Part shown: piece by piece, positions 1 to 64,000 of the stretch
Numbering within the stretch: position 1 is the first letter of the stretch
Layout: every line of letters starts with the position of its first letter
Assembly (NCBI GenBank): GCA_963667465.2
Contig: CAXXDN010000002.1
Coordinates: 1,664,001 to 1,728,000 of the forward strand
DNA: 64,000 bases
Origin: Dehalococcoidia bacterium
GTDB taxonomy: Bacteria > Chloroflexota > Dehalococcoidia > UBA2979
Reading direction: 5' to 3'
Position numbers and translations under genes: made by a program
The notes under the pieces: generated by a model
What the model was told of the DNA's origin: nothing
What the model saw: only the letters and a program-made list of their open reading frames with translations
Databases searched by the model: none

Positions 1-510
1 AGTGCGCGTCCCCCTGACGCGGGCGCGCGCCCTTGCGGTCTCTGCGCTCGCGTTCGGCGTGCTCGGCGCGCTCGGGATCGCACCCGGTTCGGCCGGAGCC
101 GAGGAGCCGCCCGTCCCTCCGCCTCCGGATTACGAGTACGACGTGCTGCCCGGCTCGATCTCCGACCGGCCCGGCCTTACCGCGATCGAGCTGGTCGGGG
201 CGCTCGAGTGCGACGAACTGAAGGTGGTGTGGATCGCCGCTACCGACCCCGTCGCCTCGCTCCCCAACGCCGAGTGCGTGCGCGCGTCGCTCCAGCGCCC
301 CCCAGGCGGCTGAGTCCCGGCCCATGGCCACGCCGAGGCAACCACGATCGGTGTAGATTGATGGAAGCACAGAGTCGGGCGGGCAGCATGCGAGCAATGC
401 CCTGACGCACCTGCGAACGATGGCGAGGCGGCTTGCGATTGGGCAGCGCGCGTGGCTGCTCGCCGCGGTCAGCGTCCTCGTCTCGCTCGCCGTCGTCGGC
501 GGCCTCTGGC
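1..510 (+). repeat. Copy 1 of ~510 bp duplicated unit (end of upstream gene + small ORF + intergenic + signal-peptide start)
   Basis: Near-identical to 2767-3275 by direct reading. Confidence 0.9.
2..313 (+). CDS. Small secreted protein (possibly truncated), overlapping the end of an upstream gene
   Basis: Signal-peptide-like N-terminus (ALAVSALAFGVLGALG..AGAEE), Pro-rich linker, YEYDVLPG motif; frameshifted near-copy at ~2768-3079. Confidence 0.45.
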   Translation: MRVPLTRARALAVSALAFGVLGALGIAPGSAGAEEPPVPPPPDYEYDVLPGSISDRPGLTAIELVGALECDELKVVWIAATDPVASLPNAECVRASLQRPPGG

Positions 511-2783
511 TGGGCTTCGGCAGCGGCGGCGGCGCCGCGCAGGCGCAAACCGCGTGTGAGACGGGCGGGGCCACGCCTGCTGGCGGCGCACTCGCGAGTG
601 ACTGCGAGGTGCTGCTCAGTCTCAAGTCACAACTGGCGGGGACCGCGACCCTGAACTGGAGCGCCGGCCTCGCGATCGCGAGCTGGGACGGCGTGCACGT
701 GCAGTCGGGGCGGGTCACGACCGTGAACCTCATCGACAGGGGGCTTGCGGGTACGCTGCCCGCCCGCCTCTCGGAGTTGACCGCTCTCGTGAGCCTGGCC
801 CTGAACGACAACCAGCTCACGGGCGGCATTCCGAAGGAGTGGGGGCAACTCGACGCGCTCAGCTACCTGAGCGTCACCGGCAACCAGCTCACGGGGGGCA
901 TTCCGAAGGAGTTGGGGTCAGGCCCACCGCTGTGGGCGCTGCACCTGGCCGGCAACCAGCTGAGCGGGTCCATCCCAGAGGAACTGGGTCAGTCGGCCTC
1001 GCTGCGGCACCTGACCGTGAACGGCAACAAGCTGAGCGGCAGCCTGCCCGCGAACCTGGATGGGCTCTCGACGTTGAAGGTTTCGGGCAACGCCTTCACG
1101 GGCTGCGTGCCGCCCGTGCTGCGCAAGGTATCGAGCAACGACCTCGGGAAGCTCTCGATCAAGGACTGCGCCACGCCCACTCCCACGCCGACCGCCACCG
1201 CGACTGCCACATCGACTGCCACTGCTACGGCGACTGCTACGCCGACGCCCACGCCGACTCCGACGGCCACGGCGACGCCGACGGCCACGGCGACACCCGC
1301 ACCATTGCCGGTTGTAACGATCACTGCGGCGTCGAGCTCGGTAAGCGAGGGGCGCCCTGCACGCTTCGTGGTCAGCCGCACGGGTACCACCGTCGCCGCG
1401 CTGACGGTGGCGCTGAGCGTGAACGAGACGGGCAGCACGCTGAGCGGCACAGCGCCCGCCTCGCTGACCATCCCCGCGGGCGCGGCGAGCGCCGCGCTCG
1501 ACGTCCCGACCGAGGACGACGCCGTGGACGAGCCGGACAGCGTCGTCACGGCGACGGTCACGGCGGGCTCGGGCTACACGGTCGGCTCGCCAGCCGCGGC
1601 AGGGGTCACCGTCCAGGACGACGACACTCCCGCGCCCGCCTCGCTGCGCTACGACACCTACGACACGACCGGCGCCGTCACGACGGCCGGCAGCTACGCC
1701 TTCCTCGAGGCGAGCGCCAGCGAGGCGTCACGAGACGGCAGCGCGGCGACGGACGGGACCGCGGGGTCGCTCGCGGTCGTCACGACCTACGAGGGGCTCC
1801 GCCGGGACGCGACTATGCTGAAGATCCACCGTGCCGACGCCGACGGCACCCTGCGCGATGTCTACTACGGCGCCGTGGCGGTGGGCGACCTGGTCGAGTG
1901 GCGCACGAGCGATGACTGCTTCGTGCGCTACCGCGTGACCTCCTCGCCAGCGGCGACCGCGGCCTACCGCGAGTTCGGAGTGCAGCCCGAGACGTACGTC
2001 TTCCAGGGCTGCCAGTCGGGCTCGCTCCCGGCGGGTGCGGGAGGGGCCGGGCAGAGAGCTGCGTCGACAGCGCCCGCCGCCGCGACGATCACCGCGGCCT
2101 CCGCGCTGCCGCTTGCGGCCTACGGCGGGACCAGCCTCCAGTCCTTCGCCGTCGTGCACGGCCCCTGGCAGTACGCACCCGGCGTACGGCCGGAGCCAGG
2201 TGCGCTCACCCAGCCGCGCGCGGACGTGGCCGCCTTGCCTCGCGTGAGGCCGGAGGATGCGAGCGAGGTCCGCCTCCGCCAGCGCGAACTGAGGACGACT
2301 GATCTTGCGGTGGCGCGCGGGCTGCCCTACTGGCGAGAGCCGGCGGCGGGAGCCCTGCCGGAGGACTGGACGTTCGCGCTCGCACTGGGCGGGGAGTCGA
2401 ACGGCTACAACTACACCGGTTATGGAGCGGCCTGGAACAACGCTGGCGGGTACCCGGCGCTGGAGATCGAGGGCATCTACTACCCCGCCGGGACTCGCGC
2501 AGGTGCGAAGGTGTCGAGCTGGACGACGAGTGCAGGCCTCACGGTGGTGGAGCCGATCGTGGTCGCGGGCCGCCCGGCGTGGGTGCAATACAGCCCTGCA
2601 GGTCCAAACCAGGTCACGGTGTTCCCGACCAGGATGTGGGTCTACGACGCCGCGAGCGAGACTGCGTACTTCGTGTGGGGGAACGATGGAAGCCTCCATG
2701 TCGACGCTCCCGGAGCGGTCGAGCGCCTTGTCCGCATCGCCTGCAGCCTGTTCCTGAGCGCGAGCGAGTGCGCGTCCCCCTGA
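420..2783 (+). CDS. Secreted/anchored LRR protein with PT/AT linker, Calx-beta domain, 'LRYDTYDTTG' domain and DUF4367-like C-terminal domain
   Basis: N-terminal TM; plant-type LRRs (LxLxxNQLTGGIP); Calx-beta-like VSEG..VTVQDDD; C-terminal ..VAGRPAWV..ERLVRIA. Confidence 0.85.
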   Translation: MARRLAIGQRAWLLAAVSVLVSLAVVGGLWLGFGSGGGAAQAQTACETGGATPAGGALASDCEVLLSLKSQLAGTATLNWSAGLAIASWDGVHVQSGRVTTVNLIDRGLAGTLPARLSELTALVSLALNDNQLTGGIPKEWGQLDALSYLSVTGNQLTGGIPKELGSGPPLWALHLAGNQLSGSIPEELGQSASLRHLTVNGNKLSGSLPANLDGLSTLKVSGNAFTGCVPPVLRKVSSNDLGKLSIKDCATPTPTPTATATATSTATATATATPTPTPTPTATATPTATATPAPLPVVTITAASSSVSEGRPARFVVSRTGTTVAALTVALSVNETGSTLSGTAPASLTIPAGAASAALDVPTEDDAVDEPDSVVTATVTAGSGYTVGSPAAAGVTVQDDDTPAPASLRYDTYDTTGAVTTAGSYAFLEASASEASRDGSAATDGTAGSLAVVTTYEGLRRDATMLKIHRADADGTLRDVYYGAVAVGDLVEWRTSDDCFVRYRVTSSPAATAAYREFGVQPETYVFQGCQSGSLPAGAGGAGQRAASTAPAAATITAASALPLAAYGGTSLQSFAVVHGPWQYAPGVRPEPGALTQPRADVAALPRVRPEDASEVRLRQRELRTTDLAVARGLPYWREPAAGALPEDWTFALALGGESNGYNYTGYGAAWNNAGGYPALEIEGIYYPAGTRAGAKVSSWTTSAGLTVVEPIVVAGRPAWVQYSPAGPNQVTVFPTRMWVYDAASETAYFVWGNDGSLHVDAPGAVERLVRIACSLFLSASECASP

Positions 2784-3275
2784 CGTGGGCGCGCGCCCTC
2801 GCGCTCTCTGCGCTCGCGTTCGGCGTGCTCGGCGCGCTCGGGATCGCACCCGGTTCGGCCGGAGCCGAGGAGCCGCCCGTCCCTCCGCCTCCGGATTACG
2901 AGTACGACGTGCTGCCCGGGCTCGATCTCCGGCCGAACCGGCCTTACCGCGATCGAGCTGGTCGGGGCGCTCGAGTGCGACGAACTGAAGGTGGTGTGGA
3001 TCGCAGCGACCAACCCCGTCGCCTCGCTCCCCAACGCCGAGCGCGTGCGCGCGGCGCTCCCGCGCCCCCAGGCGGCTGAGTCCTAGCCTGTGAGTACGCC
3101 GAGGCAACCACGCTCGGTGTAGATTGATGGAAGCACAGAGTCGGCGGGCAGCATGCGAGCAATGCCCTGACGCACCTGCGAACGATGGCGAGGCGGCTTG
3201 CGATGGCGCGGCGCGCGTGGCTGCTCGTCGCGGTCAGCGTCGTCGTCTCGCTCGCCGTCGTGAGCGGCCTCTGGC
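2767..3275 (+). repeat. Copy 2 of the duplicated unit; its small ORF is frameshifted (pseudogene or read error)
   Basis: Matches 1-510; indels at ~2920-2945 break the frame. Confidence 0.9.
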
Positions 3276-6200
3276 TAAACTTCAGTGCGGACCCCACTGG
3301 CGCGACCCACACCACAGGGACAGTCGTCACCGTCACGGCGACGGCCGCTGATGGGTACGGTTTGTCGTCCTGGGGCGATGACTGCGCTGGCACGCCCACT
3401 ACCTCGATGACGTGCTCGCTCACGATGGACGCCGACAAGACCGCAAAGGCCACCTTCACCGAGTTGACGTGCGAGAGCGGGCCGGCGGTGCCGAACCCGT
3501 CCGTCAACAGCAGACTCGTCGACGACTGCGCGCGGCTGCTGGCACTGAGGGACACGCTCTCGGAAACCGGCACCCTCAACTGGACACCCGGGACGGCAAT
3601 GACGAGCTGGACGGGCGTAACTGTCGGCGGGTCGCCCCGGCGCGTGACGAAGCTGCACCTGGCGAACAATGGGCTGACCGGGCAGGTCTCGGGATTGATT
3701 GGGGAGCTTACCGGGCTGACCGAGTTGCGGCTGAACGGGAACAAGCTCACGGGCAGGCTGCCGTCGAAACTGGGGCAGCTCACCAGGCTCACGCACGCCT
3801 ACATCGCTGGCAACGCTTTCGCGGGCTGCGTGCCGCCGCTGCTGCGTACCGTCGCGAATAACGATGTCGTGCATGTCGGTTTGGCAGACTGTGCGGAGCC
3901 GATCGACGTTAGCTGCGAGTACGGCCCGTTGACGGCAGGCGCGTACCAGTTCCGGTGGGACGACCAATCGGTGCCTCTCATCTTCGACATTCCGCCTGGT
4001 CTGACGCTGCGCGTCGACGCCGTGGTGATCCCGGAGGTAGGTGAGGACGGCTCGTACGCCCCTCCAGGCCTCATTCTGCAACATTATCAGGGCGACTCTT
4101 GGATCTGCCTCGACCTCGAGGACGGCTCGGAGTGCAACCGCTGGACGCCATCGTCCGCCGGGGTGCGCGAATCGAACTCTGCCAGGGTGCGCGGGTCGAG
4201 CGAAGCGGATGTCGACTCCCTCTTCGACCGCTTGGCGGAGTCCGTATGGGTGGAACGCGCTGGCACGCCAGCGACCTCGGCGACGTGCTCGCTCACGATG
4301 GACGCGGACCGCACAGCCTCCGCGACGTTCGCGAAGAACAGCGCACCCACCACGCTCCGCTACTCGACCTACGACACGACCGGGCAGGCGGCGACGGCCG
4401 GGAGCTACGCCTTCCTCACGGCGAACGGCGCTGGCAGCCAGCGGGAGGGCGGAGACGGGGGCGCGCGCCAGTCGGAAGGGTCCACCACCCCGGTCGCCAT
4501 CACGACCTACGAGGGCCTGCGTACCGAGGCCGACACGCTGCGCATCCACGTCACCGACGGTTCCGGCGTCTCGCGCGCGAGCTTCTACGGCACGGTGGGG
4601 GTGGGCGACACGTTCGAGTGGCGCGAGGCGAGCGATTGCTGGGTGCGCTACCTCGTGACCGCTGTCAAGCCGGGAACCTCGCCGCGCGAGTTTGTGATCT
4701 GGCCCTACTCGTACACGTACACCGGTTGCAGCGGCACGGTGGCCAGCGGTCGCAGTGCGCCGGGTGACACCGCTCAGGGCGGTGAGCGCTCGCCAGCGAC
4801 CGCCACCGCGATGCGTGACTTCACATGGAAGCCCGCGTACCTGCGGACGGGCGACTTCAAGGTCCCGACCTGGCACGGCCCGTGGCTGATTGTCCCTACG
4901 AGTTGGACCGGACCGGTCCCTGTCGCCCGATCCCTGGCTCCGCCTGTCGCCCCACCTGCTATCACGTGGCCGCCGGATCCCCTCCCCGACCCGGACCTCG
5001 GAGCCGGCTGGCGCGGCGGCATTACGCCCGGCTATCCGCCAAGCGAACTCGAAGGCTGGTACTCGCACAGCGACGGGGGCATCCTGAGCGCCTACATATG
5101 GCAACTCCAGAAGTGGCCGCTTGACGTCTACCGCATGGGGTTGCCCCCCAGCAAAGCCGCGCGGATCAACGAGTTCGTCATCATAGATGGGCGTCCGGCA
5201 CACGTGTCTTACTCGCGTGTGAAACACGACGGATCGGAGGCTCAAGCGATAATCTTTGATCCGGCAACGGGGCTGGTCTACAACGTGAGTGACGGCCCGC
5301 TCGCCCGCCAGAACGACCCCGAGGCGACGATCGAGCTCGCGAAGAAGTTCATCCTGCCCGCGACCGCGACCGCGACCGTGACCCCGACGACCTACGCGCT
5401 AACGCTCTCCGCCGCGACGGGTGGAAGCCTGAGTGCGGACCCCGCCGGGGGGAGCCACGCTGCGGGAACAGTCGTCACCGTCACGGCGAACGCTGCCGAT
5501 GGGTACGGCCTCTCCTCGTGGGGCGATGATTGCGCTGGCACGCCTGCTACCTCGACGACGTGCTCGCTCACGATGGACGCGGACCGCACAGCCTCCGCGA
5601 CGTTCGCGAAGAACAGCGCACCCACCACGCTCCGCTACAGCACGTACGACACGACCGGGCAGGCGGCGACCGCCGGCAGCTACGCATTCCTCACGGCGAA
5701 CGGCGCTGGCAGCCAGAGGGAGGGCGGGGACGAGGGCGCGCGCCAGTCGGAAGGGTCCACCACCCCGGTCGCCATCACGACCTACGAAGGCCTGCGTACC
5801 GAGGCCGACACCCTGCGCATCCACGTCACCGACGGCTCGGGCGTCTCGCGCGCGAGCTTCTACGGCACGGTGGGGGTGGGCGACACGTTCGAGTGGCGGG
5901 AGGCGAGCGATTGCTGGGTGCGCTACCTCGTGACGGCGATCAAGCCGGGAACCTCGCCGCGCGAGTTTGTGATCTGGCCCTACTCGTACACGTACACGGG
6001 TTGCAGCGGCACGGTGGCCAGCGGTCGCAGTGCGCCGGGTGACACCGCTCAGGGCGGTGAGCGCTCGTCAGCGACCGCCACCGCGATGCGTGACTTCACA
6101 TGGAAGCCCGCGTACCTGCGGACGGGCGACTTCAAGGTCCCCACATGGCACGGACCGTGGGTGATTGTCCCTACGAGTTGGACCGGACCGGTCCCTGTCG

Positions 6201-7882
6201 CCCGATCCCTGGCTCCGCCTGTCGCCCCACCTGCTATCACGTGGCCGCCGGATCCCCTCCCCGACCCGGACCTCGGACCCGGCTGGCGGGGGGGCGTGCA
6301 CATGGGCTACGGGGAACTGGAAGGCTGGTACTCCCATGCTGACGGCGGCAGTCTTGACGTCTACATATGGCAACTCCAGAAGTGGCCGCTCGGCGTCTAC
6401 CGCATGGGGTTGCCCTTCAGCGAAGCCGCGCGGATCAACGAGTTCGTCATCATCGATGGGCGTCCGGCACACGTGTCTTACTCGCGTGTGAAACACGACG
6501 GATCGGAGGCTCAAGCGATAATCTTTGATCCGGCAACGGGGCTGGTCTACAACGTGCGTGGCGGCCCGCTCGCCCGCCAGAACGACCCCGATGCGACGAT
6601 CGAGATCGCGAAGAAGTTCATCCTGCCCGTGACCCCGACCGACACCGCGCCGCCGACCGCGACCGTGACCCCGACGACCTACGCGCTGGCGCTCTCCGCC
6701 GCGACAGGTGGAAGCCTCAGCGCGGGCCCAGCCGGGGAGAGCCACGCTGCGGGGACAGTCGTCACCGTCACGGCGACCGCCGCTGATGGGTACGGCCTCT
6801 CCTCGTGGGGTGATGACTGCGCTGGCACGCCAGCGACCTCGGCGACGTGCTCGCTCACGCTGGACGCGGACCGCACAGCCTCCGCGACGTTCGCGAAGAA
6901 CAGCGCACCCACCACGCTCCGCTACTCGACCTACGACACGACCGGCGCTGTGACGGCGGCGGGCAGCTACGCCTTCCTCGCGAACGGGGGCGGCGCGCAG
7001 GCAGGCGCGGAGCGCGCGTCCGCTGGCGCAACCGCGACGGTGCTGACGACCTACGAGGGCTGGCGCGAGGAGGCCGACACGCTGCGCATCAACCTCACCG
7101 ATGGTGCCGGGGTCTCGCGCGCCTCGTTCTACGGCACGGTCACCGCCGGCGACATGTTCGAGTGGCGCATCGCCAACGACTGCTGGACGCGCTACCAGGT
7201 GATGAGGGCACCGGGAGCAGTCGCACTCGCTACCGACACGACGAGCAACCACCGCGAGTTCGGGGTCAAGCCGGTGTCGTATGCCTTCACGGGCTGTGGC
7301 GGCATGGTCGCCGCATCCACTGCGGGAGTGGCCGACTTCGGGCCATTGCCTGTCCTCGGCGGCCTCTCGCTCACCGTGCCGGTGGTCCACGGCATCTTCC
7401 AGCTCGTCCCTGCTGGCTGGACCGGTTCCACGAAGCCTGTGGGCCCTCGAATGCCTGCGCGTCCCACGATCCCGTCGGCAGAGGCGACGAGCCTGGCCGA
7501 GGCGCGCAAGTTGCCCCATTGGCGCGAGCCGGAGCTGTCGGAGGGTTGGAAGTTCTCCTACGCTGTGAGCGGGGATGAAGCCGAAGCAGGGTACTTCACG
7601 GCCTACTACAACGGCCTCGATCTGACCGTCTCCGCCGCAGGAATCAATGCGAAGTACTCGCCAAAGCAGGCCAGCGAAACCTACTACAACGGTAGCCGGA
7701 CCAGCGTCCGCGAGACGCTGCAGATCGCGGGCCGGCCCGCGCGGGTACACCGTAGCCTCACTGCCAAACAGTTCCCCACGACCGTGCACGTGTGGGACGA
7801 GGCGACGGGCGTGCTCTACACGCTCCACTGGAGCGGCCACGCGGCAAAGCTGATCGCGCTCGCCGAGAGCATGTTCGAGTAG
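3185..7882 (+). CDS. Large modular surface protein: LRRs, divergent InlB B-type repeats and three 'LRYSTYDTTG'+DUF4367-like modules
   Basis: Repeated GTVVTVTATAADGY..SWGDDC..CSLTMDADRTASATF units; LRR cap and LRRs; three internal modules. Confidence 0.85.
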   Translation: MARRLAMARRAWLLVAVSVVVSLAVVSGLWLNFSADPTGATHTTGTVVTVTATAADGYGLSSWGDDCAGTPTTSMTCSLTMDADKTAKATFTELTCESGPAVPNPSVNSRLVDDCARLLALRDTLSETGTLNWTPGTAMTSWTGVTVGGSPRRVTKLHLANNGLTGQVSGLIGELTGLTELRLNGNKLTGRLPSKLGQLTRLTHAYIAGNAFAGCVPPLLRTVANNDVVHVGLADCAEPIDVSCEYGPLTAGAYQFRWDDQSVPLIFDIPPGLTLRVDAVVIPEVGEDGSYAPPGLILQHYQGDSWICLDLEDGSECNRWTPSSAGVRESNSARVRGSSEADVDSLFDRLAESVWVERAGTPATSATCSLTMDADRTASATFAKNSAPTTLRYSTYDTTGQAATAGSYAFLTANGAGSQREGGDGGARQSEGSTTPVAITTYEGLRTEADTLRIHVTDGSGVSRASFYGTVGVGDTFEWREASDCWVRYLVTAVKPGTSPREFVIWPYSYTYTGCSGTVASGRSAPGDTAQGGERSPATATAMRDFTWKPAYLRTGDFKVPTWHGPWLIVPTSWTGPVPVARSLAPPVAPPAITWPPDPLPDPDLGAGWRGGITPGYPPSELEGWYSHSDGGILSAYIWQLQKWPLDVYRMGLPPSKAARINEFVIIDGRPAHVSYSRVKHDGSEAQAIIFDPATGLVYNVSDGPLARQNDPEATIELAKKFILPATATATVTPTTYALTLSAATGGSLSADPAGGSHAAGTVVTVTANAADGYGLSSWGDDCAGTPATSTTCSLTMDADRTASATFAKNSAPTTLRYSTYDTTGQAATAGSYAFLTANGAGSQREGGDEGARQSEGSTTPVAITTYEGLRTEADTLRIHVTDGSGVSRASFYGTVGVGDTFEWREASDCWVRYLVTAIKPGTSPREFVIWPYSYTYTGCSGTVASGRSAPGDTAQGGERSSATATAMRDFTWKPAYLRTGDFKVPTWHGPWVIVPTSWTGPVPVARSLAPPVAPPAITWPPDPLPDPDLGPGWRGGVHMGYGELEGWYSHADGGSLDVYIWQLQKWPLGVYRMGLPFSEAARINEFVIIDGRPAHVSYSRVKHDGSEAQAIIFDPATGLVYNVRGGPLARQNDPDATIEIAKKFILPVTPTDTAPPTATVTPTTYALALSAATGGSLSAGPAGESHAAGTVVTVTATAADGYGLSSWGDDCAGTPATSATCSLTLDADRTASATFAKNSAPTTLRYSTYDTTGAVTAAGSYAFLANGGGAQAGAERASAGATATVLTTYEGWREEADTLRINLTDGAGVSRASFYGTVTAGDMFEWRIANDCWTRYQVMRAPGAVALATDTTSNHREFGVKPVSYAFTGCGGMVAASTAGVADFGPLPVLGGLSLTVPVVHGIFQLVPAGWTGSTKPVGPRMPARPTIPSAEATSLAEARKLPHWREPELSEGWKFSYAVSGDEAEAGYFTAYYNGLDLTVSAAGINAKYSPKQASETYYNGSRTSVRETLQIAGRPARVHRSLTAKQFPTTVHVWDEATGVLYTLHWSGHAAKLIALAESMFE
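4258..6630 (+). repeat. Internal ~1.1 kb direct repeat (4258-5385 vs 5532-6630)
   Basis: Near-identical DNA with one divergent patch. Confidence 0.9.
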
Positions 7883-7886
7883 CGCC

Positions 7887-8276
7887 GTGCTGCGCGGCGT
7901 CCTCTTGGCGTTCGGCGCCGCCACACTGATCGGGCTGACGCTTGCGCTGCCCGCGCGACTGACGGATGCCGACGCGCAGGGCAGCACGGCACCTGCCTAC
8001 GAGATCGACGTGTTGCCTGGGGTCGCCGACGGCGACCCCACGAACGCCAAGCGCTGGAGCATCGACGCAGCGGGCAACGCAACCGGCTTGACGCTGCTCG
8101 CGAACCATGCGCTGCCGGGGCTCGGTCCCAGCTTACCGAGATGCCAAGCCGCTCAGACGCTCACCGACCGGCGCGAGGCGGACCGTCGCCCGAGGCCGTT
8201 CTCGTTCAGAGAACACATGGCCTCGACCAGACCGGTCTCAATGACCGTGCCTTCGCAGTGCCGGCCCGGAGGATGA
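7887..8276 (+). CDS. Small secreted protein, probably truncated; related to the 2..313 ORF
   Basis: Signal peptide followed by YEIDVLPG motif. Confidence 0.45.
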   Translation: MLRGVLLAFGAATLIGLTLALPARLTDADAQGSTAPAYEIDVLPGVADGDPTNAKRWSIDAAGNATGLTLLANHALPGLGPSLPRCQAAQTLTDRREADRRPRPFSFREHMASTRPVSMTVPSQCRPGG

Positions 8277-8390
8277 CCTGGCGGCCGGGGTTGGCGGCAG
8301 TAACGCCCCGCACGGATTGCGGCTATACTACGGTCGTGGTGGGGAAACTCGGAGCTGACTGTGGGCTCTTCGCCGCCACACCCTACGAAA

Positions 8391-11300
8391 ATGGGGATGC
8401 CCGTTCGTCGAACGCGGGTGCAGGCGCGGCGAGCGCGTCACATCCGTAAACGGCCGGGCGCCGTTGGCCTCCTCGCCGTGGTCATTGGTCTGTATCTGAC
8501 TCTGGGACCTGCGCCACACGCCCCCGCCGTCGCCCACGCCGAGTTCGATGGGGCCGCTGGAGCGCGAGGCAGCGAGCTGTGGTCCGCAAGCATGCGGGCG
8601 GGCGTCGACCGCGTCCTCGGGGGCTACAGCACCCTGCCGGAGCGCAGCTTCGGCCGCCTCACGAACGATACGTTCTCGTACCGAGGCGTCACCTACACCG
8701 TCACGAACATCGCCCAGAACCGCTCACGCGATGAGGCCGGTGCCTGGCGCGTGTTGATCGCGTTCGCGCCGGCGCTCGGCGACGGGGCCGAGCGCCTGAC
8801 GCTGCGCCTCGGGGACGTGTGGCTGAATCTCGCGGACGCGCGCGGCGGCGGCCGGCAAATCTTCAGCTGGACCGGGGCGGAACCCGGCTGGCGCAGCGGC
8901 GCTACCGTTTCCGTCTCCCTGCGCGAGTTCCCCCCGGCGTTCGAGCCGCGGTCGATCGACGGCTGGGGCAACAACCGCGGCGACCCGGAGCTCGGCACGG
9001 CGCACGCGCGGCTCCTCCGGGTGGCCGACGTCTCCGTGGCGTACGGCCTGACTGGCGTTCCGCCATCCGGCCTGCCGGAGCCACGCGCCATCAGCAATAT
9101 CCTCGCGGCCCAGGCCGGACCCGTCCCAAGCGCCGCGGGGCTCACGAACATGGTGTGGCAGTGGGGCCAGTTCCTGGACCACGACCTCAGCCTCACCCCG
9201 GAGGCGAGCCCGCCCGAGCCGCTGCCGATCGCCATCCCCCGGGAGGATCCGTTGTTCGATCGCCTCGGCGGCGTCCTCACGATGCCGTTCAATCGCTCCG
9301 CGTTCGACCCGGCCACGGGCACGGGGCCGGACAACCCGAGGGCGCAGATCAACGCGGTAACGGCGTTCATCGACGCCTCCAACGTCTACGGCTCCGACCA
9401 GGCGCGCACGCGCGCCCTCCGCACGAACGACGGCACCGGCAGGCTCCGGGCCTCCAGCGCCGGCCGGCTGCTGCCCTACAACGAGGACCGGCTCCCGAAC
9501 GACCCCGGCAATACCCGCCGGACCACGTCGCTCTACCTCGCCGGGGACATCCGGGTGAACGAGCAGGTCGGCTTGACCGCGCTGCACACCGTGTTCCTGA
9601 GGGAGCACAACCGGCTCGCCGGGATGATCGCATCCGCGAACCCCGAGCTGGGCGGCCAGCAGATCTTCGAGCTGGCCCGCAAGATCGTCGGCGCGCTCAT
9701 CCAGGCCATCACTTACAACGAGTTCCTGCCGCTGCTGCTCGGCCCGGACGCCCTCGCTCCCTACGGCGGCTACGATCCGGGCGTCGACCCGGGCATCGCA
9801 ACCGAGTTCTCGACGGCGGCGTTCCGCTTCGGCCACACGATGCTGTCGCCCACCCTCCTGCACATCGACGGGGCGGGGCACAGGCGCGACTTCTCGCTGG
9901 CGGAGGTCTTCTTCAACCCGGCGCTGGTCGAGGAGCACGGCGTCTCCGGCTTCCTCCGGGGCCTCGCCGCCGCGCCCGCGCAGGAGATCGACCTGCTGCT
10001 CGTCGACGAGGTGCGCAGCATGCTCTTCGGCGCGCCGGGAGGCCCGCTGCGCGACCTCGCGGCGCTGAACATCCAGCGCAACCGCGACCACGGACTCCCG
10101 GACTACAACTCGGCCCGCAGCGCCTACGGCCTGCCGCCGGCCCAGACCCTTGCCGATGTCTCATCCGCCCCCGGGGTGCAGGACGCGCTGCAGCGGGCCT
10201 ACCGCTCGATCGACGGGCTCGATCTCTGGGCGGGCGGGCTGGCCGAGGACCACGTGCCGGGCGCGATGCTGGGCGAAACCTTCCGCACGATCCTCGTCGA
10301 CCAGTTTCGCCGCCTGCGCGACGGGGACCGCTACTGGTACGAGCGCGACCCCTACTTCCTCGCCAACCCCGGCCTGCTCGCCGAGTTGCAAACCACGACC
10401 CTCGCCGCGCTGATCCGCCGCAACACGCCGATCGAGGACGAGCTTCCCGACCGCGTCTTCGGCGGCCCGCCCCCCGCGGTCGCGGCCGGGGACGAGGCGA
10501 GCGCCGGCGGGGCCGCGCAGCCGGCCACGCAGGAGCTCCCCGGGCCGCAGATCGTCGCATTGTTCGGCTACCCCGGCGCGCCGGAACTGGGCGTGCTCGG
10601 CACGGCGACGCCGGCCGCGATCGCCGCCCAGGCGTCCGCGTGGGCCAGGGTCCACGACGAGCACAACGGCGAGCGTGGCGTCGTCCCCGCCTACCACCTC
10701 GTCGCCGGCGTCGCACAGGCCGAGCCCACGCCCGACGGAACCTGGCTGGGCCGGCTCGCCGACGACGAAATCGCGCGCTACGTCGAGGCCGCCCGCGAGC
10801 ACGGACTGCTGCTCTTCCTCGACGTCCAGATCGGCTGGAGCGATCCGCTCGCCGAGGCGCGGCTGCTCGAACCCTTCCTGCGCGAGCCCTTCGTGCACCT
10901 CGCCCTCGACCCCGAGTTCGCGACGCGGCGCCTCGGGGTGCGCCCCGGGCTCGCCGCCGGCTCGATCACGGCGGAGCAGGTGAACGCGGTCCAGCGCTAC
11001 CTCGCCGCGCTCGTGCGCGACGGCGGCCTGCCCCCAAAGATCCTGATCGTGCACCAGTCCGGGGAAGGTATGATCGAGCGCCGCAGCGAGATCGACGATC
11101 TCGCCAACGTCGTGCTCTCGATCAGCATGGACGGCCCTGGCGCCGTCGAGGACAAGCTCGCGGGCTACGAGCGCTTCGCGCTCCCCGAGCCCTCCGAGCG
11201 TCCGGCCCTCAAGCTCCTCTTCGAAAGCGACACGCCGGTCATGGGCCCGCCGGACGTGCAGCGCCTCGACCGCCCGCCCGGCATCATCATCTACCAGTAG
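8391..11300 (+). CDS. Secreted animal-type heme peroxidase (peroxidase-cyclooxygenase family) fused to a C-terminal TIM-barrel-like domain
   Basis: RSIDGWGNN, WGQFLDHD (distal His), DASNVYG, GDIRVNE (Arg/Glu), FRFGHT (proximal His), NIQRNRDHG, LRDGDRYWYE; start uncertain. Confidence 0.9.
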   Translation: MGMPVRRTRVQARRARHIRKRPGAVGLLAVVIGLYLTLGPAPHAPAVAHAEFDGAAGARGSELWSASMRAGVDRVLGGYSTLPERSFGRLTNDTFSYRGVTYTVTNIAQNRSRDEAGAWRVLIAFAPALGDGAERLTLRLGDVWLNLADARGGGRQIFSWTGAEPGWRSGATVSVSLREFPPAFEPRSIDGWGNNRGDPELGTAHARLLRVADVSVAYGLTGVPPSGLPEPRAISNILAAQAGPVPSAAGLTNMVWQWGQFLDHDLSLTPEASPPEPLPIAIPREDPLFDRLGGVLTMPFNRSAFDPATGTGPDNPRAQINAVTAFIDASNVYGSDQARTRALRTNDGTGRLRASSAGRLLPYNEDRLPNDPGNTRRTTSLYLAGDIRVNEQVGLTALHTVFLREHNRLAGMIASANPELGGQQIFELARKIVGALIQAITYNEFLPLLLGPDALAPYGGYDPGVDPGIATEFSTAAFRFGHTMLSPTLLHIDGAGHRRDFSLAEVFFNPALVEEHGVSGFLRGLAAAPAQEIDLLLVDEVRSMLFGAPGGPLRDLAALNIQRNRDHGLPDYNSARSAYGLPPAQTLADVSSAPGVQDALQRAYRSIDGLDLWAGGLAEDHVPGAMLGETFRTILVDQFRRLRDGDRYWYERDPYFLANPGLLAELQTTTLAALIRRNTPIEDELPDRVFGGPPPAVAAGDEASAGGAAQPATQELPGPQIVALFGYPGAPELGVLGTATPAAIAAQASAWARVHDEHNGERGVVPAYHLVAGVAQAEPTPDGTWLGRLADDEIARYVEAAREHGLLLFLDVQIGWSDPLAEARLLEPFLREPFVHLALDPEFATRRLGVRPGLAAGSITAEQVNAVQRYLAALVRDGGLPPKILIVHQSGEGMIERRSEIDDLANVVLSISMDGPGAVEDKLAGYERFALPEPSERPALKLLFESDTPVMGPPDVQRLDRPPGIIIYQ

Positions 11301-11394
11301 CGCCCGTGGCGAGCGCTCGCCCATATGCAGCTGCCACCTCCTGGCCGCTGGCTGGGGACTCATGGAATCGTTGACCCATCGACACTGTTCTGGC

Positions 11395-12663
11395 TCACTT
11401 TCCGGGCGCTGTTGACGCCGCGAGCTTCTTCACAACCATTTCCGCAATCTCTTCTATCGTGAGTTCATGAGCTGACACGTATCCAAGAGTGGGTGCCAAA
11501 CCGGAGAGATCAGCCTGCTCAACAACGATCGGCAGGATGTACTCGTCGCGCTGCTCGACCGAGCGGGCGATGGCGCTCCTGCGCTCGTGCGTCGTCCACA
11601 TCCGGTCGCGGTACGCCTCAGAGACAAACATGACGCAGTACCGCGCGCGCCTCCGGTAGATGTCATCGAAGAACTCAGCGAGGTTCTTTCCCCAAAGTTG
11701 AGCACCGAAGAACGCGTCGTAGAAGACATTCACGCCACGGTCACGGAGGCAGAGGGCCAACTCTTCAGCACGTTCGCGCTCGGTCCCCGCGAAAGAGATG
11801 GCTACCTCGTAGTGCTCGGCGTCTTCCTTCGTGCCACTGTGCCTGCGACCGGCGGGAGCTTTGGGGATCCGCACTGGCCCACTATTGCTCGTGCTTGCCT
11901 GTAGGAAACCAAGCCCGAACGGGCGAAGCAGCTTCTCAGCTCGCAGCAAGTCTTCGATGCCGCTCGCAAAATGCTCTGGGTGCGCGTCGAACCATCCATG
12001 GACCTTGTTGTTGTTCCCCAAGAACGCGTCACCCCGCGTATCACGCCGCACGTGCCTCCACCTGCAGGGCTCGAAGTTGAAGTCGATGCACTGCTCTGAG
12101 GTACACAAACCCAGGAACTCGAGGACAGATTGCATCTCAGGCGATGGTGGTTGCTCCTTTGCCCGATAGTGGGTCGTCCATCCCTCACTGCTGCCTTGCT
12201 CCAACCAAGAGAAGACGAACTCGAAGTGCCCGTCACCCGACTCCTTCATGCGTTCTTGGTTCGTGCCTTTATGACCATCGCCGCCACGTGTCCAAGCCTT
12301 TGCTGGGAAATCCCGACTCTCAAGATAGAAACCGCACCGCTCGAGATGGCGACTGGCATCGCGCAGCGCGTCGAAAGCCAGGCCGAATGCATCCGCGAAT
12401 GCCTCAGCGTCTAAGCTCGCTTCTACAGCAAGGCAGTAGGCTTCGTCGCCCGAAGCGAACGGGCAATCCTTCAGTCGGAAGCCGAGTTGCTCCAAGAAGT
12501 CCTGCTGGCGGACTCCGCTCAGGAAGTACGAAGTGACCGACGAGTGAAGCCCGTAGTCTATCTGATCCCGGCCGTGCGTCACCTTCGCGAGCGTGAACTG
12601 AACCCCGCCGCCCGTGTGGGGCGTGAGAACCTCAGTCTGGAGGCCGGAGTGTATGTCGGGCAT
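11395..12663 (-). CDS. TIR-domain protein (C-terminal TIR) with uncharacterised duplicated N-terminal domain; likely antiphage
   Basis: YEVAISFAGTER..VFYDAF..LWGKNL..WTTHE; GGGAG RBS before ATG at 12663. Confidence 0.85.
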   Translation of the reverse strand: MPDIHSGLQTEVLTPHTGGGVQFTLAKVTHGRDQIDYGLHSSVTSYFLSGVRQQDFLEQLGFRLKDCPFASGDEAYCLAVEASLDAEAFADAFGLAFDALRDASRHLERCGFYLESRDFPAKAWTRGGDGHKGTNQERMKESGDGHFEFVFSWLEQGSSEGWTTHYRAKEQPPSPEMQSVLEFLGLCTSEQCIDFNFEPCRWRHVRRDTRGDAFLGNNNKVHGWFDAHPEHFASGIEDLLRAEKLLRPFGLGFLQASTSNSGPVRIPKAPAGRRHSGTKEDAEHYEVAISFAGTERERAEELALCLRDRGVNVFYDAFFGAQLWGKNLAEFFDDIYRRRARYCVMFVSEAYRDRMWTTHERRSAIARSVEQRDEYILPIVVEQADLSGLAPTLGYVSAHELTIEEIAEMVVKKLAASTAPGK

Positions 12664-12829
12664 CTGCAACTCCCTGGCGGGGAGACGTTCCGAGGATACG
12701 GCAAGAGCGCGTTCGATCCGCAATCGTGCGGATGCGCCTGCTCACGGACGGAAGGCAGGCAGTTGGGTCCCGAGCACCTCGACGGCCCCTCGCCGATCCG
12801 ATCCCCCGCCGGTGGCCCCGGCACAGGCT

Positions 12830-13856
12830 CTAAGCGGGTCTGGAAGCGCAGGCGGTCGCCCTCGCGGTGGACGTACCAGAGCGACTCCTCCAGCGTCCTC
12901 AGCACTTCCGTGACGTACTCGGGACCGAGGTTCGGCGCGGCCGATCCGAGGTGGAGTTCCTGAGTGGTTGCGCCGCTCTGAGTAAGCCCGCCGAACGAGT
13001 GCGCGAGCAAGGTCGTGGCTACTCCGCGTGCGACGCCGAGCCTGGCGTAGTCGCCGCCTCGGCGTTCATCGTCCCGGTTCGCGTGGCCATCGCCGCCAAT
13101 GATGTCGGCGGCCACGACGCCGTCGAAACCGCCGCCGGCGCCGGCTGCGCTTACAATCCGTGTACGGATGCGCTCACGCTCAAGATCGATGTGTGCCGAC
13201 TGCTCAAGCCCGGGCAGGATGTGGTCCTGAATGGCCAAATCGACGGACGCGACCACCTGGTCGTTCTCGACCCAGACGTTCTGTCCGAAGCCGCTGGAGA
13301 CCGACTCGCCGGCAACCAGCGTGAACCGCTCGCGGAATCGCTCCCACATCTCCCGCCGCCACTGGTCCGTCAGGGCCTTCGGGCAGAGCACCAGGACACG
13401 TGAAACATCGCCGCGCTGCATCAGCTCCCGGAGGAGGAGGCCCGCCATGATCGTCTTACCGGCGCCGGGGTCGTCCGCGAGCAGGAAGCGGATGCGCGGC
13501 AGCGGCAGCATGTGCTTGTAGACCGCGTCGAGCTGGTGGGGCAGCGGGTCGACCTGCGAGACGGACACCGCGAACTGTGGGTCGAAGGCGTGAGCCAGGT
13601 GCGTGCGAAGCGCCTCGACCGCGAGCCGGAAGAGTACGGGCTCCGCGTCGAAGGTGTGGCGCCCTCCAGTGACTGTGGTGACCTCGCGCTCGAACTGCTC
13701 GCGCGAGATCGTCCGGTCGTAGTGCTGGGCCGACTCGGTACCGACGGCCTCGATGCGTACCGAGGTGTCGAGGTCCCGCACGTTGAGGACGCGCAGCGGC
13801 TCGGGCCAGAACGGCCCTTCGATGATCGTGCCCATCGAAAGCTGCGTGTTCAGCAT
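12830..13856 (-). pseudogene. Chimeric remnant: SNF2-type helicase N-terminus fused to an internal DUF499 ATPase-like fragment
   Basis: PLPHQL and LLADDPGAGKT, but no DEAH box; switches at ~13195 to GVATTLLAHSF..LEESLWYV. Confidence 0.7.
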
Positions 13857-13897
13857 CAGGGGCGATTGTAGGACGCGTGGGCTGACAGCGCGCTCGC

Positions 13898-14295
13898 CTA
13901 GGGCCTGTTCACGTTAGCTGGAGGGCGTCGTAGACGAGGGCGAGGTGGATGAAGGCGAGGAAGACACAGTCCAGCTTGTCGTAGCGGGTGGCGATACGCC
14001 GGAAGCGCTTGAGTCGACGGAAGAAGCGTTCGACCTCGTTGCGGCGACGGTAGAGGACGCGGTTGTACTGCCAGGGCTGGGCCCGGGTGCGCATCGGCGG
14101 CACCTCCGGGCAGTAGCCCAGTTCCTCGGCAAGGGCCCGTGTCTTGTCGCCCTCGTAGGCACGATCCATCAGCAATGCCGGGCTCCCTGACTGTGGACCA
14201 CGCCGACGCAATAACTCCCGTCCCCAGGGGGCGTCGTGGGCTTGTCCGGGCGAGAGCACCAGCCTCAGGACCGTGCGGTCGTCGGCCACGACTGT
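13898..14295 (-). mobile_element. IS5-family transposase C-terminal remnant with right end
   Basis: PGQAHD, MDRAY, YRRRNEVERFFRRLK.FRRIATRYDK; ctag-GGGCCTGTTCAC end. Confidence 0.85.
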
Positions 14296-14404
14296 GGGGT
14301 GGCCGTTTGGGCCAATACCTACCCCATTGCCTCCACTTACGTTCGGACGGCTGTAGTTCCTAGGTGACCGTCCGCGGGCCGGTACTCCTCGAAGACCTCG
14401 CGGC

Positions 14405-15703
14405 CTACTCGCAGACCTCCACGACCGCCTTCTCGAGGATCGTCACCGCCTCGTCGATCTGGTCCTCGGTCGTGCTCGCCGGCGGCACGAAGCGCAAGAC
14501 CGAACCCTCCCGTCGCAGGCTGAAGATCAGCCCGTCCTCCAGGCAGCGTTGGGCAATGGCGCGCCCTTCCGAGGTCGCCGGCTCCTTCGTCCCGCGACTA
14601 CGGACAAGCTCCACCCCCAGCAGCAGTCCCCGACCGCGCACGTCGCCGATCACCTCGAAGCGCTCCGCCAGCGCCCGCAGCTTCGACTTCAGGCGACCGC
14701 CAAGCCGCCTCGCGGTGCCTGCCAGCCCCTCCCCTTCGAGTACGTCCAGCGTTGCCCGCCCGGCTGCGCAGGCGAGCGGGTCGTTCGAGTGCGAATGCGT
14801 AACGATGAATTCGTCGGCGACGACGCGCTCCTCGATCTCCGCCGATGTGCTCACCGACGAAAGGCAGACGCCGCCGCCGAAGTGCTTTGCCAGTGTGAGG
14901 ATGTCCGGTACGACCCCTTCCTGCTCGAACGCGAAGGTGTCGCCCGTCTTGCCCAGTCCTGTCTGTTCTTCGTCGAGGATCAGCAGCATGTCGCGCTCGC
15001 GGCAGCGCGCTTTGAGCTCGGGCAGCCAGCCCTCTGGCGGTTCGATGACCCCGCCGGCGGAGAAGATCGGCTCGGTCAGCACAGCCGCAGGCCGCGACGT
15101 TGTCTGCGCGTCGATCAGCTCGAACGAAGCGTCCAGGCAGGCGAGACCGCATGAATCGGGCTCGAGAGCGATCGGACAGCGGTAGCAGTACGGCGCGAGC
15201 ATCGCCATCAGGCCCGGCTGCGGAGGGCCGTATCCCCGGTGCCATCCGGCGAACGTGAGCCCCCTCGTTGTGTCCGACATCCCGTGGAAGGACACATGCG
15301 GACTGGCCACTTCGAACCCGCCCGTGTACTTCCGTGCGATCGCGATTGCCGCCTCGTTGGCGTCCGCACCCGACTGCAGGAACAGGCTCTTGCGAAGGGG
15401 ACTCGGGAGGAGCCCTGCCAGCCGTTCGGCCAGCCGGATCTCCTGGTCGTTGTAGTAGCTGCTGTGCGCGTGGATCAGCCGCGCGCAGGCCTCGGCCACG
15501 GCTTCGACGATCGCCGGGTGGTTGTGCCCCAGCCAGGCGCACATCTGCCCGGAGTTGAAATCCAGGTAGCGCTTGCCGTTGACATCCTCGACCTCGGAGC
15601 CCGACCCGCGTACGAAGATCGGCCCCGAATCCGATGCGTCCATCCGCCCGCCGAAGCTGAACCGTCGTGCCGCCTCAAGGAGGTCCTGCCCGGAATCACT
15701 CAT
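14405..15703 (-). CDS. Class III PLP aminotransferase, 2,2-dialkylglycine decarboxylase-like
   Basis: LDFNSGQMC..LGHNHP, LLILDEEQTGLGKTG, PDILTLAK, DVRGRGLL. Confidence 0.85.
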   Translation of the reverse strand: MSDSGQDLLEAARRFSFGGRMDASDSGPIFVRGSGSEVEDVNGKRYLDFNSGQMCAWLGHNHPAIVEAVAEACARLIHAHSSYYNDQEIRLAERLAGLLPSPLRKSLFLQSGADANEAAIAIARKYTGGFEVASPHVSFHGMSDTTRGLTFAGWHRGYGPPQPGLMAMLAPYCYRCPIALEPDSCGLACLDASFELIDAQTTSRPAAVLTEPIFSAGGVIEPPEGWLPELKARCRERDMLLILDEEQTGLGKTGDTFAFEQEGVVPDILTLAKHFGGGVCLSSVSTSAEIEERVVADEFIVTHSHSNDPLACAAGRATLDVLEGEGLAGTARRLGGRLKSKLRALAERFEVIGDVRGRGLLLGVELVRSRGTKEPATSEGRAIAQRCLEDGLIFSLRREGSVLRFVPPASTTEDQIDEAVTILEKAVVEVCE

Positions 15704-15891
15704 CACCGCCCCCTGTCGCCGTTTGGCTGGGGGCCAGCGTACCGCACCTACGCGGACCCACCGACGAGCGCATGGCTCAAGCTGTGGGCCACGATGCTGC
15801 GGGACTTCTCCGCTGAGCTCGACGGTGAGGGACCGCATGCTCCCCCCGCAGCCGACGCCCAGGAGTAGAATGGAGCGGAAGGATACAGAAC

Positions 15892-15933
15892 ATGAGAGCG
15901 ATCATTTACCTCCGGGTCTCGACCGACATGCAC
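15892..15933 (+). pseudogene. 5' stub of a serine recombinase (MRAIIYLRVSTD)
   Basis: 30/36 nt match to the LSR start at 49692; AAGGA RBS upstream. Confidence 0.7.
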
Positions 15934-16299
15934 GACCACCCAGATCATGTCCTCGTAGAAGATCTCCCGGCTGAGCAGTTCCAGATCGCCGAGCGGAGAG
16001 TGCTGGAACTCGATCACCAGATCGCTCGGCGTCTTTAGGTCGGCAATGTGCTTCTCACCTGTCCGGTCGTCGATTTGCACGATCTCCCGCCAAGCCTCGG
16101 GGAACCGGCCCTTCCACTCCCGGTGCCATTTCGTCTCGCCGCCCCACCAGGGCTCGCAACTGGTCCGGGGCCAGTGCGCCCAATGCCACATCTTGATGCG
16201 CCCGCACTTCGCGATCATTGCGGCACCGCAGCACTGGCAGACGCCTCGCCTTCCCGTGGTTGGCTTCCGTCTCTCTCCGTCCACCAAGGCGAACTCCAT
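15934..16299 (-). pseudogene. Truncated CoiA-like nuclease
   Basis: CQCC..KCG..WHWAH, GETKWHREWK, HIAD..VIEFQHS, MIWVV, then truncated. Confidence 0.75.
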
Positions 16300-16535
16300 A
16301 GTTCCTCCGCGGGTGTCGGGGGCGTACCTAAGGCCTCACTAACCTGTCGTGGGTGGTGATCCGCTGGGCCAACGCCGCGAGGACCGCAGGATAGTCGCCA
16401 TTTCCGGTCGAGGACAGTCACAGCGCCACGGGGCTCGGGTCGACCTCAGGCTCATCGATCTTGAGGCCTGTAGGGCAGGCCGGGCGTCTGCTAGGTCGGG
16501 CGGATCTGCCATTCCGTCGGCGAAGCGGGCGAGAC

Positions 16536-16877
16536 CTACACGGCCTCGGGCTGTAGGGCCGAAACCTCGATCTCGACCAACTCGAACCGCGTCGAGAGCG
16601 TCGGCGGGGCGTCGCCGTATGTGGCCAGCAACTCCTCATCTGCATCGGAGAGGGCCTGGCTGTGGTACGCGATGGCGTCATCGATGGACATGTTGGGCTC
16701 CGGTACTGGGTCGCCGTCCTCGATCAGGGCCTCGATATGGAAGGCAAGCGCCTCGCGGATCATCGCGAGCATCTCATCCGGGGTGTCAGCCGTGCTGATG
16801 CAGCCCGGCACGTCCGGCGCGTAGGCGCCGTAGTTATTTGGGGTCTGCTCAATGACCACGGCGTAGGTCAGCTTCAT
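16536..16877 (-). CDS. hicB: HicB family antitoxin
   Basis: YAVVIE..YGAYAPDVPGCIS..EALAFHIE; directly downstream of hicA. Confidence 0.85.
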   Translation of the reverse strand: MKLTYAVVIEQTPNNYGAYAPDVPGCISTADTPDEMLAMIREALAFHIEALIEDGDPVPEPNMSIDDAIAYHSQALSDADEELLATYGDAPPTLSTRFELVEIEVSALQPEAV

Positions 16878-17071
16878 CGTGCTCTCCTGAGGCCTGCCTG
16901 TCTCTGGATGTTGAGCCATGTACCCCTCGGAATCTCATCCCCCATCTTGCCCGGAATGGTGACCTTGCCGAGCTTCTCGGGGTGGCGGAAGTGACGGTGG
17001 CTGCCCCGTGTCCCCACATGGTACCAGCCGTCGCGCTCCACTATCCGGATCGCTTCGCGCACCTTCGGCAT
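16874..17071 (-). CDS. hicA: HicA family mRNase toxin
   Basis: DGW..RGSHRHFRHP..VTIP. Confidence 0.9.
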   Translation of the reverse strand: MPKVREAIRIVERDGWYHVGTRGSHRHFRHPEKLGKVTIPGKMGDEIPRGTWLNIQRQAGLRRAR

Positions 17072-17119
17072 GGCTCAGGCAACTCGCTTCATGCAGCTCG
17101 ATGCTTCCCAGCCATGGCG

Positions 17120-17388
17120 TCAGCTTCTCGCGACATCCGAGAGCAGGCCCGTGATCTCCCGCTCCAGCACCTCGAGATCCTTCTCGATCTCCTCGAGCGT
17201 GCGTGGGGGCTCGTACACGTAGAAGTGGCGGTTGAGCGGGATCTCGTCCCGGCGAGCACGCAGTCGAAGCGCCGCACGGTGAGGGGGAGGATGACCTTGC
17301 GGTACTCGTTGCGCTTGTAGGGTCCGCGCAGCAGGTTGCAGATGCTCCAGATGAAGCTCGCCAGCTCGCCGTGCGTCCGCGTGTTCAT
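17120..17388 (-). pseudogene. hsdM: Type I R-M methyltransferase (HsdM) with almost the whole interior deleted
   Basis: N-term FIWSICNLLRGPYKRNEYRKVILPLTV.RRFDCVL joined out of frame to C-term EIPLNRHFYVYEPPRTLEEIEKDL. Confidence 0.8.
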
Positions 17389-17495
17389 ACGTCCCTCGCC
17401 CCGTGTCCCCAACGACCCAGGCAGTCCCAGGCGCGAGCGATCATTTCGGTGTGCTCACGATTCCAACCCGGTGAGACTCCAAACCGCTCTACTCC

Positions 17496-20400
17496 CTACG
17501 CCAGCGAGACGCATTCATCGAGGAATGTGCTCGCATTGCGGGTCAGTCGAACCCAACCGAGTCTCTCAAGCGCCCTCCGCTTGAGAGACTCGGAATCCAG
17601 AGTCGGGTCAGCCTGGCGAAGTTCCCGCAACATCATCGCGACCTCGTCCGGGGGGAGCTCGTCGAGAGCGCGTGGACCGCGCTCACGAAGGACAACCTCC
17701 GAGTCGCCTGGTACCCGGAGCACACGCTGAGCCTGTCCGTCCTTTCGGAGCGGGTTCGTGGCCTCGATGAGGCCAGATCGTTCGGCTGCGGCGCAGGCCC
17801 GATTGAACGCTCGCCGCGCCGGCATGGTTAGCCGCTGGCTCCCGGAGGCACGATTGAGCAGACGATAGGCGCGAATCGCAATGACGGGTCCTTCCCGGGC
17901 CACCACCTCCGTGAGGAGCTCAGCGAGTCGGGTCTGGCTTGCAGTGCGTGGGTCGGGAATCGCTTCGGCTGGACTCCACGTCTCATAAGGAGCAAGTGTG
18001 CGGATTCCGTCCGCATTCTCAGCCGCCGCCTCGAGCGGCGACCATCCCAGTGCCGGCTGTAGGAGGGCAGCATCCTCGATTCTTGGCGACACGTCTGGGG
18101 AGGCGAGTTCTTCGACCGACGGCGTAGCCTCGTCCGCCTTACGGACTCGGCTCGTCCGGTCGGGCTCGGCGGCGATCTCGCCAGCATCGATCACTTTGAC
18201 CTGCGTCGGGCCGGACGCTGCCGTGACCTCTCTCTCGTCTGCTCCCGTAGCCTGTTCCGGCCGGCCGGACTCCGCCGCAATCTCGATCCCGTCTGGCTTC
18301 CCTACCGGAACTGCGGGTACGGGCTCCGCCTCAACCTTCACCTCGCCCGGTACGTCGCGTCCGGCATCCGTCTCGGCCGCAGGGAGGATGCGGCGGCGCT
18401 TGAGCATCTCCCAAAGATCCTCGAGTGCCTCGTCAGGATTGAGGTGGAACGCGCTCCCGCGGATCCTCCAGAACACCCAGCCGCAGCGCTCCAGATCACG
18501 CTGGCGCGCAGCATCATCCTCATAGCGATCCGGACCGTGCCAAGCATCCCCGTCGCACTCCACGGCCAGACTCCCGTCCATGCCCTGGACGACGAGATCG
18601 ATCCTGTAGCCGCCGACCTCGAACTGTGGAATCACGCGGTACCCTCGGCGGGCGATGCGAAGGAACACGTCGACTTCGAACCAGCTGTCGAAGGGGGTCG
18701 GCGGACTCACACGTTGCCTATCAGCCCTGAACGCGAGCTGCTCGAGGTCGGCCACGTCGAGTCCTGCAACATCAGAAACCTTCACGGACGGGTTCAGGCA
18801 GTACTCGAGGAGCTGGTACCGCAGGCAGCTTGGATTGAGATCAGCGAGGGTGGCGGTGTGGAACAGGTACAGCTGATCGCGTGCTCGACTTGCTGCCACA
18901 TTGAACCGTCGTTGCGCAGCCGCGTCGGTCATCGCTGGAATGCGACGGTTCTCTCGTGGCGCTGAGACCATGCTCAGGAAGATCACGTCGCGTTCGTCAC
19001 CCTGGAATGCGTAGGCGTCGCCGCACACGAGTTGCCGCCGCTCGATTTCCTCCGGTCCGAGCGCACGCAACAGCTGCGTCTCGATCTCACGTGCCTGGGC
19101 GTCGCCGACCAAGCTGATGACGCCCATTGTCTTGCCGCGATAGGCATCGTCAGCGCAGAGCCGGGTGATCTCCTCGACGATTGCCTCCGCCTCTGGAGGA
19201 TTCACGTTGCGCCGCCCGCTCCCCCTCAGGTATCCGTCGGCTACGGGCCGCACGTCGATGGTGGGTTCGAGGCGGCCGGCTCCATACTGCCTCAGCGGAA
19301 TGAGTGGCTCGCCCTGGTACCAGAGGTTGTTGGAGAACTGGATGATCTCAGGCATGCAACGGAAGTGCTCGCGCAGTCTGATACGACCCCTGTAACGGAT
19401 TTCGGCCAGGTCGAAGAAGCTCTGGTTCACGCCGTACGCGTCCGCGTGCGGGAGATCCGAGATGTATCGCTCGCGGAGCTGGTTGACATCCTCGAAGTTG
19501 ACGCCCGCGTACGTCGGATGAATCTGCTTGTCGTCTCCTACGACCACGAGCTTCTTCGCCAGATAGGCGAGCAACAGCGCTTCCGGCCCGGACTGGCTGG
19601 CCTCGTCGATGATGGCGATGTCGAAGAGTTCGGAGCCCGGCCGTATGGTCTCCGCCACTCGGTGCAGCGGCATGACCCATGCCGGGATTGCGGACCTGCT
19701 CTCGTCAAGGTGCTCCTTCGCGCTGCGACGGTGCATCGGTGCGTACTTGCCGAATCCTCCGGCGATCGAGCGCACCGCTTTCGACCAGGCGACCAGGTGT
19801 TGCCGTTCGTGCTCTGTCATACGCTCGAAGCAGTGAGCCCAAGCCTTCTCCGCCGCTAGCTGCTCTACCACCCGAGCGATGGTCTGCTTCGCGTTCTCGA
19901 GCTCCAGCCGATGCTGCTGCTCGGCATCCGGGGCCGCCATGCGGATGACCCAAGCCTGCGCCCGCGACCAGTTCCAGGCACGGTCGAAGTCTCCCGCCCG
20001 CCCATCCCATACAGGATCGGCTGGAGCCTCGGCGAGCACCCCGGCCAGTTCCGGCGCCCCACCCGCCAGCCGTTCATGCAGCGTCCGTCTACGCTTGAGC
20101 TGCCGTTCGAGTGCGACGTTGGCTGCGGCTCGTTGCCTAGCCTCGGTGTAGGCGGTAGTGCTGCGCTCGCTGATGGCGGCCCGCAAGCCCTCAGAGGTCG
20201 GGTCGAGTCGCCCGGCACGTTGCTGCGCGCGCAACTCCTCGAGTGCCTGCTGGATTTTGCTCCGAGCTGACTCGTACCGCTCTGTTGCGTCAACAGCGGC
20301 GAGGGTCTCACGCAAGCCACGAAGTGCTGCTAGATCGGACCAGTCGGGCTCGGGACCTCCGGGGACACGGGCCAGCGTCCGCGACAGCTCGGCAGACATT

Positions 20401-22787
20401 CTGAGCGCCTCAAAGGCTTCTTCGAGTGGCTCACAAAGGTCGGCGAGTTCGGCAACGCCGTCAGTGAAAGTCGCCGCAGTCAGTTCCTGGTTGGGTGCCC
20501 ATCGTTCCCGCAGGTGACGGAATTCGAGTTCGGCATGGAGGCGCCGCACGAGGTCATTGATGGTCTCCGCCGTTTCGCACAACCGCCCGCCGATCCTCAA
20601 CCGTCGGATGTATAGCGCCCGCTTCACCACGGCGGAACGGAACGGCCCGATTCCCCAGCCGCCGCCACCCTCCAGGTGCTCCAGAAGCTCCGCGGCGTCC
20701 CCGCGGAGCTTCTGGAGGTCGAAATCCGGCTCCGGAGTGATCGGGTTCTCATCCAGCCATCCGGCCAGTTCAACCGTCGACTCCACTACCCTCGATGTGT
20801 CCTCGTGGAGTTGCCGCCAGCTACGCTCGTAGTCTCCGAGAATCTGCCTCGTAGCAGTTGAGACCCATGGCAGCGGCCGACGATGGATCCGCTCGATGAG
20901 CTGGATGAGTTCGGATAGCCCATGCCGTAGTTCGGAGCGTTCCTCCGGCGGCATCACCTCCAACGCGCCGTACTCAGGCCGCTGGCGGATGGAGGCACTC
21001 TCGTTGTAGGTCTCCTGTGCCTCGGACTCACCTTGCACAGCCTGCTCGAACGACTCGGTGTCGGGCAGGTGCTTGAGGTCGATGCCCACGCGCCCACTTG
21101 CCTCCCAATCCGAGAGACTCTCGTTCCTGAGCAGTGCCACGAGCTCGCTGAACTCGGCCACGGTGAGCGGCGGGTCGAGTTCTTCCGGGATGACGTCACC
21201 GATCCAGGAGAGAGATTCGCGCTCGCCACGCAGTGTCTGCGCGATCAGCGCCAGCGTGCCGGTGTATCCGAATCTCGCATCGAAAGTAAGGGTCTCCCGC
21301 TCTCGAATCGCACGGAGATCCGCGAAGATCCTCGCCTGGCGTCTCCTTGCCTGATCCAGCCCGAGTTCGAGTCGTGCTATGGCCTTACTGCTCGTCTCCG
21401 GGTCCCACGTATTCTGCCGAGTCGTAATCCCCTGAACGGACTCCTCCATCGCGGCCAGAGCTTCACGGTCGTCGCCGAGTAGCACGACAGAGAGTGGCGC
21501 GAGATCGGGCACACGCTCCCGAATCATGCGTTGAAGCACTTTGAGGGCGCGCACCGCGTGACTCGTGACGAGCACCCGCTCCCCTTTGGCGAGCGAGTGG
21601 CAGATCAGGTTCACGATGGTGTGCGACTTCCCCGTGCCCGGAGGCCCCTGGACCAGCACACCCTGGTTCTCAACAAGCCGCTCCACGATTCGCTGCTGCG
21701 CATCGTTCGCTGGGAGCGGGAAGAATGTCTCGCCCGCGCGGGCTCCGTTGCCACCTTGGTGAACCAGACTGTCGCGGTCCTGATCCCCAGAGACGCTGAT
21801 GAACCGTGATACCCCTTCGGGAACGGGCTCCCCAGCCTCCAGCTGGGTGATGATGTCCTCGAACGCGCGAAGGAATGAGCGTTCGGACCTTCTTCGAAGG
21901 ATCAGCGCAGGTGCGAAGTGGACGATCGGGTTGTCGCCCGCGCTTGCGACGCGTTCGAGTTCATCGCTGTACTCACCCTCGGGAGAGACGGAGTGCACCC
22001 AACTCTTGAGAAGTCCATCTATTGGACCGGCGGCCCAGAGGGAGTCGCCGATCCCATCCAACGTTTCCTCTATCGAGCTGAGGAGTTCTGGGTCGGGCCG
22101 ATATTGCGGGTCCAACATGTCCTGTTCGAGCGACGGGCGAGCACCCTCACCCGCTGGAGTGACCGTCAGCGTTCCGCTCGTCGTATCGAAGGCGACGCTC
22201 ACGCGAGCGACCGCCAAGTGCCGGCCCACCGTCTGCCCGTCCGGCGAGTTCCAACTGAGATACCCGAACCCGAAGACGATCTCGAAGTTCTCCCCCAGGC
22301 GCTGCTGCCGCTGGAACATCGAGAAGAGTTCCGTGTAGACACCCTGCACGGCCTGCTCGCGCCGATCCTGCTCAGCCCAGTGCCACCAGCGATCCGCAAT
22401 GTACGTATCCCAGGCCGCCTCTACCTCGGGGTGGTCTTCTCGCCTCAACGGCGGGTTCTCCGGAGACTCGCCAAGTATGGTCTCGTACAACTCAGGGAGA
22501 TCGAGGCTGGAGTCGTCCAACTGGCCCGGCCGCACCCAGTCGCGCGCCAATTCCGGTGGCTCAGGGGGCCGCGTTAGGCGTGGCTTCCGGATTTCCAGCC
22601 ACACCTCATCCGGCGCTTCAGGCTCCTCGCGATGCCACGCGATTGAGTCACATCCAGGTTCGCGTGGAACGTCGACCGCCCAGATGACCTGCTCGTACTG
22701 AGAAACGTCCCGGACCGTCCTGGTCCGGAGTTGGACGAACTCCTTGAGGAACGTGTAGAGAGCAATCGCGCCTTCATGATCAGTCAC
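17496..22787 (-). CDS. SF1 (UPF1/DNA2-like) helicase with C-terminal Vsr/DUF559-like nuclease; probable defence protein
   Basis: QGPPGTGKS, IIDEASQ, VGDDKQ, EHFRC, FQGDERD, FNVAASRAR, FDSWFE..YRIDL..VECDG; GGGGAG RBS before GTG at 22787. Confidence 0.9.
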   Translation of the reverse strand: MTDHEGAIALYTFLKEFVQLRTRTVRDVSQYEQVIWAVDVPREPGCDSIAWHREEPEAPDEVWLEIRKPRLTRPPEPPELARDWVRPGQLDDSSLDLPELYETILGESPENPPLRREDHPEVEAAWDTYIADRWWHWAEQDRREQAVQGVYTELFSMFQRQQRLGENFEIVFGFGYLSWNSPDGQTVGRHLAVARVSVAFDTTSGTLTVTPAGEGARPSLEQDMLDPQYRPDPELLSSIEETLDGIGDSLWAAGPIDGLLKSWVHSVSPEGEYSDELERVASAGDNPIVHFAPALILRRRSERSFLRAFEDIITQLEAGEPVPEGVSRFISVSGDQDRDSLVHQGGNGARAGETFFPLPANDAQQRIVERLVENQGVLVQGPPGTGKSHTIVNLICHSLAKGERVLVTSHAVRALKVLQRMIRERVPDLAPLSVVLLGDDREALAAMEESVQGITTRQNTWDPETSSKAIARLELGLDQARRRQARIFADLRAIRERETLTFDARFGYTGTLALIAQTLRGERESLSWIGDVIPEELDPPLTVAEFSELVALLRNESLSDWEASGRVGIDLKHLPDTESFEQAVQGESEAQETYNESASIRQRPEYGALEVMPPEERSELRHGLSELIQLIERIHRRPLPWVSTATRQILGDYERSWRQLHEDTSRVVESTVELAGWLDENPITPEPDFDLQKLRGDAAELLEHLEGGGGWGIGPFRSAVVKRALYIRRLRIGGRLCETAETINDLVRRLHAELEFRHLRERWAPNQELTAATFTDGVAELADLCEPLEEAFEALRMSAELSRTLARVPGGPEPDWSDLAALRGLRETLAAVDATERYESARSKIQQALEELRAQQRAGRLDPTSEGLRAAISERSTTAYTEARQRAAANVALERQLKRRRTLHERLAGGAPELAGVLAEAPADPVWDGRAGDFDRAWNWSRAQAWVIRMAAPDAEQQHRLELENAKQTIARVVEQLAAEKAWAHCFERMTEHERQHLVAWSKAVRSIAGGFGKYAPMHRRSAKEHLDESRSAIPAWVMPLHRVAETIRPGSELFDIAIIDEASQSGPEALLLAYLAKKLVVVGDDKQIHPTYAGVNFEDVNQLRERYISDLPHADAYGVNQSFFDLAEIRYRGRIRLREHFRCMPEIIQFSNNLWYQGEPLIPLRQYGAGRLEPTIDVRPVADGYLRGSGRRNVNPPEAEAIVEEITRLCADDAYRGKTMGVISLVGDAQAREIETQLLRALGPEEIERRQLVCGDAYAFQGDERDVIFLSMVSAPRENRRIPAMTDAAAQRRFNVAASRARDQLYLFHTATLADLNPSCLRYQLLEYCLNPSVKVSDVAGLDVADLEQLAFRADRQRVSPPTPFDSWFEVDVFLRIARRGYRVIPQFEVGGYRIDLVVQGMDGSLAVECDGDAWHGPDRYEDDAARQRDLERCGWVFWRIRGSAFHLNPDEALEDLWEMLKRRRILPAAETDAGRDVPGEVKVEAEPVPAVPVGKPDGIEIAAESGRPEQATGADEREVTAASGPTQVKVIDAGEIAAEPDRTSRVRKADEATPSVEELASPDVSPRIEDAALLQPALGWSPLEAAAENADGIRTLAPYETWSPAEAIPDPRTASQTRLAELLTEVVAREGPVIAIRAYRLLNRASGSQRLTMPARRAFNRACAAAERSGLIEATNPLRKDGQAQRVLRVPGDSEVVLRERGPRALDELPPDEVAMMLRELRQADPTLDSESLKRRALERLGWVRLTRNASTFLDECVSLA

Positions 22788-22894
22788 GGACAACTCCCCG
22801 GAACGAGTTCGACCTGGCGGGCGCCGGCGAAATGGTACCAGCAGTGATCTCTGGCTGGCGTTCTTGGAAACCTGTAGCTTCGCCAACCGTTCAA

Positions 22895-23726
22895 CCTGCA
22901 GCGGTGGGGTCGACTACGTCTACCTCTGGGCGGACGGCGTGCACTTCAACGTGCGCCTCGAGGAGGACCGGCTGTGCTGCCTGGTGCTGGTCGGGGTGCG
23001 TCCCGACGGCCGCAAGAAACTCGTGGCCGTTGTGGACGGCTACCGCGAGGACACGCAGTCCTGGCTCGATCTGCTGCGGGACCTGCGCGCGCGGCATGCG
23101 TGCCCCGAACTGGCTGTCGGTGATGGCGCGCTCGGCTTCTGGGCGGCGCTCCGGGAGGTCTTTGCCCGCACGCGCGAGCAGCGTTGCTGGGTGCACAAGA
23201 ACCAGAACGTGCTGGCGGCGCTGCCGCAGCGCGTGCATGGGAGAGGCGAAGCGAACGCTGCACGCCGTCTCGGGGGCGGCGACACGCGCCGAGGCGCTCG
23301 ATGCGGCGCGCGCCTTTGGCGAGCAGGTCGCGCAGTGGCCGAAGGCGACGGCGAAGGTCAGCGACGACCTCGAGCGGCTGCTGGCCTTCCACAACGTCCC
23401 TGCCGAGCACCACGTGCACCTGCGCACGACGAACCCGATCGAATCGACCTTCGCCACGGTGCGGCTGCGCCAGCGCGTCACCAAGGGCGCAAGCTCGCGC
23501 TCAGCGGGGTTTGGCGATGGCCTACAAGCTGCTCGACTCAGCGCAGCAACGCTGGCGGCGGGTGAACACACCGCATCTCGTCGCCGTCGTCCGGTCCGGC
23601 GGCGTCTTCGTGGACGGGGTGCTCCAGGAGCGAGCGGTCAGCCCGGACGGCAGCTACGAATCAACTCACGAGAGGGACGCCGCCTGATCTCTCCATCTGG
23701 CGATCCACAACTCTTCACGATATCTC
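22895..23726 (+). mobile_element. IS256-family transposase pseudogene (5'-truncated, frameshifted) with right end
   Basis: YLWADGVH, GDGALGFW, QRCWVHK, RTTNPIESTF; terminal CACAACTCTTCACGATATCTC. Confidence 0.85.
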
Positions 23727-23865
23727 TGCTCCAGGCGCTCCAGCCCCTGGCGGATTGGGGTTCAGCCGTCCCAGATTTGCTCTTCGGCTCTTGCTCCGGA
23801 CGCCGGAAAGGATTGGAGCGTCGCATGTGTTTCGGCGCCGAAACGCGATGAGCACTCGGAGCCAG

Positions 23866-23905
23866 TTTTGGTCGTAGCTTGGACGATGCTTGTTGTCGTC
23901 GTGGT
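23866..23905 (+). other. Candidate attL
   Basis: ATG-CT-TGTT-N7-TGGT, the inverse of ACCA-N7-AACA at 51231. Confidence 0.6.
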
Positions 23906-23941
23906 AGCTGCGAACAGTGCTGATCAGACTATCTGACGTCG

Positions 23942-23980
23942 GCGGGCTTCCAGTGCGCTTCGGGCACGACGAAAGCCCGC
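23942..23980 (+). terminator. Hairpin with C(UUCG)G loop near the ICE left end
   Basis: GCGGGCTT..GTGC.CTTCGG.GCAC..AAGCCCGC. Confidence 0.4.
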
Positions 23981-24040
23981 ACACATGGACGGAGACGGGG
24001 GGCACCGCCGCAGTGGCGATGCCCCCACCCGTCCCGTTGA

Positions 24041-26322
24041 TCAGGCCGCTCCCGCGAGTGAGCCTTCCTGCTCCCGCTCCAGCGCCCACTCGAAGAGCGA
24101 GAGCGTTGGAGCCTCGTCGTGGCGGCGACCCCGGGGCGGTAGCGGCTCCTCCGGCTTCCCGGCCATGAACTCCGCCCACGAGAACAGCGTGCGCTGCCGC
24201 TCGCGAGCAGCCGCCTCCGCGGCGTCGCCACGGACGACCGGCTCCGCTCCCGGTCCGGCCCCGGCCGTCACCAGCACTGGCTCCGGCTCGGATGCGTGCC
24301 AGCCCTCGTCGACCAGCAGCGCCTCGGCCTCCGCCGCGACCTGCCGCGCCTGCTCGAACACCGATTCGACCGAGCCGGCATCCTCCTCGCCCGCGACGAT
24401 CTTCCTCGCCAGGGCCAGCATCAGATCGTCGCCTTCGTCCCCGTAGGCGGCGAGGCCGTCCTCGGGCAGTTCGCCCTCGACGGCCAGCGAGCTCTGGAGC
24501 TTCTGCGCCACGAGCTTGAGGGCGTCCGCCTGCAGGGTGTTCCGGTAGGCCATGAAGACGACCTGGACGGGCTCGGTCTGGCCGATGCGCCAGGAGCGCC
24601 GTGACGCCTGCCTCATCGTGTACACGCTGTAATCCGTCTCGTACCAACACAGGGTCGGGAACTCCACGAGGTCGAGACCCGTCTGGACCAGCCGGGGATG
24701 GCAGACGAGCACATCGACACCCTCCTCGACCCGCTTCGCCACCCACGCCTCGCGGCGCTCCGGCGGCACCGCGTCGGCCTTCATGACCGCAACCCGGAAG
24801 CCGTGCCTGCCCAGGAACTCCTCCATGCGCCCGGTGATGTCGCGCGTTCCGGTGTGGGTCGCGTAGACGAGCACGCGGCGTCCCGCCAGCCGCTCGGCGG
24901 CGACGAGGTCGACGAGCGCCTGCTCCTTCGGGTAGAGCCGGTCCTCGGGGAGGGGCGGCACCTGCACGAGCAGCTCCTCCGACTCCGGGTCGAAGACCGT
25001 CTCGCCCTGCGTGCAGCCGTCGGGGTAGGCGAGCAGCGTCTGCAGGTAGGTGGCGAGCAGTCGCCGCGAGCCCTTCGAGAGCGCGTCGGCGAGCGCCGCC
25101 CTGAGCGTCCCGTAGAGCTCGTCGTAGCCCGAGCGCTGCGAGAGCCCGTTCCCGTCCGGCTCCGTGTCCATCGAGGAGAGCAGGACGCGCTCCTCGTAGG
25201 GCGGGAGACCGCCGGCGACGTCGGCGAGCCGCAGGAAGACCGAGTTGCCGATCAGGTGGAACAACGCGGCGGGGGCCAGACCGGGCGCTCGCGCACTACC
25301 TTGCGGTAGCGCTTGCGCCTGCTGGTGCGCCCGTCCTCGAAGGAGTCGCCGTCGTCGCGCCCGATCGTGTGCTCGACGAAGCCGTAGCGCTCGATCCAGC
25401 GGCTCTCCTCGGAGCGCCCGAACTCCCCCCGGATCTCCGGGCTGAACCGGTAGAGCAGGTGGAAGAGCGTCGAGGAGTAGCCGCCCATGAGCGTGCCGCT
25501 CAGCGAGAGCGATTTGCCGCAGGCGTCAGCGAGGACGCCGGCGGCGATGCCCTGCGCGGAGCCTCTTGCCTTGAACTCATGAACCTCGTCACCGATCAGC
25601 AGCTCGAAGAAGCCCCGCAGGCGGTGCTTCACGTAGTCGCTGAGCGGGTAGCGCTTCGGGCCGGAGCGGTCGGCCTGCCAGAGCGCGGCGCCGCACTCGC
25701 TGCAGGTGCGCTTGCGGCGGGCGAGGTCGCGGGCGAGCAGCGGCACCCCGTCCTTGTCCACGATCTGCTCGTGGCAGTCGGGGCAGCAGGGCACCCGGAA
25801 GGGCTCGCCCGTCTCCTCGTCGCGCACGAGGCCACGCGCCGTCGTGGCCCAGCGCTCGACGACGGCGGGCTGCCAGCGGTAGGAGAGCTTCGCCCGTTCG
25901 CGGCTCATCACCGCGAAGAGCGGGCCGTCGCCGGTCGCGGTCCGCAGCCGCTCGAGGTCGGTGATCGAGGCGACGATGACAGCTCGGGCGCCGGGCACCG
26001 TCTCCTCGACCTCGCGCTTCCACTTGCGCGTCAGGTGCGGCGGGCAAAGCACGAGCACTCGCTCGAAGCCCGCCATGTAGGCGGCTGAAGCCGCGATGAA
26101 GGTCTTGCCCGTGCCCATCTCCCCGACGACGGTCGTGCCGCGCTGCGCCTCAAGCGAGAGCGCCGCGCCGCGGATGGCGTCAGCCTGAGCGCCCAGCGGG
26201 GTGCGCAGCAGGCGTGGGAGTGGGCGGCCCTGCTCCGAGGGCCGGTAGCGGGGCGGGTAGGACTCCACCACCCGCCGGGCAATGGCGTCCCGGTACGTGT
26301 CGATGAATCCTGCGAGGTCCAT
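24041..26322 (-). CDS. SF2/SNF2-like helicase of the ICE, split by a 1-nt frameshift at ~25280
   Basis: GEMGTGKT, IGDEVH, LSGT, QTGLDL, QASRRSWRIGQ; adding one G restores RERPGLAPAALFHL. Confidence 0.85.
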
Positions 26323-26421
26323 GGTTCCGTTCCTTCCTTCTTGTTCTGGGTCGTGACGTGGCGAGGCCCCGCGATCGCAGTGACCGCGGGGCCTCGTGGA
26401 TGCGGCTCCGAGAGGAGCCGT

Positions 26422-26598
26422 CTATGCGGCGTCGCGCTGCGCGCGCTCGCAGCCGTCCGTGAGATGGATGGCCGTCACCGGGGAGGAGACGGCCCGTCCG
26501 CTGACGAGGTCCACCTCCGCGGTCCGCATCACCGGCTCGCCGGGTCGGATCGGCCGACCGCAGCGGGCGCAGGTCTCCGGGTCGAGGGGCAGCTGCAT
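26422..26598 (-). CDS. 58-aa zinc-finger-like protein (not in the ORF track)
   Basis: MQLPLDPETCARCGRPI..IHLTDGC; GGAGG RBS. Confidence 0.6.
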   Translation of the reverse strand: MQLPLDPETCARCGRPIRPGEPVMRTAEVDLVSGRAVSSPVTAIHLTDGCERAQRDAA

Positions 26599-26612
26599 CG
26601 TTCTTGCCTCCT

Positions 26613-27650
26613 TCAGGCGGCGATGTCGGTGATCTCGCCGAGGTCGAGGTCGAGCGCGACCACGGTGGTGCGCAGCCGCTCCCGGTAGACCTCCTTCTCG
26701 CGCGTGGTCTCGACGAGCAGCATCTCCTTACTCGTGCGGCCCTTGACGAGGATGCGCCCGCCGGCGCCCTCGAGCTGGAGGTTGTCGAGGAAGCCGGCCG
26801 CGACCAGCATCGCGAGGTGCCCGCGCCGCAGCGGCATGAGCGGCCGCGTGCGGGCGTCCTCGGACGGCCAGAGCGCGTCCGTTACGGTCGTGCTCACCCA
26901 GAGCCCGGAGCGCCGTGCTTCCGCAGCGGCCGCGATGGGGTCAACCGTGCGCGTGGCGAAGAGCACCTCGCCGTCCGCCGTCGCCGGGGCGTTGTAGACC
27001 GGGTAGCGCTGCGGGGTCAGCTCCTCGAGGTTGCCCTCGATCGCCTCCTGCAGCGCGACGGCGGCGTACTGGTCGTACTGCACCTCGGCCTTGCGGAGGC
27101 CGGTGACGACGACCTGGCCGAAGGCCTCGCGCTCGGGCTCCGGGAAGGCCCAGACGCGCAGGCTCCGGTAGTGTGAGGCGAGGTAGCGCGCCGACTCCGC
27201 CAGCCGCCGCAGCGGCACGACGAAGACCAGCAGCCCGCCCTCCGTGAGATAGCGCGTCGTCTGGCGCAGGAACGCCTGCTCCGTGCGCTTCTCGTCGTCT
27301 GCGGCGTCATTGTCGTAGGGCGAGTTCAGGTAGAGCAGCCCGAAGGCCCCGTTGGCGATCGCGGTCTGGAAGAGGCCCGTGCCCAGCGCGTGGTCGAGGC
27401 GGCTCTCCGCCTCCTTCGCGCGCTCGGCGTGGAGCTCCACCCCGTAGGTCTCCACCTGCGCTCCGTCGGGGCGCTCGATGGCGGAGGCGAGTTGCGCGAG
27501 CGCGTCCCCGGCCCCGCAGCAGGGGTCGAGGATGCGCAGCGTCGTCTCGCCACGGGTCACCGTCCGAGCCTGCGCGAGGGTCGCGATCATCTCCGTGACG
27601 CGTGGCGGGGTCGGGTAGAAGCCTCCCTTGAACTGCGCGGCCAGTCTCAT
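26613..27650 (-). CDS. DUF6094-type SAM-dependent DNA methyltransferase
   Basis: GFYPTP, ILDPCCGAG, YGVEL, LYLNSPYD; AAAGGAG RBS. Confidence 0.85.
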   Translation of the reverse strand: MRLAAQFKGGFYPTPPRVTEMIATLAQARTVTRGETTLRILDPCCGAGDALAQLASAIERPDGAQVETYGVELHAERAKEAESRLDHALGTGLFQTAIANGAFGLLYLNSPYDNDAADDEKRTEQAFLRQTTRYLTEGGLLVFVVPLRRLAESARYLASHYRSLRVWAFPEPEREAFGQVVVTGLRKAEVQYDQYAAVALQEAIEGNLEELTPQRYPVYNAPATADGEVLFATRTVDPIAAAAEARRSGLWVSTTVTDALWPSEDARTRPLMPLRRGHLAMLVAAGFLDNLQLEGAGGRILVKGRTSKEMLLVETTREKEVYRERLRTTVVALDLDLGEITDIAA

Positions 27651-28313
27651 CTCGTGTCTCCTTTCGTTCCGTTCGTCGTTGTCATTGGCTGCGCGCCCTC
27701 CGGCGGTAGCGTGAGCAGTCCCGAGCCGACCGCTACGGAGAGGTCCTCGCGCAGTGCCTCGGCGTCGGGGGTGCAGCGCCAGGCGTGGACACCCGCCGAC
27801 TGCAGGGGTGAGATCTCGCCCTTCGCCAGGCCCCGCCGCCAGAGCCACTCCGCCCAGTTGCGGTGCAGGGGCAGGGGACTGCGGCGGTCGAGGAAGCGAT
27901 GGTGGAGAGCCGGGGCCCTCGCCTCGCCGGGGGCGAGCAGCAGGAACGCGTCCCGCTCGAAGGCGTACTCGGCCATGCGGGTGTAGACCATCGCGTGCCA
28001 GCCCCCCCGAAACCGGGAGCCGCGCGATCTTGGTCGTCCACGTGCCGATCGTCTCGTGTGGTACCTCGCAGCGGTGGAAGCCGCCGGAGAGGGCGAGGCC
28101 GTCCGTTCCGGCGAGCAGGTGGGCGCTCTCCGGGGGCCGCTTGAGGAGGGCGGCCCAGATTGCCTTGAGGGCGCTCTGGGCGCCGACCATGGAGAGGAAC
28201 CAGAGTCCCTCGCTGTCGGGGTCGCGCGCGAAGGCGTCGGCGGTTGCCGAGAACCCTCCCGCGCTGATCGTGTACAGGTCGTCCGGGTTGATGGCGGCGT
28301 CGGCCGCGAGCAT
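27647..28313 (-). CDS. ICE conserved hypothetical protein, frameshifted in a G7 run at ~28005
   Basis: Removing one G joins LWFLSMVG.. to SGGWHAMVY..PLPLHRNWAEWLW; ATGA overlap with the MTase. Confidence 0.7.
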
Positions 28314-28376
28314 GGGCTGTTCTCCTTCCGGTAGTGAATGGGTGGCAGCGCGGGGGTGTCCCGCGTGCGCCGCGCC

Positions 28377-28868
28377 CTAGAAGAGGCCGCGGTCCTTGAG
28401 GCTGATGGCCTCGCTCCTGCCGATGACGACGTGGTCGAGCAACTCGACGCCGAGCAGCTTCGCCGCCTCCGCCAGGTCCTTCGTGACCTTGATGTCGTCG
28501 GGACTGGGCGAGGCGTCGCCGGAGGGGTGGTTATGGGCGATGATGATGTGAGGCACGGCCGCCACCACCGCCGGGCGCAGCACCTCGGCGGGGCGAACCA
28601 CCGACGAGTAGCAGTTGCCCTGGTACAGGACGCGCTGCCCGACCACCCGGTTGCGCCGGTCGAGCAGCAGCACCCGCACCTGCTCCTGAGCGAGCGCCCC
28701 CATCTCCGGCCCCAGCAGGCGCTGCACGTCCTGCGGGGAGCAGAGCGCGGGGGCGTCGTCCGCGCGCTCGGGGTCGACCTCGACCTCGTAGCGCACGGCC
28801 AGCTCGCCCAGCACGTGCAGGTTCTGGCGGAGGGCGTCCAGCAGGGCGTCCTCGTGCTTCGCCGTCAT
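28377..28868 (-). CDS. radC: RadC/JAB-domain protein
   Basis: QEQVRVLLLD, HNHPSGDASPSPDD, LLDHVVIG. Confidence 0.9.
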   Translation of the reverse strand: MTAKHEDALLDALRQNLHVLGELAVRYEVEVDPERADDAPALCSPQDVQRLLGPEMGALAQEQVRVLLLDRRNRVVGQRVLYQGNCYSSVVRPAEVLRPAVVAAVPHIIIAHNHPSGDASPSPDDIKVTKDLAEAAKLLGVELLDHVVIGRSEAISLKDRGLF

Positions 28869-29398
28869 GCCGCCACCTCCACGGGGATGGCCTGCCCGAG
28901 CGGGCAGATGCAGTCCTCGTGGTCGGGCGAGGCAGGATCGTCGCAGTCGAGGCAGAGGCCGCAGTTGCGGCACGCGACCCGCTGGTGGGCGGCGTCGCGG
29001 GCGTGCCGCCTGGCGACCGTGGCTTCCCAGCAGCAGTTGCGCTCGCAGTTGTCCCCGTGGTCGTCGCCGGCCGCGGCCTCCGGCTCGCAGCTGCGGCAGT
29101 GCGTGCGCCCCTTGATGACGGGGTAGCCGCAGCCCGCGCAGTCCCCGCCGTACTCGCCGTGCCGCTCCAGCTCGCGCCGCACGATCGTGCGGGCGAGCGG
29201 GTGGTCGTCGGGTCCGCCCGACTCGGCGACGTAGTGCCAGGCCCATCTCGCCCCGAGGTCGTCCCAGTCGTCGGTGCGATAGGACCAGCGGTCGCAGGTG
29301 CAGTGGCCGTTGAAGTGGTCGGGGCCCTCGAGCAGGGTCATGACCAGCGTGTGCGCGCTCCAGGTGGGGAGCGCGTCGCGTTCGCTCGTGCGTGCCAT
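28865..29398 (-). CDS. Cys/His-rich hypothetical protein
   Basis: Multiple CxxC/CxC motifs; AAGGAG RBS; overlap-coupled to radC. Confidence 0.7.
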   Translation of the reverse strand: MARTSERDALPTWSAHTLVMTLLEGPDHFNGHCTCDRWSYRTDDWDDLGARWAWHYVAESGGPDDHPLARTIVRRELERHGEYGGDCAGCGYPVIKGRTHCRSCEPEAAAGDDHGDNCERNCCWEATVARRHARDAAHQRVACRNCGLCLDCDDPASPDHEDCICPLGQAIPVEVAA

Positions 29399-29518
29399 GT
29401 TCGGTTCTCCTTCGTCGTGTTGCTGATCGGGTAGAACGAGAGCAGGGCCGCCCCCGTGAGGGAGCGGCCCCGTGTGCGCCCGCGCTCAGGCGGGCGGCGT
29501 CTGTGCGCCGGTCGTGGC

Positions 29519-29923
29519 TTAGAAGGGCTGGTCGTCCGCGACCTCGGCGGCGACAGCCTCGCGGCTGCCGTTGCCGTTGGAACGCCCGTTGCCCCCGTTG
29601 CCGTTCGAGTCGAGGAAGATGACCTCCTGCGCGTGCACCTCGGTGCGGTGCCGGCGCTCGCCGTCCTGCGTCTCGTACGTGTTCTGCGCGAGCGAGCCCG
29701 CGACGAACACCCTGTTGCCCTTCTTGACGTACTCGGCGACGGCCTCGGCCTGCTTGCCCCAGCAGACGACCGAGTGCCAGTCGGCCTCGGTCTCGCCGTT
29801 CTGGCGGCGGCGGTCGGTCGCCAGTCTGAGCTGGCAGATGGCCGTGCCGTTCTGCGAGTAACGCAGCTCCGGCTCCGTGCCTACCCGGCCCAGCAGCTCG
29901 ACGCGGTTCATGGTGCGTGACAT
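29519..29923 (-). CDS. ssb: Single-stranded DNA-binding protein
   Basis: NRVELLGRVG..PELRY, WHSVVCWGK, acidic DDQPF tail. Confidence 0.95.
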   Translation of the reverse strand: MSRTMNRVELLGRVGTEPELRYSQNGTAICQLRLATDRRRQNGETEADWHSVVCWGKQAEAVAEYVKKGNRVFVAGSLAQNTYETQDGERRHRTEVHAQEVIFLDSNGNGGNGRSNGNGSREAVAAEVADDQPF

Positions 29924-30118
29924 TTCAGATTCTCCTTCTGGTGATGGTTGTCACCGTGGTGGTGCGGCGAGAGCCGCACCTGGTTCGAAACGACGGCGGG
30001 GCCGCCCCGAAGGACGGCCCCGTTCGCGCTCCCGCATCGGGAGCGACTCTTCAGTGCTTGTGATTCAGGCACCCGCGATCGGCACCTCCTTTCGTTCGTG
30101 CGATGGCCTACGAGCCGC

Positions 30119-30856
30119 TCAGGCAGCCTTCGGCGTCTCCTCGGCGCGGGACTCCTCGCCCGCGTTGTCCTGCTGGAGCTTGCGCGCGGCGGCCTCCACC
30201 AGCGGGGTGAGGGCCGCCACCGGCAGCTCGTCGAGGTCACGGCCCGTGCGCTCGCGCACGGCGGACCGGACTTTCGCCTCGTCGAAGCCCCGGCACTGGC
30301 CGAGGTCGACGAGCGTCTTGCGCAGCGACGGCGCGAGGTCGCCCGTCGCGCCGTCGCCGTAGAGGCTGTTGCCGAACTGGTCGCCGTAGCTCCGCAGCGC
30401 CCGCTTGAGCGCGTCGGTCACCGCTCCCTTGTGCGCGGTCTCGTGGCCCTCGACGGTGTCGTCGGAGACGGCCTGGAAGCCGGTGTCAGTGCGCGGCGGG
30501 GAGCCGGGCACGGTGACCCGCACGGTGGCGGCGTAGGCCCGCCAGGGCTTCGCCTCACCCGTCTTCGGGTCGACGCTCTCGCCCTCCCGCAGTTCGACGG
30601 GGCCGACCAGGTCGTAGCCCCAGCCGCCGTGGCCGAAGACCCGGTTGGCCTGGTCGATGGCGGTGCGCCCCTCGAGGTAGGCGAAGCTGCGGCCCCTGCG
30701 CCCCCTGCGGTGCGAGACGAGGCCCTCGTCGAGGGGCTCGGCCAGCTTCGTGGTGACGGCGGGCGGGAGGCTGTCCCAGAGCAGTTCGCGCTCGGGGATG
30801 GTTGGTTCTGGGTGGACGCCGTTGCGGCGGCCGTTGAGGGTGGTGGTCTCTGCCAT
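30119..30856 (-). CDS. Rad52/22-family single-strand annealing protein
   Basis: FAYLEG..IDQANRVFGHGGW, KGAVTDALKRALRSYG.QFGNSLY. Confidence 0.9.
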   Translation of the reverse strand: MAETTTLNGRRNGVHPEPTIPERELLWDSLPPAVTTKLAEPLDEGLVSHRRGRRGRSFAYLEGRTAIDQANRVFGHGGWGYDLVGPVELREGESVDPKTGEAKPWRAYAATVRVTVPGSPPRTDTGFQAVSDDTVEGHETAHKGAVTDALKRALRSYGDQFGNSLYGDGATGDLAPSLRKTLVDLGQCRGFDEAKVRSAVRERTGRDLDELPVAALTPLVEAAARKLQQDNAGEESRAEETPKAA

Positions 30857-31057
30857 GTCTCTCTCCTTCGTGCTGCTCGTTGCCTGGGTGGACTGCTGCG
30901 GACCTCCCCGAAGGGAGGGCCGTGCGCGGGGCGGAGCCCCGTCGGTCATCGGTCATCGCGCCTCCTTCCGGTCGGCGGTTGGTCCGGCGGGCACACGGAT
31001 GCCGCCCGGCTCGCATGGAGCCGGGCTGTCCGGTGTCCGTCGCGTGGGATGGGTGGG

Positions 31058-32101
31058 TTAGCGGGCGGCGCGGGCCGCCCGTTCGAGCAGGCGCAGGAAC
31101 ACCCTGCGTCCGTCTGGCCGGCCTGCGAGGTCGGCCACGTCGGCGATGCCGTCCGGCAGGTCCACAACCGCGGCTCGGCGGCCAAGGAGGCCGCTGAGCG
31201 CCGCCGCGGCTTCGTGTCCGGCGGCGTCATGGTCGAAGGCGAGGAAGACGTGCGGGCAGCCGCGCAGGGCGGCGGCAACGCGTTCCATGCCCTGCGTCCC
31301 CAGGGCGGCGCAGGCGGGGATGCCCCACTCGCCCAGGACGAGCCAGTCGAACACGCCCTCGGCGACGACCGCCCAGGGCGGGGCGAACCCGACCCGCCCC
31401 ATGCCGAGCAGGAGCTTGGGGCCGGGCAGCGCCTGGAAGCGCGGCCTGCGCTCCGCGTCGATGGCCCGCCCCGCCAGCCAGCGGACGCGTCCGCCGGCCA
31501 CCTCGGGGACGACGACCATCCCGCCGAAGCGCTCGCCCCGCTCCGTGAACAGCCCGCTCTCGCGGATCCGTCCGGCGGCGAAGCCGGCGGACGCGAGCGC
31601 CTTGCGCAGCCCGCGCCCCGGCGCGTAGCCGAGGCCGAGCCGCGTGGCGGTGTCGAGACCGACGCCCCGCGAGGCGAGGTACGCCCGCGCCTCGCGGCTC
31701 CGCTGAAGCTCCCCCGCGTAGTACCGCGCCGCCGCCGTCATCAGCGCCGGGTCGGGCGGCGCGACCGCCTCGCGGGTGCGCCGTTCACGGGTCGTGTGAC
31801 GGACGGGAGCAGTGGTGGGAGGAGAGGCATCGAGCCTGCGGATCGCCTCCGGCAGGCTCAGGCCCTCTGTGCGCCGGATGAAGTCCAGCACGTCGCCGCC
31901 CGCGCCGCAGCCGAAGCAGTACCAGCGCTGCGAATCGGCGTAGACCGTGAAGCTTCCTTCCGCCTCCTCGTGGAAGGGGCAGACGCCCTGGCGGACGCGG
32001 CCCCTGCCGCGCAGCCGCACCCCGGCCGCCTCCACGACGTCGCCCAGCGGATGGCGCTCCTTGAGCGCCGCGATGTCCACCGGCGCGTATCCGGCGGTCA
32101 C
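31058..32101 (-). CDS. DnaG-type primase (CHC2 zinc finger + Toprim)
   Basis: CPFH..SF..WYCFGC, YLASRG, AEGVFD, AFDHDAAG. Confidence 0.9.
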   Translation of the reverse strand: MTAGYAPVDIAALKERHPLGDVVEAAGVRLRGRGRVRQGVCPFHEEAEGSFTVYADSQRWYCFGCGAGGDVLDFIRRTEGLSLPEAIRRLDASPPTTAPVRHTTRERRTREAVAPPDPALMTAAARYYAGELQRSREARAYLASRGVGLDTATRLGLGYAPGRGLRKALASAGFAAGRIRESGLFTERGERFGGMVVVPEVAGGRVRWLAGRAIDAERRPRFQALPGPKLLLGMGRVGFAPPWAVVAEGVFDWLVLGEWGIPACAALGTQGMERVAAALRGCPHVFLAFDHDAAGHEAAAALSGLLGRRAAVVDLPDGIADVADLAGRPDGRRVFLRLLERAARAAR

Positions 32102-32571
32102 TGCGAGCCGCCCTTCGCGAGGGGCCGGAGGCCCCGCAGGCTGCGCCGCGAGACGAGTTTTCCAACAGGCCAGCGCATGCCCAGGACGGCCAGCACCTCC
32201 AGCGCCCCGCCGGGGTGCGGGGCGAGCACGGCGGCCCGGCCCGTGCCGGGGCTGTAGACGACCGCCTCGCGGTCGCCGAAGCGCCTGCGCGCCACGCCGA
32301 GCCACTCGCCGTACGCCCAACGCGTTTCCTCGGCCGTGGCCCGCTTCAGGTCCACGCTCGCGAGGACCGCGAGCGCCCCGTCGAGGTCGCCCGCCTGCCG
32401 CAGCCGCCGCGCCTCGTGGACGCTGCGGGCGATGCCCTGCGGCGGGGTTGTCTCCGGGGTCGCTCCGAGGAGCGCCTCGAAGATGCGGTCAACCAGTTCC
32501 TCGAGGCTGCGTCCGGGGCGGCCTCCCACCGTGGTCGCAGCCGTGCTCATCGTCGTCGTTGCCATCGTCAT
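32098..32571 (-). CDS. Hypothetical protein
   Basis: AGGAGG RBS; GTGA overlap with the primase. Confidence 0.65.
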   Translation of the reverse strand: MTMATTTMSTAATTVGGRPGRSLEELVDRIFEALLGATPETTPPQGIARSVHEARRLRQAGDLDGALAVLASVDLKRATAEETRWAYGEWLGVARRRFGDREAVVYSPGTGRAAVLAPHPGGALEVLAVLGMRWPVGKLVSRRSLRGLRPLAKGGSQ

Positions 32572-32696
32572 CTCGCGCCTCCTTCTGGCGTCTGTGCTGT
32601 TCGCGTCTCGTGCGCCCTCGCGGGCAAGAAGTGGGGCCGCCCCCGGAGGGACGGCCCCATGGCTGGATGGATGTGGTGGGGCGAAGCCCCGGGTCG

Positions 32697-33203
32697 TCAG
32701 GAGCGGAAGGCCCTCCTCGTCTTGCCGGGAAGCCCCGCGAGGAGCGCTCCCGCAACGCCGAGGGCGGCAACGTTCGCGGCGGCCGTCTCCAGCCCGTGGC
32801 CGAGCAGCAGCGGCGCCGCGAGCAGCGCCGCCAGCCCCGCGATGACCGCGAGCCTCCGCGTCGGCCACGGCCTGCGCGGAGCCCCGGCGACGGGCTCGTC
32901 TACCGGCTCGTAGGCCGTCCAGATGGGCAGGCCGATGAGGCCCTCGAGCGCTGTCACGATGTGGCCGCGCGTGCAGCCGCCGCTGTGGCAGCGCACGTCG
33001 ATGCCGTTGCCGTCGGGCCGCTGCCGGAACGCCAGCCCGTCGGGCTCATCGCCCTCGTGGCAGACGGCGGCGCTCGTCCGGAACCAGCCCCGCTCGAAGC
33101 TCACTTCGTGCGGGATGAGGCCCGCGATGCGGCCTGCGCTCGGTCCCGTGTACCGCTGCGCTGCCGCTCGCATCTCCATGGCGTCCATGTGCTCTGCGTT
33201 CAT
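32697..33203 (-). CDS. Zn-binding-like domain + 2 TM protein (paralog A)
   Basis: VCH..D..LAF..IDVRCHSGGC then hydrophobic helices; GAGGAGG RBS. Confidence 0.75.
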   Translation of the reverse strand: MNAEHMDAMEMRAAAQRYTGPSAGRIAGLIPHEVSFERGWFRTSAAVCHEGDEPDGLAFRQRPDGNGIDVRCHSGGCTRGHIVTALEGLIGLPIWTAYEPVDEPVAGAPRRPWPTRRLAVIAGLAALLAAPLLLGHGLETAAANVAALGVAGALLAGLPGKTRRAFRS

Positions 33204-33426
33204 TCCGTGACCTCCTCGTCACTGCGTGCTCGTTGCTGTTGCTGGCGACTCGATCCGGCATCCCTGGCGCGGGTCATGGCTCAGTTGCTGCTGGATACAC
33301 TCCGCCCACGGTCGGATGCCGGACCGGGGGAACGGGGTGGTCGTGCGCCCTCGCGGGCAAGCAGAGGGGCCGCCCCGTCAGAGGCGGCCCCAGTTCGTGA
33401 TGGCCGTGCGGTGCGGGTGCCGGAGG

Positions 33427-33951
33427 TCAGCCGTGGCGGCGGGCCGCCCGCAACCAGCCGGTGGCGAAGTGCCCCATGAGGGCGTAGCCGAGGCTGTACC
33501 CGACCACGTTCAGGAGGGCCGCGTCGTAGCCGTGACCGAGCAGCAGCGGGACCGCCAGCGCGAGTCCCCCGCCGCACCAGAACAGGAGCCGCTCCGTGGT
33601 CACGAAGTGCGCCGGCGCGGCGGTCGCCGGAGCGGCCTCCGCCGGCGCATAGGCCGTCCAGATGGGCAGGCCGATGACGCCCTCGATCGCCGTGATGACG
33701 TGCGCCCGCGTGCAGCCGCCTGTGTGGCAGTGCACGTCGATGCCGTTGCCGTCGGGGCGCTGCCGGAACGCGAGTCCGTCCACGTCGTCGCCCCCGTGGC
33801 AGACGGCCGTCGTCGTGCGGAACCAGCCCCGCTCGAAGACGACCGGGTGGGGGATGCGCTGCGCGATGTCCCGGGCGCCTGGTCCGGTGTAGCGCTGGGC
33901 GACGGCGCGCAGCTCCATCGCGTCCATCCCTGTTGCGTGTTCTTCATGCAT
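33427..33951 (-). CDS. Zn-binding-like domain + 2 TM protein (paralog B)
   Basis: Highly similar to paralog A over ~95 aa; AGGAGG RBS. Confidence 0.75.
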   Translation of the reverse strand: MHEEHATGMDAMELRAVAQRYTGPGARDIAQRIPHPVVFERGWFRTTTAVCHGGDDVDGLAFRQRPDGNGIDVHCHTGGCTRAHVITAIEGVIGLPIWTAYAPAEAAPATAAPAHFVTTERLLFWCGGGLALAVPLLLGHGYDAALLNVVGYSLGYALMGHFATGWLRAARRHG

Positions 33952-34412
33952 GGTCGTTGCGACCTCCTTCTTCCTGGTGGAGTGGTTGCTGGTGGCCTCG
34001 ACTCCGCAGCGGGAATCGGGACCGGGGCTGGGTGGACTGGCTCTCAATGCGTCCGGTTCGGGGCGCAGTGCTCCCAGGGACTCCGGGGCCGAGTGCTGAA
34101 CGCGACTCGCCACGCGGTCTCCCGGCGTTCGAGGCGGCCTCCGGGGAGCAGAGCTCGACCCTTCGGACGCCTCCCGCCGCGGGAAGCGGTTGTCCCTCAC
34201 TGGCCGGCCTTCGGGAGAGCGAGGCTCGATCCGTCGGGTCGTCCGGGTCCGGGATGGACCCTCCAGGTTTCTCAGGCAGGAAACGCTGGAAAAGCCGGAA
34301 ACTGCGTTCGAGTGTCGGAAACGCCTGCGCGGAAGGGAAGGGGGTTCGGGGCCGTTCCGCCGGAATCACTTGCCCCGCTGCGACAGGAAGTCGGCTGTGC
34401 TGCGACAGGCGC

Positions 34413-35247
34413 TTACTTCGGCCACAGTCCGAGGGTGAGCAGGCGCCGCACGCGGCGCCGCCAGAGCGCGCTCTTGCGGTCTGCGCGCACGTCCGCGAGC
34501 ACCTGCCGTCGCTGCCACAGCTCGTTGCGGCGGTCGGCGCGGTCCCAGGGGTAGACCGCCGGCGGGAGCGTCAACTCGTGGTCGCCGATGAGCATCAGCT
34601 CGAGCTCGCGCATGCGCAGCTCGGCGTCGAGCCGCTCCAGCCTCCCCCGACCCTCGCGCGCCTCCATGCGCGCCTGCCGCCAGGCGACGACGTGCGCGGT
34701 CGCCTCGCCGTAGAGGTGCTCCTCGCCGGGCTGCGGCTCTGCCGTCACGAGCTGCGGGTACGGTCGCCACGGCAGGTCCCGGTCGCCCGCTGCACGCGCG
34801 TCCGTCCGCGCACTCCGTCCCGCCGACACGGGCGTCGCCTGCGCCGGCCGCGGTTCCCGGCGGCGCGGCGCCGGGGCCCCGCTCTCCCTCAGTCCCGCAA
34901 GCTCGCTCCGCAGCGCGCCGAATCCGGCCTCCAACGAGTCGTCCAGCGCGGCGAGCCGCCCTTCGAGGGCGGTCACCCGCTCCTCGACGGCGCTGAGCGC
35001 GGCGCGGTCGGCCGCCACGAGCCACTGCTCCAGCGCGTTCGCGAGGTGCGGGGTGAGCCGGCCCGAGGTCATGCTCCGCCAGATCGTCTTGCGGCCGATG
35101 CCCAGCAGCTCCGCGGCCTCGCCCTGGCTGTGCCGCTCCACCAGGTCGCGCAGGACCGCCAGCAGCCGCAGCTCACGCACGGTGTCGAGGTTCGGCGCTG
35201 CTCCGTCACCGCCTGTCACGTCGTTGCCCGCGCCGTCTGCATCCATG
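34413..35247 (-). CDS. HTH/coiled-coil protein
   Basis: EAAELLGIGRKTIWR HTH plus coiled coil; start uncertain. Confidence 0.65.
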
Positions 35248-35255
35248 TTCCCGCT

Positions 35256-35339
35256 TGACCCATTTCCCGGGGTTTCTGACCCATCCGGCCGCGTCCGCGG
35301 CTGCGCCCGATGACCCAATTCCCGGGGTTTCTGACCCAT
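35256..35339. repeat. 29-bp direct repeat x2, each with two TGACCCA boxes
   Basis: TGACCCA(T/A)TTCCCGGGGTTTCTGACCCAT at 35256 and 35311. Confidence 0.85.
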
Positions 35340-35505
35340 GGACGTGGAACGCGCCCCGGACTGCGACTTCGCGTCCAGCCCGTCCTGTAGGGGCCGTTTC
35401 CCCCTGGAATCACTGTGGTTTCGGGCCTTGCCCCATTCCGTGACCAACGTCTTTTCTCCTTACACGGCTACCACATCACACCGCGTCCCGGCCGCCCACG
35501 CCCCA

Positions 35506-35533
35506 TAAGGGGGGCCACGCGCGGCCCCCCTTA
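35506..35533. promoter_or_regulatory. Perfect 11-bp inverted repeat in the divergent intergenic region (oriT/operator candidate)
   Basis: TAAGGGGGGCC-N6-GGCCCCCCTTA. Confidence 0.45.
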
Positions 35534-35609
35534 CAAGGCATTCCGCAGCGCCGCCCCCCTCTACACACTCGATTGCCGTCACTGCCACCGACCACAAGGA
35601 GGCCACGGC

Positions 35610-36239
35610 GTGCGACGGCACACGAACACGAAGACCACATCCGGTAGGGCGAGGCGCCTGCGGGCGCTCGGAGCGGCGCTGCTGCTGGCAGCGCTCGCGG
35701 CCGTCCCCTCGAGCGGGACGGCCCTCGCCCAGCAGCCGCCCGACCCCGACTCCCCGATCGTCCTCGTCAACGCGGACGACGAGGACCTCGTCGAGCGCAA
35801 GGGCGACGGGCGCTTCATCGCCCGGCCCGTCTTCGACCGCGAGCTGCCGATCGTCTACTTCGGCGTGCGCGACGGCGACACGGGCGAGTGGGTCGTGCCC
35901 ATGTACCGGCTGCGCGGCGGCGAGAAGGAGCGCCGCGACGGCTGGGAGTACTCCTTCGAGTACCCCTTCGAGGACGGCCAGACCGCACTCGACCCGGAGC
36001 GCCCCTACCTGCTCGTGATGCTCGCGAAGAGCTGGGCGGAGGTGAACGGGCACTTCTACGCCGTCATCCCCATCCACGAGCCGGGCGGCATCTGGAACAA
36101 AGTGCTGGGCGCGCTCGACCCCGAGCGCTGGGGCCGGGCGATCGCCGCGTGGCTGATCGAGGGCGCGCACGGGATGCTCTGCGGCGTCGTCGAGCGCGCC
36201 TCTGGCGCAGACGCCGAGGCCTGCGAGGTCTCCCCGTGA
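35610..36239 (+). CDS. Secreted protein, first gene of the tra operon
   Basis: AAGGAGG RBS, signal peptide ending ALA-Q, overlap with next gene. Confidence 0.75.
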   Translation: MRRHTNTKTTSGRARRLRALGAALLLAALAAVPSSGTALAQQPPDPDSPIVLVNADDEDLVERKGDGRFIARPVFDRELPIVYFGVRDGDTGEWVVPMYRLRGGEKERRDGWEYSFEYPFEDGQTALDPERPYLLVMLAKSWAEVNGHFYAVIPIHEPGGIWNKVLGALDPERWGRAIAAWLIEGAHGMLCGVVERASGADAEACEVSP

Positions 36240-37237
36240 GCGACATCTTCACGGGCACGCCCGCCGGCCTCACCTACGACCACGAGATCGTGCGCCAGGC
36301 GTGGATGGCCGTCTGGGTCGTTACCTCCGGGGCGCTCGTCGTGATCGTCGGCTGGATGGGCATCAGCCTGATCGTCGGCGACCACGTGGGCAGGGCGCAG
36401 GCGGGCTGGCGCGAGCTGGTCCCGCGCCTCGCGCTCGGACTGGTCGCCGCCGCCGCGTCGCTGTGGTGGTGCGCGCTCGTCATCGACATCGCCGACGCGG
36501 TGTCGGGCTTCATCGCCGCAGAACTCGGCGTGACCGCCGGCGACATGCTGCGCTCGACGCTCGAGACGCTGCTGCGGGCGGTGCAGGTCGGCAGCGTGGG
36601 CATGGCCCTGCTACTGGCGCTGATCTACCTCGTCTACGGCTTCTTCGTGCTCTACCTCGTCGTGCAGATGGTGCTGCGCCTGGCGCTGATCGACATCCTG
36701 CTGGCGCTCGCGCCGGTCGCCCTCGGGCTCTGGATCCTGCCGCACACGGCGGGCTGGGGCCGGCACTGGCTGCGGCTCTTCATGACGACCGTCTTCCAGC
36801 AGGCGATCCAGCTCGTGGCGCTGGCGCTCGGCATCGGCTTCCTCAACGAGTACGCCGCGATCGGCTCGGGCGACGCGATGCAGGACCTCGCCTGGAAGCT
36901 GCTGATGTCGCTCGCCTTCATCTACCTGGCTACGCGCGTGCCCTCGATGCTCGGCAACGCCGGGACCTTCGACGCCTGGCTGCACACCCTCTACTTCGGC
37001 ATGTCCCTCCCCGGCTCGCTGGCGCGCTCGGCGCGCTCGGTCGGCTTGCTTGCGGGCGGCGGCGCGGCCGGCGGTCCCGCCGGTGCGGTCGCAGCGGGAG
37101 CGGCGGGAGCCGCCGCGGGCGCTGGTGCGTCTGCAGCCGCGTCCGGCGTGAGCTCCGCAACCCAGTCCTCGACGCCCTCCGCCGGCGGCGGCAACGCCGC
37201 GCCCGGCTCGGGCCTGCCCCGCAGCAGCGGCGAGTAG
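36236..37237 (+). CDS. VirB6/TrbL-like polytopic T4SS membrane protein
   Basis: Multiple TMs, LAPVAL.LWILPHT..WGRHW, Gly/Ala tail. Confidence 0.8.
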   Translation: MSDIFTGTPAGLTYDHEIVRQAWMAVWVVTSGALVVIVGWMGISLIVGDHVGRAQAGWRELVPRLALGLVAAAASLWWCALVIDIADAVSGFIAAELGVTAGDMLRSTLETLLRAVQVGSVGMALLLALIYLVYGFFVLYLVVQMVLRLALIDILLALAPVALGLWILPHTAGWGRHWLRLFMTTVFQQAIQLVALALGIGFLNEYAAIGSGDAMQDLAWKLLMSLAFIYLATRVPSMLGNAGTFDAWLHTLYFGMSLPGSLARSARSVGLLAGGGAAGGPAGAVAAGAAGAAAGAGASAAASGVSSATQSSTPSAGGGNAAPGSGLPRSSGE

Positions 37238-37337
37238 CCCCAACCACGACGACGAGCGGAGGAGCGGAGCGATGTGCCGGTAGGCGAACGAGCAGCACCG
37301 AGAGACGACCACACAGCAACTGCAAGGAGCGAAATAA

Positions 37338-37634
37338 GTGCAAGACCTGGTTCAAACGATCTCAAACCTGGTGGGCATCCTGCTCGGGGTCGTCGGCGCG
37401 ATCGGCGTCGGCTTCTTCATCTACGGGTCCTACCTCTACCTCACCGCCAGCGGCGCGCCCCACCAGATGGAGCGTGGCAAGAGCGCGATGATGACGGCGC
37501 TCGCCGGCATCGTGCTGGCGATGGTCGCCTTCGGCGTCGTCGAGCTGGTGATGGACGCCGTCGTCAACCCCGCGGTCAAGGTGGGCGACGTTCCCGACCC
37601 GAAGGCCCTCCCGACGCCCAAGGCGGGAGGCTAG
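37338..37634 (+). CDS. VirB2/TrbC-like pilin
   Basis: Two TMs with YLTASGAP..MERGK loop. Confidence 0.8.
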   Translation: MQDLVQTISNLVGILLGVVGAIGVGFFIYGSYLYLTASGAPHQMERGKSAMMTALAGIVLAMVAFGVVELVMDAVVNPAVKVGDVPDPKALPTPKAGG

Positions 37635-37636
37635 CC

Positions 37637-39376
37637 GTGCGAGCGCACGAAGTCCCCACCCACGTGCAGGCCGAGGACCGCGTCCTGCTGTGGCTGACCT
37701 TCCCCCAGATCGTGGCGATGACGGCCGTCTGCGCCCTCGCCTACGGTCTCTACCACTACGCACCCGTCGGTCCCGCGGGCGTGCGCATCGCGGCGGCAGG
37801 GCTCTTCGGGCTCGTCGGCTTCGCCGTCGTGGCGGGCCGCGTCAACGGCAGGCGGCTGCCGCTCGTGGCGGCCGACCTGCTGCGCTACGCCTTCGGGGCG
37901 CGGCGCTACGCCGGGCCTCCCGCCGAGCTCGTGCGCGGCGAGCCGCCCGCTCCCGTGCAGTCGCCCGGGGGCCGCGAGGGCGATCCTCTGCGGCTGCTGG
38001 CGCGGCGCATGCTGCGCAGGACGCGGCGCACCGCCCGGAAGCGGAAGGAGGGCGAGCGCCGCACCGGGCGCCTGCCCTTCCGCCCGCAGCGCCTCTTCGG
38101 CAGGCGGCGCGCCGGCGAGGAGCCGGACGGAGCACCGGCGGCCCGCGAGGACCGCGAGCAACGGCTCGGCCAGCAGCGGCGCGGGAAGCGCGGCTTCTGG
38201 AAGAGTTTTCTCGCGGCGGCCGCCCTCGCGCTGGTCGCGCTCAGCACGCTGCCGCTGGCGGCGGCGCTCGCCCAGGAGCCGGGCGAGGCGGGATGGAGCT
38301 CCGAGGAGATCGAGTTCCAGCCACCACCCCCGGTCGCCGGACGGCGGCTCTTCGTCGAGGGCCTCACGGTCAGCGGGGAGCGGGCGGAGGTCGTCCTGCG
38401 GGCAGCCACGGAGCTGCGGCTCACGGTACGCGTCTACGGCGGCCCCGAGGGCGACACTTCGCGCTACTACGCGACCACATCCCTCGATGAGGGCGAGCGC
38501 GCGACGTACGACCTGCCCCTCGACGGGCCGAGTCCGTCGGTCGTCTTCTCCTGGCGGGACGGGCTCGGGCAGGCGGGGGCGCTCTCACTCGACGGCGAGC
38601 GGCTGCCGTGGCCGCTGCCAGTAGTAGCAGGCGAGCTTTGCAGCCTGCGCGTCGTCTCCCTCAAGTGGAGCGCGGGCGCTGTCGAAGGCGCCGTTGCCTC
38701 AGCGTGCGTGAGCGCGATCGAGGAGCGGGTGGACCTGCCGGTGAGCGCGGGCCACCACTCCCAGACGGTCACGGCGCTGCTCGACGCGGAGGTCACGGCC
38801 GTGACCGGGACGCTCACGGTTTCGTCGGGCGCGAGGGAGACGGCAGTCGCCTTCGTCGCTGGCGGCGAGACCCGCTTCCGGCTGCCGGTGGCGGCGAGCG
38901 AGGGCGTCCACGCGCTTGCCATGGAGGCGGCGCTGCAGGCAACGCTGCGTATCCCGCTGCCGCCGCTGGTGGAGCTCACCCATCACCCCGAGCGCACGGA
39001 GCGCCTCACCGAGACTGCATCGGTGAGCATCCCCGCTTCCGGGGAAACGGTGACCATCCCCAACGGGGACGGCACCTTCACGGAGCACAGCGTCACCGCG
39101 AGCTGTTCCGTCCCGGCCTCGACCGTCAGCCAGGACGTCGTCTTCACCGTCGTCCACGCCGAGCGGATCGAGGCCGCGGTGGTTGAGCGGGCGCCTCTCA
39201 CGCGCACCCGGACGGAGACGCTGGCGTTCTCATCGAGCCTGTGGTCGGACGACGCCTACCGGGCGCTCACTGTCCCGAAGCCCGAACCCGAGCCCGAGCT
39301 TGTCACGCCGGTACCCGCCGGCAGCGGCGAGCTGGGCGAGTGGTTCGAGGAGCTCGGCTGGGAGTGGCCGTGGTGA
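37637..39376 (+). CDS. PrgI/VirB3-like protein with large extracellular C-terminal extension
   Basis: HEVPTHVQAEDRVLLWLTFPQ, 2 TMs, later third TM and beta-rich region. Confidence 0.75.
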   Translation: MRAHEVPTHVQAEDRVLLWLTFPQIVAMTAVCALAYGLYHYAPVGPAGVRIAAAGLFGLVGFAVVAGRVNGRRLPLVAADLLRYAFGARRYAGPPAELVRGEPPAPVQSPGGREGDPLRLLARRMLRRTRRTARKRKEGERRTGRLPFRPQRLFGRRRAGEEPDGAPAAREDREQRLGQQRRGKRGFWKSFLAAAALALVALSTLPLAAALAQEPGEAGWSSEEIEFQPPPPVAGRRLFVEGLTVSGERAEVVLRAATELRLTVRVYGGPEGDTSRYYATTSLDEGERATYDLPLDGPSPSVVFSWRDGLGQAGALSLDGERLPWPLPVVAGELCSLRVVSLKWSAGAVEGAVASACVSAIEERVDLPVSAGHHSQTVTALLDAEVTAVTGTLTVSSGARETAVAFVAGGETRFRLPVAASEGVHALAMEAALQATLRIPLPPLVELTHHPERTERLTETASVSIPASGETVTIPNGDGTFTEHSVTASCSVPASTVSQDVVFTVVHAERIEAAVVERAPLTRTRTETLAFSSSLWSDDAYRALTVPKPEPEPELVTPVPAGSGELGEWFEELGWEWPW

Positions 39377-39690
39377 GGCGGGCCACGTCCGTCCTGCTGC
39401 TCGCCGGGGTCGCGCTGGTCACGGCCGGCGCGGCCCCGGAGGAGGAGCAGGCCATGCTCGACGCCTTCGACGAGGCGCTCACGGCGATGGCCTACGCCGC
39501 CTCGGGGCTGTGCGTCTTCTCCCTGGTCTGGGCGGGCTTCCTGCTCATGGCCGACGGCGCCGAGGAGCGCGGCCTCGGGCGTGCTCGCAGCGCCGTCTTC
39601 CTGGCCGTGGCCGGCCTCGCGCTCGTGCTCTCCGCGAAGGGCGTCGCCGCCCTCCTGCGCGCGGGCGTCCTTCCCTTCTTCACGCCCTGA
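39373..39690 (+). CDS. Second pilin-like protein
   Basis: VWAGFLLMADG..GRARSAV..GLALVL. Confidence 0.65.
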   Translation: MRRATSVLLLAGVALVTAGAAPEEEQAMLDAFDEALTAMAYAASGLCVFSLVWAGFLLMADGAEERGLGRARSAVFLAVAGLALVLSAKGVAALLRAGVLPFFTP

Positions 39691-39713
39691 CCCTCAAGCA
39701 AAGGACGATCACG

Positions 39714-41948
39714 ATGAGACAGCTACTTCAGATCACGAGGCGTGCGGCGACCGAAGAGGAGCACGCCGCGCCGAAGCCCCCGCTCGGGCTGCCGCTCGCC
39801 TTCATGCTCTCGCACCTCGAGGACGACGGCCCCGTGCGCCTCGACGGCCAGAAGCTCGGCGTCTGCGAGGTGCTGGGGCTGGAGCTGGACGAGCCGAAGC
39901 TGGGGGCCTTCGCGGGCGCCCTCAACGCCTGCGACTTCCCCCTGCAACTGCTCGTGCGCCAGCACCCGCCGGGCCTGGGCAAGCTGCGCGACGACCTTGA
40001 GGCCGCTCAGCCGGAGGGCCTGCCGGCACGGACACGCGCGGCGGCGGAGTCGCTCAGGCGGCTGCTGGGCGAGCTGGAACGGCGCGAGGGCATCCTCGAC
40101 CGCCGCTTCTACGCCGTCTGCGAGCGCGAGCGCATGGACGAGCTGCGCTCGCTGCTCGTGCGCGCCGGCCTCTCCATCCACCCGCTCACCGGCCGCCAGT
40201 TGCGCATGCTCGTGCTGGCCTCAGCCCTCGGCGGCTCTCCCAGGGAGATCAACGAGGAGACGGAGGTGGCGGTCGAGCTCAACCGCCGCGAGATCCGACT
40301 CGGGGGCCATCTCGCGCGCTCGCTGCACCTTGCGAAGTGGCCGCGCTCGCTCTCTCCCGGCTTCCTGCAGGGGCTGCTGGCGACGGGCGCGCCCATGGAC
40401 CTCTCCCTCCACCTCGGCCCCATTCCTGCCGCCGTGGCCGCGCGCACGCTGGAGTGGCAGAAGGTGCGCTTCGAGTCGGCGCAGAGCCTCTCCGTTCGAA
40501 AGGGCAAGAGCCTCTCCTCGGAGGCGGAGATCGCCCTCGAGGACGTGATGCGGCTGCGCGACGAGGTGCAGCGAGGACGCGAGCGACTCTTCCACTCCTC
40601 GCTCTCGCTCACCCTCCACGCCCCCGACGAGGACTCCCTCGCCGAGATCACGCAGACGGCGAAGGCGCACTTCGCGTCGACGCTCGGCAAGCTCGACGCC
40701 CTCCCCTTCCGCCAGCGCGAGGGGCTGCTCTCGACGCTCCCGCTGGGCCTCAACGCCGTCGCCTCGTGGCGCACGCTCGACACCAGCTCGCTGGCGATGC
40801 TCTATCCGTTCTCGCCGCCCGACCTCGATACGCGCGGCGGCGACCTGCGCGGCATCGATCTGCGGGCTTCGTCGCCGGTCGTCTACGACCCCTGGGACGG
40901 CACCCACCTCAACGCCAACACCGCCGTGCTCGCGCGTTCCGGCTCGGGAAAATCGTTTGCCACCAAGCTGGGCGTGTTGCGCGGGATCTGCCGGGGCGTC
41001 GTCGCCTACGTGATCGACCCGGAGGGCGAGTACGCCGACATGGCCCGCGCGGCCGGCGGGCGCGTGCTCTCGCCCGGCGTGGACGGCCAGGGCATGAACC
41101 CCTTCGTCATCGACTCCGGCGACGCGGAGGAGCTGCTGCAGCGTATCGGCAGCCTCAGACGGCTGATCGAGGTGATGGTGGGCGAGTCGCTGGGCGCAGA
41201 GCGCCGGGCCTCGCTCGACCACGCCCTCGCCGCCTACTACGCGCAGTCAGGCGAGCGCACCGGCTTCTCCGACTTCTACGCATTCCTGAAGGGCGACGAG
41301 GCCGACGGCGATCCGGCGCTCGCGAGGCTGCTGCGGCCCTTCGCCACGGGCAGCCTGCGCCACCTGCTCTCCGACGAGGGCGACGACCTGCTCACGAACG
41401 AGGCACTGGTGACGGTCTTCGACCTGCATCTGCTGGAGCCGGAGCTGCGCCCCGCCGCCACGATGGTCTGCACCGAGACGGTCTGGGCTGCCGCCGCGCG
41501 CGACCCTCGCCCGCGTCTGCTGGTCGTCGACGAGGTCTGGTCGATCATGCAGCACCCCGAGGGCGCGGCCTTCATGGTGAGCATGGCCAAGCGCGCGAGG
41601 AAACACCGCCTCGGGCTGCAGTTCATCACCCAGGATGTGCAGGACCTGCTCTCGGAGGATCCTTCGCGCGCGATCACCGGCCACTCGGGGCGCGCCCTCC
41701 TCCAGAACGCCGCCTTCAAGCTCCTCCTCCAGCAGGACGCCGCCGCCATCTCGACCGTCGGCGACGCCTTCGACTTGCCCGCGGACCTGCAGCGCTGGCT
41801 GCTCTCCTGCCCGCGCGGCGACGGGCTCCTGCTCGCGCGCGGCAACCGCTTCCCCATCCGCATCGAAGCGACGCCCGAGGAGGCCGAGCTGATCGAGTGG
41901 CGGCCCGCCTCGCAGCGCGAGCGCGCCGCCGACCGCGACGACCGATAG
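39714..41948 (+). CDS. VirB4-family T4SS ATPase
   Basis: NANTAVLARSGSGKS, IDPEGEY, LVVDEVW, KRARK, ITQD. Confidence 0.92.
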   Translation: MRQLLQITRRAATEEEHAAPKPPLGLPLAFMLSHLEDDGPVRLDGQKLGVCEVLGLELDEPKLGAFAGALNACDFPLQLLVRQHPPGLGKLRDDLEAAQPEGLPARTRAAAESLRRLLGELERREGILDRRFYAVCERERMDELRSLLVRAGLSIHPLTGRQLRMLVLASALGGSPREINEETEVAVELNRREIRLGGHLARSLHLAKWPRSLSPGFLQGLLATGAPMDLSLHLGPIPAAVAARTLEWQKVRFESAQSLSVRKGKSLSSEAEIALEDVMRLRDEVQRGRERLFHSSLSLTLHAPDEDSLAEITQTAKAHFASTLGKLDALPFRQREGLLSTLPLGLNAVASWRTLDTSSLAMLYPFSPPDLDTRGGDLRGIDLRASSPVVYDPWDGTHLNANTAVLARSGSGKSFATKLGVLRGICRGVVAYVIDPEGEYADMARAAGGRVLSPGVDGQGMNPFVIDSGDAEELLQRIGSLRRLIEVMVGESLGAERRASLDHALAAYYAQSGERTGFSDFYAFLKGDEADGDPALARLLRPFATGSLRHLLSDEGDDLLTNEALVTVFDLHLLEPELRPAATMVCTETVWAAAARDPRPRLLVVDEVWSIMQHPEGAAFMVSMAKRARKHRLGLQFITQDVQDLLSEDPSRAITGHSGRALLQNAAFKLLLQQDAAAISTVGDAFDLPADLQRWLLSCPRGDGLLLARGNRFPIRIEATPEEAELIEWRPASQRERAADRDDR

Positions 41949-42094
41949 GGACACGGAGGACCAGGCCCGATGACCACGACCGCGCGCCCATGACCACCGC
42001 ACCAGACCACCCACGTTCAGAAAGGAGTCGCCACATGCGACGCAACCCGTTCAACCGATCGAACGCGAACCACAGCACCGAAAGGAACCACACC

Positions 42095-44698
42095 ATGCGA
42101 TTCAACCCCTTCCACCAGTCCACTCCCACCGAGCCCGTGCTGCTGGCAGTGACACCGCCGCGCACGGGCGAGCGCACGCTCCTCGCCGTCGAGAATCTTC
42201 TGGCGTCGATCGCCGCGCCCGAGCCCTTCTCGCTCGAGCTCTGCGGCGACGCCGACGGGGTTACGCTGATGGCGCGCTGCCTGGATCAACAGGTGGTCCG
42301 GCAGCAGCTTTCCGCCCGTTACCCGCAGGCCCGCATCGACCGGCTGGAGTCGGCCGAGGACCCGCTGCGACTGGAGGCGGGCGAGCAGGCGTGGGCGATG
42401 ACGCTGCGCGCGAGCGGGCCGGAGTATGTGCCGCTGCGGGTCTTCAGCGACGACGACCTGCTGGACGCCGGCTCGGACCCGCTGCTGGCCCTCCTCGGCG
42501 CCCTCTCGGACGTGGGCGCGGGCGAACGCGTTGTGGCGCGGCTGCGGCTGCGCTCGCTCGGCCCCGACTGGTCGCGGGGCCACCAGGCCAGGGCGCACCA
42601 GCCAGCCGTGCAGGACCGGGCCGACTCGTACCAGATCAGCGAGTCGCGGCGGCACCGCGTCGAGCTCACGGGCGCCGCGCTGCTGGCGGTCGCCGGCGCG
42701 GGGCTCCTCCAGGGCTACCGCTGGTGGCAGGCGGGGGAGGAGTGGAAGACGGTCGCCCTCGGGACGGGCGTCGCCCTCGCGCTCGGCGTCGCCGGCTGGG
42801 CGTGGGCGCGCTGGCAGCGCTCGCGCAACCGCGTCCACGACCCGCTGCTGATCCGGGAGAAGGTCTCGCGCGTCGCCTTCGAGGCCGACATCGAGGTCGT
42901 CGCCATCGTGCCCGGGACGAAGCCGGACGAGGGTCGAGAGCGGGCCGAGGCGCTGCTCGGGGAGGTGGCGGCCGCCTACGGCAACTACGACCACCCCGCA
43001 GGGGCGCGCTTCCGGATGGGCCGGATGCGGCCCGCCCTGCCCGATCCGGCGGCGCTGCATCCGGCCGGCCCCGGCCTGCTCGGCGCCCGCAGCGTGCTTG
43101 GCGTGCGCGAGGTCGCCGCGCTCTGGCATCCGCCGGGGGCGAAGGACGAGACGCCGCTCGTGGAGCGCTCGGGCGCGCGCGTGCTGCTCCCCCCGGTGAG
43201 CGGCGTCGCCCGGGGCGCGCTCGTGGGCGAGACCACCGCCGGCGATCCCCGGCCGATTCATTTCTCCCACGACTTGCTGCGCCGCCACCACCTCTACGTG
43301 GCGCGCACGCGCATGGGCAAGTCGACGCTCATGCAGCATCTCGTCGTCCACAAGCTCGAGGAGAAGGCGGCGGGAAGGGATGGCGACGCGATCGTCGTCG
43401 TCGACCCCCACGCCGACCTCGTGGAGAGCATCCTCGAGCAGGTGCCCGAGTCCCTGGCGGGGCAGGTGCGGCTGGTCGACCTCGCGGGCAGTGGCGGCTA
43501 CCCCGGCGTCAACCTGCTCGACACGCGCGTCTTCAGCGACCGCGACCGCACCGCCGACTCGGTCGTGCGCGTGGCGCGCGGGCTCTGGGAGCAGTGGGGC
43601 CCGCGCATGCAGTCGATCCTCGAGCAGGTCGTGAAGACCCTGCACGAGTACAACGCCCACCCGGACACGCCCGCCGACGAGCAGCTCACGATCCTCGACG
43701 GGCTGCGGCTGCTCTCGCACGATAAGTTTCGCTCACTCGTGCGGGAGCGGGTCACGGACGAGTTCCTGCTCGACTGGTGGGCGCGCGACTTCGCCTCGTG
43801 GACGCGCCAGTACCAGGCCGACGCGCTCGCGCCCGTGCAGACGAGGCTCTCCTACTACGCCTCGTCGAAGCGCGCGCGGGCGATCCTCGGCCAGCCCCGC
43901 TCTACGATCGACCTCAGGCGCACGATCCTGGACGGGGGCGTGCTGCTGGTGTCGACGGCGCAGGGCGCGGCCGGGCGCGACGTCGCTGCGCTCGTCGGCG
44001 CCTCCGTCCTCAACCTTGTCGACGCCGTGATCCGCGAGCAGGGCGAGCTGCCGCCCGAGCAGCGCCGCGGCGCTCTCGTGGTCGTCGACGAGATGCAGTC
44101 GATGCCGGGCGTCGACTACGAGTCGATGCTCTCCGAGCTGGGCAAGTTCGGGGCGTCGCTCGTGCTCGCCACCCAGAGCCTCGCCAAGCTCGACGAGCTC
44201 TCGCCGACGATGCGCGACACGCTGCTCGCCAACATCGGCTGCCTCGCCGTCTTCCAGGTGGCGGGCACGGACGCGCGCCAGCTCGTCTGGGAGCTGGACC
44301 GCGAGCGCGTCTCCGAGGAGGACATCGTCTCGCTGCCCGTGCACCACGCTTACGTGCGCGCGACGGTCGGGACGGAGCGCACGCCCGCCTTCTCGATGGA
44401 GGTGCTCAAGCCCGACGAGGGGAGTGCGGAGACGGCGGCGCGTATCCGCTCGGAGGCATCCGCCTACCTGCTCACCGACGAGGAGATCGCGGCGCAGCGC
44501 GCCGAGGGGCGCAGGCGCGTCGAGCGCCGGCTCGAAGAGCGCGAGAAGGCTGGCAAGGCCGAGGACGGGACCAGCAACGGTGGACCCGATTCCTCCCCGG
44601 ACAAGGCCGGTGCGTCCGGGGAGGAGTCGCGCGGGAAGCGGTCGCGCAGCAAGCGCAACCAGACGCCGGACGGCGCCTCCGCCGAGGGCGCGGCGTGA
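42095..44698 (+). CDS. VirD4/TraD-like coupling protein
   Basis: HLYVARTRMGKST, VDPHADL, VVDEMQ, LATQ; 2 TMs; alternative in-frame start at 42035. Confidence 0.88.
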   Translation: MRFNPFHQSTPTEPVLLAVTPPRTGERTLLAVENLLASIAAPEPFSLELCGDADGVTLMARCLDQQVVRQQLSARYPQARIDRLESAEDPLRLEAGEQAWAMTLRASGPEYVPLRVFSDDDLLDAGSDPLLALLGALSDVGAGERVVARLRLRSLGPDWSRGHQARAHQPAVQDRADSYQISESRRHRVELTGAALLAVAGAGLLQGYRWWQAGEEWKTVALGTGVALALGVAGWAWARWQRSRNRVHDPLLIREKVSRVAFEADIEVVAIVPGTKPDEGRERAEALLGEVAAAYGNYDHPAGARFRMGRMRPALPDPAALHPAGPGLLGARSVLGVREVAALWHPPGAKDETPLVERSGARVLLPPVSGVARGALVGETTAGDPRPIHFSHDLLRRHHLYVARTRMGKSTLMQHLVVHKLEEKAAGRDGDAIVVVDPHADLVESILEQVPESLAGQVRLVDLAGSGGYPGVNLLDTRVFSDRDRTADSVVRVARGLWEQWGPRMQSILEQVVKTLHEYNAHPDTPADEQLTILDGLRLLSHDKFRSLVRERVTDEFLLDWWARDFASWTRQYQADALAPVQTRLSYYASSKRARAILGQPRSTIDLRRTILDGGVLLVSTAQGAAGRDVAALVGASVLNLVDAVIREQGELPPEQRRGALVVVDEMQSMPGVDYESMLSELGKFGASLVLATQSLAKLDELSPTMRDTLLANIGCLAVFQVAGTDARQLVWELDRERVSEEDIVSLPVHHAYVRATVGTERTPAFSMEVLKPDEGSAETAARIRSEASAYLLTDEEIAAQRAEGRRRVERRLEEREKAGKAEDGTSNGGPDSSPDKAGASGEESRGKRSRSKRNQTPDGASAEGAA

Positions 44699-46329
44699 CC
44701 GTCGAGCGCGACCTGTTGCGGCTGCTCGGAGAAGCGCCCTTCCTGGACCGGCTGGAGATGGCCGCGCTCTCCGGCTGGTCGAGGGGCGCGGTCTACGCCA
44801 ACTGCGAGGCGTTGGAGGAAGCAGGGCTCGTCGCGTCCCTCCCCCACGCCTTCGAGCTCGTCGCCCCGACGCAGCGCTACTCCCTCACGCTCGCCGGGCT
44901 GCAGCGGCTCGCCGAAGAGCAGGGAATGGGCCTGGACGAGTTGCTGCGCTCGCGGCCGCTCACGGCGCACTGGCGGCGGCTCCTGCTGGAGCGCCTCGAC
45001 GCGGTGGCCTCGGTCTACCGGCTCGCTTCGGCGATCACCGGCCAGTCCTGGCCGCTGCGCTTCCGCTGGTACCGGGCGCAGCCGATGGACGCCGCGGTCG
45101 CGCTCCCCGACGGGCGCACATTGTTCGTCGTGCGGCAGGGCGAGACGGCCGACCGCACGTCCTTCGCCAAGCGCCTCTGGCGGCTGCGCGAGGGGCCGCG
45201 CCCGGGTGCCTACCTGCTGCTCGTCCCGGACCCCGTGCGGTTGCGCCACACGGCGCGGCTGATGGCGCGGGCGTCCGCCCCCTCCTTCCTTGGACTCGAA
45301 CGGGATGTGGTCGCTTCCGGGGCTGCGGCGCGCGTCTGGCGCACGGCTGCCGGCTCGCCGTGGCTCTCGCTCGGCGAGGCGCTCACGCACGTGGGGGACA
45401 GTCGCGCCTGGCCGCAGGAGGAGCCGCTCACCCGGGCGACGGTCCCACGCGACCTCCAACTGGCCGAGCTCCACCGGGCGCCGGGCTGGCTGCTCCCCGC
45501 CCTGCTCAGGCCGGCGGAGAAGCGCGTCCTCGGCCTCATCGCCGACTGGCCGTGGATCGCGCCCGCCCACCTGGGCGAGCTGCTCGGCGTCTCGCCGCGG
45601 CGCGTCTCGCAGCTCCTGCAGCCGATCGAGGAGGCCGCCCTCGCGAACCGCGTCTCGGGGAGGCTCGTGCTCGGCGACCGCGGGCTGGAACTGCTCGCGC
45701 GCCGCGACCGCTCCGCCGTCCATCTCGCTCGCTCGCGCTGGAGCGCCCGGCCGCTGCACCCCGCCGCGCCGCTCGGGTGGCGCAACGTCTCCGGCAGGCG
45801 CAGCCGCCAGCTCCTGCGCACGATCGAGCACACGGCCGCCGTCCACTGGTTTGTCGCGGCGCTCGCGAAGCAGGCGCGGGAACACGGCCGGGAGGTGGTG
45901 CAGATCGACCCGCCGCACCGCGCCTCGCGTTACTTCCGGGACGGAGTTGCCGTCTACTCCGTCCACCCGGACGCCTTCGGCGTCCTGCGCACGGACGGGA
46001 AGCCGTGGCCGTTCTTCCTGGAGTGGGAGCGCCGCGCCGTGAGGCCCTCGACGATGACCGCGCGCCTCGCGCCCTACCTGCGCTACTACGCCTCGCAACG
46101 CCCCACGGACGACCACGGCGTCCGCCCCGCCGTGCTCGTCGTCTTCGAGGACGAACTCGCCGCTCACCACTTCCTGGGCGTCGCCCGCGCGCAGATGAAA
46201 CGCGCCCCCGTCGAGGTTCCGCTAGGCGTCTCGCACCGCGCGCTGCTGCAACGGCAAGGGCCGCTGGGAGCCGCCTGGCGCACGGTTGCCACCGCCGAAC
46301 CCTCGCGCCCCTGGCGCCAGTCCGCCTGA
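44695..46329 (+). CDS. Replication-relaxation (Replic_Relax) family relaxase with tandem domains
   Basis: Two wHTH-led halves; EHTAAV..HPDAFG..FFLEWER; GTGA overlap with T4CP. Confidence 0.8.
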   Translation: MTVERDLLRLLGEAPFLDRLEMAALSGWSRGAVYANCEALEEAGLVASLPHAFELVAPTQRYSLTLAGLQRLAEEQGMGLDELLRSRPLTAHWRRLLLERLDAVASVYRLASAITGQSWPLRFRWYRAQPMDAAVALPDGRTLFVVRQGETADRTSFAKRLWRLREGPRPGAYLLLVPDPVRLRHTARLMARASAPSFLGLERDVVASGAAARVWRTAAGSPWLSLGEALTHVGDSRAWPQEEPLTRATVPRDLQLAELHRAPGWLLPALLRPAEKRVLGLIADWPWIAPAHLGELLGVSPRRVSQLLQPIEEAALANRVSGRLVLGDRGLELLARRDRSAVHLARSRWSARPLHPAAPLGWRNVSGRRSRQLLRTIEHTAAVHWFVAALAKQAREHGREVVQIDPPHRASRYFRDGVAVYSVHPDAFGVLRTDGKPWPFFLEWERRAVRPSTMTARLAPYLRYYASQRPTDDHGVRPAVLVVFEDELAAHHFLGVARAQMKRAPVEVPLGVSHRALLQRQGPLGAAWRTVATAEPSRPWRQSA

Positions 46330-46475
46330 GGTACGGCAGCGGGCGGCCCCCTCATCGGGTGCGCCGCTCAACGTCCACCGGAGGTCGCGCTCACGCCCCG
46401 TGCAGGTCCGCGACACCCCGTCGGGCGCGGCTCCCCTGCCTGCTGAGCCCGTCACATATATGATACGCTCCATGC

Positions 46476-46823
46476 ATGCCGGAGGTCGTCTACTACGAGA
46501 CAGCGAGGGGGGACGAACCCGTTGCCGCGTACGTCGAACGACTTGGGCGCTCGGGGGACAAACGCGATGTGGCGGCGATCCTCGATCTGATCGTGGAGCT
46601 GGAGGAACAGGGGAGCGCGCTGCGCATGCCTGATGCCCGCATCATCGACCGCAACGCGCGCATCTTCGAGTTGCGCCCGCGCTCGCACCGGATTGCCTAC
46701 GCCGAGCATGGAGGTCGCTACGTCCTCCTCCACGCCTGGCGGAAGCAAGCGCAGCGCCTCGATCGAAGAGCGCTCGCCACCGCCCAGCGGCGGCTTGCAG
46801 ACTGGAGGAGCCGTCATGGCTAG
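46476..46823 (+). CDS. RelE/ParE (Gp49-like) toxin
   Basis: YETARGDEPV, IFELRP..HRIAY, VLLHAWRK. Confidence 0.85.
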   Translation: MPEVVYYETARGDEPVAAYVERLGRSGDKRDVAAILDLIVELEEQGSALRMPDARIIDRNARIFELRPRSHRIAYAEHGGRYVLLHAWRKQAQRLDRRALATAQRRLADWRSRHG

Positions 46824-47115
46824 GAACGCCAGACCACACATTGAACAGATCGTCACCGCCGATCCCGACATCCAGGCGGAGTACGAGACCCTGCGACTGC
46901 GCCGCGCGATCGTCGGCCAGCTGCGCGCCCTGCGCGAACGAAAGCGCTGGACCCAGCAGCAGCTCGCCGACGCCGTCGGAGTGCCGCGAAGCGCGATCGC
47001 CCGTCTCGAGTCGGCCGAGCACAGCCCGCGCCTCGAGACCCTGCACGCCGTGGCGCGCGTGCTCGGCTACGACGTGGATGTTCGCCTGAAGCGCCGACGG
47101 GTACCGGTCGCGTAA
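46816..47115 (+). CDS. XRE HTH antitoxin (HigA-like)
   Basis: TQQQLADAVGV.RSAIARLES. Confidence 0.85.
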   Translation: MARNARPHIEQIVTADPDIQAEYETLRLRRAIVGQLRALRERKRWTQQQLADAVGVPRSAIARLESAEHSPRLETLHAVARVLGYDVDVRLKRRRVPVA

Positions 47116-47202
47116 TCTCGCCCAATCGAGGGCCGCTCGCTGTTTGCCGCACCGCCCCTCTCGGACCCGATGACAAGCGAGGCGGCTCGCGATCTGCCGG
47201 GC

Positions 47203-47475
47203 TCAGGCTGCTGTCGGTCGCTCCTCGGAGTGCGACGCGGCGAATGCCCGTCCTTCGTCCGTCAGCGTGATCGCGCGCGCCCGTCCGGGGACGCGCCTGA
47301 TAAGGCCGGCGCGCTCGCACGCCGCCAGCCGGTACGCGACCACCGAAGTGGAACTCGCACCGGTCCGCTTCTGCAGGTCGCGGACCGTCGGCGGGTAGCC
47401 GTGCTCGGCCCCGTGCTCGGCGATCGCCTCGACCAGGGCGGGCATCCAGTCTCTTCTGGATACTGTGACTCTCAT
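47203..47475 (-). CDS. Stand-alone LexA DNA-binding domain protein
   Basis: HGYPPTVRDL..SSTSVV..L..GLIRR.PGRARAI; no S24 peptidase domain. Confidence 0.8.
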   Translation of the reverse strand: MRVTVSRRDWMPALVEAIAEHGAEHGYPPTVRDLQKRTGASSTSVVAYRLAACERAGLIRRVPGRARAITLTDEGRAFAASHSEERPTAA

Positions 47476-47912
47476 GGAATACCTCCGTTCTCGGGGAGCC
47501 GCGCCTGCACCCGCACTACCTCGCCGGGCACTCCGAAGTGTTCCGCGACTTCCCATGCGTAGACGAAGCCAGCTTCCAGCGCCTCGTCCTCGTCGATGAG
47601 GAGCGCGTGCGCGAAGTCCTCCGCCTCGCGCTCCCATGGGCGCGGCAGGTCGGTGTGCTCGCGCTGCTCGATGTGATTGCCCGGATGCATCAGGCGGTGC
47701 GCGATGGCGTGGGCGATCACCCAGCGCCGCCACTCTGGTTCCAGTCGCTTCGCCACCGCGATCTGGCCGTCGATCTGCATCTCCTTCTGCACCTCGAAGT
47801 GCCACGGCCAGACCTCCAGCCCGAGCTCGTTGGCGACCGCCACGGCGTCCACGCGCCCGCGCAGGCCCAGCTTCTGGCGCAGCGTCCCCGCCCGTCGCCG
47901 CGCCCGGGTCAC
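47472..47912 (-). CDS. ImmA/IrrE-family protein with HAxxH in place of HExxH
   Basis: RRWVIAHAIAHRLMH, EREAEDFAHALL, AEHFGV. Confidence 0.8.
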   Translation of the reverse strand: MTRARRRAGTLRQKLGLRGRVDAVAVANELGLEVWPWHFEVQKEMQIDGQIAVAKRLEPEWRRWVIAHAIAHRLMHPGNHIEQREHTDLPRPWEREAEDFAHALLIDEDEALEAGFVYAWEVAEHFGVPGEVVRVQARLPENGGIP

Positions 47913-48277
47913 CGCTCGCCTCGCTTGCGCCTCTGGCGCCGCCGGCGCACGAAGTCGATGAACTCCTGGATCGACTGCACGTCCTCATCGGGCAGGTCGT
48001 CGACGGCGTCACGGAACGAGACCTCCGCCTCCTTGCGTAGCTCCGAGATGACGACGTCCCGGCCTTCCAGTTCGCGTACGCCGGTGCCGCAGTGGAAGGC
48101 GATCTCAACGAGGTTGTCGTGGACCGGCTTCATGCGGCCCGCCTCCCAGGCCCAGGCGGTGTTCGAGGCGACCCCGACGAGGCCGGCCAGTTCTTTCTGG
48201 GTCAGGCCCGCGCCCATGCGCGCCGCGCGGATCCGGGCGCCGAGTGCCTTCCAGCGGTAGCCCTGGTCATCGGCCAT
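47909..48277 (-). CDS. ImmR-like XRE repressor
   Basis: IRAAR..GLTQKELAGLVGV..WEAG. Confidence 0.85.
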   Translation of the reverse strand: MADDQGYRWKALGARIRAARMGAGLTQKELAGLVGVASNTAWAWEAGRMKPVHDNLVEIAFHCGTGVRELEGRDVVISELRKEAEVSFRDAVDDLPDEDVQSIQEFIDFVRRRRQRRKRGER

Positions 48278-48325
48278 GGCACGCAACTCCTGTTCATTGC
48301 TGCGGATCCCCGGCGTCGTTCCGTC

Positions 48326-48355
48326 TTGACACCGACTCTGTGTATACATAGAGTC
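48326..48355 (+). promoter_or_regulatory. Sigma70-like promoter overlapped by a 22-bp palindromic operator
   Basis: TTGACA-17-TAGAGT; GACTCTGTGTATACATAGAGTC. Confidence 0.7.
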
Positions 48356-48398
48356 TACACCTCTAAGCAGAGAACGCCAACGAGGAGTCCCGCAGCCC

Positions 48399-48644
48399 AT
48401 GCGACACCCGGCACGACCCGTGGCCATGCTCAGGCAGGAGGCGTTCTGGCAGCGCCTGAACGTGCTCGGGCGCTCGCAGAACTGGGTCGCGCGCGAGGCC
48501 GGCATCAGTCGCGGCTACCTCTCCATGCTCGCCAATGGCAAGCGCGCGGCCTCCGGTCGCGTCAGGCGCGGGCTGATGCGGATCCTCGAGGTGGAGGACG
48601 TTCATGAGCTGTTCTTCTTCAGGCCACCGCCAGACGAGGCATGA
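48399..48644 (+). CDS. Cro-like XRE HTH protein
   Basis: SQNWVAREAGISRGYLSML. Confidence 0.8.
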   Translation: MRHPARPVAMLRQEAFWQRLNVLGRSQNWVAREAGISRGYLSMLANGKRAASGRVRRGLMRILEVEDVHELFFFRPPPDEA

Positions 48645-48681
48645 GGTCGCTCCGCGCCTGTCGCACTACGCTGGCGGCCCC

Positions 48682-48954
48682 GTGATCGCTGGCCAGCCTG
48701 TGCCCTTCGGCAACGGCGCGCTGCCGCCGGATTTCTCCGCGCGCGTCGACCGCCTGAAGCGGGCCAGCGGCCTCACCTGGGACGCCTTCGCCGAGGCGCT
48801 GGGAGTGGAGGCGAAGCAGGTGCTGCGCTGGCGCCGGGGCACGGAGCCGTGCGGCGGGGCCCACCACGCCCTCGTCAGGCTGGCGCGCTGGATTCCGGGC
48901 GGGCTCGACATCCTCATGGGCGAGGACTTCCTCCCCCGACGCGGGGAGGGCTGA
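48682..48954 (+). CDS. XRE HTH protein
   Basis: DF..RLKRASGLTW..AEALGV..RWRRG; start uncertain. Confidence 0.7.
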   Translation: MIAGQPVPFGNGALPPDFSARVDRLKRASGLTWDAFAEALGVEAKQVLRWRRGTEPCGGAHHALVRLARWIPGGLDILMGEDFLPRRGEG

Positions 48955-48958
48955 GGCC

Positions 48959-49222
48959 GTGCCGCGCCAGCGCCCTCGCTCCCCGCGCGCCGCCTACGAC
49001 GTGCCCGGCGACTTCGCCGGAGCGTTCGAGCGCCTGAAGGAGGCGTCCGGCCTGACGTGGACGGAGCTGGCCCGTCGGCTCGGCACGACCGACTCCAACC
49101 TGTGGCGCTGGCGCAACGGCGTGCTTCCGAATACCCGCAATCTCCTCGCACTCCAGGATCTCGCGCGCCGCCTTGGCCTCGAACACTTGCTGCCCACGGC
49201 GAGCGCCCGCGAGCGCTGGTAG
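48959..49222 (+). CDS. XRE HTH protein (paralog of preceding gene)
   Basis: DF..RLKEASGLTW.ELARRLG..RWRNG. Confidence 0.75.
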   Translation: MPRQRPRSPRAAYDVPGDFAGAFERLKEASGLTWTELARRLGTTDSNLWRWRNGVLPNTRNLLALQDLARRLGLEHLLPTASARERW

Positions 49223-49367
49223 AACCGGTCGTCATGCCCGCCAACGCCGGCGTCCCGCACCACTGCATCCGTGCAGTGCCCTTCGGGGGATTACGGAACC
49301 ACCTCCCGTCCGGCCACGATCGAAGCGGCAGCACGCGTTCCGTGCGCGAACGCTACGGGAGTGGCCC

Positions 49368-49577
49368 GTGTCGAGCAGTAACGAGCACCCACTGGCCGGC
49401 CCGGCCACCGATGATGACCCCACGTCGTCCCGGATACGGGTCAGGTGGAAGTCTGGACCGCGGACGCGCGCCTGGGACGAGCTGTGGCGCTGGCTGCTCG
49501 CTCCCGACGAACTCCTTCCCCCTCGCTCCGAGGGAGCGTCCGCAAGCGGTGAGCGGGAACGGCGCCGAGGACGCTGA
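49368..49577 (+). CDS. Small protein upstream of the integrase (directionality-factor candidate)
   Basis: GGGAG RBS, AWDELWRWLL; position. Confidence 0.45.
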   Translation: MSSSNEHPLAGPATDDDPTSSRIRVRWKSGPRTRAWDELWRWLLAPDELLPPRSEGASASGERERRRGR

Positions 49578-49691
49578 CCAGCGCCCCTCTCCCCGGCTCC
49601 CGCCTTCTACCCGGCCGTTTCGCTTGCCTCGACCGGTAGGCTGGAACGAGCGATGCCGATGACTCACATCCCCGACCCGACGGAGACTGCT

Positions 49692-51254
49692 ATGCGAGCA
49701 ATCATCTACTCCCGCGTCTCGACCGACGCCCAGGAACGCGACGGAACCTCGCTCGATACGCAGGAGCGCGCCCGCGACGAGGTGGCCGCCGACCGCGGCT
49801 GGCGTGTGGTGCGCCGTATCCGCGAAGCCGCGAGCGGCGGGATGCTCGAACGTGACGGCCTCGACGAGTTGCGGGAGGCGCTGCGAAGGGGAGAAGCGGA
49901 GGTGGTCGTCGCCTTTGCCGTTGACCGCCTCTCACGCAGCCAGAACCACATCGGCATCCTCTTCGACGAGTTCGAGCGCGCTGGCGTGCGCCTGGAGTTC
50001 GTGACCGAGCGCTTCGAGGACACGGCCGTGGGGCGCTTCATCCTCGCCGCGCGCGCGTTCATCGCCGAGGTCGAGCGGGAGAAGATCGCCGAGCGCACGA
50101 TGCGCGGCAAGGAGGAGCGGGCGCGCAGCGGGCGCCTCCCGCAGGCGTTCGGGCGCGGCTGCTATGGATACACCTACAACGCCGGCACCGGTCGCCGCGA
50201 GGTTGAGCCGTTCCAGGCTGCGGTCGTCCGGCGCATCTTCGAGCGCTACGCCGCAACCCGCAGCTTCTCGGCCGTCTCCAACGAGCTCAACGAGGCCGGC
50301 ATCCCCGCGTTCTCAGGGGGGCGCTGGTACCCGATCACCGTCCGTCGGTCGCTACTCAACGAGGCCTACATCGGCCGCACGGTGTACCGACGGACAAAGC
50401 GCGTTCGGGTGCCGGCCGCCGGGAGGCGCAGGCGGACGCGTGTCGTCGAGCGGCCCGAGGAGGAGCGGATCGAGATTCCGGACGCCACGCCAGCAATCAT
50501 CGAGCACGACCTGTGGGAGCGCGTCCAGGCGATCCTGAACGACCCCGAGCGCACGAAACGGCGTTCCACGCCGAAGCGAGACTACGTGCTGCGCGGCCGT
50601 CTGCGCTGCGGCGTTTGTCGCAGCGCGATGGTGGGACACACGCTCAGCGCCAAGGGCAAGAGCTACGCGTACTATCGCTGCCGTCACGCCTACGCTCGCA
50701 ACACGGGCCACCACTGTACGGCTCGCTACGTCCCGGCGGAGGCGCTGGAGCAAGAGATCCACGCCGAGGTGCGCAAGGTGCTTACCGCCCCGGAAGTCGT
50801 CCTGAGCGAACTACGACAGCAGGGCGGGTCGGACGCCGACAGTGAAGCGCGCGAGGGCCTTGAGGCGGAACTGGCGGCGCTCCAGAGGCGCGAGGAGCGC
50901 CTTGTGCGGCTCTTCGGCTACGACGAGGTCGACGGCGACGTGGTCCGCGCGCAGTTCCGCGAGGTGCAGCAGCGGCGGGCGATGCTCAACGGCGAGTTGG
51001 CCTCGCTCACAAGCGCCCGAACGCCGCTGGGTGAGGATGTTGATGAAGGGCTCCTTCATGAAGCGTGTGCAGCCATTGCCGCGCGACTCGATGAAGCCGG
51101 ACCGGCGAATCAACAGGTCGTGCTCGAGGCGATGCAGGTGAACGCCACCGCGACCCGCGAAGAAGTGACGATCGAGGGGATTCTGCCGCTCAAACCCGCA
51201 GAATCTGCTCAATCCTGCACTGAGTTTAAGACCATTGAACAAACATCGGTATGA
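49692..51254 (+). CDS. Large serine recombinase (integrase)
   Basis: YSRVST catalytic Ser, DRLSR, recombinase domain, CGVC..YYRC zinc ribbon, coiled coil. Confidence 0.95.
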   Translation: MRAIIYSRVSTDAQERDGTSLDTQERARDEVAADRGWRVVRRIREAASGGMLERDGLDELREALRRGEAEVVVAFAVDRLSRSQNHIGILFDEFERAGVRLEFVTERFEDTAVGRFILAARAFIAEVEREKIAERTMRGKEERARSGRLPQAFGRGCYGYTYNAGTGRREVEPFQAAVVRRIFERYAATRSFSAVSNELNEAGIPAFSGGRWYPITVRRSLLNEAYIGRTVYRRTKRVRVPAAGRRRRTRVVERPEEERIEIPDATPAIIEHDLWERVQAILNDPERTKRRSTPKRDYVLRGRLRCGVCRSAMVGHTLSAKGKSYAYYRCRHAYARNTGHHCTARYVPAEALEQEIHAEVRKVLTAPEVVLSELRQQGGSDADSEAREGLEAELAALQRREERLVRLFGYDEVDGDVVRAQFREVQQRRAMLNGELASLTSARTPLGEDVDEGLLHEACAAIAARLDEAGPANQQVVLEAMQVNATATREEVTIEGILPLKPAESAQSCTEFKTIEQTSV

Positions 51255-51310
51255 AGCTCCGGTCGTGCGAAAAAGGGTGCGCCAGGTTGTACCTGGCGCT
51301 CTCGTTCTGA
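51231..51310 (+). repeat. Candidate attR plus copy 1 of the 60-bp direct repeat with hairpin
   Basis: ACCA-N7-AACA-TCGGT-ATG; 51251-51310 matches 60248-60307 at 57/60. Confidence 0.75.
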
Positions 51311-51413
51311 CGTCCGTCACGCCCGGCGCTCATGATCAGTCCTCGTGCGACTCCTGCAGCCACACCTTCCACGTGGGCTTGGGTGCTCGTGTGCCTGAGC
51401 CGCCTTCGAGAGC

Positions 51414-51584
51414 CTAGCCTTTGTCGCGTTGGAGAAGCCTAGTGCAGTTGGAGCAGACTGGCTTGTCGCCGCTGCCCTCGATGCGTCGCGCCAGCGACAC
51501 GGTCTTCCAATCTGGGCATTCAGTGCTGATGTGGTGCGTGAATCCGCCTGCTGCGTGCATAGGGTTCATCCTCATCACAGCCAT
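51414..51584 (-). CDS. Small His/Cys putative Zn-binding protein
   Basis: HH...C..CSNC; start uncertain. Confidence 0.4.
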   Translation of the reverse strand: MAVMRMNPMHAAGGFTHHISTECPDWKTVSLARRIEGSGDKPVCSNCTRLLQRDKG

Positions 51585-51796
51585 CCTTTCGTCGGCCCAG
51601 CGGGCCTGTGTTGAGGGAAGCGCTCCCGTCTCGCACCGGACGCAGGCGCTGGCTCTCATGCGGGAGTGCCAGATCCTGTTCGCCAACGAACGCGAGGTCC
51701 AGTTTCTTGTGACGCTCTTTGGCCGATCGTGCCCGTGTCAACTCTGGGCACGCTGCATGGGGAGTGCGATTGTAGGCCACACGGCCGGCCTGCGCG

Positions 51797-52513
51797 TTAT
51801 GAGCCTGCCCTCTGCTCCCACCTCTTGAGCAAGCTGCCCCTGTCCCTGATGGGACCCCAGTCGAGGCCTCTGAAGCTGCGGTCGGCATTGATCCGCTCGA
51901 TGATGTCGCGCAGCACCGCAACGCCCGCCTGGGACCAACCGTTAGCCAGGGCCCACGGGACTATTTCGTCGGCGTTGAGATCATGATCCCACCGCCTGAG
52001 GTACTGAAGTCTGCGTATAGCGTCAGTCCGGTCTCGACCTGTTGCAAGGTCGTTTGCCAAGTTGACGACAGTTGTGATGTCCTCCATGGCGGCTAGTACA
52101 ACGCCGTCCCTGATGCCCGGAACGAGAGGCTCACTGGCGGGCGCAGTGACGTCTCGGGCCCCGCGAGCTGTTAGCCAATCCCGACAGCTGTCTTCCACCC
52201 ACTTCAGGATGCATACGGAGGTAATGCGCTCGGACCAGCGATCGATGCACTCAAGAACCTTGTCATCGGACCAAGGAGCGAGCACGGGACCACCCGGCCA
52301 GTCGTGAGGCGGGAAATTCCTCGGGATGCTCCACCGCACACCACTCGACGTGAGCGCGCGGATTACATCGTTCGATGACGCCTGCCTAGTCGTCGGCACA
52401 AGAATGAATGCAATGCCCTCGCGCGCATGCTCGGCGAGCCACCGCCTTCCCAGTTCGGCGGCCTGAGGGCTGCCGCCGAGCGCTTGGACGTGTGGAACGT
52501 AGTACACGAGCAC
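51797..52513 (-). CDS. Hypothetical protein
   Basis: GGAGG RBS, globular-looking 238 aa. Confidence 0.7.
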   Translation of the reverse strand: MLVYYVPHVQALGGSPQAAELGRRWLAEHAREGIAFILVPTTRQASSNDVIRALTSSGVRWSIPRNFPPHDWPGGPVLAPWSDDKVLECIDRWSERITSVCILKWVEDSCRDWLTARGARDVTAPASEPLVPGIRDGVVLAAMEDITTVVNLANDLATGRDRTDAIRRLQYLRRWDHDLNADEIVPWALANGWSQAGVAVLRDIIERINADRSFRGLDWGPIRDRGSLLKRWEQRAGS

Positions 52514-52672
52514 CTGATACCTCCCGACCTATCCAGTTGCGGGTGTGCGGTCACAAGTCGCGTTCGGAGCGCTCACCGTGCTCTGCAGGGAGCGGACCCG
52601 CGCAGAACCAGAAACATGGGCCACTAAGTGCCAGGCCGGAGGAACTGATGGTCCCTGAGACTGGCTTCCCCT

Positions 52673-53251
52673 CTATCGTGGTGCAACTCGCTTGCGCTTC
52701 CGCGCCGCGTTCTGTCTCGCCACCCCGGTGACGTTCAAACGGTACCGCGCCATGGTCTCACTGACGCCGTGACGCTTTGCGATATCGCTTGCGGTCGCCC
52801 CTCGACGGATCTCCGCAAGGAGTAGCGGTCGAGGAAGGAGAAGGCACCCAGACAACCAGGCTGCCTCCTCCTCCTGAACAGGATCACAAGAGAGGAAGGT
52901 GACGTCGCCGAGCGTTTCGATTCGGCTCAGGTCGTGGTCGAGCAGGATGTGCCCGAGTTCGTGCGCAAGGTCACTCGCCCGGCGGGGGGGCGCAGACAGG
53001 GGATTGAACACGATCACTACGCGATCGTCTGAAGGACGGAACGTGCAGGCTGAGAACGCATCGGGCTGTAGCTCATCGAGGGCAACGAATCGGCTGCGCG
53101 GGATCAAGTCCTCTCCCGATCGGACCTCGACACCGAGGAGTTCCGCTAGGGCCTCGGGCGTGACCGGGTCAGCAGCCGCCAACCCGAGGTCCACCCTCAC
53201 GCTCTTCGCGATCCTCTCCGCTTCTGACTTGAACCCCCTACGAAGCGCCAT
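52673..53251 (-). CDS. ImmA/IrrE (CapP-like) metallopeptidase
   Basis: MALRRGFK.EAE, LAHELGHILL.H, QEEEAAW. Confidence 0.9.
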   Translation of the reverse strand: MALRRGFKSEAERIAKSVRVDLGLAAADPVTPEALAELLGVEVRSGEDLIPRSRFVALDELQPDAFSACTFRPSDDRVVIVFNPLSAPPRRASDLAHELGHILLDHDLSRIETLGDVTFLSCDPVQEEEAAWLSGCLLLPRPLLLAEIRRGATASDIAKRHGVSETMARYRLNVTGVARQNAARKRKRVAPR

Positions 53252-53708
53252 CCTGTGATTCCCTCAAGAGCGCCTCGTGCAGGTCGTTCACCAGTTCCCC
53301 GAGGGTGTGAGCAGCGTCGGGCCTGAACGTCTTCGCTGCCCTCAGATGCACCGCCGCGACTCTTTCAGGACGGGCCAACGCCGCGTAGAGGTCCTTTACG
53401 ATCCCTGCGATTCGATCAGCCGCATCCGGGGGAAGATTGCGATCCGAGCGAAGGTGCTCCGCGATCACGTCAGTGGTCACCGCAGCTTTCTCGAGGGGCT
53501 CGAAGAACTCGGCGATGTCCGCCCCACACCACTCGACGAGACGCTTGAACTTCGGTAGGTCCGGTACGTGGCCTTTCTCGACTCGGGCCAGGGTGTTGAA
53601 CGGAATCCCGACGGTGTCGGCGGCCTCGCGGAGACTCATTCCGCGCCGGTTCCGCTCGGCCGCGACGAGCCGTCCTAGGTCACCGAGGTCGCGGTTGCCA
53701 GCCGCCAC
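53238..53708 (-). CDS. XRE HTH regulator (CapH-like)
   Basis: SLREAADTVGI..TLARVEKG; C-terminal VHLRA; overlaps the peptidase gene. Confidence 0.85.
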   Translation of the reverse strand: MAAGNRDLGDLGRLVAAERNRRGMSLREAADTVGIPFNTLARVEKGHVPDLPKFKRLVEWCGADIAEFFEPLEKAAVTTDVIAEHLRSDRNLPPDAADRIAGIVKDLYAALARPERVAAVHLRAAKTFRPDAAHTLGELVNDLHEALLRESQDGAS

Positions 53709-53751
53709 ACGTCCCCCTGTGCGTAAAGTGGTACGCCGCACCAAGCGCAGT

Positions 53752-53804
53752 TTGACACAACTGGCCGCCGCGCGCTAGGTTGGTGCTGTACCGATTACGG
53801 TACA
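53752..53804 (+). promoter_or_regulatory. Promoter and palindromic operator for the Ubl operon
   Basis: TTGACA-18-TAGGTT followed by TGTACCG-ATTA-CGGTACA. Confidence 0.55.
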
Positions 53805-53837
53805 CCAGTGCACAAGTGGTTCAGAGGAGGATCCGCG

Positions 53838-54089
53838 ATGCCTGACGACAAGGACAAGATCACGATCATTGTGAACGGCCGCGAGCGGATCGTCACGTCG
53901 GACGAGCTCTCGTTCAGCGAAGTGCTCGCACTCGCCTTCGACCCGTTGCCTTCGGGTCCGAACTGGGAGTTCACCGTCACCTACCGTAACGGCGCTGGCC
54001 GCCCGCCCGATGGTCGGCTCCGCCCCGGCGGTCAGGTCAAGGTCGAGGACGGAACCGTCTTCAATGCCACCGCAACTGATAAGTCGTAG
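53838..54089 (+). CDS. Ubiquitin-like beta-grasp (multiubiquitin-family) protein
   Basis: IIVNGR..LSF.EV..LAF..TVTY..G..VKV.DG.VFNAT.TDKS; GAGGAGG RBS. Confidence 0.85.
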   Translation: MPDDKDKITIIVNGRERIVTSDELSFSEVLALAFDPLPSGPNWEFTVTYRNGAGRPPDGRLRPGGQVKVEDGTVFNATATDKS

Positions 54090-55236
54090 CCCCGATCTCC
54101 AGCGGCTCGCGGACGAGGGCTACGAAATCGAGGTGCGCGGCGGCCACCTCCTGCTGAAGCAAGTTCCCTACGTAACCGAGGAGCGTGTCGTCGAGCGCGC
54201 CACTCTCGTCTCCCCACTCGACCTCGCAGGGGATGTCGCTGCCCGCCCGAGCAGTCATGTCGTGATGTTTACTGGGCGGGCACCGTGCAACAGCGACGGG
54301 AAGCCTCTAAGCAACATCATTCATTCTGCTGGTCAGTGGGACCTGGGCGGCGGCCTGGTCGCTCGGCACAAGTTCTCAAGCAAGCCGGCAGCCGGCTACG
54401 CGGACTACTACGCGAAGATGTCGACGTACGCGGAAATCCTGTCCGGCTACGCGCAGGCCATCGACCCTGCAGCGACGGCTCGGACGTTCATTGTGGTCCC
54501 CGAGGAGGACACAAACTCGGTGTTCCAGTACGTCGATACAGCGTCGAGCCGGTCCGAAATCGCTGCGATCACAGAGAAGCTCACGCTCGCTGCGGTAGCG
54601 ATCGTTGGGCTCGGGGGCACGGGATCGTACATTCTCGATCTCGTCGCGAAGACGCCGGTCGGCGAGATCCACCTCTTCGACGGCGACGTCTTTGGCCAGC
54701 ACAACGCCTTCCGGGCTCCCGGCGCGCCATCGGTCAACGTACTCAGGGCACGACCCAGGAAGTCCGACTACCTCCGCAGCATCTATTCCAACATGCACCG
54801 CAACATCATCGGTCACGGCTACCTCGATCAGGGCACAACCGACATTCTGTCATCCATGGACTTCGCGTTCGTGGCCGTGGATGACGCCGATGCCAGGAGG
54901 CTGGCGGTCGAGACGCTGCTGGGCGCCGGCGTACGGTTCGTCGATGTGGGGATGGGTGTTAGCGAGGTTGACGGGGCGTTGCTCGGGCAGTTGCGAGTCA
55001 CGTCTGCGACGCCGGACGACCGCGATCACGTTCTCTCGACGATCCCACTTATGCCCCCACCCGGGGATGACGACTATTCGCAGAATATCCAGATCGCGGA
55101 CCTCAACGCGCTGAACGCCGCCCTCGCCGTCCTTAAGTGGAAGAAGCTCATGGGGTTCTACCTGGATCTGGGACAGGAGCACTCCAGCTGGTACCAGATT
55201 GACGGCAACCACCTGGTCAATGAAGCGCGAGCATGA
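54064..55236 (+). CDS. E2-like (DUF6791) + E1/ThiF adenylyltransferase fusion
   Basis: VPYV..PC..FSSKP..DYYAK, then IVGLGGTGSY, FDGD..HNAFR, AVD, DVGMG. Confidence 0.85.
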   Translation: MPPQLISRSPDLQRLADEGYEIEVRGGHLLLKQVPYVTEERVVERATLVSPLDLAGDVAARPSSHVVMFTGRAPCNSDGKPLSNIIHSAGQWDLGGGLVARHKFSSKPAAGYADYYAKMSTYAEILSGYAQAIDPAATARTFIVVPEEDTNSVFQYVDTASSRSEIAAITEKLTLAAVAIVGLGGTGSYILDLVAKTPVGEIHLFDGDVFGQHNAFRAPGAPSVNVLRARPRKSDYLRSIYSNMHRNIIGHGYLDQGTTDILSSMDFAFVAVDDADARRLAVETLLGAGVRFVDVGMGVSEVDGALLGQLRVTSATPDDRDHVLSTIPLMPPPGDDDYSQNIQIADLNALNAALAVLKWKKLMGFYLDLGQEHSSWYQIDGNHLVNEARA

Positions 55237-55598
55237 GCCGTAGAGCGGCCCTCGATCACGAGTTCGTCCATCACATCCCAGAGCATCTTGCCGATGGGGT
55301 GCTGTACGTCTCTGTCGCCTTCGCGACGGCCCTGCACAGGTGTTGCTGCGGATGCGGCAACGAGGTCGTGACCCCGCTCAGCGCACACGATTGGAGCCTG
55401 ACCTTTGACGGCGAGTCGATCTCTCTCTGCCCGTCGATAGGCAACTCGAGCTTCGAGTGCCAGTCGCACTACTACATCCGGCGCAACAAAGTCATCTGGC
55501 TGCGCTCCTTCGCGGAGACGGAGTCCGAGCCACGCCTGCCTCTCTGGCGGCGGATCGTGCCGAGGTGGCTGAAGGTGCCGAGAGCGGGTCGAGGGTGA
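55233..55598 (+). CDS. DUF6527-like Cys/His protein
   Basis: HRCCCGCG.EVVTPL..W..SL.PSIGN..CQSHYYI. Confidence 0.85.
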   Translation: MSRRAALDHEFVHHIPEHLADGVLYVSVAFATALHRCCCGCGNEVVTPLSAHDWSLTFDGESISLCPSIGNSSFECQSHYYIRRNKVIWLRSFAETESEPRLPLWRRIVPRWLKVPRAGRG

Positions 55599-55683
55599 CC
55601 CGCGCGAAACTCGGAGACACACGTTGAGGGTCGACCAGTGAGGCAACACTAGCCCGGCGGCCCGCAAGCTCAGGGTATGAACC

Positions 55684-56550
55684 ATGGCTGAAAACGCTGA
55701 ACCGCGACCACCCTTTCCTGCAGACTACGAATCCTCGCGCCGGCGAGTCACATTGGCGCTCGTCGCGTACCGCTACAACGACTTCGCGAGGCTGCACCAG
55801 ATGCTCACTTGGTGCGATCCGCGAGTCCCGCGCAACTGGTCAAGCTGGGCTCCCCTCTTCCTCCCGGCTGTGCTTCTCGTGATCATCGGGTCAGTACTCG
55901 ATCACGCACGTGTGACTGATGCGACGGAACTTGCAGCTGCACTCTTCCTGCTTGTCGGGATCCCCTTCTCGTACGCGTTCCTCGTTGGGTTTCCACTGGC
56001 TTGGCTACTGACGAGTGCGCTCAGCCCCCAAGTTAGAGCGTCCCTCGAGCGCCGAGTGCGTGAGTGCTTGGTGACGTTCTTCGATCTGTACGGCAAATCG
56101 ATCCCCACCGGAGACGGAAATCGAGGCTCGCTCACCGCATTGGGGGACGACCTAGGGCCCGTGAATCGGCCACGCCCGAGCCTATCGGCCTGGAGTAAAG
56201 CCTGGGTGCTCCTCATCGGCACCTCTGCGGTGTTCGTGCGCAGCTGGGTTGGAGACGGGAGCGATGCGGAATCGCTTACCGCGTTCGTTGAGGCATCGTC
56301 CTCGTCCTGGAGCATTCCTGCGCTCCTGATTGGGCTCTCGCTCATCGTCACCTCGCGCTTGGCCGAACAGGCAAACCGCGATCTCTATGAGGCTGAACTG
56401 CAACCCCCACTGAAGGAGCTGTCCGCAGAGTTCGGGAATGTGGCCGACTTGGCTCGATACCCCGGTTCTCTTGTGACCGACGTTGTCGGTGTGGCGGGGG
56501 TGGCCTTGGTCACAGCGGCGGTCGTGGCACTCGCCGCGAACCTAACGTAG
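55684..56550 (+). CDS. Multi-TM membrane protein
   Basis: About 5 hydrophobic segments; co-directional with the Ubl operon. Confidence 0.65.
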   Translation: MAENAEPRPPFPADYESSRRRVTLALVAYRYNDFARLHQMLTWCDPRVPRNWSSWAPLFLPAVLLVIIGSVLDHARVTDATELAAALFLLVGIPFSYAFLVGFPLAWLLTSALSPQVRASLERRVRECLVTFFDLYGKSIPTGDGNRGSLTALGDDLGPVNRPRPSLSAWSKAWVLLIGTSAVFVRSWVGDGSDAESLTAFVEASSSSWSIPALLIGLSLIVTSRLAEQANRDLYEAELQPPLKELSAEFGNVADLARYPGSLVTDVVGVAGVALVTAAVVALAANLT

Positions 56551-56733
56551 CGACGGTACACGCAGCCGGCGTGGCGAGAGCTCCACGACGGGACGCGCAT
56601 CACCCCTGGCGCGTGAGGTCCAACATCCTGAGCTGAACCCCGCCCTACGAGCTCGCGCGGGGGCAAGCCAGTGCGTGCCAGCTGGAGCAGGGTTTGCTAG
56701 CATCCACGCTAGAGGAAACGACGGGGAGGGTGC

Positions 56734-56964
56734 GTGCCTGAGCCACAGAACGTGACAGACGCCGAACCTGCCGAGGTTGGCCGCACGATGGCGAACCAGC
56801 TGCTAGCGTGGCGCCCAACAATGAACTCGGAAGATGTATCGAGAGCCATGATGCGTGCTCTTGAGCACTATTCCGCACGAACTGAAGGATCGTCTGAGTC
56901 AGGACTCCGAGGGATCATCTACCACTTGCAAGATGCCCTGGAACAGCGGCTGAAGTCCATCTAA
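56734..56964 (+). CDS. Small hypothetical protein
   Basis: GGAGGG RBS. Confidence 0.4.
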   Translation: MPEPQNVTDAEPAEVGRTMANQLLAWRPTMNSEDVSRAMMRALEHYSARTEGSSESGLRGIIYHLQDALEQRLKSI

Positions 56965-56973
56965 GGGGCAGGC

Positions 56974-58182
56974 CTACGGCGCCCCTGACGCTTGCGTGCC
57001 GGCGGCCGACGGGAGCGCTGGGATCGCTCGGGACTCTGGGAATTCGATAGCGTAGTTCGGAGTGAACGGCTGGGTTGTGACTCGGGCCGACTCGATGCGA
57101 TCAAGCCGGTACGCTCGGTGCTCACGACTCTCCGCCCGTAGCGCGTGGAGAAGGATGTCCCCCGCCCGTGACTGCCTCAACGAGTACGGCTCAATCAGCC
57201 GATTCCCACCCTGGTACCCAAGATCAACGAGCAAGCGGTTCACAGCTGCAAACCGGACGGGCTCAATGCGGTTCCCCAACCCCGTCGTCCAGAAGGTCGG
57301 TGGCGGTGTCCAGAGATCGTCCTCCGCCGCCAGCGGTACGGGCTCAGGGGACTCTTCACCGTTGAGCCAGGCGAAGAGCCGCGGCAGCTCGGACCAGAAG
57401 TGGTTGAAGTCCGGGAGGGCTCTCAACTGGTGGTCGAGCATGTTCGCCCACTCGGTTTCGAGCTCGTCGAACATCGGGGAAGTCCGGATGCTCTCGACTG
57501 AAGGGATGGCGATCCCTTTCGACGAGCACTTCTCGGCCAGGATCTCGCGGACCAGTGCGGCGTACGGCAAGAGGTCCGGCCGACGGAAGAGGTTGATGAT
57601 GTCGTAGAGGTCCCGCGGCCTCGACCGCTCGCCCATCGCGCGCAGCTTCTCGGCGAAGACCTCCTCGAAGCCGTAGCAGCGAACTTGCGCCGGCTCGGGC
57701 AGTGCATCGGGATAGTCGTGGCTGATGGACCTCAGGACCGACGGCCGCACCACGACTTCGTCTGTGGTCAGGTCGAGCTTGATGCTCGCTGGACCGGGCG
57801 CGTTGCGCGGCCCGCGATAGTAGAGTCGCCCCTCTGCTGATGCTCCGGACGAACGGCTCCTGCAGATGGGTGGTCGCACCGCGAAGTCGATGCCGGACTC
57901 CTGACTGACACGGTCGAGTACACGCTCGACCGCCGCGAGCACCTCTTCCGGCTCTATCGGCCCCTTTTCAAGAACCGTGAAGTCGAGGTCCTCGGAGAAC
58001 CGGTACGTCTCGATGTAGCACTTCTTCAGGCACGTCCCGCCCTTGAAAACCCACGTCCGGCCGAGTAGTGGGTCGGCCCCGATACCCCATAGCACCCACC
58101 CGAGGGCGTAGTCCTTCTCGACTACGTCCTCGCGGAGACCCCAGGCGCGCACGCGGTCGTCGATGTCGGCACGACCGATCAC
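56974..58182 (-). CDS. AbiEii-family nucleotidyltransferase toxin with C-terminal WYL-like domain
   Basis: EKDY, FKGGT.LKK, RFSEDLDF, AEK.RA..R.RPRDLYD; tail R.IEPYSL..YRLDRI. Confidence 0.88.
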   Translation of the reverse strand: MIGRADIDDRVRAWGLREDVVEKDYALGWVLWGIGADPLLGRTWVFKGGTCLKKCYIETYRFSEDLDFTVLEKGPIEPEEVLAAVERVLDRVSQESGIDFAVRPPICRSRSSGASAEGRLYYRGPRNAPGPASIKLDLTTDEVVVRPSVLRSISHDYPDALPEPAQVRCYGFEEVFAEKLRAMGERSRPRDLYDIINLFRRPDLLPYAALVREILAEKCSSKGIAIPSVESIRTSPMFDELETEWANMLDHQLRALPDFNHFWSELPRLFAWLNGEESPEPVPLAAEDDLWTPPPTFWTTGLGNRIEPVRFAAVNRLLVDLGYQGGNRLIEPYSLRQSRAGDILLHALRAESREHRAYRLDRIESARVTTQPFTPNYAIEFPESRAIPALPSAAGTQASGAP

Positions 58183-59048
58183 GGTCGAGCCTCCTCAACA
58201 GGAGCAAGCCGCCCCACGTTCACGCGGAGATTCCAACGCGAGACGATCCGGCCTTCCCGCGGGCCGGCAGGATCGAGCCAGCTCAAGCCACGAGTGATCC
58301 GGCTGTGACACGCGCCGATGAAGCTCGTGTCCGCAAGCTGCTGCCGCTCCACCAGGTACCCGAGCCGCTTGAAGACGGTACCGCGGCCCAGCCGGTCGCC
58401 GTACTCCAGGAGACGTGCTGGATCGGCACCGGCACTCTCGAAGTACGTGGTGAGGACTTCGGAGGCATGCAGCGCACCTCCCGCCGCACCCGGCACGTCG
58501 AGAACATCGATGATGGTGCGGTGTGGGTCGGACACATCGACAGCCACCTGTCGGCGCCAGACACGCCGCGTGCCGAACAGTGCCTCCCTGGGCACGCTCC
58601 GAATGGTGAAGTCCGTACCCTGAACCAACTGTCGAGTAGGCGTGACCTTCTTTCCAGCGACGACGTAGATGACGCTGAAGATCTGGTCCGTCAGCCCCCA
58701 GTGCTCTGCGGCGCTCCAACCTCCGATGTAACCTGGACTGAACAGGGTTGCGGCCACGATCCATGGATCTTCTCGCCACTCGCTCGGCTCGGAGGCCTCA
58801 AGCGGGACTGCGATGTACCAGCCTGGGCGCACACGCGAGAGCCAGCCGCCAGCAGCGAGCGCCGCGAGCAGACGGCGCGTGGGTCCGATCGCCGTACCGA
58901 GCACCGACGCTGCCCGAGTGGCGTTGAACGGACCAGGGAACCTCCGATGAAGCACGGCCAGCTGCGCTCGCCGCCGACGCCCGAGGCCGGCTGCCAAGCT
59001 GCCCTCGCGGTACATCGTGACTCGATTGTCTTCTGTAAGACTGGACAC
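58179..59048 (-). CDS. AbiEi-family antitoxin
   Basis: wHTH; YIGGWSAAEHWGLTDQI, SDPHRTIID, KRLGYL. Confidence 0.85.
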   Translation of the reverse strand: MSSLTEDNRVTMYREGSLAAGLGRRRRAQLAVLHRRFPGPFNATRAASVLGTAIGPTRRLLAALAAGGWLSRVRPGWYIAVPLEASEPSEWREDPWIVAATLFSPGYIGGWSAAEHWGLTDQIFSVIYVVAGKKVTPTRQLVQGTDFTIRSVPREALFGTRRVWRRQVAVDVSDPHRTIIDVLDVPGAAGGALHASEVLTTYFESAGADPARLLEYGDRLGRGTVFKRLGYLVERQQLADTSFIGACHSRITRGLSWLDPAGPREGRIVSRWNLRVNVGRLAPVEEARP

Positions 59049-59317
59049 TTTGCCCTCGCAATGTAGGTCAGTATATCAGAGGACGTGACTTTTCTTCCAT
59101 AGAGTGGACTGTGGACTTTCAGTATACCGAGGCCCTCCTCCAGAACAGCGACCCGAGATCCCGACGCTCACCGCGAACGAGCTCGAATCGGGTAAGGATG
59201 CCGCCCACGGCGCTCTTCCGGCTCACCCCAGGAACTCCGGGCCCAGACATCGGCGAGGCGGTGATGTAATGTCGGTACTTATTGACATCGTCCAACGTAT
59301 CAAAGCACTATCGGACC

Positions 59318-59920
59318 ATGAGCAAAGCGGGCACGGAAGAGATCCTCGACCTCGTGCGAGAGGCCGGGCTGGTACGTCCGCGCGACCTCGAGTCGGCCGG
59401 CGTTCCGGGAGGCTCCCTCGCGCAACTGGCGCAGAGAGGTCTGCTGGAGAGGCTCGGCCGTGGCCTGTATGCGGTGCCCGGTGCCGCACCAAGTGAGCAC
59501 CGCTCGCTCGCGGAGGTCTCGAAGCGGACGCCACGAGCGGTAGTCTGCCTGCTCTCGGCACTGCGCTTTCACGGACTCACTACCCAGGCGCCGGCCGAGG
59601 TCTGGCTGGCGATCGGGCCAAAGGATCGGGCCCCGAGGGAGCACAGCGTGCACCTGCGGATCGTGCGCGCCTCGGGCGAGGCGCGCGATGCAGGCGTCGA
59701 GACACATGTCGTCGAGGGCGTGCCTGTCCGCGTCTACGGTGCGGCGAAGACCGTGGCGGACTGCTTCAAGTTCAGGAACAAGATTGGCACCGACATCGCT
59801 GTCGAGGCGCTGCGCGACTGCCTCGAACAGCGCCGCTGCACCGCCGACGAACTCTTCGAATACGCTCGCGTCTGCCGCGTCTCGCGCGTGATGCGCCCCT
59901 ACTTGGAGGCACTCGCATGA
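59318..59920 (+). CDS. Second AbiEi-family antitoxin (orphan)
   Basis: LERLGRGLY, VCLLSAL.FHGLTTQ, KTVADCFKFRNKIG; TTGACA-18-CACTAT suggests a leaderless transcript. Confidence 0.9.
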   Translation: MSKAGTEEILDLVREAGLVRPRDLESAGVPGGSLAQLAQRGLLERLGRGLYAVPGAAPSEHRSLAEVSKRTPRAVVCLLSALRFHGLTTQAPAEVWLAIGPKDRAPREHSVHLRIVRASGEARDAGVETHVVEGVPVRVYGAAKTVADCFKFRNKIGTDIAVEALRDCLEQRRCTADELFEYARVCRVSRVMRPYLEALA

Positions 59921-59940
59921 GTCCCGAGCTTCTGTGGTCC

Positions 59941-60170
59941 CTATCGACGCCCGGGCGGGACGCGCCTGATCGGGGGTTCCGAGACGAAGGCGTCTCCTTC
60001 GGGGCTCGCGACTGCCGCTTCAGCGCCGTGAGAGCCTCGATGAGTTCCGGGGCCTCGCACCGCCCGGCGTCTTCGACAGCGAGCTGGCATGCGCTCGCGA
60101 AGAACACGATCCAAAGGCTGACACCGGCGAGGGCCCGCTCGGAATCGGGCGCGCCTTCGTAGGGCGTCTC
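59941..60170 (-). pseudogene. Fic-family C-terminal remnant with internal deletion
   Basis: YEGAPDS..WIVFFASAC..AVEDA joined to EAPELIEALT.L.RQ/ASPEGD. Confidence 0.5.
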
Positions 60171-60227
60171 TGAGATGCCCCTACCAAGGGCGCTGACACC
60201 CTCCGAGACCGCCAACCGCGATTTCTC

Positions 60228-60307
60228 ACCACGGGAGGAAACAAGGCATGAAGCTCCGGTCGTGCGAAAAAGGGTGCGCCAGGCTGTATCTGGCGCTCTC
60301 ATTCTGA
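60228..60307 (+). repeat. Second att-like site and copy 2 of the 60-bp repeat
   Basis: ACCACG..AACAAG.CATG followed by the repeat. Confidence 0.75.
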
Positions 60308-60486
60308 GGCGCCGAGCTGCGCGGCGCTCCCGTAGTCCGAATCCTCGCGGGGCGACCCCGCCCGTTACCCTCTCCGGCAGACGGTGCCGCTCGTGGCGAG
60401 CGTGGCAGGGGTGGCGCACACCCGCGTGGATCCCTCTCCGGCTTGCTGCTCGTTCCTCCAGCGGGAGTACCGAGGAACATTGATAG

Positions 60487-63400
60487 TCACTCAAGGGGAG
60501 TAGAGCCCGTCGTCTCGGCATGACCTGCCTCGGACTCCGACTCGTCAGGTGGAGGCTCCGGTGGTTCTGGTTCAATCCCGAGAGCGTCAGCGAGTCTGCG
60601 CACCGCCTCAGAAACCTCTTCACCTTCTCCCGTTGGGTCCAAGGCCCTGCGCACCCGACTGCGGAAGTCTTGGACAGCGCTCCGGTCGCTGTGCTCCCCA
60701 AGAAGGTCCGGTGCCGAGCGGAACACGTCCGCGAGCCAACTGAGGCCGTTGGCATTGTTCTGGACAAGGAACGGTCGGCACACACGGTCGACGAAGCCGC
60801 GCTGCGTCAGCAAGAAGGCCTTTTCGGCGACGAGTCCGCCGTAGAGGTCGAAGAATGGCCTCGTCGCCGTTCCATCAGCCCCCTCGAGGGCCTCATACGC
60901 GCGGCGAGTCAGTAGATCCTCGTTCTCGTCACCCAGGACTTCCACTAGCTCGGGTAGAGACTCACTGATGCCGCTGTCGCCATCCGCGCTTACGGCCGCT
61001 TGAGCGTGTGACGTGAGGCCATCCAGATAGTCCGTTCCCAGCTCAATGGTCTCGCGGCGCCGGTGTAGTTCTAGGACTAAGGCAACGAGGTCATCGTTCT
61101 CCTTGAGCGACTCAGCCCAAGTTTCCGCTGCAACGGACCGCAGGCCGACAGCGCACCAGGCCGATAGCGCTTCATCATCACCGGCTCGCAGGATGGCCAA
61201 GTAGAGTGGAGCGCCACTTGGCTCGAACCGCCCAGTGACGATCAGTGCCGAAACATCGGTCCGTGACGGCAAGCCCCGCACGAATTCTTGGAATGCATCG
61301 GTAGCGTCGCCGTCTTCTGGATCTGGCAGATTCGACCGGATCTTGCCCCAATGCCCCTGGACAAACCCGGAATCGTTCACGGCTGGATCATCGTCGATCA
61401 GATCCCTGAAGGCCTCATTGAGCAACGTGGGTTCGGGTGGCTCCTCGTCGAGGATGCGCGCCAGCTCTGGTAGCCCTCCCTCTTGGCGGGCGATGGAAAC
61501 GAATTCGTCGAGCGCACCAGGCACGCTGTCCGGATTGCGCAACAACTCAAGAAGCGGCTCATGCCCGAGCGGCGAGTTGCCGATGTGTTGGTTCGGCTCC
61601 CGGGCGTCAGGAATCGACTGGAGGTACGCGAACGCGCATCTGGCCGTGGCCTCGGCGTGCGCCTCGGAGACAGCCTGATACAAGTGGTGGAGCAGGGATC
61701 CCTCCGTGGCAAGGCGCTCGTAGCTTGCGTTGTCGACGAGACCCGCAGAGCGGCAAGCTGTCAGCGCTCGCATCACCAGTGCGATCTGTTGAGCACCCAC
61801 TCCTTCGGCGTTCCGGACGCTGTCGAACAACTGGTTCGTGGTACGCGTGAGTGACCCTGTAGCCGGGGTGCGCAGGGTTACTTCGAGCAGCGAGATGATG
61901 TCGCTGTCAATCTGCTCCGGTGTGCTGCGCTCGGAGAGGGCAGTATCGATCTCTTCCGCTTCTATCAGCTCAAGCCGCTGCCACAGGCGTCCGCCCGGGT
62001 CGTCGCTCCGGAATTGCGGAGCGACTTCCAGCCATTGATCCGCGGACAGCGGTACTCGGAGTGCCGAAGCGACGCCGAGTTCGTCCAAGCCTCGAAGCAG
62101 GACGAACGCCGCACTCATCCACCCATGAGGGGACACTTGCGCGCCGGAGGGCTCCTCCTGCTCCTGTTGGACGCTAGCCGCAGCAACCGCGCTCAGGAGT
62201 TGCTCAGTGAACGAGGTCTCGGTACCGGCAACCCGGCAGAGCGAGACCAATCCCCCGGCGGCCTCCTCGGTGAACGGCTGCCACGCCCTTACTGCGACTG
62301 CAGCCGCGCTAACACGCTCCAGAACCGATGCTGCTTCCCGGCGCTGCGGCGGAGCCGAGTCTCCGAAGAGCCCGCTCGTGTCTAGCGCCGTCGCTGCCCG
62401 CGCGAAGTCTTGCGGCCCTACGTCACCCCATTCTCCGGCGCCAGCCGGGACCGAGTCTTCGAAGACGGCCCAGAATCCGTCGCCATGAGCGGCTTCCAGT
62501 GCGCGCAGTGCTTCGCCGTCAGCAGCGCTGAGGGCGGTCTCGATCGGGTCTCTGAGGACCATCTCTCTGGCTTGCCTGATTGGAGCATTGAAGTAGAGGA
62601 CTGCCAGGGTGTCCCGCCACCCGTCCCCAAGCAATTCCTCCGCGAACAAGGCGTCTTCGTTTCCTGCCGCGGAGCGAAGTGCTGTCTCCGCAACTTCATC
62701 ACGCTGGAGCAGCACGAAGCAGGCGAGGTCCGAGAGCGTAAGCCCGTCTGCGTGCTGCCACTGCCGATGGACCGCGCCGAGCTCATTGACGAACAACTTC
62801 AGATCGCGCGGTTTCGGTTTCGCAGCCTCGAGTCCGCTGCGCAATGCGAAGGCGCGGTAGACACCGTGGAAGTCCTCCTCCGAGTGCTCCGGCAAGGCCT
62901 CGGCGAGGGCCGCGCTGAGGTAGTTGCGCCAGTTCGATATGGCTGGAGGTGGGATTCGGAAGCGGATCTGGAAGGTCTTGTCGAGGAAGGACTGGGCGAC
63001 CGCACCCTCGCGCTCACCCGTGATGCCGTCGCCCCATAGACTCAGGATGCCGGTACGGTCGAACGGGACGAGTACCCAGAGTCGGCGAAACCACTTTGGG
63101 CGTTCGTGCTCGCTGTACTGCAGGAAGGTCTGTAGGGTCGACCATACGGCCAGCGCGTTTTCGGGATCCACGCGATCGAGGTTATCAATCGCCAACACCA
63201 ACTGACGTTCCCCCTCGTCTTCAAGGGCCTCGTCGCAGAGATCCCGGAAGATGGATTCGAACTCCACGGAGGTGGGATCGTGCGTCTCAGTGACCAATGT
63301 CCGGCTCTCCGTAGTGGATTGGCCCGTTACCAATGCGGGCAATCCGCCTGAGTGGTCGTCAGCCGCCTTCGCCCCGCATTCGCCACGGCGGCGCACCCAT

Positions 63401-63993
63401 CGGTGAATCCCGGCCGCCGTAAGAACGAGAAGCGGGGCCAGAACCCCAACGAGACCAATCCCGAGGAACCGGGCCGCGCCGACAGTTGATGGGTTCTCAG
63501 CAGTGAGCGCCGTCGCGCCTGCCGCGATCAGGGCCGATCCGGTTGGGATCGCAAGTAGCGAGAGCGCGAAGGCGATCCCGTACCGGGTAAGCTGCGGAAT
63601 CACGCGCTGAGTCTCTTCGCGCCGTCGCTTCGTCAGGTGCTCAACGCGCTTATCCCAGTTGTCACGATGGACCCAGCCAGCGTCCTGCATATGCCGGATG
63701 AGCTTCTCAAGGAACGTCCGCCGAAGAGGGTCTCCCTGGTGTGCCCACACGTCGAATACGGCAACACGCGTGTTCCCCGCACCGCCTTCTTCGAGCCTTT
63801 GGGTGACAAGCGTCACGACCGTGGACTTGCCTGCACCCCAGCCTCCTTCGAGACCGATGGCCTTGCCGCCACCCTCGTGGCGAACAAGATCAGCGATGGC
63901 CGTGGCGAGTCGGTCGTGCGGACCACCGAACGTGTCCTCAGCAGCGGGCTCATCAGAAAGAAGCCGTGTGCGGCAGTGGTTCGAGTCGGTCAC
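60487..63993 (-). CDS. KAP-family P-loop NTPase with 2 TMs and long helical C-terminus
   Basis: GLEGGWGAGKS, FDVWAHQ, IDNLDR, FLDKTFQ, PRDLK. Confidence 0.9.
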   Translation of the reverse strand: MTDSNHCRTRLLSDEPAAEDTFGGPHDRLATAIADLVRHEGGGKAIGLEGGWGAGKSTVVTLVTQRLEEGGAGNTRVAVFDVWAHQGDPLRRTFLEKLIRHMQDAGWVHRDNWDKRVEHLTKRRREETQRVIPQLTRYGIAFALSLLAIPTGSALIAAGATALTAENPSTVGAARFLGIGLVGVLAPLLVLTAAGIHRWVRRRGECGAKAADDHSGGLPALVTGQSTTESRTLVTETHDPTSVEFESIFRDLCDEALEDEGERQLVLAIDNLDRVDPENALAVWSTLQTFLQYSEHERPKWFRRLWVLVPFDRTGILSLWGDGITGEREGAVAQSFLDKTFQIRFRIPPPAISNWRNYLSAALAEALPEHSEEDFHGVYRAFALRSGLEAAKPKPRDLKLFVNELGAVHRQWQHADGLTLSDLACFVLLQRDEVAETALRSAAGNEDALFAEELLGDGWRDTLAVLYFNAPIRQAREMVLRDPIETALSAADGEALRALEAAHGDGFWAVFEDSVPAGAGEWGDVGPQDFARAATALDTSGLFGDSAPPQRREAASVLERVSAAAVAVRAWQPFTEEAAGGLVSLCRVAGTETSFTEQLLSAVAAASVQQEQEEPSGAQVSPHGWMSAAFVLLRGLDELGVASALRVPLSADQWLEVAPQFRSDDPGGRLWQRLELIEAEEIDTALSERSTPEQIDSDIISLLEVTLRTPATGSLTRTTNQLFDSVRNAEGVGAQQIALVMRALTACRSAGLVDNASYERLATEGSLLHHLYQAVSEAHAEATARCAFAYLQSIPDAREPNQHIGNSPLGHEPLLELLRNPDSVPGALDEFVSIARQEGGLPELARILDEEPPEPTLLNEAFRDLIDDDPAVNDSGFVQGHWGKIRSNLPDPEDGDATDAFQEFVRGLPSRTDVSALIVTGRFEPSGAPLYLAILRAGDDEALSAWCAVGLRSVAAETWAESLKENDDLVALVLELHRRRETIELGTDYLDGLTSHAQAAVSADGDSGISESLPELVEVLGDENEDLLTRRAYEALEGADGTATRPFFDLYGGLVAEKAFLLTQRGFVDRVCRPFLVQNNANGLSWLADVFRSAPDLLGEHSDRSAVQDFRSRVRRALDPTGEGEEVSEAVRRLADALGIEPEPPEPPPDESESEAGHAETTGSTPLE

Positions 63994-64000
63994 AGGCGGC

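Follow-up and report, generated by a model that had tools for sequence, protein, structure and literature searches.

A large serine recombinase gene lying across its candidate attachment site in a dnaN-associated element array of a Dehalococcoidia bacterium

The window analysed here, a stretch of 64,000 nucleotides from a Dehalococcoidia genome, contains a probable integrative conjugative element that terminates at the gene of a large serine recombinase (LSR1), with an attachment arm overlapping the 3′ end of that gene, as had been predicted from the DNA letters. An integrase that is encoded across its own attachment site raises the question of where it recombines and with which partner, and of what happens to its C-terminus when it does so. 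The original prediction placed attL at 23886–23905 and attR at 51231–51258 around a unique host site, with the crossover at an ATG, and proposed that the tail of the excised form, longer by six residues, would act as a switch of stability or activity.

The integrase is encoded on the forward strand by an open reading frame for a protein of 533 residues (49653–51254) that ends, as anticipated, in ..TIEQTSV, with its TGA stop (51252–51254) beyond the crossover. It has the domains of a large serine recombinase, i.e., the N-terminal catalytic Resolvase domain, the Recombinase domain and the zinc beta-ribbon, with Pfam scores of 106.1 (Resolvase), 88.5 (Recombinase) and 50.6 bits (Zn_ribbon_recom), each above the cut-off. 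BLAST showed that 23974–51254 is collinear, at 76–93% nucleotide identity, with a dnaN-adjacent element in the relative G001, and that this homology breaks off at 23974 on the left, where an IS is found in G001, and at 51254 on the right. The right end of the element is defined in this way, and the left end lies somewhere within 23730–23973. Domain searches identified, on the reverse strand, a helicase in two ORFs (Helicase_C and ResIII, 24041–26322), a DNA methyltransferase (DUF6094/N6_Mtase, 26613–28313) and a group at 29519–32320 composed of SSB (29519–29923), a Rad52/22-like protein (30119–30949) and a DnaG-type primase (31058–32320). The helicase module is multi-copy in the genus, and its contig depth in sponge metagenomes is 10–100x that of the flanks. 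On the forward strand follow a TrbL/VirB6-like type IV secretion protein (35888–37237; 33.6 bits, cut-off 25.9), a VirB4/TraC-like ATPase (39183–41948; P-loop_TraG 47.5 bits, cut-off 25.8) and a Replication-relaxation (Replic_Relax) protein with a wHTH (43777–46329; 30.1 bits, cut-off 25.3). A coupling-protein match is weak (TrwB_AAD_bind, 20.0 bits, under the 20.5 cut-off) and lies at ~44024–44285, in a frame different from that of Replic_Relax. Judged by its VirB4-like, TrbL-like, Replic_Relax, primase and SSB matches, the element is probably conjugative.

The target of the integrase can be read from its relatives. The dnaN gene, an essential replication gene that encodes the sliding clamp, is single-copy in this genome (C2:1799987–1801117, minus strand), and a second large serine recombinase, 52% identical to LSR1, is convergent on it with a 40-nt overlap. 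Among 21 loci in the Chloroflexota at which a homologue of the integrase carries the arm motif, 17 run on into what reads, in this genome and in G001, as dnaN antisense, and the remaining 4 into sequence of the types U1, U2 or U3, repeats that are taken up below. The three closest relatives of LSR1, in G001 (97% amino-acid identity), in the metagenome contig L155 (95% amino-acid identity) and in G018 (~94% nucleotide identity to the LSR1 region), all adjoin dnaN, and their junctions were observed. On the evidence of these junctions, the LSR1 family inserts at the 3′ end of dnaN, and its natural attB is formed by the terminal codons of this single-copy gene. The near arm (P arm) of the LSR1 site, at 51224–51247 on the forward strand, reads in sense as the LSR1 codons ..FKTIEQT and in antisense as a replacement dnaN tail (..PMFVQWS and stop), which would leave dnaN intact upon integration. 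A literature search, including the main text of Durrant et al., whose supplementary tables may list dnaN, found no paper on the dnaN coding end as the target of a serine integrase.

At the right junction, the motifs on which the original prediction was built are all present: ACCA (51231–51234), seven nucleotides, AACA (51242–51245), TCGGT, ATG (51251–51253) and AAGCT (51254–51258). The stretch ACCA-N7-AACATCGG corresponds to the final dnaN codons read antisense. The crossover itself had been assigned to the ATG; symmetry and the polymorphisms at the junctions point instead to the central dinucleotide GG at 51248–51249, 2 bp further left, as most likely, and the U1 repeat begins at 51248. The LSR1 near arm combined with U3 gives a dyad score of 16/24 at the GG register and at most 9 at others, and the LSR2 near arm combined with U1 gives 15/24 at this register and at most 11 elsewhere; in 100,000 random 24-mers, none scored 16 and a fraction of 3e-5 scored 15. 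The LSR1-type arm and U3 together thus resemble an attP of ~50 bp with imperfect symmetry about a non-palindromic 2-bp centre, in a composite assembled from two genomes, G018 and G001. The base following GG is C wherever dnaN is the partner and T or C in U1, where T is common to most copies, and it is T in this genome, i.e., the base before the ATG tracks the partner and not the integrase arm. By identity alone the breakpoint is confined to 51242–51254, because the stretch AACATCGG(C/T)ATGA is shared, and its exact position within that interval is suggested by comparison and symmetry.

The sequence to the right of the crossover, which had been taken as half of a host attB, is the repeat U1, found in three copies in this genome and in many clustered copies in relatives. 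U1 matches the LSR2-type near arm at 15/24 dyad positions, and its portion at 51250–51366 (forward strand) would belong to a neighbouring LSR2-type element, as its far end, and not be half of a unique host site. The attB symmetry AGCTT..AAGCT that had been described amounts to a 5-nt inverted repeat, the right half of which belongs to this repeated element. Within U1, a conserved ORF of 19 codons (51251–51310, forward strand) starts with an ATG that overlaps the LSR1 stop (ATGA), and its frame is that of the LSR2-type integrase tail. It is kept in 20 of the 23 copies, and its pN/pS of 0.44, compared with 1.28 and 1.67 for the two remaining frames, shows purifying selection. The reverse strand of U1 contains a terminator-like hairpin with a trailing run of T (51279–51299), 3′ of what appears, by position and nucleotide similarity only, to be 25 codons left over from the 3′ end of a parE-like gene (51336–51413); in relatives, the same repeat extends into intact parE and parD genes (Pfam). 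A second copy (60200–60307, forward strand) is preceded by TTTCTCACCAC and a Shine–Dalgarno-like stretch, with no integrase gene.

The left end also contains the predicted motifs, GGACG (23881–23885), ATG (23886–23888), CT, TGTT (23891–23894), seven nucleotides and TGGT (23902–23905), and the site that they form (23877–23905, forward strand, CGATGCTTGTT..TGGT) resembles a weak far-arm half-site. CGATGCTTGTT (23884–23894) and the reverse-complemented right arm agree at 10/11 contiguous positions, a score reached by 96 of 20,000 random genomic windows of 244 nt (p ~0.005), the length of the interval that runs from an IS fragment, ending at 23729, to 23974, where homology with G001 sets in. The symmetric attP obtained by joining this site to the near arm does have its symmetry at the GG register (11/24, and at most 8 in others), but the score is no better than that of non-cognate pairs, and the central dinucleotide of the left site in the canonical register is AC (23883–23884), so that the proposed attL and attR do not share their centre. 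A 24-nt dyad scan of the same interval gave 13 at 23753, 12 at 23874 and 11 at 23885, 23787 and 23930. Shuffled sequence would be expected to contain the motif TGTT-N7-TGGT 0.32 times; the window has five occurrences, three of which fall in unrelated coding DNA. Across the 19 genomes of the genus, no homologue of the left-end 21-mer rose above the reversed-pattern control, and no target-side arm is recognisable left of 23886. The site at 23884–23905 is only weakly supported as the partner of LSR1, although, given the contiguous match and the dyad score, it might yet serve as a degenerate but usable far arm. The hairpin reported at 23942 does fold, but its stability is modest (z = −2.16; 5 of 200 shuffles are equal). 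In Logan contigs, which are blind to rare circles, 23666–24105 was bridged unchanged in 4/4 runs, with no sign of excision.

In the relatives, the far end of LSR1-type elements is U3, which matches the near arm at 16/24. This link is drawn from two genomes: in G001, U3 borders the element on its far side, 87 kb from the integrase, and a 99% identical copy lies at a contig end in G018, with a contig break between it and the integrase. No U3-like sequence was found in the present genome at up to 7 mismatches in 28. The left flank is now occupied by part of a transposase gene of the IS256/Mutator family, together with an IS end (22832–23729, forward strand; partial Pfam Transposase_mut). Copies in G015, 90% identical, end at window position 23726, and in that genome this IS end interrupts a U1 hairpin. 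Since U3 is missing here and the left side abuts the IS fragment, the LSR1 element has probably undergone truncation or rearrangement at that side; it may have lost clean excision and would now be immobile. The empty-site sequence that had been proposed finds no support.

The element appears to be one of a series. A dnaN-tail pattern gave 37 matches in 17 of the 19 genomes of the genus, with none for the reversed control, and on the dnaN-bearing contigs of nine genomes the extra copies sit 3′ of dnaN on the same strand. Sixteen of the 30 copies retrieved lie away from dnaN, each preceded by U1 (4), U2 (8) or U3 (4). Here, as in tandem islands, a single-copy target is followed downstream by same-orientation repeats of its 3′ end with integrase genes adjoining them. 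The array in this genome spans ~112 kb (C2:1687886–1800004), and the LSR1 element is its unit most distant from dnaN. The array was presumably assembled through repeated insertion at, or beside, dnaN-like junctions.

Taken together, these data lead to a reading that we consider fairly probable: 23974–51254 would be the core of an integrative conjugative element that has lost U3 and forms the outermost unit of the array, its dnaN-targeting integrase would carry an arm whose opposite strand supplies a new dnaN tail, and at the GG crossover the partner would be neither dnaN nor a host site, but the U1 end of a neighbouring LSR2-type element. The original model of two sites around a unique host sequence, with an excised tail serving as a switch, is in comparison very improbable. 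Both end motifs exist, the composite is symmetric about GG and CGATGCTTGTT agrees with the right arm, but the right flank is repeated, the symmetry centre is GG where the left site has AC, and the base before the ATG goes with the partner. Moreover, relatives have U3 as their cognate far end, the genus offers no homologue of the left site, scores as high or higher are reached at other registers of that interval, and the frame of the tail is unconserved across the family. Rather unlikely, although deserving more weight, is that LSR1 inserted its own element into U1 as a dnaN-mimicking pseudo-attB on the far side of an existing array, which would make 51248–51249 a true attR whose left counterpart was later damaged by the IS. 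The opening of U1 does resemble dnaN antisense, with ATGACGACG in more distant copies, and an intact integrase arm precedes 6 of the 23 U1 copies. Moreover, the islands to the right of U1 are 99% identical in this genome and in G018 while the integrases on the left differ, that of G018 being truncated and different from LSR1, and this arrangement is explained by insertion on the U1 side no less well than by accretion on the dnaN side. Against such a secondary site speak the absence of a recognisable target-side arm left of 23886 and the symmetry of U1 itself: because its 15/24 with the LSR2-type arm far exceeds the 6–7/24 that the near arms reach with the body side of dnaN, it looks like the far arm of an element and not like a target half-site.

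The fate of the integrase C-terminus is a separate matter. That it depends on the state of the element stands in general form: of 37 junctions, 36 have the stop of the integrase-continuous frame past GG. Frames were picked here as the most extended open ones, and the 37 include a spurious entry, L070 (minus strand), and a truncated pseudogene of doubtful frame, L088. Since strand exchange would take place at GG 51248–51249, the final codon and stop of LSR1 depend on the partner; the three closest dnaN-integrated relatives end in ..TSA and LSR1 here in ..TSV, and at the same position dnaN provides TGA where U3 has TGG. Partner dependence of the C-terminus is therefore, as deduced from such junctions, real in principle across the family. 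The particular excised tail that had been predicted is unsupported, although its arithmetic was correct: extensions past the last pre-crossover residue (..TIEQTS or ..HHCTNI) measure 1, 7 (the predicted join), 20 or 31 residues. A selected C-terminus, short at dnaN and reading into the far arm on the circle, would yield an isoform of altered activity, stability or partner binding, the LSR1 type gaining 31 further codons from U3 and the LSR2 type the 19-codon U1 ORF. The stops past the crossover, the exchange of TGA for TGG and the conservation of the U1 ORF in the frame of the LSR2-type tail all agree with this idea, which we nevertheless regard as doubtful. An intact junction of LSR2-type integrase and U1 was not observed, tail frame and length vary among integrase types, and 10 of the 23 U1 copies have their own Shine–Dalgarno-like stretch but lack an upstream integrase, which points to a micro-ORF that stands on its own. 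It is likewise rather unlikely that integrases of this family never own a stop and receive it from the partner, being short at dnaN and extended on the circle, with the U1 ORF forming an LSR2 isoform or a micro-protein coupled via ATGA. Most simply, the changing C-terminus is a by-product of packing, with 25 bp shared by the attachment arm, the end of dnaN and the 3′ end of the integrase gene. Because three reading frames are used across the family (tails TIEQTSA, HHCTNIGMTTWV and SPLNKHRH..), such a by-product of dnaN mimicry is suggested rather than the degron or isoform switch originally envisaged, and the tail would then lack a function.

If this picture is true, ~25 bp do three jobs, as an integrase binding arm, as the last six dnaN codons and, on the opposite strand, as the C-terminus of the integrase, which would explain how many elements can stack behind dnaN without harming it. 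The family would also be a large natural collection of related attP and attB sites, all built on a GG core, in which serine-integrase specificity could be studied, and the initial idea becomes a family-wide question, namely how integrases with a target-donated stop behave once excised.

Several known systems share parts of this arrangement. The Dehalococcoides ssrA islands use DsiB, a serine recombinase of ~540 residues, to insert into the 3′ end of an essential gene that is present in one copy; they lie in tandem within ~100 kb downstream, bounded by repeats of the gene 3′ end, with some units lacking an integrase, and are judged mobilizable only in the account cited, which mentions SCCmec alongside them (PMC3146451). 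As far as that account describes them, the likeness is close: the same class of bacteria, a serine recombinase, the 3′ end of an essential gene and tandem repeat-bounded units, some without an integrase. The target here, however, is the protein-coding dnaN, and a functional C-terminus therefore has to be encoded in the repeat; the integrase gene runs convergently towards its target, with an overlap, and type IV secretion genes are carried by the elements. A pneumococcal prophage between dnaN and ychF excises as a circle from a 14-bp intergenic attB and affects the ychF promoter (PMC6375853). It shares with the present case a mobile element adjoining dnaN, whereas attB here lies in the dnaN coding end, and the prophage is not reported to use a serine recombinase. 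SCCmec and other SCC elements insert at rlmH (orfX) by means of Ccr serine recombinases, restore the 3′ end of this conserved gene and form composite tandem arrays, as is seen here; their ccr genes lie inside the element, and they are not known to have an antisense overlap of integrase and target or to carry conjugation genes, whereas the integrase gene here lies across the attachment site and overlaps its target antisense, and conjugation genes are present. In the integration-dependent immunity of mycobacteriophages, attP lies within the repressor gene, a tyrosine recombinase is used and a degradation tag was shown experimentally. There, too, an ORF crosses attP, and integration and excision give its product different C-termini, but the gene concerned here is the serine integrase itself, and the comparison is one of lengths and frames at the sequence level. 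Archaeal viruses of the SSV1 type carry attP in the integrase gene, and integration splits this tyrosine integrase gene in two; the present integrase ORF similarly crosses its attachment site and is altered by integration, but only its last 1 to ~30 codons and the stop change.

The genes of a conjugative element fill positions 23974-51254 of the window: conjugation-type functions are represented by a VirB4/TraC-like ATPase, a TrbL/VirB6-like protein and a Replic_Relax protein (a coupling-protein match was weak and under the cut-off), together with a primase, an SSB, a Rad52-like protein, a methyltransferase and a helicase. The open reading frame at 49653-51254 encodes LSR1, a large serine recombinase that is complete and shows Resolvase, Recombinase and Zn_ribbon_recom domains; it ends in ..TIEQTSV with its TGA at 51252-54. 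The att motifs originally proposed to bound the element, at 23886-23905 on the left and 51231-51258 on the right, with a crossover at ATG, are present at these positions. Scanning the window for Rfam families and tRNAs gave no matches. The helicase and methyltransferase module (24010-29000) occurs in several copies per genome in the genus and is widely shared among many elements; its summed contig depth was 10-100x that of unique flank in four sponge-associated runs.

The near arm of LSR1 (51224-51247) carries the motif ACCA-N7-AACATCGG, which on the dnaN strand corresponds to the final dnaN codons, ..MPMFVQW and stop, a C-terminus that is nearly invariant across the class (28 of 28 complete ends, 30 loci fetched). 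The same genome encodes a second large serine recombinase, 52% identical to LSR1 (contig C2:1798449-1800020), whose 3′ end overlaps the single-copy dnaN by 40 nt on the opposite strand. LSR1 homologues in public Chloroflexota genomes share the arm, and dnaN-antisense-type sequence, as found in this genome and in the relative G001, comes next in 17 of 21 loci, a count judged by eye in which dnaN was confirmed by protein search within the set of relatives. The recombinases closest to LSR1 abut dnaN in all three cases: that of G001 (97% amino-acid identity, in an element collinear with window 23974-51254), that of G018 (~94% nucleotide identity across the recombinase region) and that of the metagenome contig L155 (95% amino-acid identity). 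Because the arm copies the dnaN tail and the relatives sit on dnaN, the natural attB of LSR1 is the dnaN 3′ end, and insertion with the arm beside the integrase gene restores dnaN. A displaced native dnaN tail was sought in this genome and in the G001 region, and none was found at up to 3-4 mismatches. As to its location, dnaN (C2:1.80 Mb) lies away from dnaA and gyrB (contig C1:0.42-0.43 Mb), the usual dnaA-dnaN linkage being missing here.

The right flank had been taken for a host attB, but the sequence from 51248 is a repeat, U1. This genome has it three times (at window 51248 and 60245 and at C2:1730126), and relatives have many copies, mostly clustered a few kb apart in a single orientation. 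In relatives U1 is followed by parE and parD on the minus strand (Pfam); at the 51248 copy all that is left is a remnant of 25 codons and a terminator-like hairpin. Extra copies of the dnaN tail are found across the genus, downstream of dnaN and on the same strand; the tail pattern gave 37 matches in 17 of 19 genus genomes, and a reversed control gave 0. Among 30 such copies fetched, 16 lay away from dnaN; the sequence before each of these belongs to one of three families, U1 (4), U2 (8) or U3 (4), and an integrase gene follows most of them. This pattern is what tandem islands delimited by target-gene 3′-end repeats would leave. In this genome the array spans C2:1687886-1800004, from the LSR1 element to dnaN, so that the junction at 51248 would link the LSR1 arm with an end that belongs to another element and involve no host site. 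Sequences downstream of dnaN in the relatives G009 and G014 were considered as empty sites and set aside, since they are missing from this genome and both relatives carry arrays too. Defence-like cargo is carried by the island that separates the first U1 copy from the second (51797-60244), namely an IrrE/ImmA peptidase with an XRE regulator (a region with 99% identity in G018), a DUF6791-ThiF protein with DUF6527, and an AbiEii/AbiEi pair.

Sequence identity alone places the right breakpoint within 51242-51254 and no finer. Symmetry was scored as dyad matches over 24 nt on each side in 11 registers. The LSR1 arm joined to U3 matched at 16 of 24 positions in the register centred on GG (51248-49) and at 9 or fewer in the others, and the arm of another integrase type (LSR2-type) joined to U1 matched at 15 of 24, versus 11 or fewer elsewhere; among 100,000 random 24-mers, none reached 16 and three reached 15. 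The two remaining copies of U1 in this genome start to match at exactly 51248. In addition, the base 3′ of GG is C where the partner is dnaN (G001, G018 and L155) and T at the 51248 junction and in most U1 copies, regardless of the integrase arm opposite. That this base tracks the partner speaks against a crossover at ATG (51251-53), where it would travel with the integrase arm. From these observations we infer a crossover at GG rather than at the ATG of the original prediction, whose right boundary was thus correct to within 2-5 bp. An early idea that placed the crossover further left, at GTTT (23863 / 51224), was dropped when the arm turned out to mimic the dnaN tail.

The left boundary must lie inside 23729-23974: an IS256-like fragment ends at the first of these positions, and homology with G001 begins at the second. 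In favour of the left site, CGATGCTTGTT within this interval agrees with the reverse-complemented arm in 10 of its 11 nucleotides, a score also reached in 96 of 20,000 random windows of equal length. Read in the proposed register, the composite site has 11 of 24 dyad matches around GG, no better than when the LSR1 arm is paired with U1 or U2, which are non-cognate, and other registers in the left interval score 12 and 13. The centre of symmetry is AC at the left site versus GG at the right, so the two sites as they stand cannot stem from one exchange, and no homologue of the left site was found in the genus. The cognate far end of LSR1-type elements would instead be U3: the element of G001 extends over 87 kb from dnaN to a U3-bearing junction, and the U3 region at a contig end of G018 is 99% identical to that of G001. 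U3 had no match in this genome at up to 7 mismatches in 28. We conclude that the left part of the LSR1 element has probably been lost or replaced, the site at 23886-23905 being at best a degenerate half-site whose proposed role as the boundary is not supported.

The flanks 23300-23900 and 51240-51900 were adjacent in none of 40 relatives; an apparent adjacency in G015 proved to be an IS inserted into a U1 copy (G015:C1:1979065-1982488, where an IS256-like element 90% identical to window 23302-23726 lies inside the U1-copy hairpin). In other elements with the same helicase module the sequence beyond the module was unrelated, and alignments of the far side of G001 with window 23650-23990 were no better than shuffles, except for a 16-mer picked by eye. 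The junction was also followed in Logan contigs from four runs. The runs holding window DNA, as listed, were sponge metagenomes and runs of one organism (organism B). Contigs covering 19000-23624 and 23666-24105 matched the window exactly, the latter spanning the proposed left junction at flank-like depth in four of four runs; no joint or loose end near 23880 was seen among those listed, and rare excision circles would be invisible in contigs. The P arm-U3 junction, searched as an exact 26-mer from the natural G001 junction, gave 0 matches in metagenome contigs.

The left flank encodes eukaryote-like proteins (3128-7882 and 8304-11300), an LRR/InlB-repeat protein of 1584 aa and a 998-aa homologue of animal haem peroxidase (497.9 bits), the gene of the latter being 86% identical to one ~2.3 kb from U3 in G001 and G018; a 1796-aa SF1 helicase fused with an MTES_1575/DUF559 endonuclease domain is encoded at 17496-22886 on the minus strand. 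Inside the G001 element cargo (G001:C3 ~3061768-3071596), one 10-mer recurs with ~15 matches at a regular spacing of 702 bp, probably in a large repetitive protein gene.

It had further been predicted that excision rewrites the integrase C-terminus, as an isoform or degron switch. The first stop of the integrase-continuous frame lies beyond GG in 36 of 37 distinct junctions (two of the 37 carry a caveat, one being spurious and one a truncated pseudogene), and a state-dependent C-terminus is a structural fact of the whole family. The specific isoform, 7 residues past ..TIEQTS by the proposed join, found no support. At dnaN the LSR1 type takes a GCA codon and TGA stop from the dnaN antisense strand (..TSA), and beside U1 in this genome GTA and TGA come from U1 (..TSV); in a natural junction of G001, an integrase in the same frame beside U3 meets TGG in place of the TGA of dnaN and extends by 31 residues. 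Across the family all three reading frames are used on the same conserved DNA, giving tails such as TIEQTSA, HHCTNIGMTTWV and SPLNKHRH... The conservation lies in the DNA and not in the peptide, so that a variable tail arising as a by-product of the att arm overlapping the dnaN tail fits better than a degron. What looked like a natural integrase-U1 ORF fusion in G018 is a truncated and probably frameshifted integrase remnant and was left out of the count.

U1 itself holds a 19-codon ORF (51251-51310, with a second copy at 60248-60307), whose start overlaps the LSR1 stop (ATGA) and which is in frame with the LSR2-type tail. Copies at L010-L016, L112 and L131-L147 follow the consensus M-K/T-L/T-R-S-C-E-K/R-G-C-A-R..L-S-F; the ORF is exactly 19 codons long in 20 of 23 copies, the other three, with start or stop lost, being left out, and pN/pS is 0.44 in frame versus 1.28 and 1.67 in the other two frames. 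Ten of the 23 copies are without an upstream integrase and have, in place of the integrase arm, a conserved ~45-nt stretch ending in TTTCTCACCAC and a purine-rich Shine-Dalgarno-like stretch (window 60200-60244, C2:1730080-1730125, and L135, L137, L140-L143, L145 and L147). This stretch may have decayed from an LSR2-type arm, or it may have been selected as a ribosome-binding site for the micro-ORF. The ORF may be a micro-gene of its own or provide the tail of the LSR2-type integrase in the excised state.

SCCmec, the integration-dependent immunity of mycobacteriophages and SSV1 are further systems with which the element was compared. Full-text literature searches on dnaN with serine recombinase, attB or integrase returned nothing relevant. 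The main text of Durrant et al. 2022 leaves dnaN unmentioned, and a pneumococcal element next to dnaN uses an intergenic site (PMC6375853). What appears to be new is dnaN as the target, together with the use of one stretch of DNA, in antisense, by an att arm, the dnaN tail and the integrase tail. The kind of arrangement, a serine-integrase element at the 3′ end of an essential gene with tandem arrays, is already known, and the ssrA islands of Dehalococcoides are likewise tandem islands bounded by repeats of the target gene 3′ end (PMC3146451).

Follow-up and report, generated by a model that had tools for sequence, protein, structure and literature searches.

What does an operon do when its ubiquitin-like protein (Ubl) lacks a C-terminal glycine, its E1-like enzyme lacks cysteine, and its third product is something other than a JAB peptidase? 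Such an operon lies within positions 52673 to 55598 of the 64,000-nt stretch of DNA analyzed here (the window), together with genes that resemble a repressor and its peptidase. An initial annotation read the locus as a ubiquitin-like conjugation operon with noncysteine chemistry under the control of a CapH/CapP-type pair, and it considered the mechanism of such operons unknown. The first part is upheld by the gene set and by published chemistry. The second is outdated, since the biochemistry has appeared under the name Bub: the segment is an intact Type II Bub operon (formerly 6E.2/DUF6527), of the kind characterized by Ye, Gong, Chambers, and Corbett (bioRxiv 10.1101/2024.11.21.623953), together with the usual DNA-damage-type repressor/peptidase pair. 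The operon type, the oxyester chemistry, the protease, and the link to CapH/CapP are all already in print.

Gene content and identity of the operon

The capP-like and capH-like genes occupy the minus strand, and three overlapping genes, encoding a Ubl, a DUF6791+ThiF protein, and a DUF6527 protein, occupy the opposite strand. The features are as follows.

52673..53251, minus strand: capP-like Zn metallopeptidase of the IrrE/ImmA family, 192 aa, short form (Pfam Peptidase_M78, 1.2e-17)
53238..53744 (longest ORF), minus strand: capH-like XRE-family HTH repressor (Pfam HTH_31, 4.2e-08; HTH_3, 4.1e-07)
53752..53781, plus strand: putative bubA promoter (TTGACA at 53752-53757, 18-nt spacer, TAGGTT at 53776-53781)
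53784..53807, no strand: operator-like inverted repeat (arms 53784-53793 and 53798-53807)
53838..54089, plus strand: bubA, single beta-grasp Ubl, 83 aa (Pfam Multi_ubiq, 3.6e-16)
54064..55236, plus strand: bubBD, E2-like/E1 fusion, 390 aa (Pfam DUF6791, 4.3e-57, and ThiF, 1.2e-10)
55233..55598, plus strand: bubE, DUF6527 protein, 121 aa (Pfam DUF6527, 5.5e-24)

The overlaps amount to 26 nt between bubA and bubBD and 4 nt between bubBD and bubE. BubBD also scores 525 bits with NCBIfam NF004805, whose cut-off is 352. The Type II complement of BubA, BubBD, and BubE is present without a JAB peptidase, no JAB domain having been found by Pfam in the ten proteins scanned. Since this is the defining gene set of Type II Bub, the oddities flagged by the initial annotation are normal for the family. 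The locus is very probably a Type II Bub operon for ubiquitin-like tagging.

The serine-terminated ubiquitin-like protein

The bubA gene begins with an ATG preceded by GGAGG (the longest ORF would begin at 53808). Its product ends in ATATDKS, and the last 11 residues contain no glycine, in agreement with the initial observation of a Ubl that ends in TDKS rather than in glycine. The closest solved relative is the multi-ubiquitin protein of E. coli ZDHYS365 (PDB 9cd2, 4.4e-07). The alignment with it reaches the last residue, and both proteins end in TDKS.

A terminal serine is found in all 79 of 79 BubA relatives. Its codon differs among them (TCG, TCT, TCA) while the overlapping codon of BubBD changes meaning, so that, judging by the codons, it is the terminal serine residue itself that is under selection. 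Trimming of the Ubl to an internal glycine was considered and rejected: the last glycine belongs to the conserved strand region DGT[VI]FN, 11 residues short of the C terminus, and it was with an identical TDKS tail that the BubA of E. coli was crystallized and used in assays.

Conserved residues and predicted structure of BubBD

Residues were counted over 81 sequences, those of the window and of 80 loci that represent many phyla and show 51-86% identity, and a second time over 121 BubBD proteins from databases. In the first count, R217, Y338, S105, H65, and P74 are each present in 81 of 81 and K107 in 80 of 81. The database proteins show the same conservation (R217 in 121/121), except for Y338 (119/121). 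The DUF6791 E2-like part extends from residue 1 to about 150, and within it S105, K107, and H65 are taken as the probable counterparts of the published E2 triad of serine, lysine, and histidine, because S106 is present in only 59 of the 81 proteins and H102 in 69. R217 pairs with an arginine of Citrobacter BubCD in the alignment with the PDB sequence and probably corresponds to the published adenylation arginine, which is R219 in E. coli BubBD and, with an offset that we infer, R227 in Citrobacter BubCD.

The AF2 model of BubBD has a pLDDT of 89.3, and the sole segment below 50 consists of residues 335-339, which hold Y338; low values there are as one would expect of a mobile crossover loop. 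This loop of the E1 half carries the invariant tyrosine and no cysteine. The top Foldseek matches of the model are structures of Citrobacter BubCD (9eav, 9ea5, 9eae, 9ea8, and 9ea4), with E-values of about 1e-13.

The E2-like domain, for which Type II Bub leads one to expect a diverged UBC fold, is a different matter. By itself (model pLDDT 94.8) it gave no Foldseek match at E <= 0.001, and E2, Atg3, Atg10, and UEV folds came up only as weak matches (E 0.3-1.6, TM 0.2-0.33). Searched against the PDB, a profile of the domain picked up chance matches only, at E 0.3-0.4, and the Type I BubAB from one locus (L090) matched no PDB chain at E <= 0.001. Set against five E2 sequences of Type I with hhalign, the Type II profile reached a probability of 0.2%, which is not significant. 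The pairings in that low-confidence alignment, of H65 with the aspartate of DMF, P74 with a proline, and S105 with the serine of S-x-H, serve as a lead only.

The lone cysteine of BubBD

C75, within the motif APCN of the N-terminal E2-like half, is the sole cysteine of BubBD; the E1 half therefore has none. The sequence agrees on both counts with the initial annotation, which went on to propose that the E2 receives the Ubl straight from the adenylate: the E1 half would do no more than adenylate, and Cys75 would take over the Ubl as a thioester with no covalent intermediate on the E1. One can see the attraction of C75 in this role. It is strongly conserved, in 79 of the 81 loci, in 119 of the 121 database proteins, and in the E. 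coli ES2 protein (49% identical to the BubBD of the window). It directly follows the invariant P74 in a well-modeled loop, and it is neither mentioned in the main text of the two preprints nor given a role in the published scheme. In two loci (L061 and L075), however, it is replaced by histidine in operons that have kept an intact Ubl and BubE and all the remaining catalytic residues, and the two exceptional database proteins have histidine or arginine in its place. S105, Y338, and R217, on the other hand, are invariant over all 81 loci. Furthermore, according to the preprint, the conjugate is lost once E. coli BubBD carries any one of the changes Y342F, S106A, and R219A (bioRxiv 10.1101/2024.11.21.623953). 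Direct transfer to Cys75 is thus unsupported, and we consider it very improbable.

That C75 has some lesser part in Type II Bub is another question. It is rather unlikely, though worth bearing in mind, that the chemistry is richer than the published relay from tyrosine to serine, with C75, the terminal serine of the Ubl, or both involved. Comparison of motifs suggests that C75 occupies an HPN-like position beside the catalytic serine. On this reading it might be a third acyl carrier, in a relay that mixes oxyesters with a thioester, or it might help as an oxyanion or proton-shuttle residue or act as a redox switch. The hydroxyl of the terminal serine, for its part, might contribute to the transfer or be what BubE recognizes.

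BubE

The third gene was initially described as encoding a protein of cysteines and histidines rather than a JAB peptidase. This is borne out: the protein is rich in both residues and matches DUF6527. C37, C39, C41, and S68 are each present in 81 of 81 sequences and C76 and H79 each in 80 of 81, and their spacing parallels that of C57/C59/C61/C99, S92, and H102 in the Citrobacter protein. BubE would accordingly be a Ser-His protease with a dyad of S68 and H79 and a C4 zinc site formed by C37, C39, C41, and C76, a prediction from the conserved residues. The initial annotation had offered two functions for DUF6527, ligase or peptidase, and it is the peptidase that stands, for the family has been published as a Ser-His protease whose S92A and H102A mutants lose cleavage (bioRxiv 10.1101/2024.11.21.623953). 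The NCBI name for the orthologue in E. coli is "ubiquitination-like system serine protease family protein".

Proposed mechanism

[quoted passage not shown] For the proteins of the window, the same steps can be proposed from residue conservation alone. The E1 domain of BubBD, with R217 and ATP, would adenylate the C-terminal carboxylate of Ser83 of BubA. The Ubl would then move to Tyr338 on the flexible crossover loop as an oxyester, from there to Ser105 of the E2 domain, beside which K107 and H65 would lie, and finally to a lysine of a target protein. BubE, through its S68/H79 dyad and its zinc site, would strip the tag.

Perhaps instead no protein is tagged at all, and the ThiF-like enzyme modifies the serine-ended protein as a sulfur carrier or in the manner of an MccB-like C-terminal modification. 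A C-terminal serine is indeed unlike the glycine of known Ubls and sulfur carriers, and the proteins that the E1 half matches in structure include MccB, ThiF, and MoeB. Against this, E. coli BubA, with the same TDKS end, is reported to give ATP-dependent covalent conjugates with BubBD in vitro (bioRxiv 10.1101/2024.11.21.623953). An enzyme of this sort, moreover, fits poorly with an operon that has retained both its E2-like domain and its deconjugating protease, with conserved active sites, or with the outcome of the Pfam scan, which found no sulfurtransferase or rhodanese domain among the ten proteins. We find the idea barely credible. Tagging remains the preferred reading, whatever the cellular purpose that it serves; in the account given by the preprint, no Bub operon was found to protect E. 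coli against phage (bioRxiv 10.1101/2024.11.21.623953).

Proposed regulation by the HTH/M78 pair

The HTH and M78 genes are co-directional and lie upstream of and opposite to bubA-bubBD-bubE. The initial annotation had a divergent HTH and IrrE pair sharing a palindromic operator. The inverted repeat is there, and the pair diverges from the operon, but the HTH and IrrE genes do not diverge from each other. The start of the HTH gene is more likely the GTG at 53708, as the first methionine of its homologues aligns with valine 13 of the window's longest ORF. The HTH protein has a C-terminal block conserved among homologues and matches the PADLOC capH model weakly (0.006).

The best PADLOC model for the M78 protein is capP (4.9e-11), with a match confined to positions 4-150 of the 242 in the profile. 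CapP is described as having three domains, with a GAF domain at the C terminus, and cleavage of the repressor as stimulated by ssDNA (bioRxiv 10.1101/2022.04.27.489752; 10.64898/2026.05.16.725639). Unlike the characterized CapP, the 192-aa protein of the window has no GAF domain, as nothing in it corresponds to the C-terminal 90 or so positions of the capP profile. The alignment of homologues shows HELGH and, farther downstream, EEE. Between them lies C121, which is kept in the window and ten close homologues and is missing at that column in four distant ones. A cysteine-switch loop, with HExxH on one side and the third zinc ligand on the other, is reported for 33% of the CapP proteins of CBASS (bioRxiv 10.1101/2022.04.27.489752; 10.64898/2026.05.16.725639), and C121 is a candidate for the switch residue within the close clade only.

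The repeat has 10-nt arms that are 90% complementary and stand 4 nt apart, with a core, GTACC-N6-GGTAC, at 53788-53803. This core, in its letters G-T-A-C and G-G-T-A-C, does not vary across the homologous intergenic regions compared (11/11), whose column identity otherwise averages 47%. The repeat thus goes beyond what chance would provide, and it may be regarded as the putative operator of the HTH repressor. The TTGACA of the proposed promoter and the TA of its second hexamer are kept in most of the same 11 aligned regions. A consensus scan for promoters and terminators over 52500-56700 returned nothing, including no sigma-70 promoter; for this reason we infer a bubA promoter at 53752-53781 only from reading the sequence and from conservation.

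From these considerations, the HTH repressor would sit on GTACC-N6-GGTAC just downstream of the bubA promoter, as the conservation of the core suggests, and under stress the M78 peptidase would cut the repressor, as its family suggests, allowing the translationally coupled bubA-bubBD-bubE genes to be transcribed. The label "damage-inducible" in the initial annotation derives from the regulator family only.

It is conceivable that the pair merely adjoins the Bub genes and is an ImmR/ImmA-type switch that governs excision or transfer of a mobile island. The pair does lie on a serine-recombinase island whose G+C is lower, its peptidase resembles ImmA in being short and has no GAF domain, and the ImmR/ImmA switches of mobile elements are placed in the same family (bioRxiv 10.1101/2022.04.27.489752). 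What speaks against a bystander is the company that the pair keeps. A capP-capH pair, divergent from and adjacent to bubA, accompanies bubA-bubBD-bubE in at least 14 of the 80 loci (E-values down to 1e-109), in records from Chloroflexota, Latescibacterota, Acidimicrobiia, and Cyanobacteriota, whereas the neighboring 238-aa and 288-aa genes recur in none of the 80. The conservation of the operator core beside bubA points the same way. An island switch therefore seems scarcely likely, and the pair is better read as the regulator of the Bub operon. The association of Bub with CapH/CapP was noted before (bioRxiv 10.1101/2022.04.27.489752), and CapH and CapP are stated to adjoin 31% of 544 Bub operons (bioRxiv 10.1101/2024.11.21.623953).

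Comparison with known systems

The nearest relation is the Type II Bub of E. coli ZDHYS365, which has the same three genes in the same order (BubA-BubBD-BubE), the same E2-E1 fusion with its arginine, crossover-loop tyrosine, and E2 serine, lysine, and histidine, the same DUF6527 dyad and zinc site, and the same TDKS end of the Ubl. Even the 26-nt overlap of bubA and bubBD recurs in E. coli ES2. The two differ in that the Ubl of the window is one beta-grasp domain (83 aa), where that of E. coli (9cd2, 222 aa) has three, and in that the annotation of the ES2 locus has no counterpart to the CapH/CapP-like pair.

Type I Bub (6E.1), represented by Citrobacter BubAB-BubCD-BubE, shares with the window the crossover-loop tyrosine, the E2 serine, and BubE, and its E1 adenylation domain provides the best structural match. 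As published, however, Type I has the Ubl and the E2 in one fusion protein and the E1 and a JAB peptidase in another, while the window has no JAB. Its Ubl ends in glycine after cleavage by JAB, that of the window in a genetically encoded serine, and its E2 serine is flanked by histidine and aspartate, where that of Type II is flanked by lysine and histidine.

Bil and Type II CBASS have in common with the window bacterial conjugation of the Ubl or E1/E2 type linked to defense loci. Cap2 of CBASS is also an E2-E1 fusion, and PADLOC E1-E2 models match the adenylation domain of the window weakly. Those systems, as described, employ a catalytic cysteine in both E1 and E2 and a JAB/JAMM peptidase; the window has an E1 without cysteine, no JAB, and a DUF6527 protease. 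[quoted passage not shown]

As one more instance of Type II Bub, the locus adds little beyond a compact example of the actinobacterial/Chloroflexota type. With a single-domain Ubl of 83 aa, a full five-gene module, and a conserved operator, it may suit as a minimal experimental system. The comparative counts sharpen questions that concern the whole family: how a serine-ended Ubl is activated and recognized, what the E2 cysteine does, and what role Bub plays in the cell.

Genomic context and distribution

The window of 64,000 nt contains no tRNA genes, hence no tRNA attachment site. The genes for proteins of 288 aa (55684-56550) and 238 aa (51797-52513) on either side of the operon were considered as parts of the system and set aside, having no homologue in the 80 loci and no match to a family.

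Distribution is patchy. Within the genus, 2 genomes out of 19 have close orthologues, the window's own genome included. In a sample meant to add a second class for diversity (with one further genome unscored in both searches), DUF6791 occurs in 1 of 400 scored genomes, which is the center genome itself, and Prok-E2_E occurs in 5 of 400.

Identity of the operon

The locus is an orthodox, intact operon of the Type II Bub kind (a bacterial ubiquitin-like tagging system), accompanied by a short CapH/CapP-like pair.

Genes of the operon and its surroundings (window positions)
49653-51254, large serine recombinase gene
51797-52513, minus strand, 238-aa ORF downstream of the capP-like gene
52673-53251, minus strand, IrrE/Peptidase_M78 protein (capP-like), 192 aa
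53238-53744 as the longest ORF, minus strand, XRE-family HTH protein (capH-like), probable start GTG at 53708
53838-54089, plus strand, Multi_ubiq protein (bubA), 83 aa
54064-55236, plus strand, DUF6791+ThiF fusion (bubBD), 390 aa
55233-55598, plus strand, DUF6527 protein (bubE), 121 aa
55684-56550, 288-aa ORF directly after bubE, with long hydrophobic stretches
within 56974-63993, AbiEii (with WYL region)/AbiEi pair, downstream of the operon
59282-59920, second AbiEi-like gene, downstream of the operon
within 56974-63993, running to the window's end, KAP-family P-loop NTPase, 1168 aa, downstream of the operon

[quoted passage not shown] The operon was assigned to this type because its gene set matches that definition. 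In it, bubA overlaps bubBD by 26 nt and bubBD overlaps bubE by 4 nt; all three diverge from the M78 and HTH genes, which overlap each other. The initial annotation correctly read the BubA tail as TDKS, placed the sole Cys of the fusion (C75) in its N-terminal half, and noted that JAB is absent. It also recognized the kind of system, but the mechanism it proposed, direct transfer from the adenylate to an E2 Cys, has been superseded by the account in 10.1101/2024.11.21.623953. According to that work, R219 of E. coli BubBD is required for adenylation, and two oxyesters occur: one joins the Ubl to a Tyr of the E1 crossover loop (Y342), the other joins it to a Ser of the E2 (S106), which is flanked by invariant Lys and His. 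The same work identifies the DUF6527 protein as a protease of the Ser-His kind that carries a C4 zinc site. Its authors found no phage protection by Bub in E. coli. Searching the available literature for DUF6527 turned up that preprint and one companion, which deals with Ubl architecture (10.1101/2024.11.21.623966), and nothing else. The Bub structures were released by the PDB on 2025-09-24, and NCBI now gives an E. coli orthologue of BubE the name "ubiquitination-like system serine protease family protein". The invariance of the terminal Ser, the conservation of the Cys, and the biological target remain of interest, but as matters for the family rather than for this copy.

Catalytic residues and C75

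Residues were counted in proteins from 80 related loci, the best 80 of 556 confirmed, drawn from species-representative genomes of many phyla at 51-86% identity and aligned with the window's own (n=81). In BubBD, R217, Y338, S105, H65, and P74 are present in 81/81 and K107 in 80/81; in BubE, C37, C39, C41, and S68 occur in all 81, and C76 and H79 in 80. Since S106 (59/81) and H102 (69/81) of the window's protein are less conserved, S105, K107, and H65 were taken as the published E2 triad. The picture did not change in a further, independent set of 120 database proteins, where Y338 stood at 119/121. In alignment, R217 pairs with an Arg of Citrobacter BubCD.

The best structural matches of an AlphaFold2 model of BubBD (pLDDT 89.3) are five Citrobacter BubCD entries (E ~1e-13), with UBA5, ThiF, MoeB, and MccB ranking below. 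The sole segment of very low confidence, 335-339, surrounds Y338, which fits a mobile crossover loop. The E2-like domain modelled alone (pLDDT 94.8) had no structural neighbors at E <= 0.001, E2, Atg3, Atg10, and UEV folds appearing only among weak matches, and neither sequence-profile searches nor hhalign, run against the PDB and Type I E2 domains, gave anything significant. Calling this domain an E2 thus depends on published work and the conserved motif rather than on our own fold search.

C75 (codon 54286-54288) is conserved in 79/81 proteins of the window and loci and in 119/121 of the database set, and is found also in one E. coli BubBD (49% identity). It is not the published nucleophile. 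His replaces it in two of the loci (L061 and L075) and in one database protein, and Arg in another, the other catalytic residues being intact in every case. A nucleophile would not tolerate such replacements, so the Cys acceptor envisaged in the initial annotation is unlikely. In the model, C75 follows the invariant P74 in a well-ordered loop, with strand 66-69 before it and the hairpin ending at S105 after it; when motifs are compared with those of Type I E2 domains, P74-C75 falls tentatively at an HPN-like position, though the comparison is not significant. The main text of neither Bub preprint mentions C75.

The Ser terminus of BubA

Ser is the last residue of all 79 BubA homologues found among the 80 loci (TDKS 59, TDRS 6, TVQS 4, TNKS 3, TDNS 2, and five other tails once each). 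The alignment to crystallized BubA of E. coli ZDHYS365 (PDB 9cd2) reaches the last residue, likewise TDKS, and the BubA of another E. coli Type II locus ends in TIQS. E. coli BubA and BubBD alone produce ATP-dependent BubA conjugates (10.1101/2024.11.21.623953). A Ser-terminated Ubl is therefore the Type II norm and needs no processing to be competent. The main texts of 10.1101/2024.11.21.623953 and 10.1101/2024.11.21.623966 do not mention the terminal Ser.

Counted from the start codon of bubBD, the bubA stop comes 26 nt downstream in 79/79 loci, and the overlap is 26 nt in E. coli ES2 as well. The Ser is not a mere consequence of this overlap: its codon takes several forms (TCG, TCT, TCA), and the BubBD codon in the other frame changes in meaning, so it is Ser itself that is selected. 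At these junctions (54064-54089 in the window), the last 8 bubA codons and the stop form the first 9 bubBD codons in a second frame; bubBD begins with ATG at 78 of them and with TTG at one.

Whereas Citrobacter Type I has a BubAB fusion, three Type I-like loci from another class (L086, L087, and L088) encode the multi-ubiquitin and Prok-E2_E proteins in separate reading frames, adjoined by a JAB-E1 fusion. In L087, the Ubl ends in ...QQG with a stop codon immediately behind it. Judging from sequence, such a separate frame would yield a Gly-terminated Ubl with no need for processing.

Regulators and operator

The best defence-model match of the M78 protein is capP (4.9e-11), but only at profile positions 4-150 of 242, so this short form lacks the GAF domain of characterized CapP. 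The HTH protein matches capH weakly (0.006), and its homologues suggest the GTG at 53708 as its start. The same pair adjoins bubA, divergently, in at least 14 of the 80 loci (E-values down to 1e-109), a floor because 13 loci have less than 1.5 kb of upstream sequence. A GTACC-N6-GGTAC core (53788-53803 in the window) is invariant in 11 aligned intergenic regions whose mean column identity is 47%, with a conserved TTGACA and a hexamer containing TA just upstream of it; a consensus promoter scan of the sequence found no promoter.

In CapH/CapP, the repressor is cleaved by an ssDNA-activated peptidase (10.1101/2022.04.27.489752; 10.64898/2026.05.16.725639). The first of these papers already lists 6e systems among associated operons, and the pair is reported at 168/544 Bub operons (31%; 10.1101/2024.11.21.623953). 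A reasonable reading is therefore that this locus would be damage-inducible, although its peptidase is a GAF-less form. C121 of the M78 protein, conserved in the close clade only, lies between HELGH and a Glu-rich helix and could be a cysteine switch.

Genomic setting

Directly after the serine recombinase gene, G+C drops from ~0.70 to ~0.62 across the region, and the island as a whole stands at ~0.62-0.66, against ~0.70-0.75 upstream. No tRNA gene was found within the 64-kb window. The 288-aa gene, the AbiEii/AbiEi pair, the second AbiEi-like gene, and the KAP-family NTPase point to a defence-island setting. Pfam, NCBIfam, and PADLOC gave no match for the 288-aa ORF, which also lacks a homologue among the 80 loci and is probably separate island cargo; the 238-aa ORF likewise has no family match and no homologue among those loci. 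Outside the genus the family is sparse: of 400 genomes scored in another class, one had DUF6791. Within it, a close BubBD orthologue occurs in 2 of the 19 genomes searched, the window's own included, and a distant homologue (38% identity) in one more.
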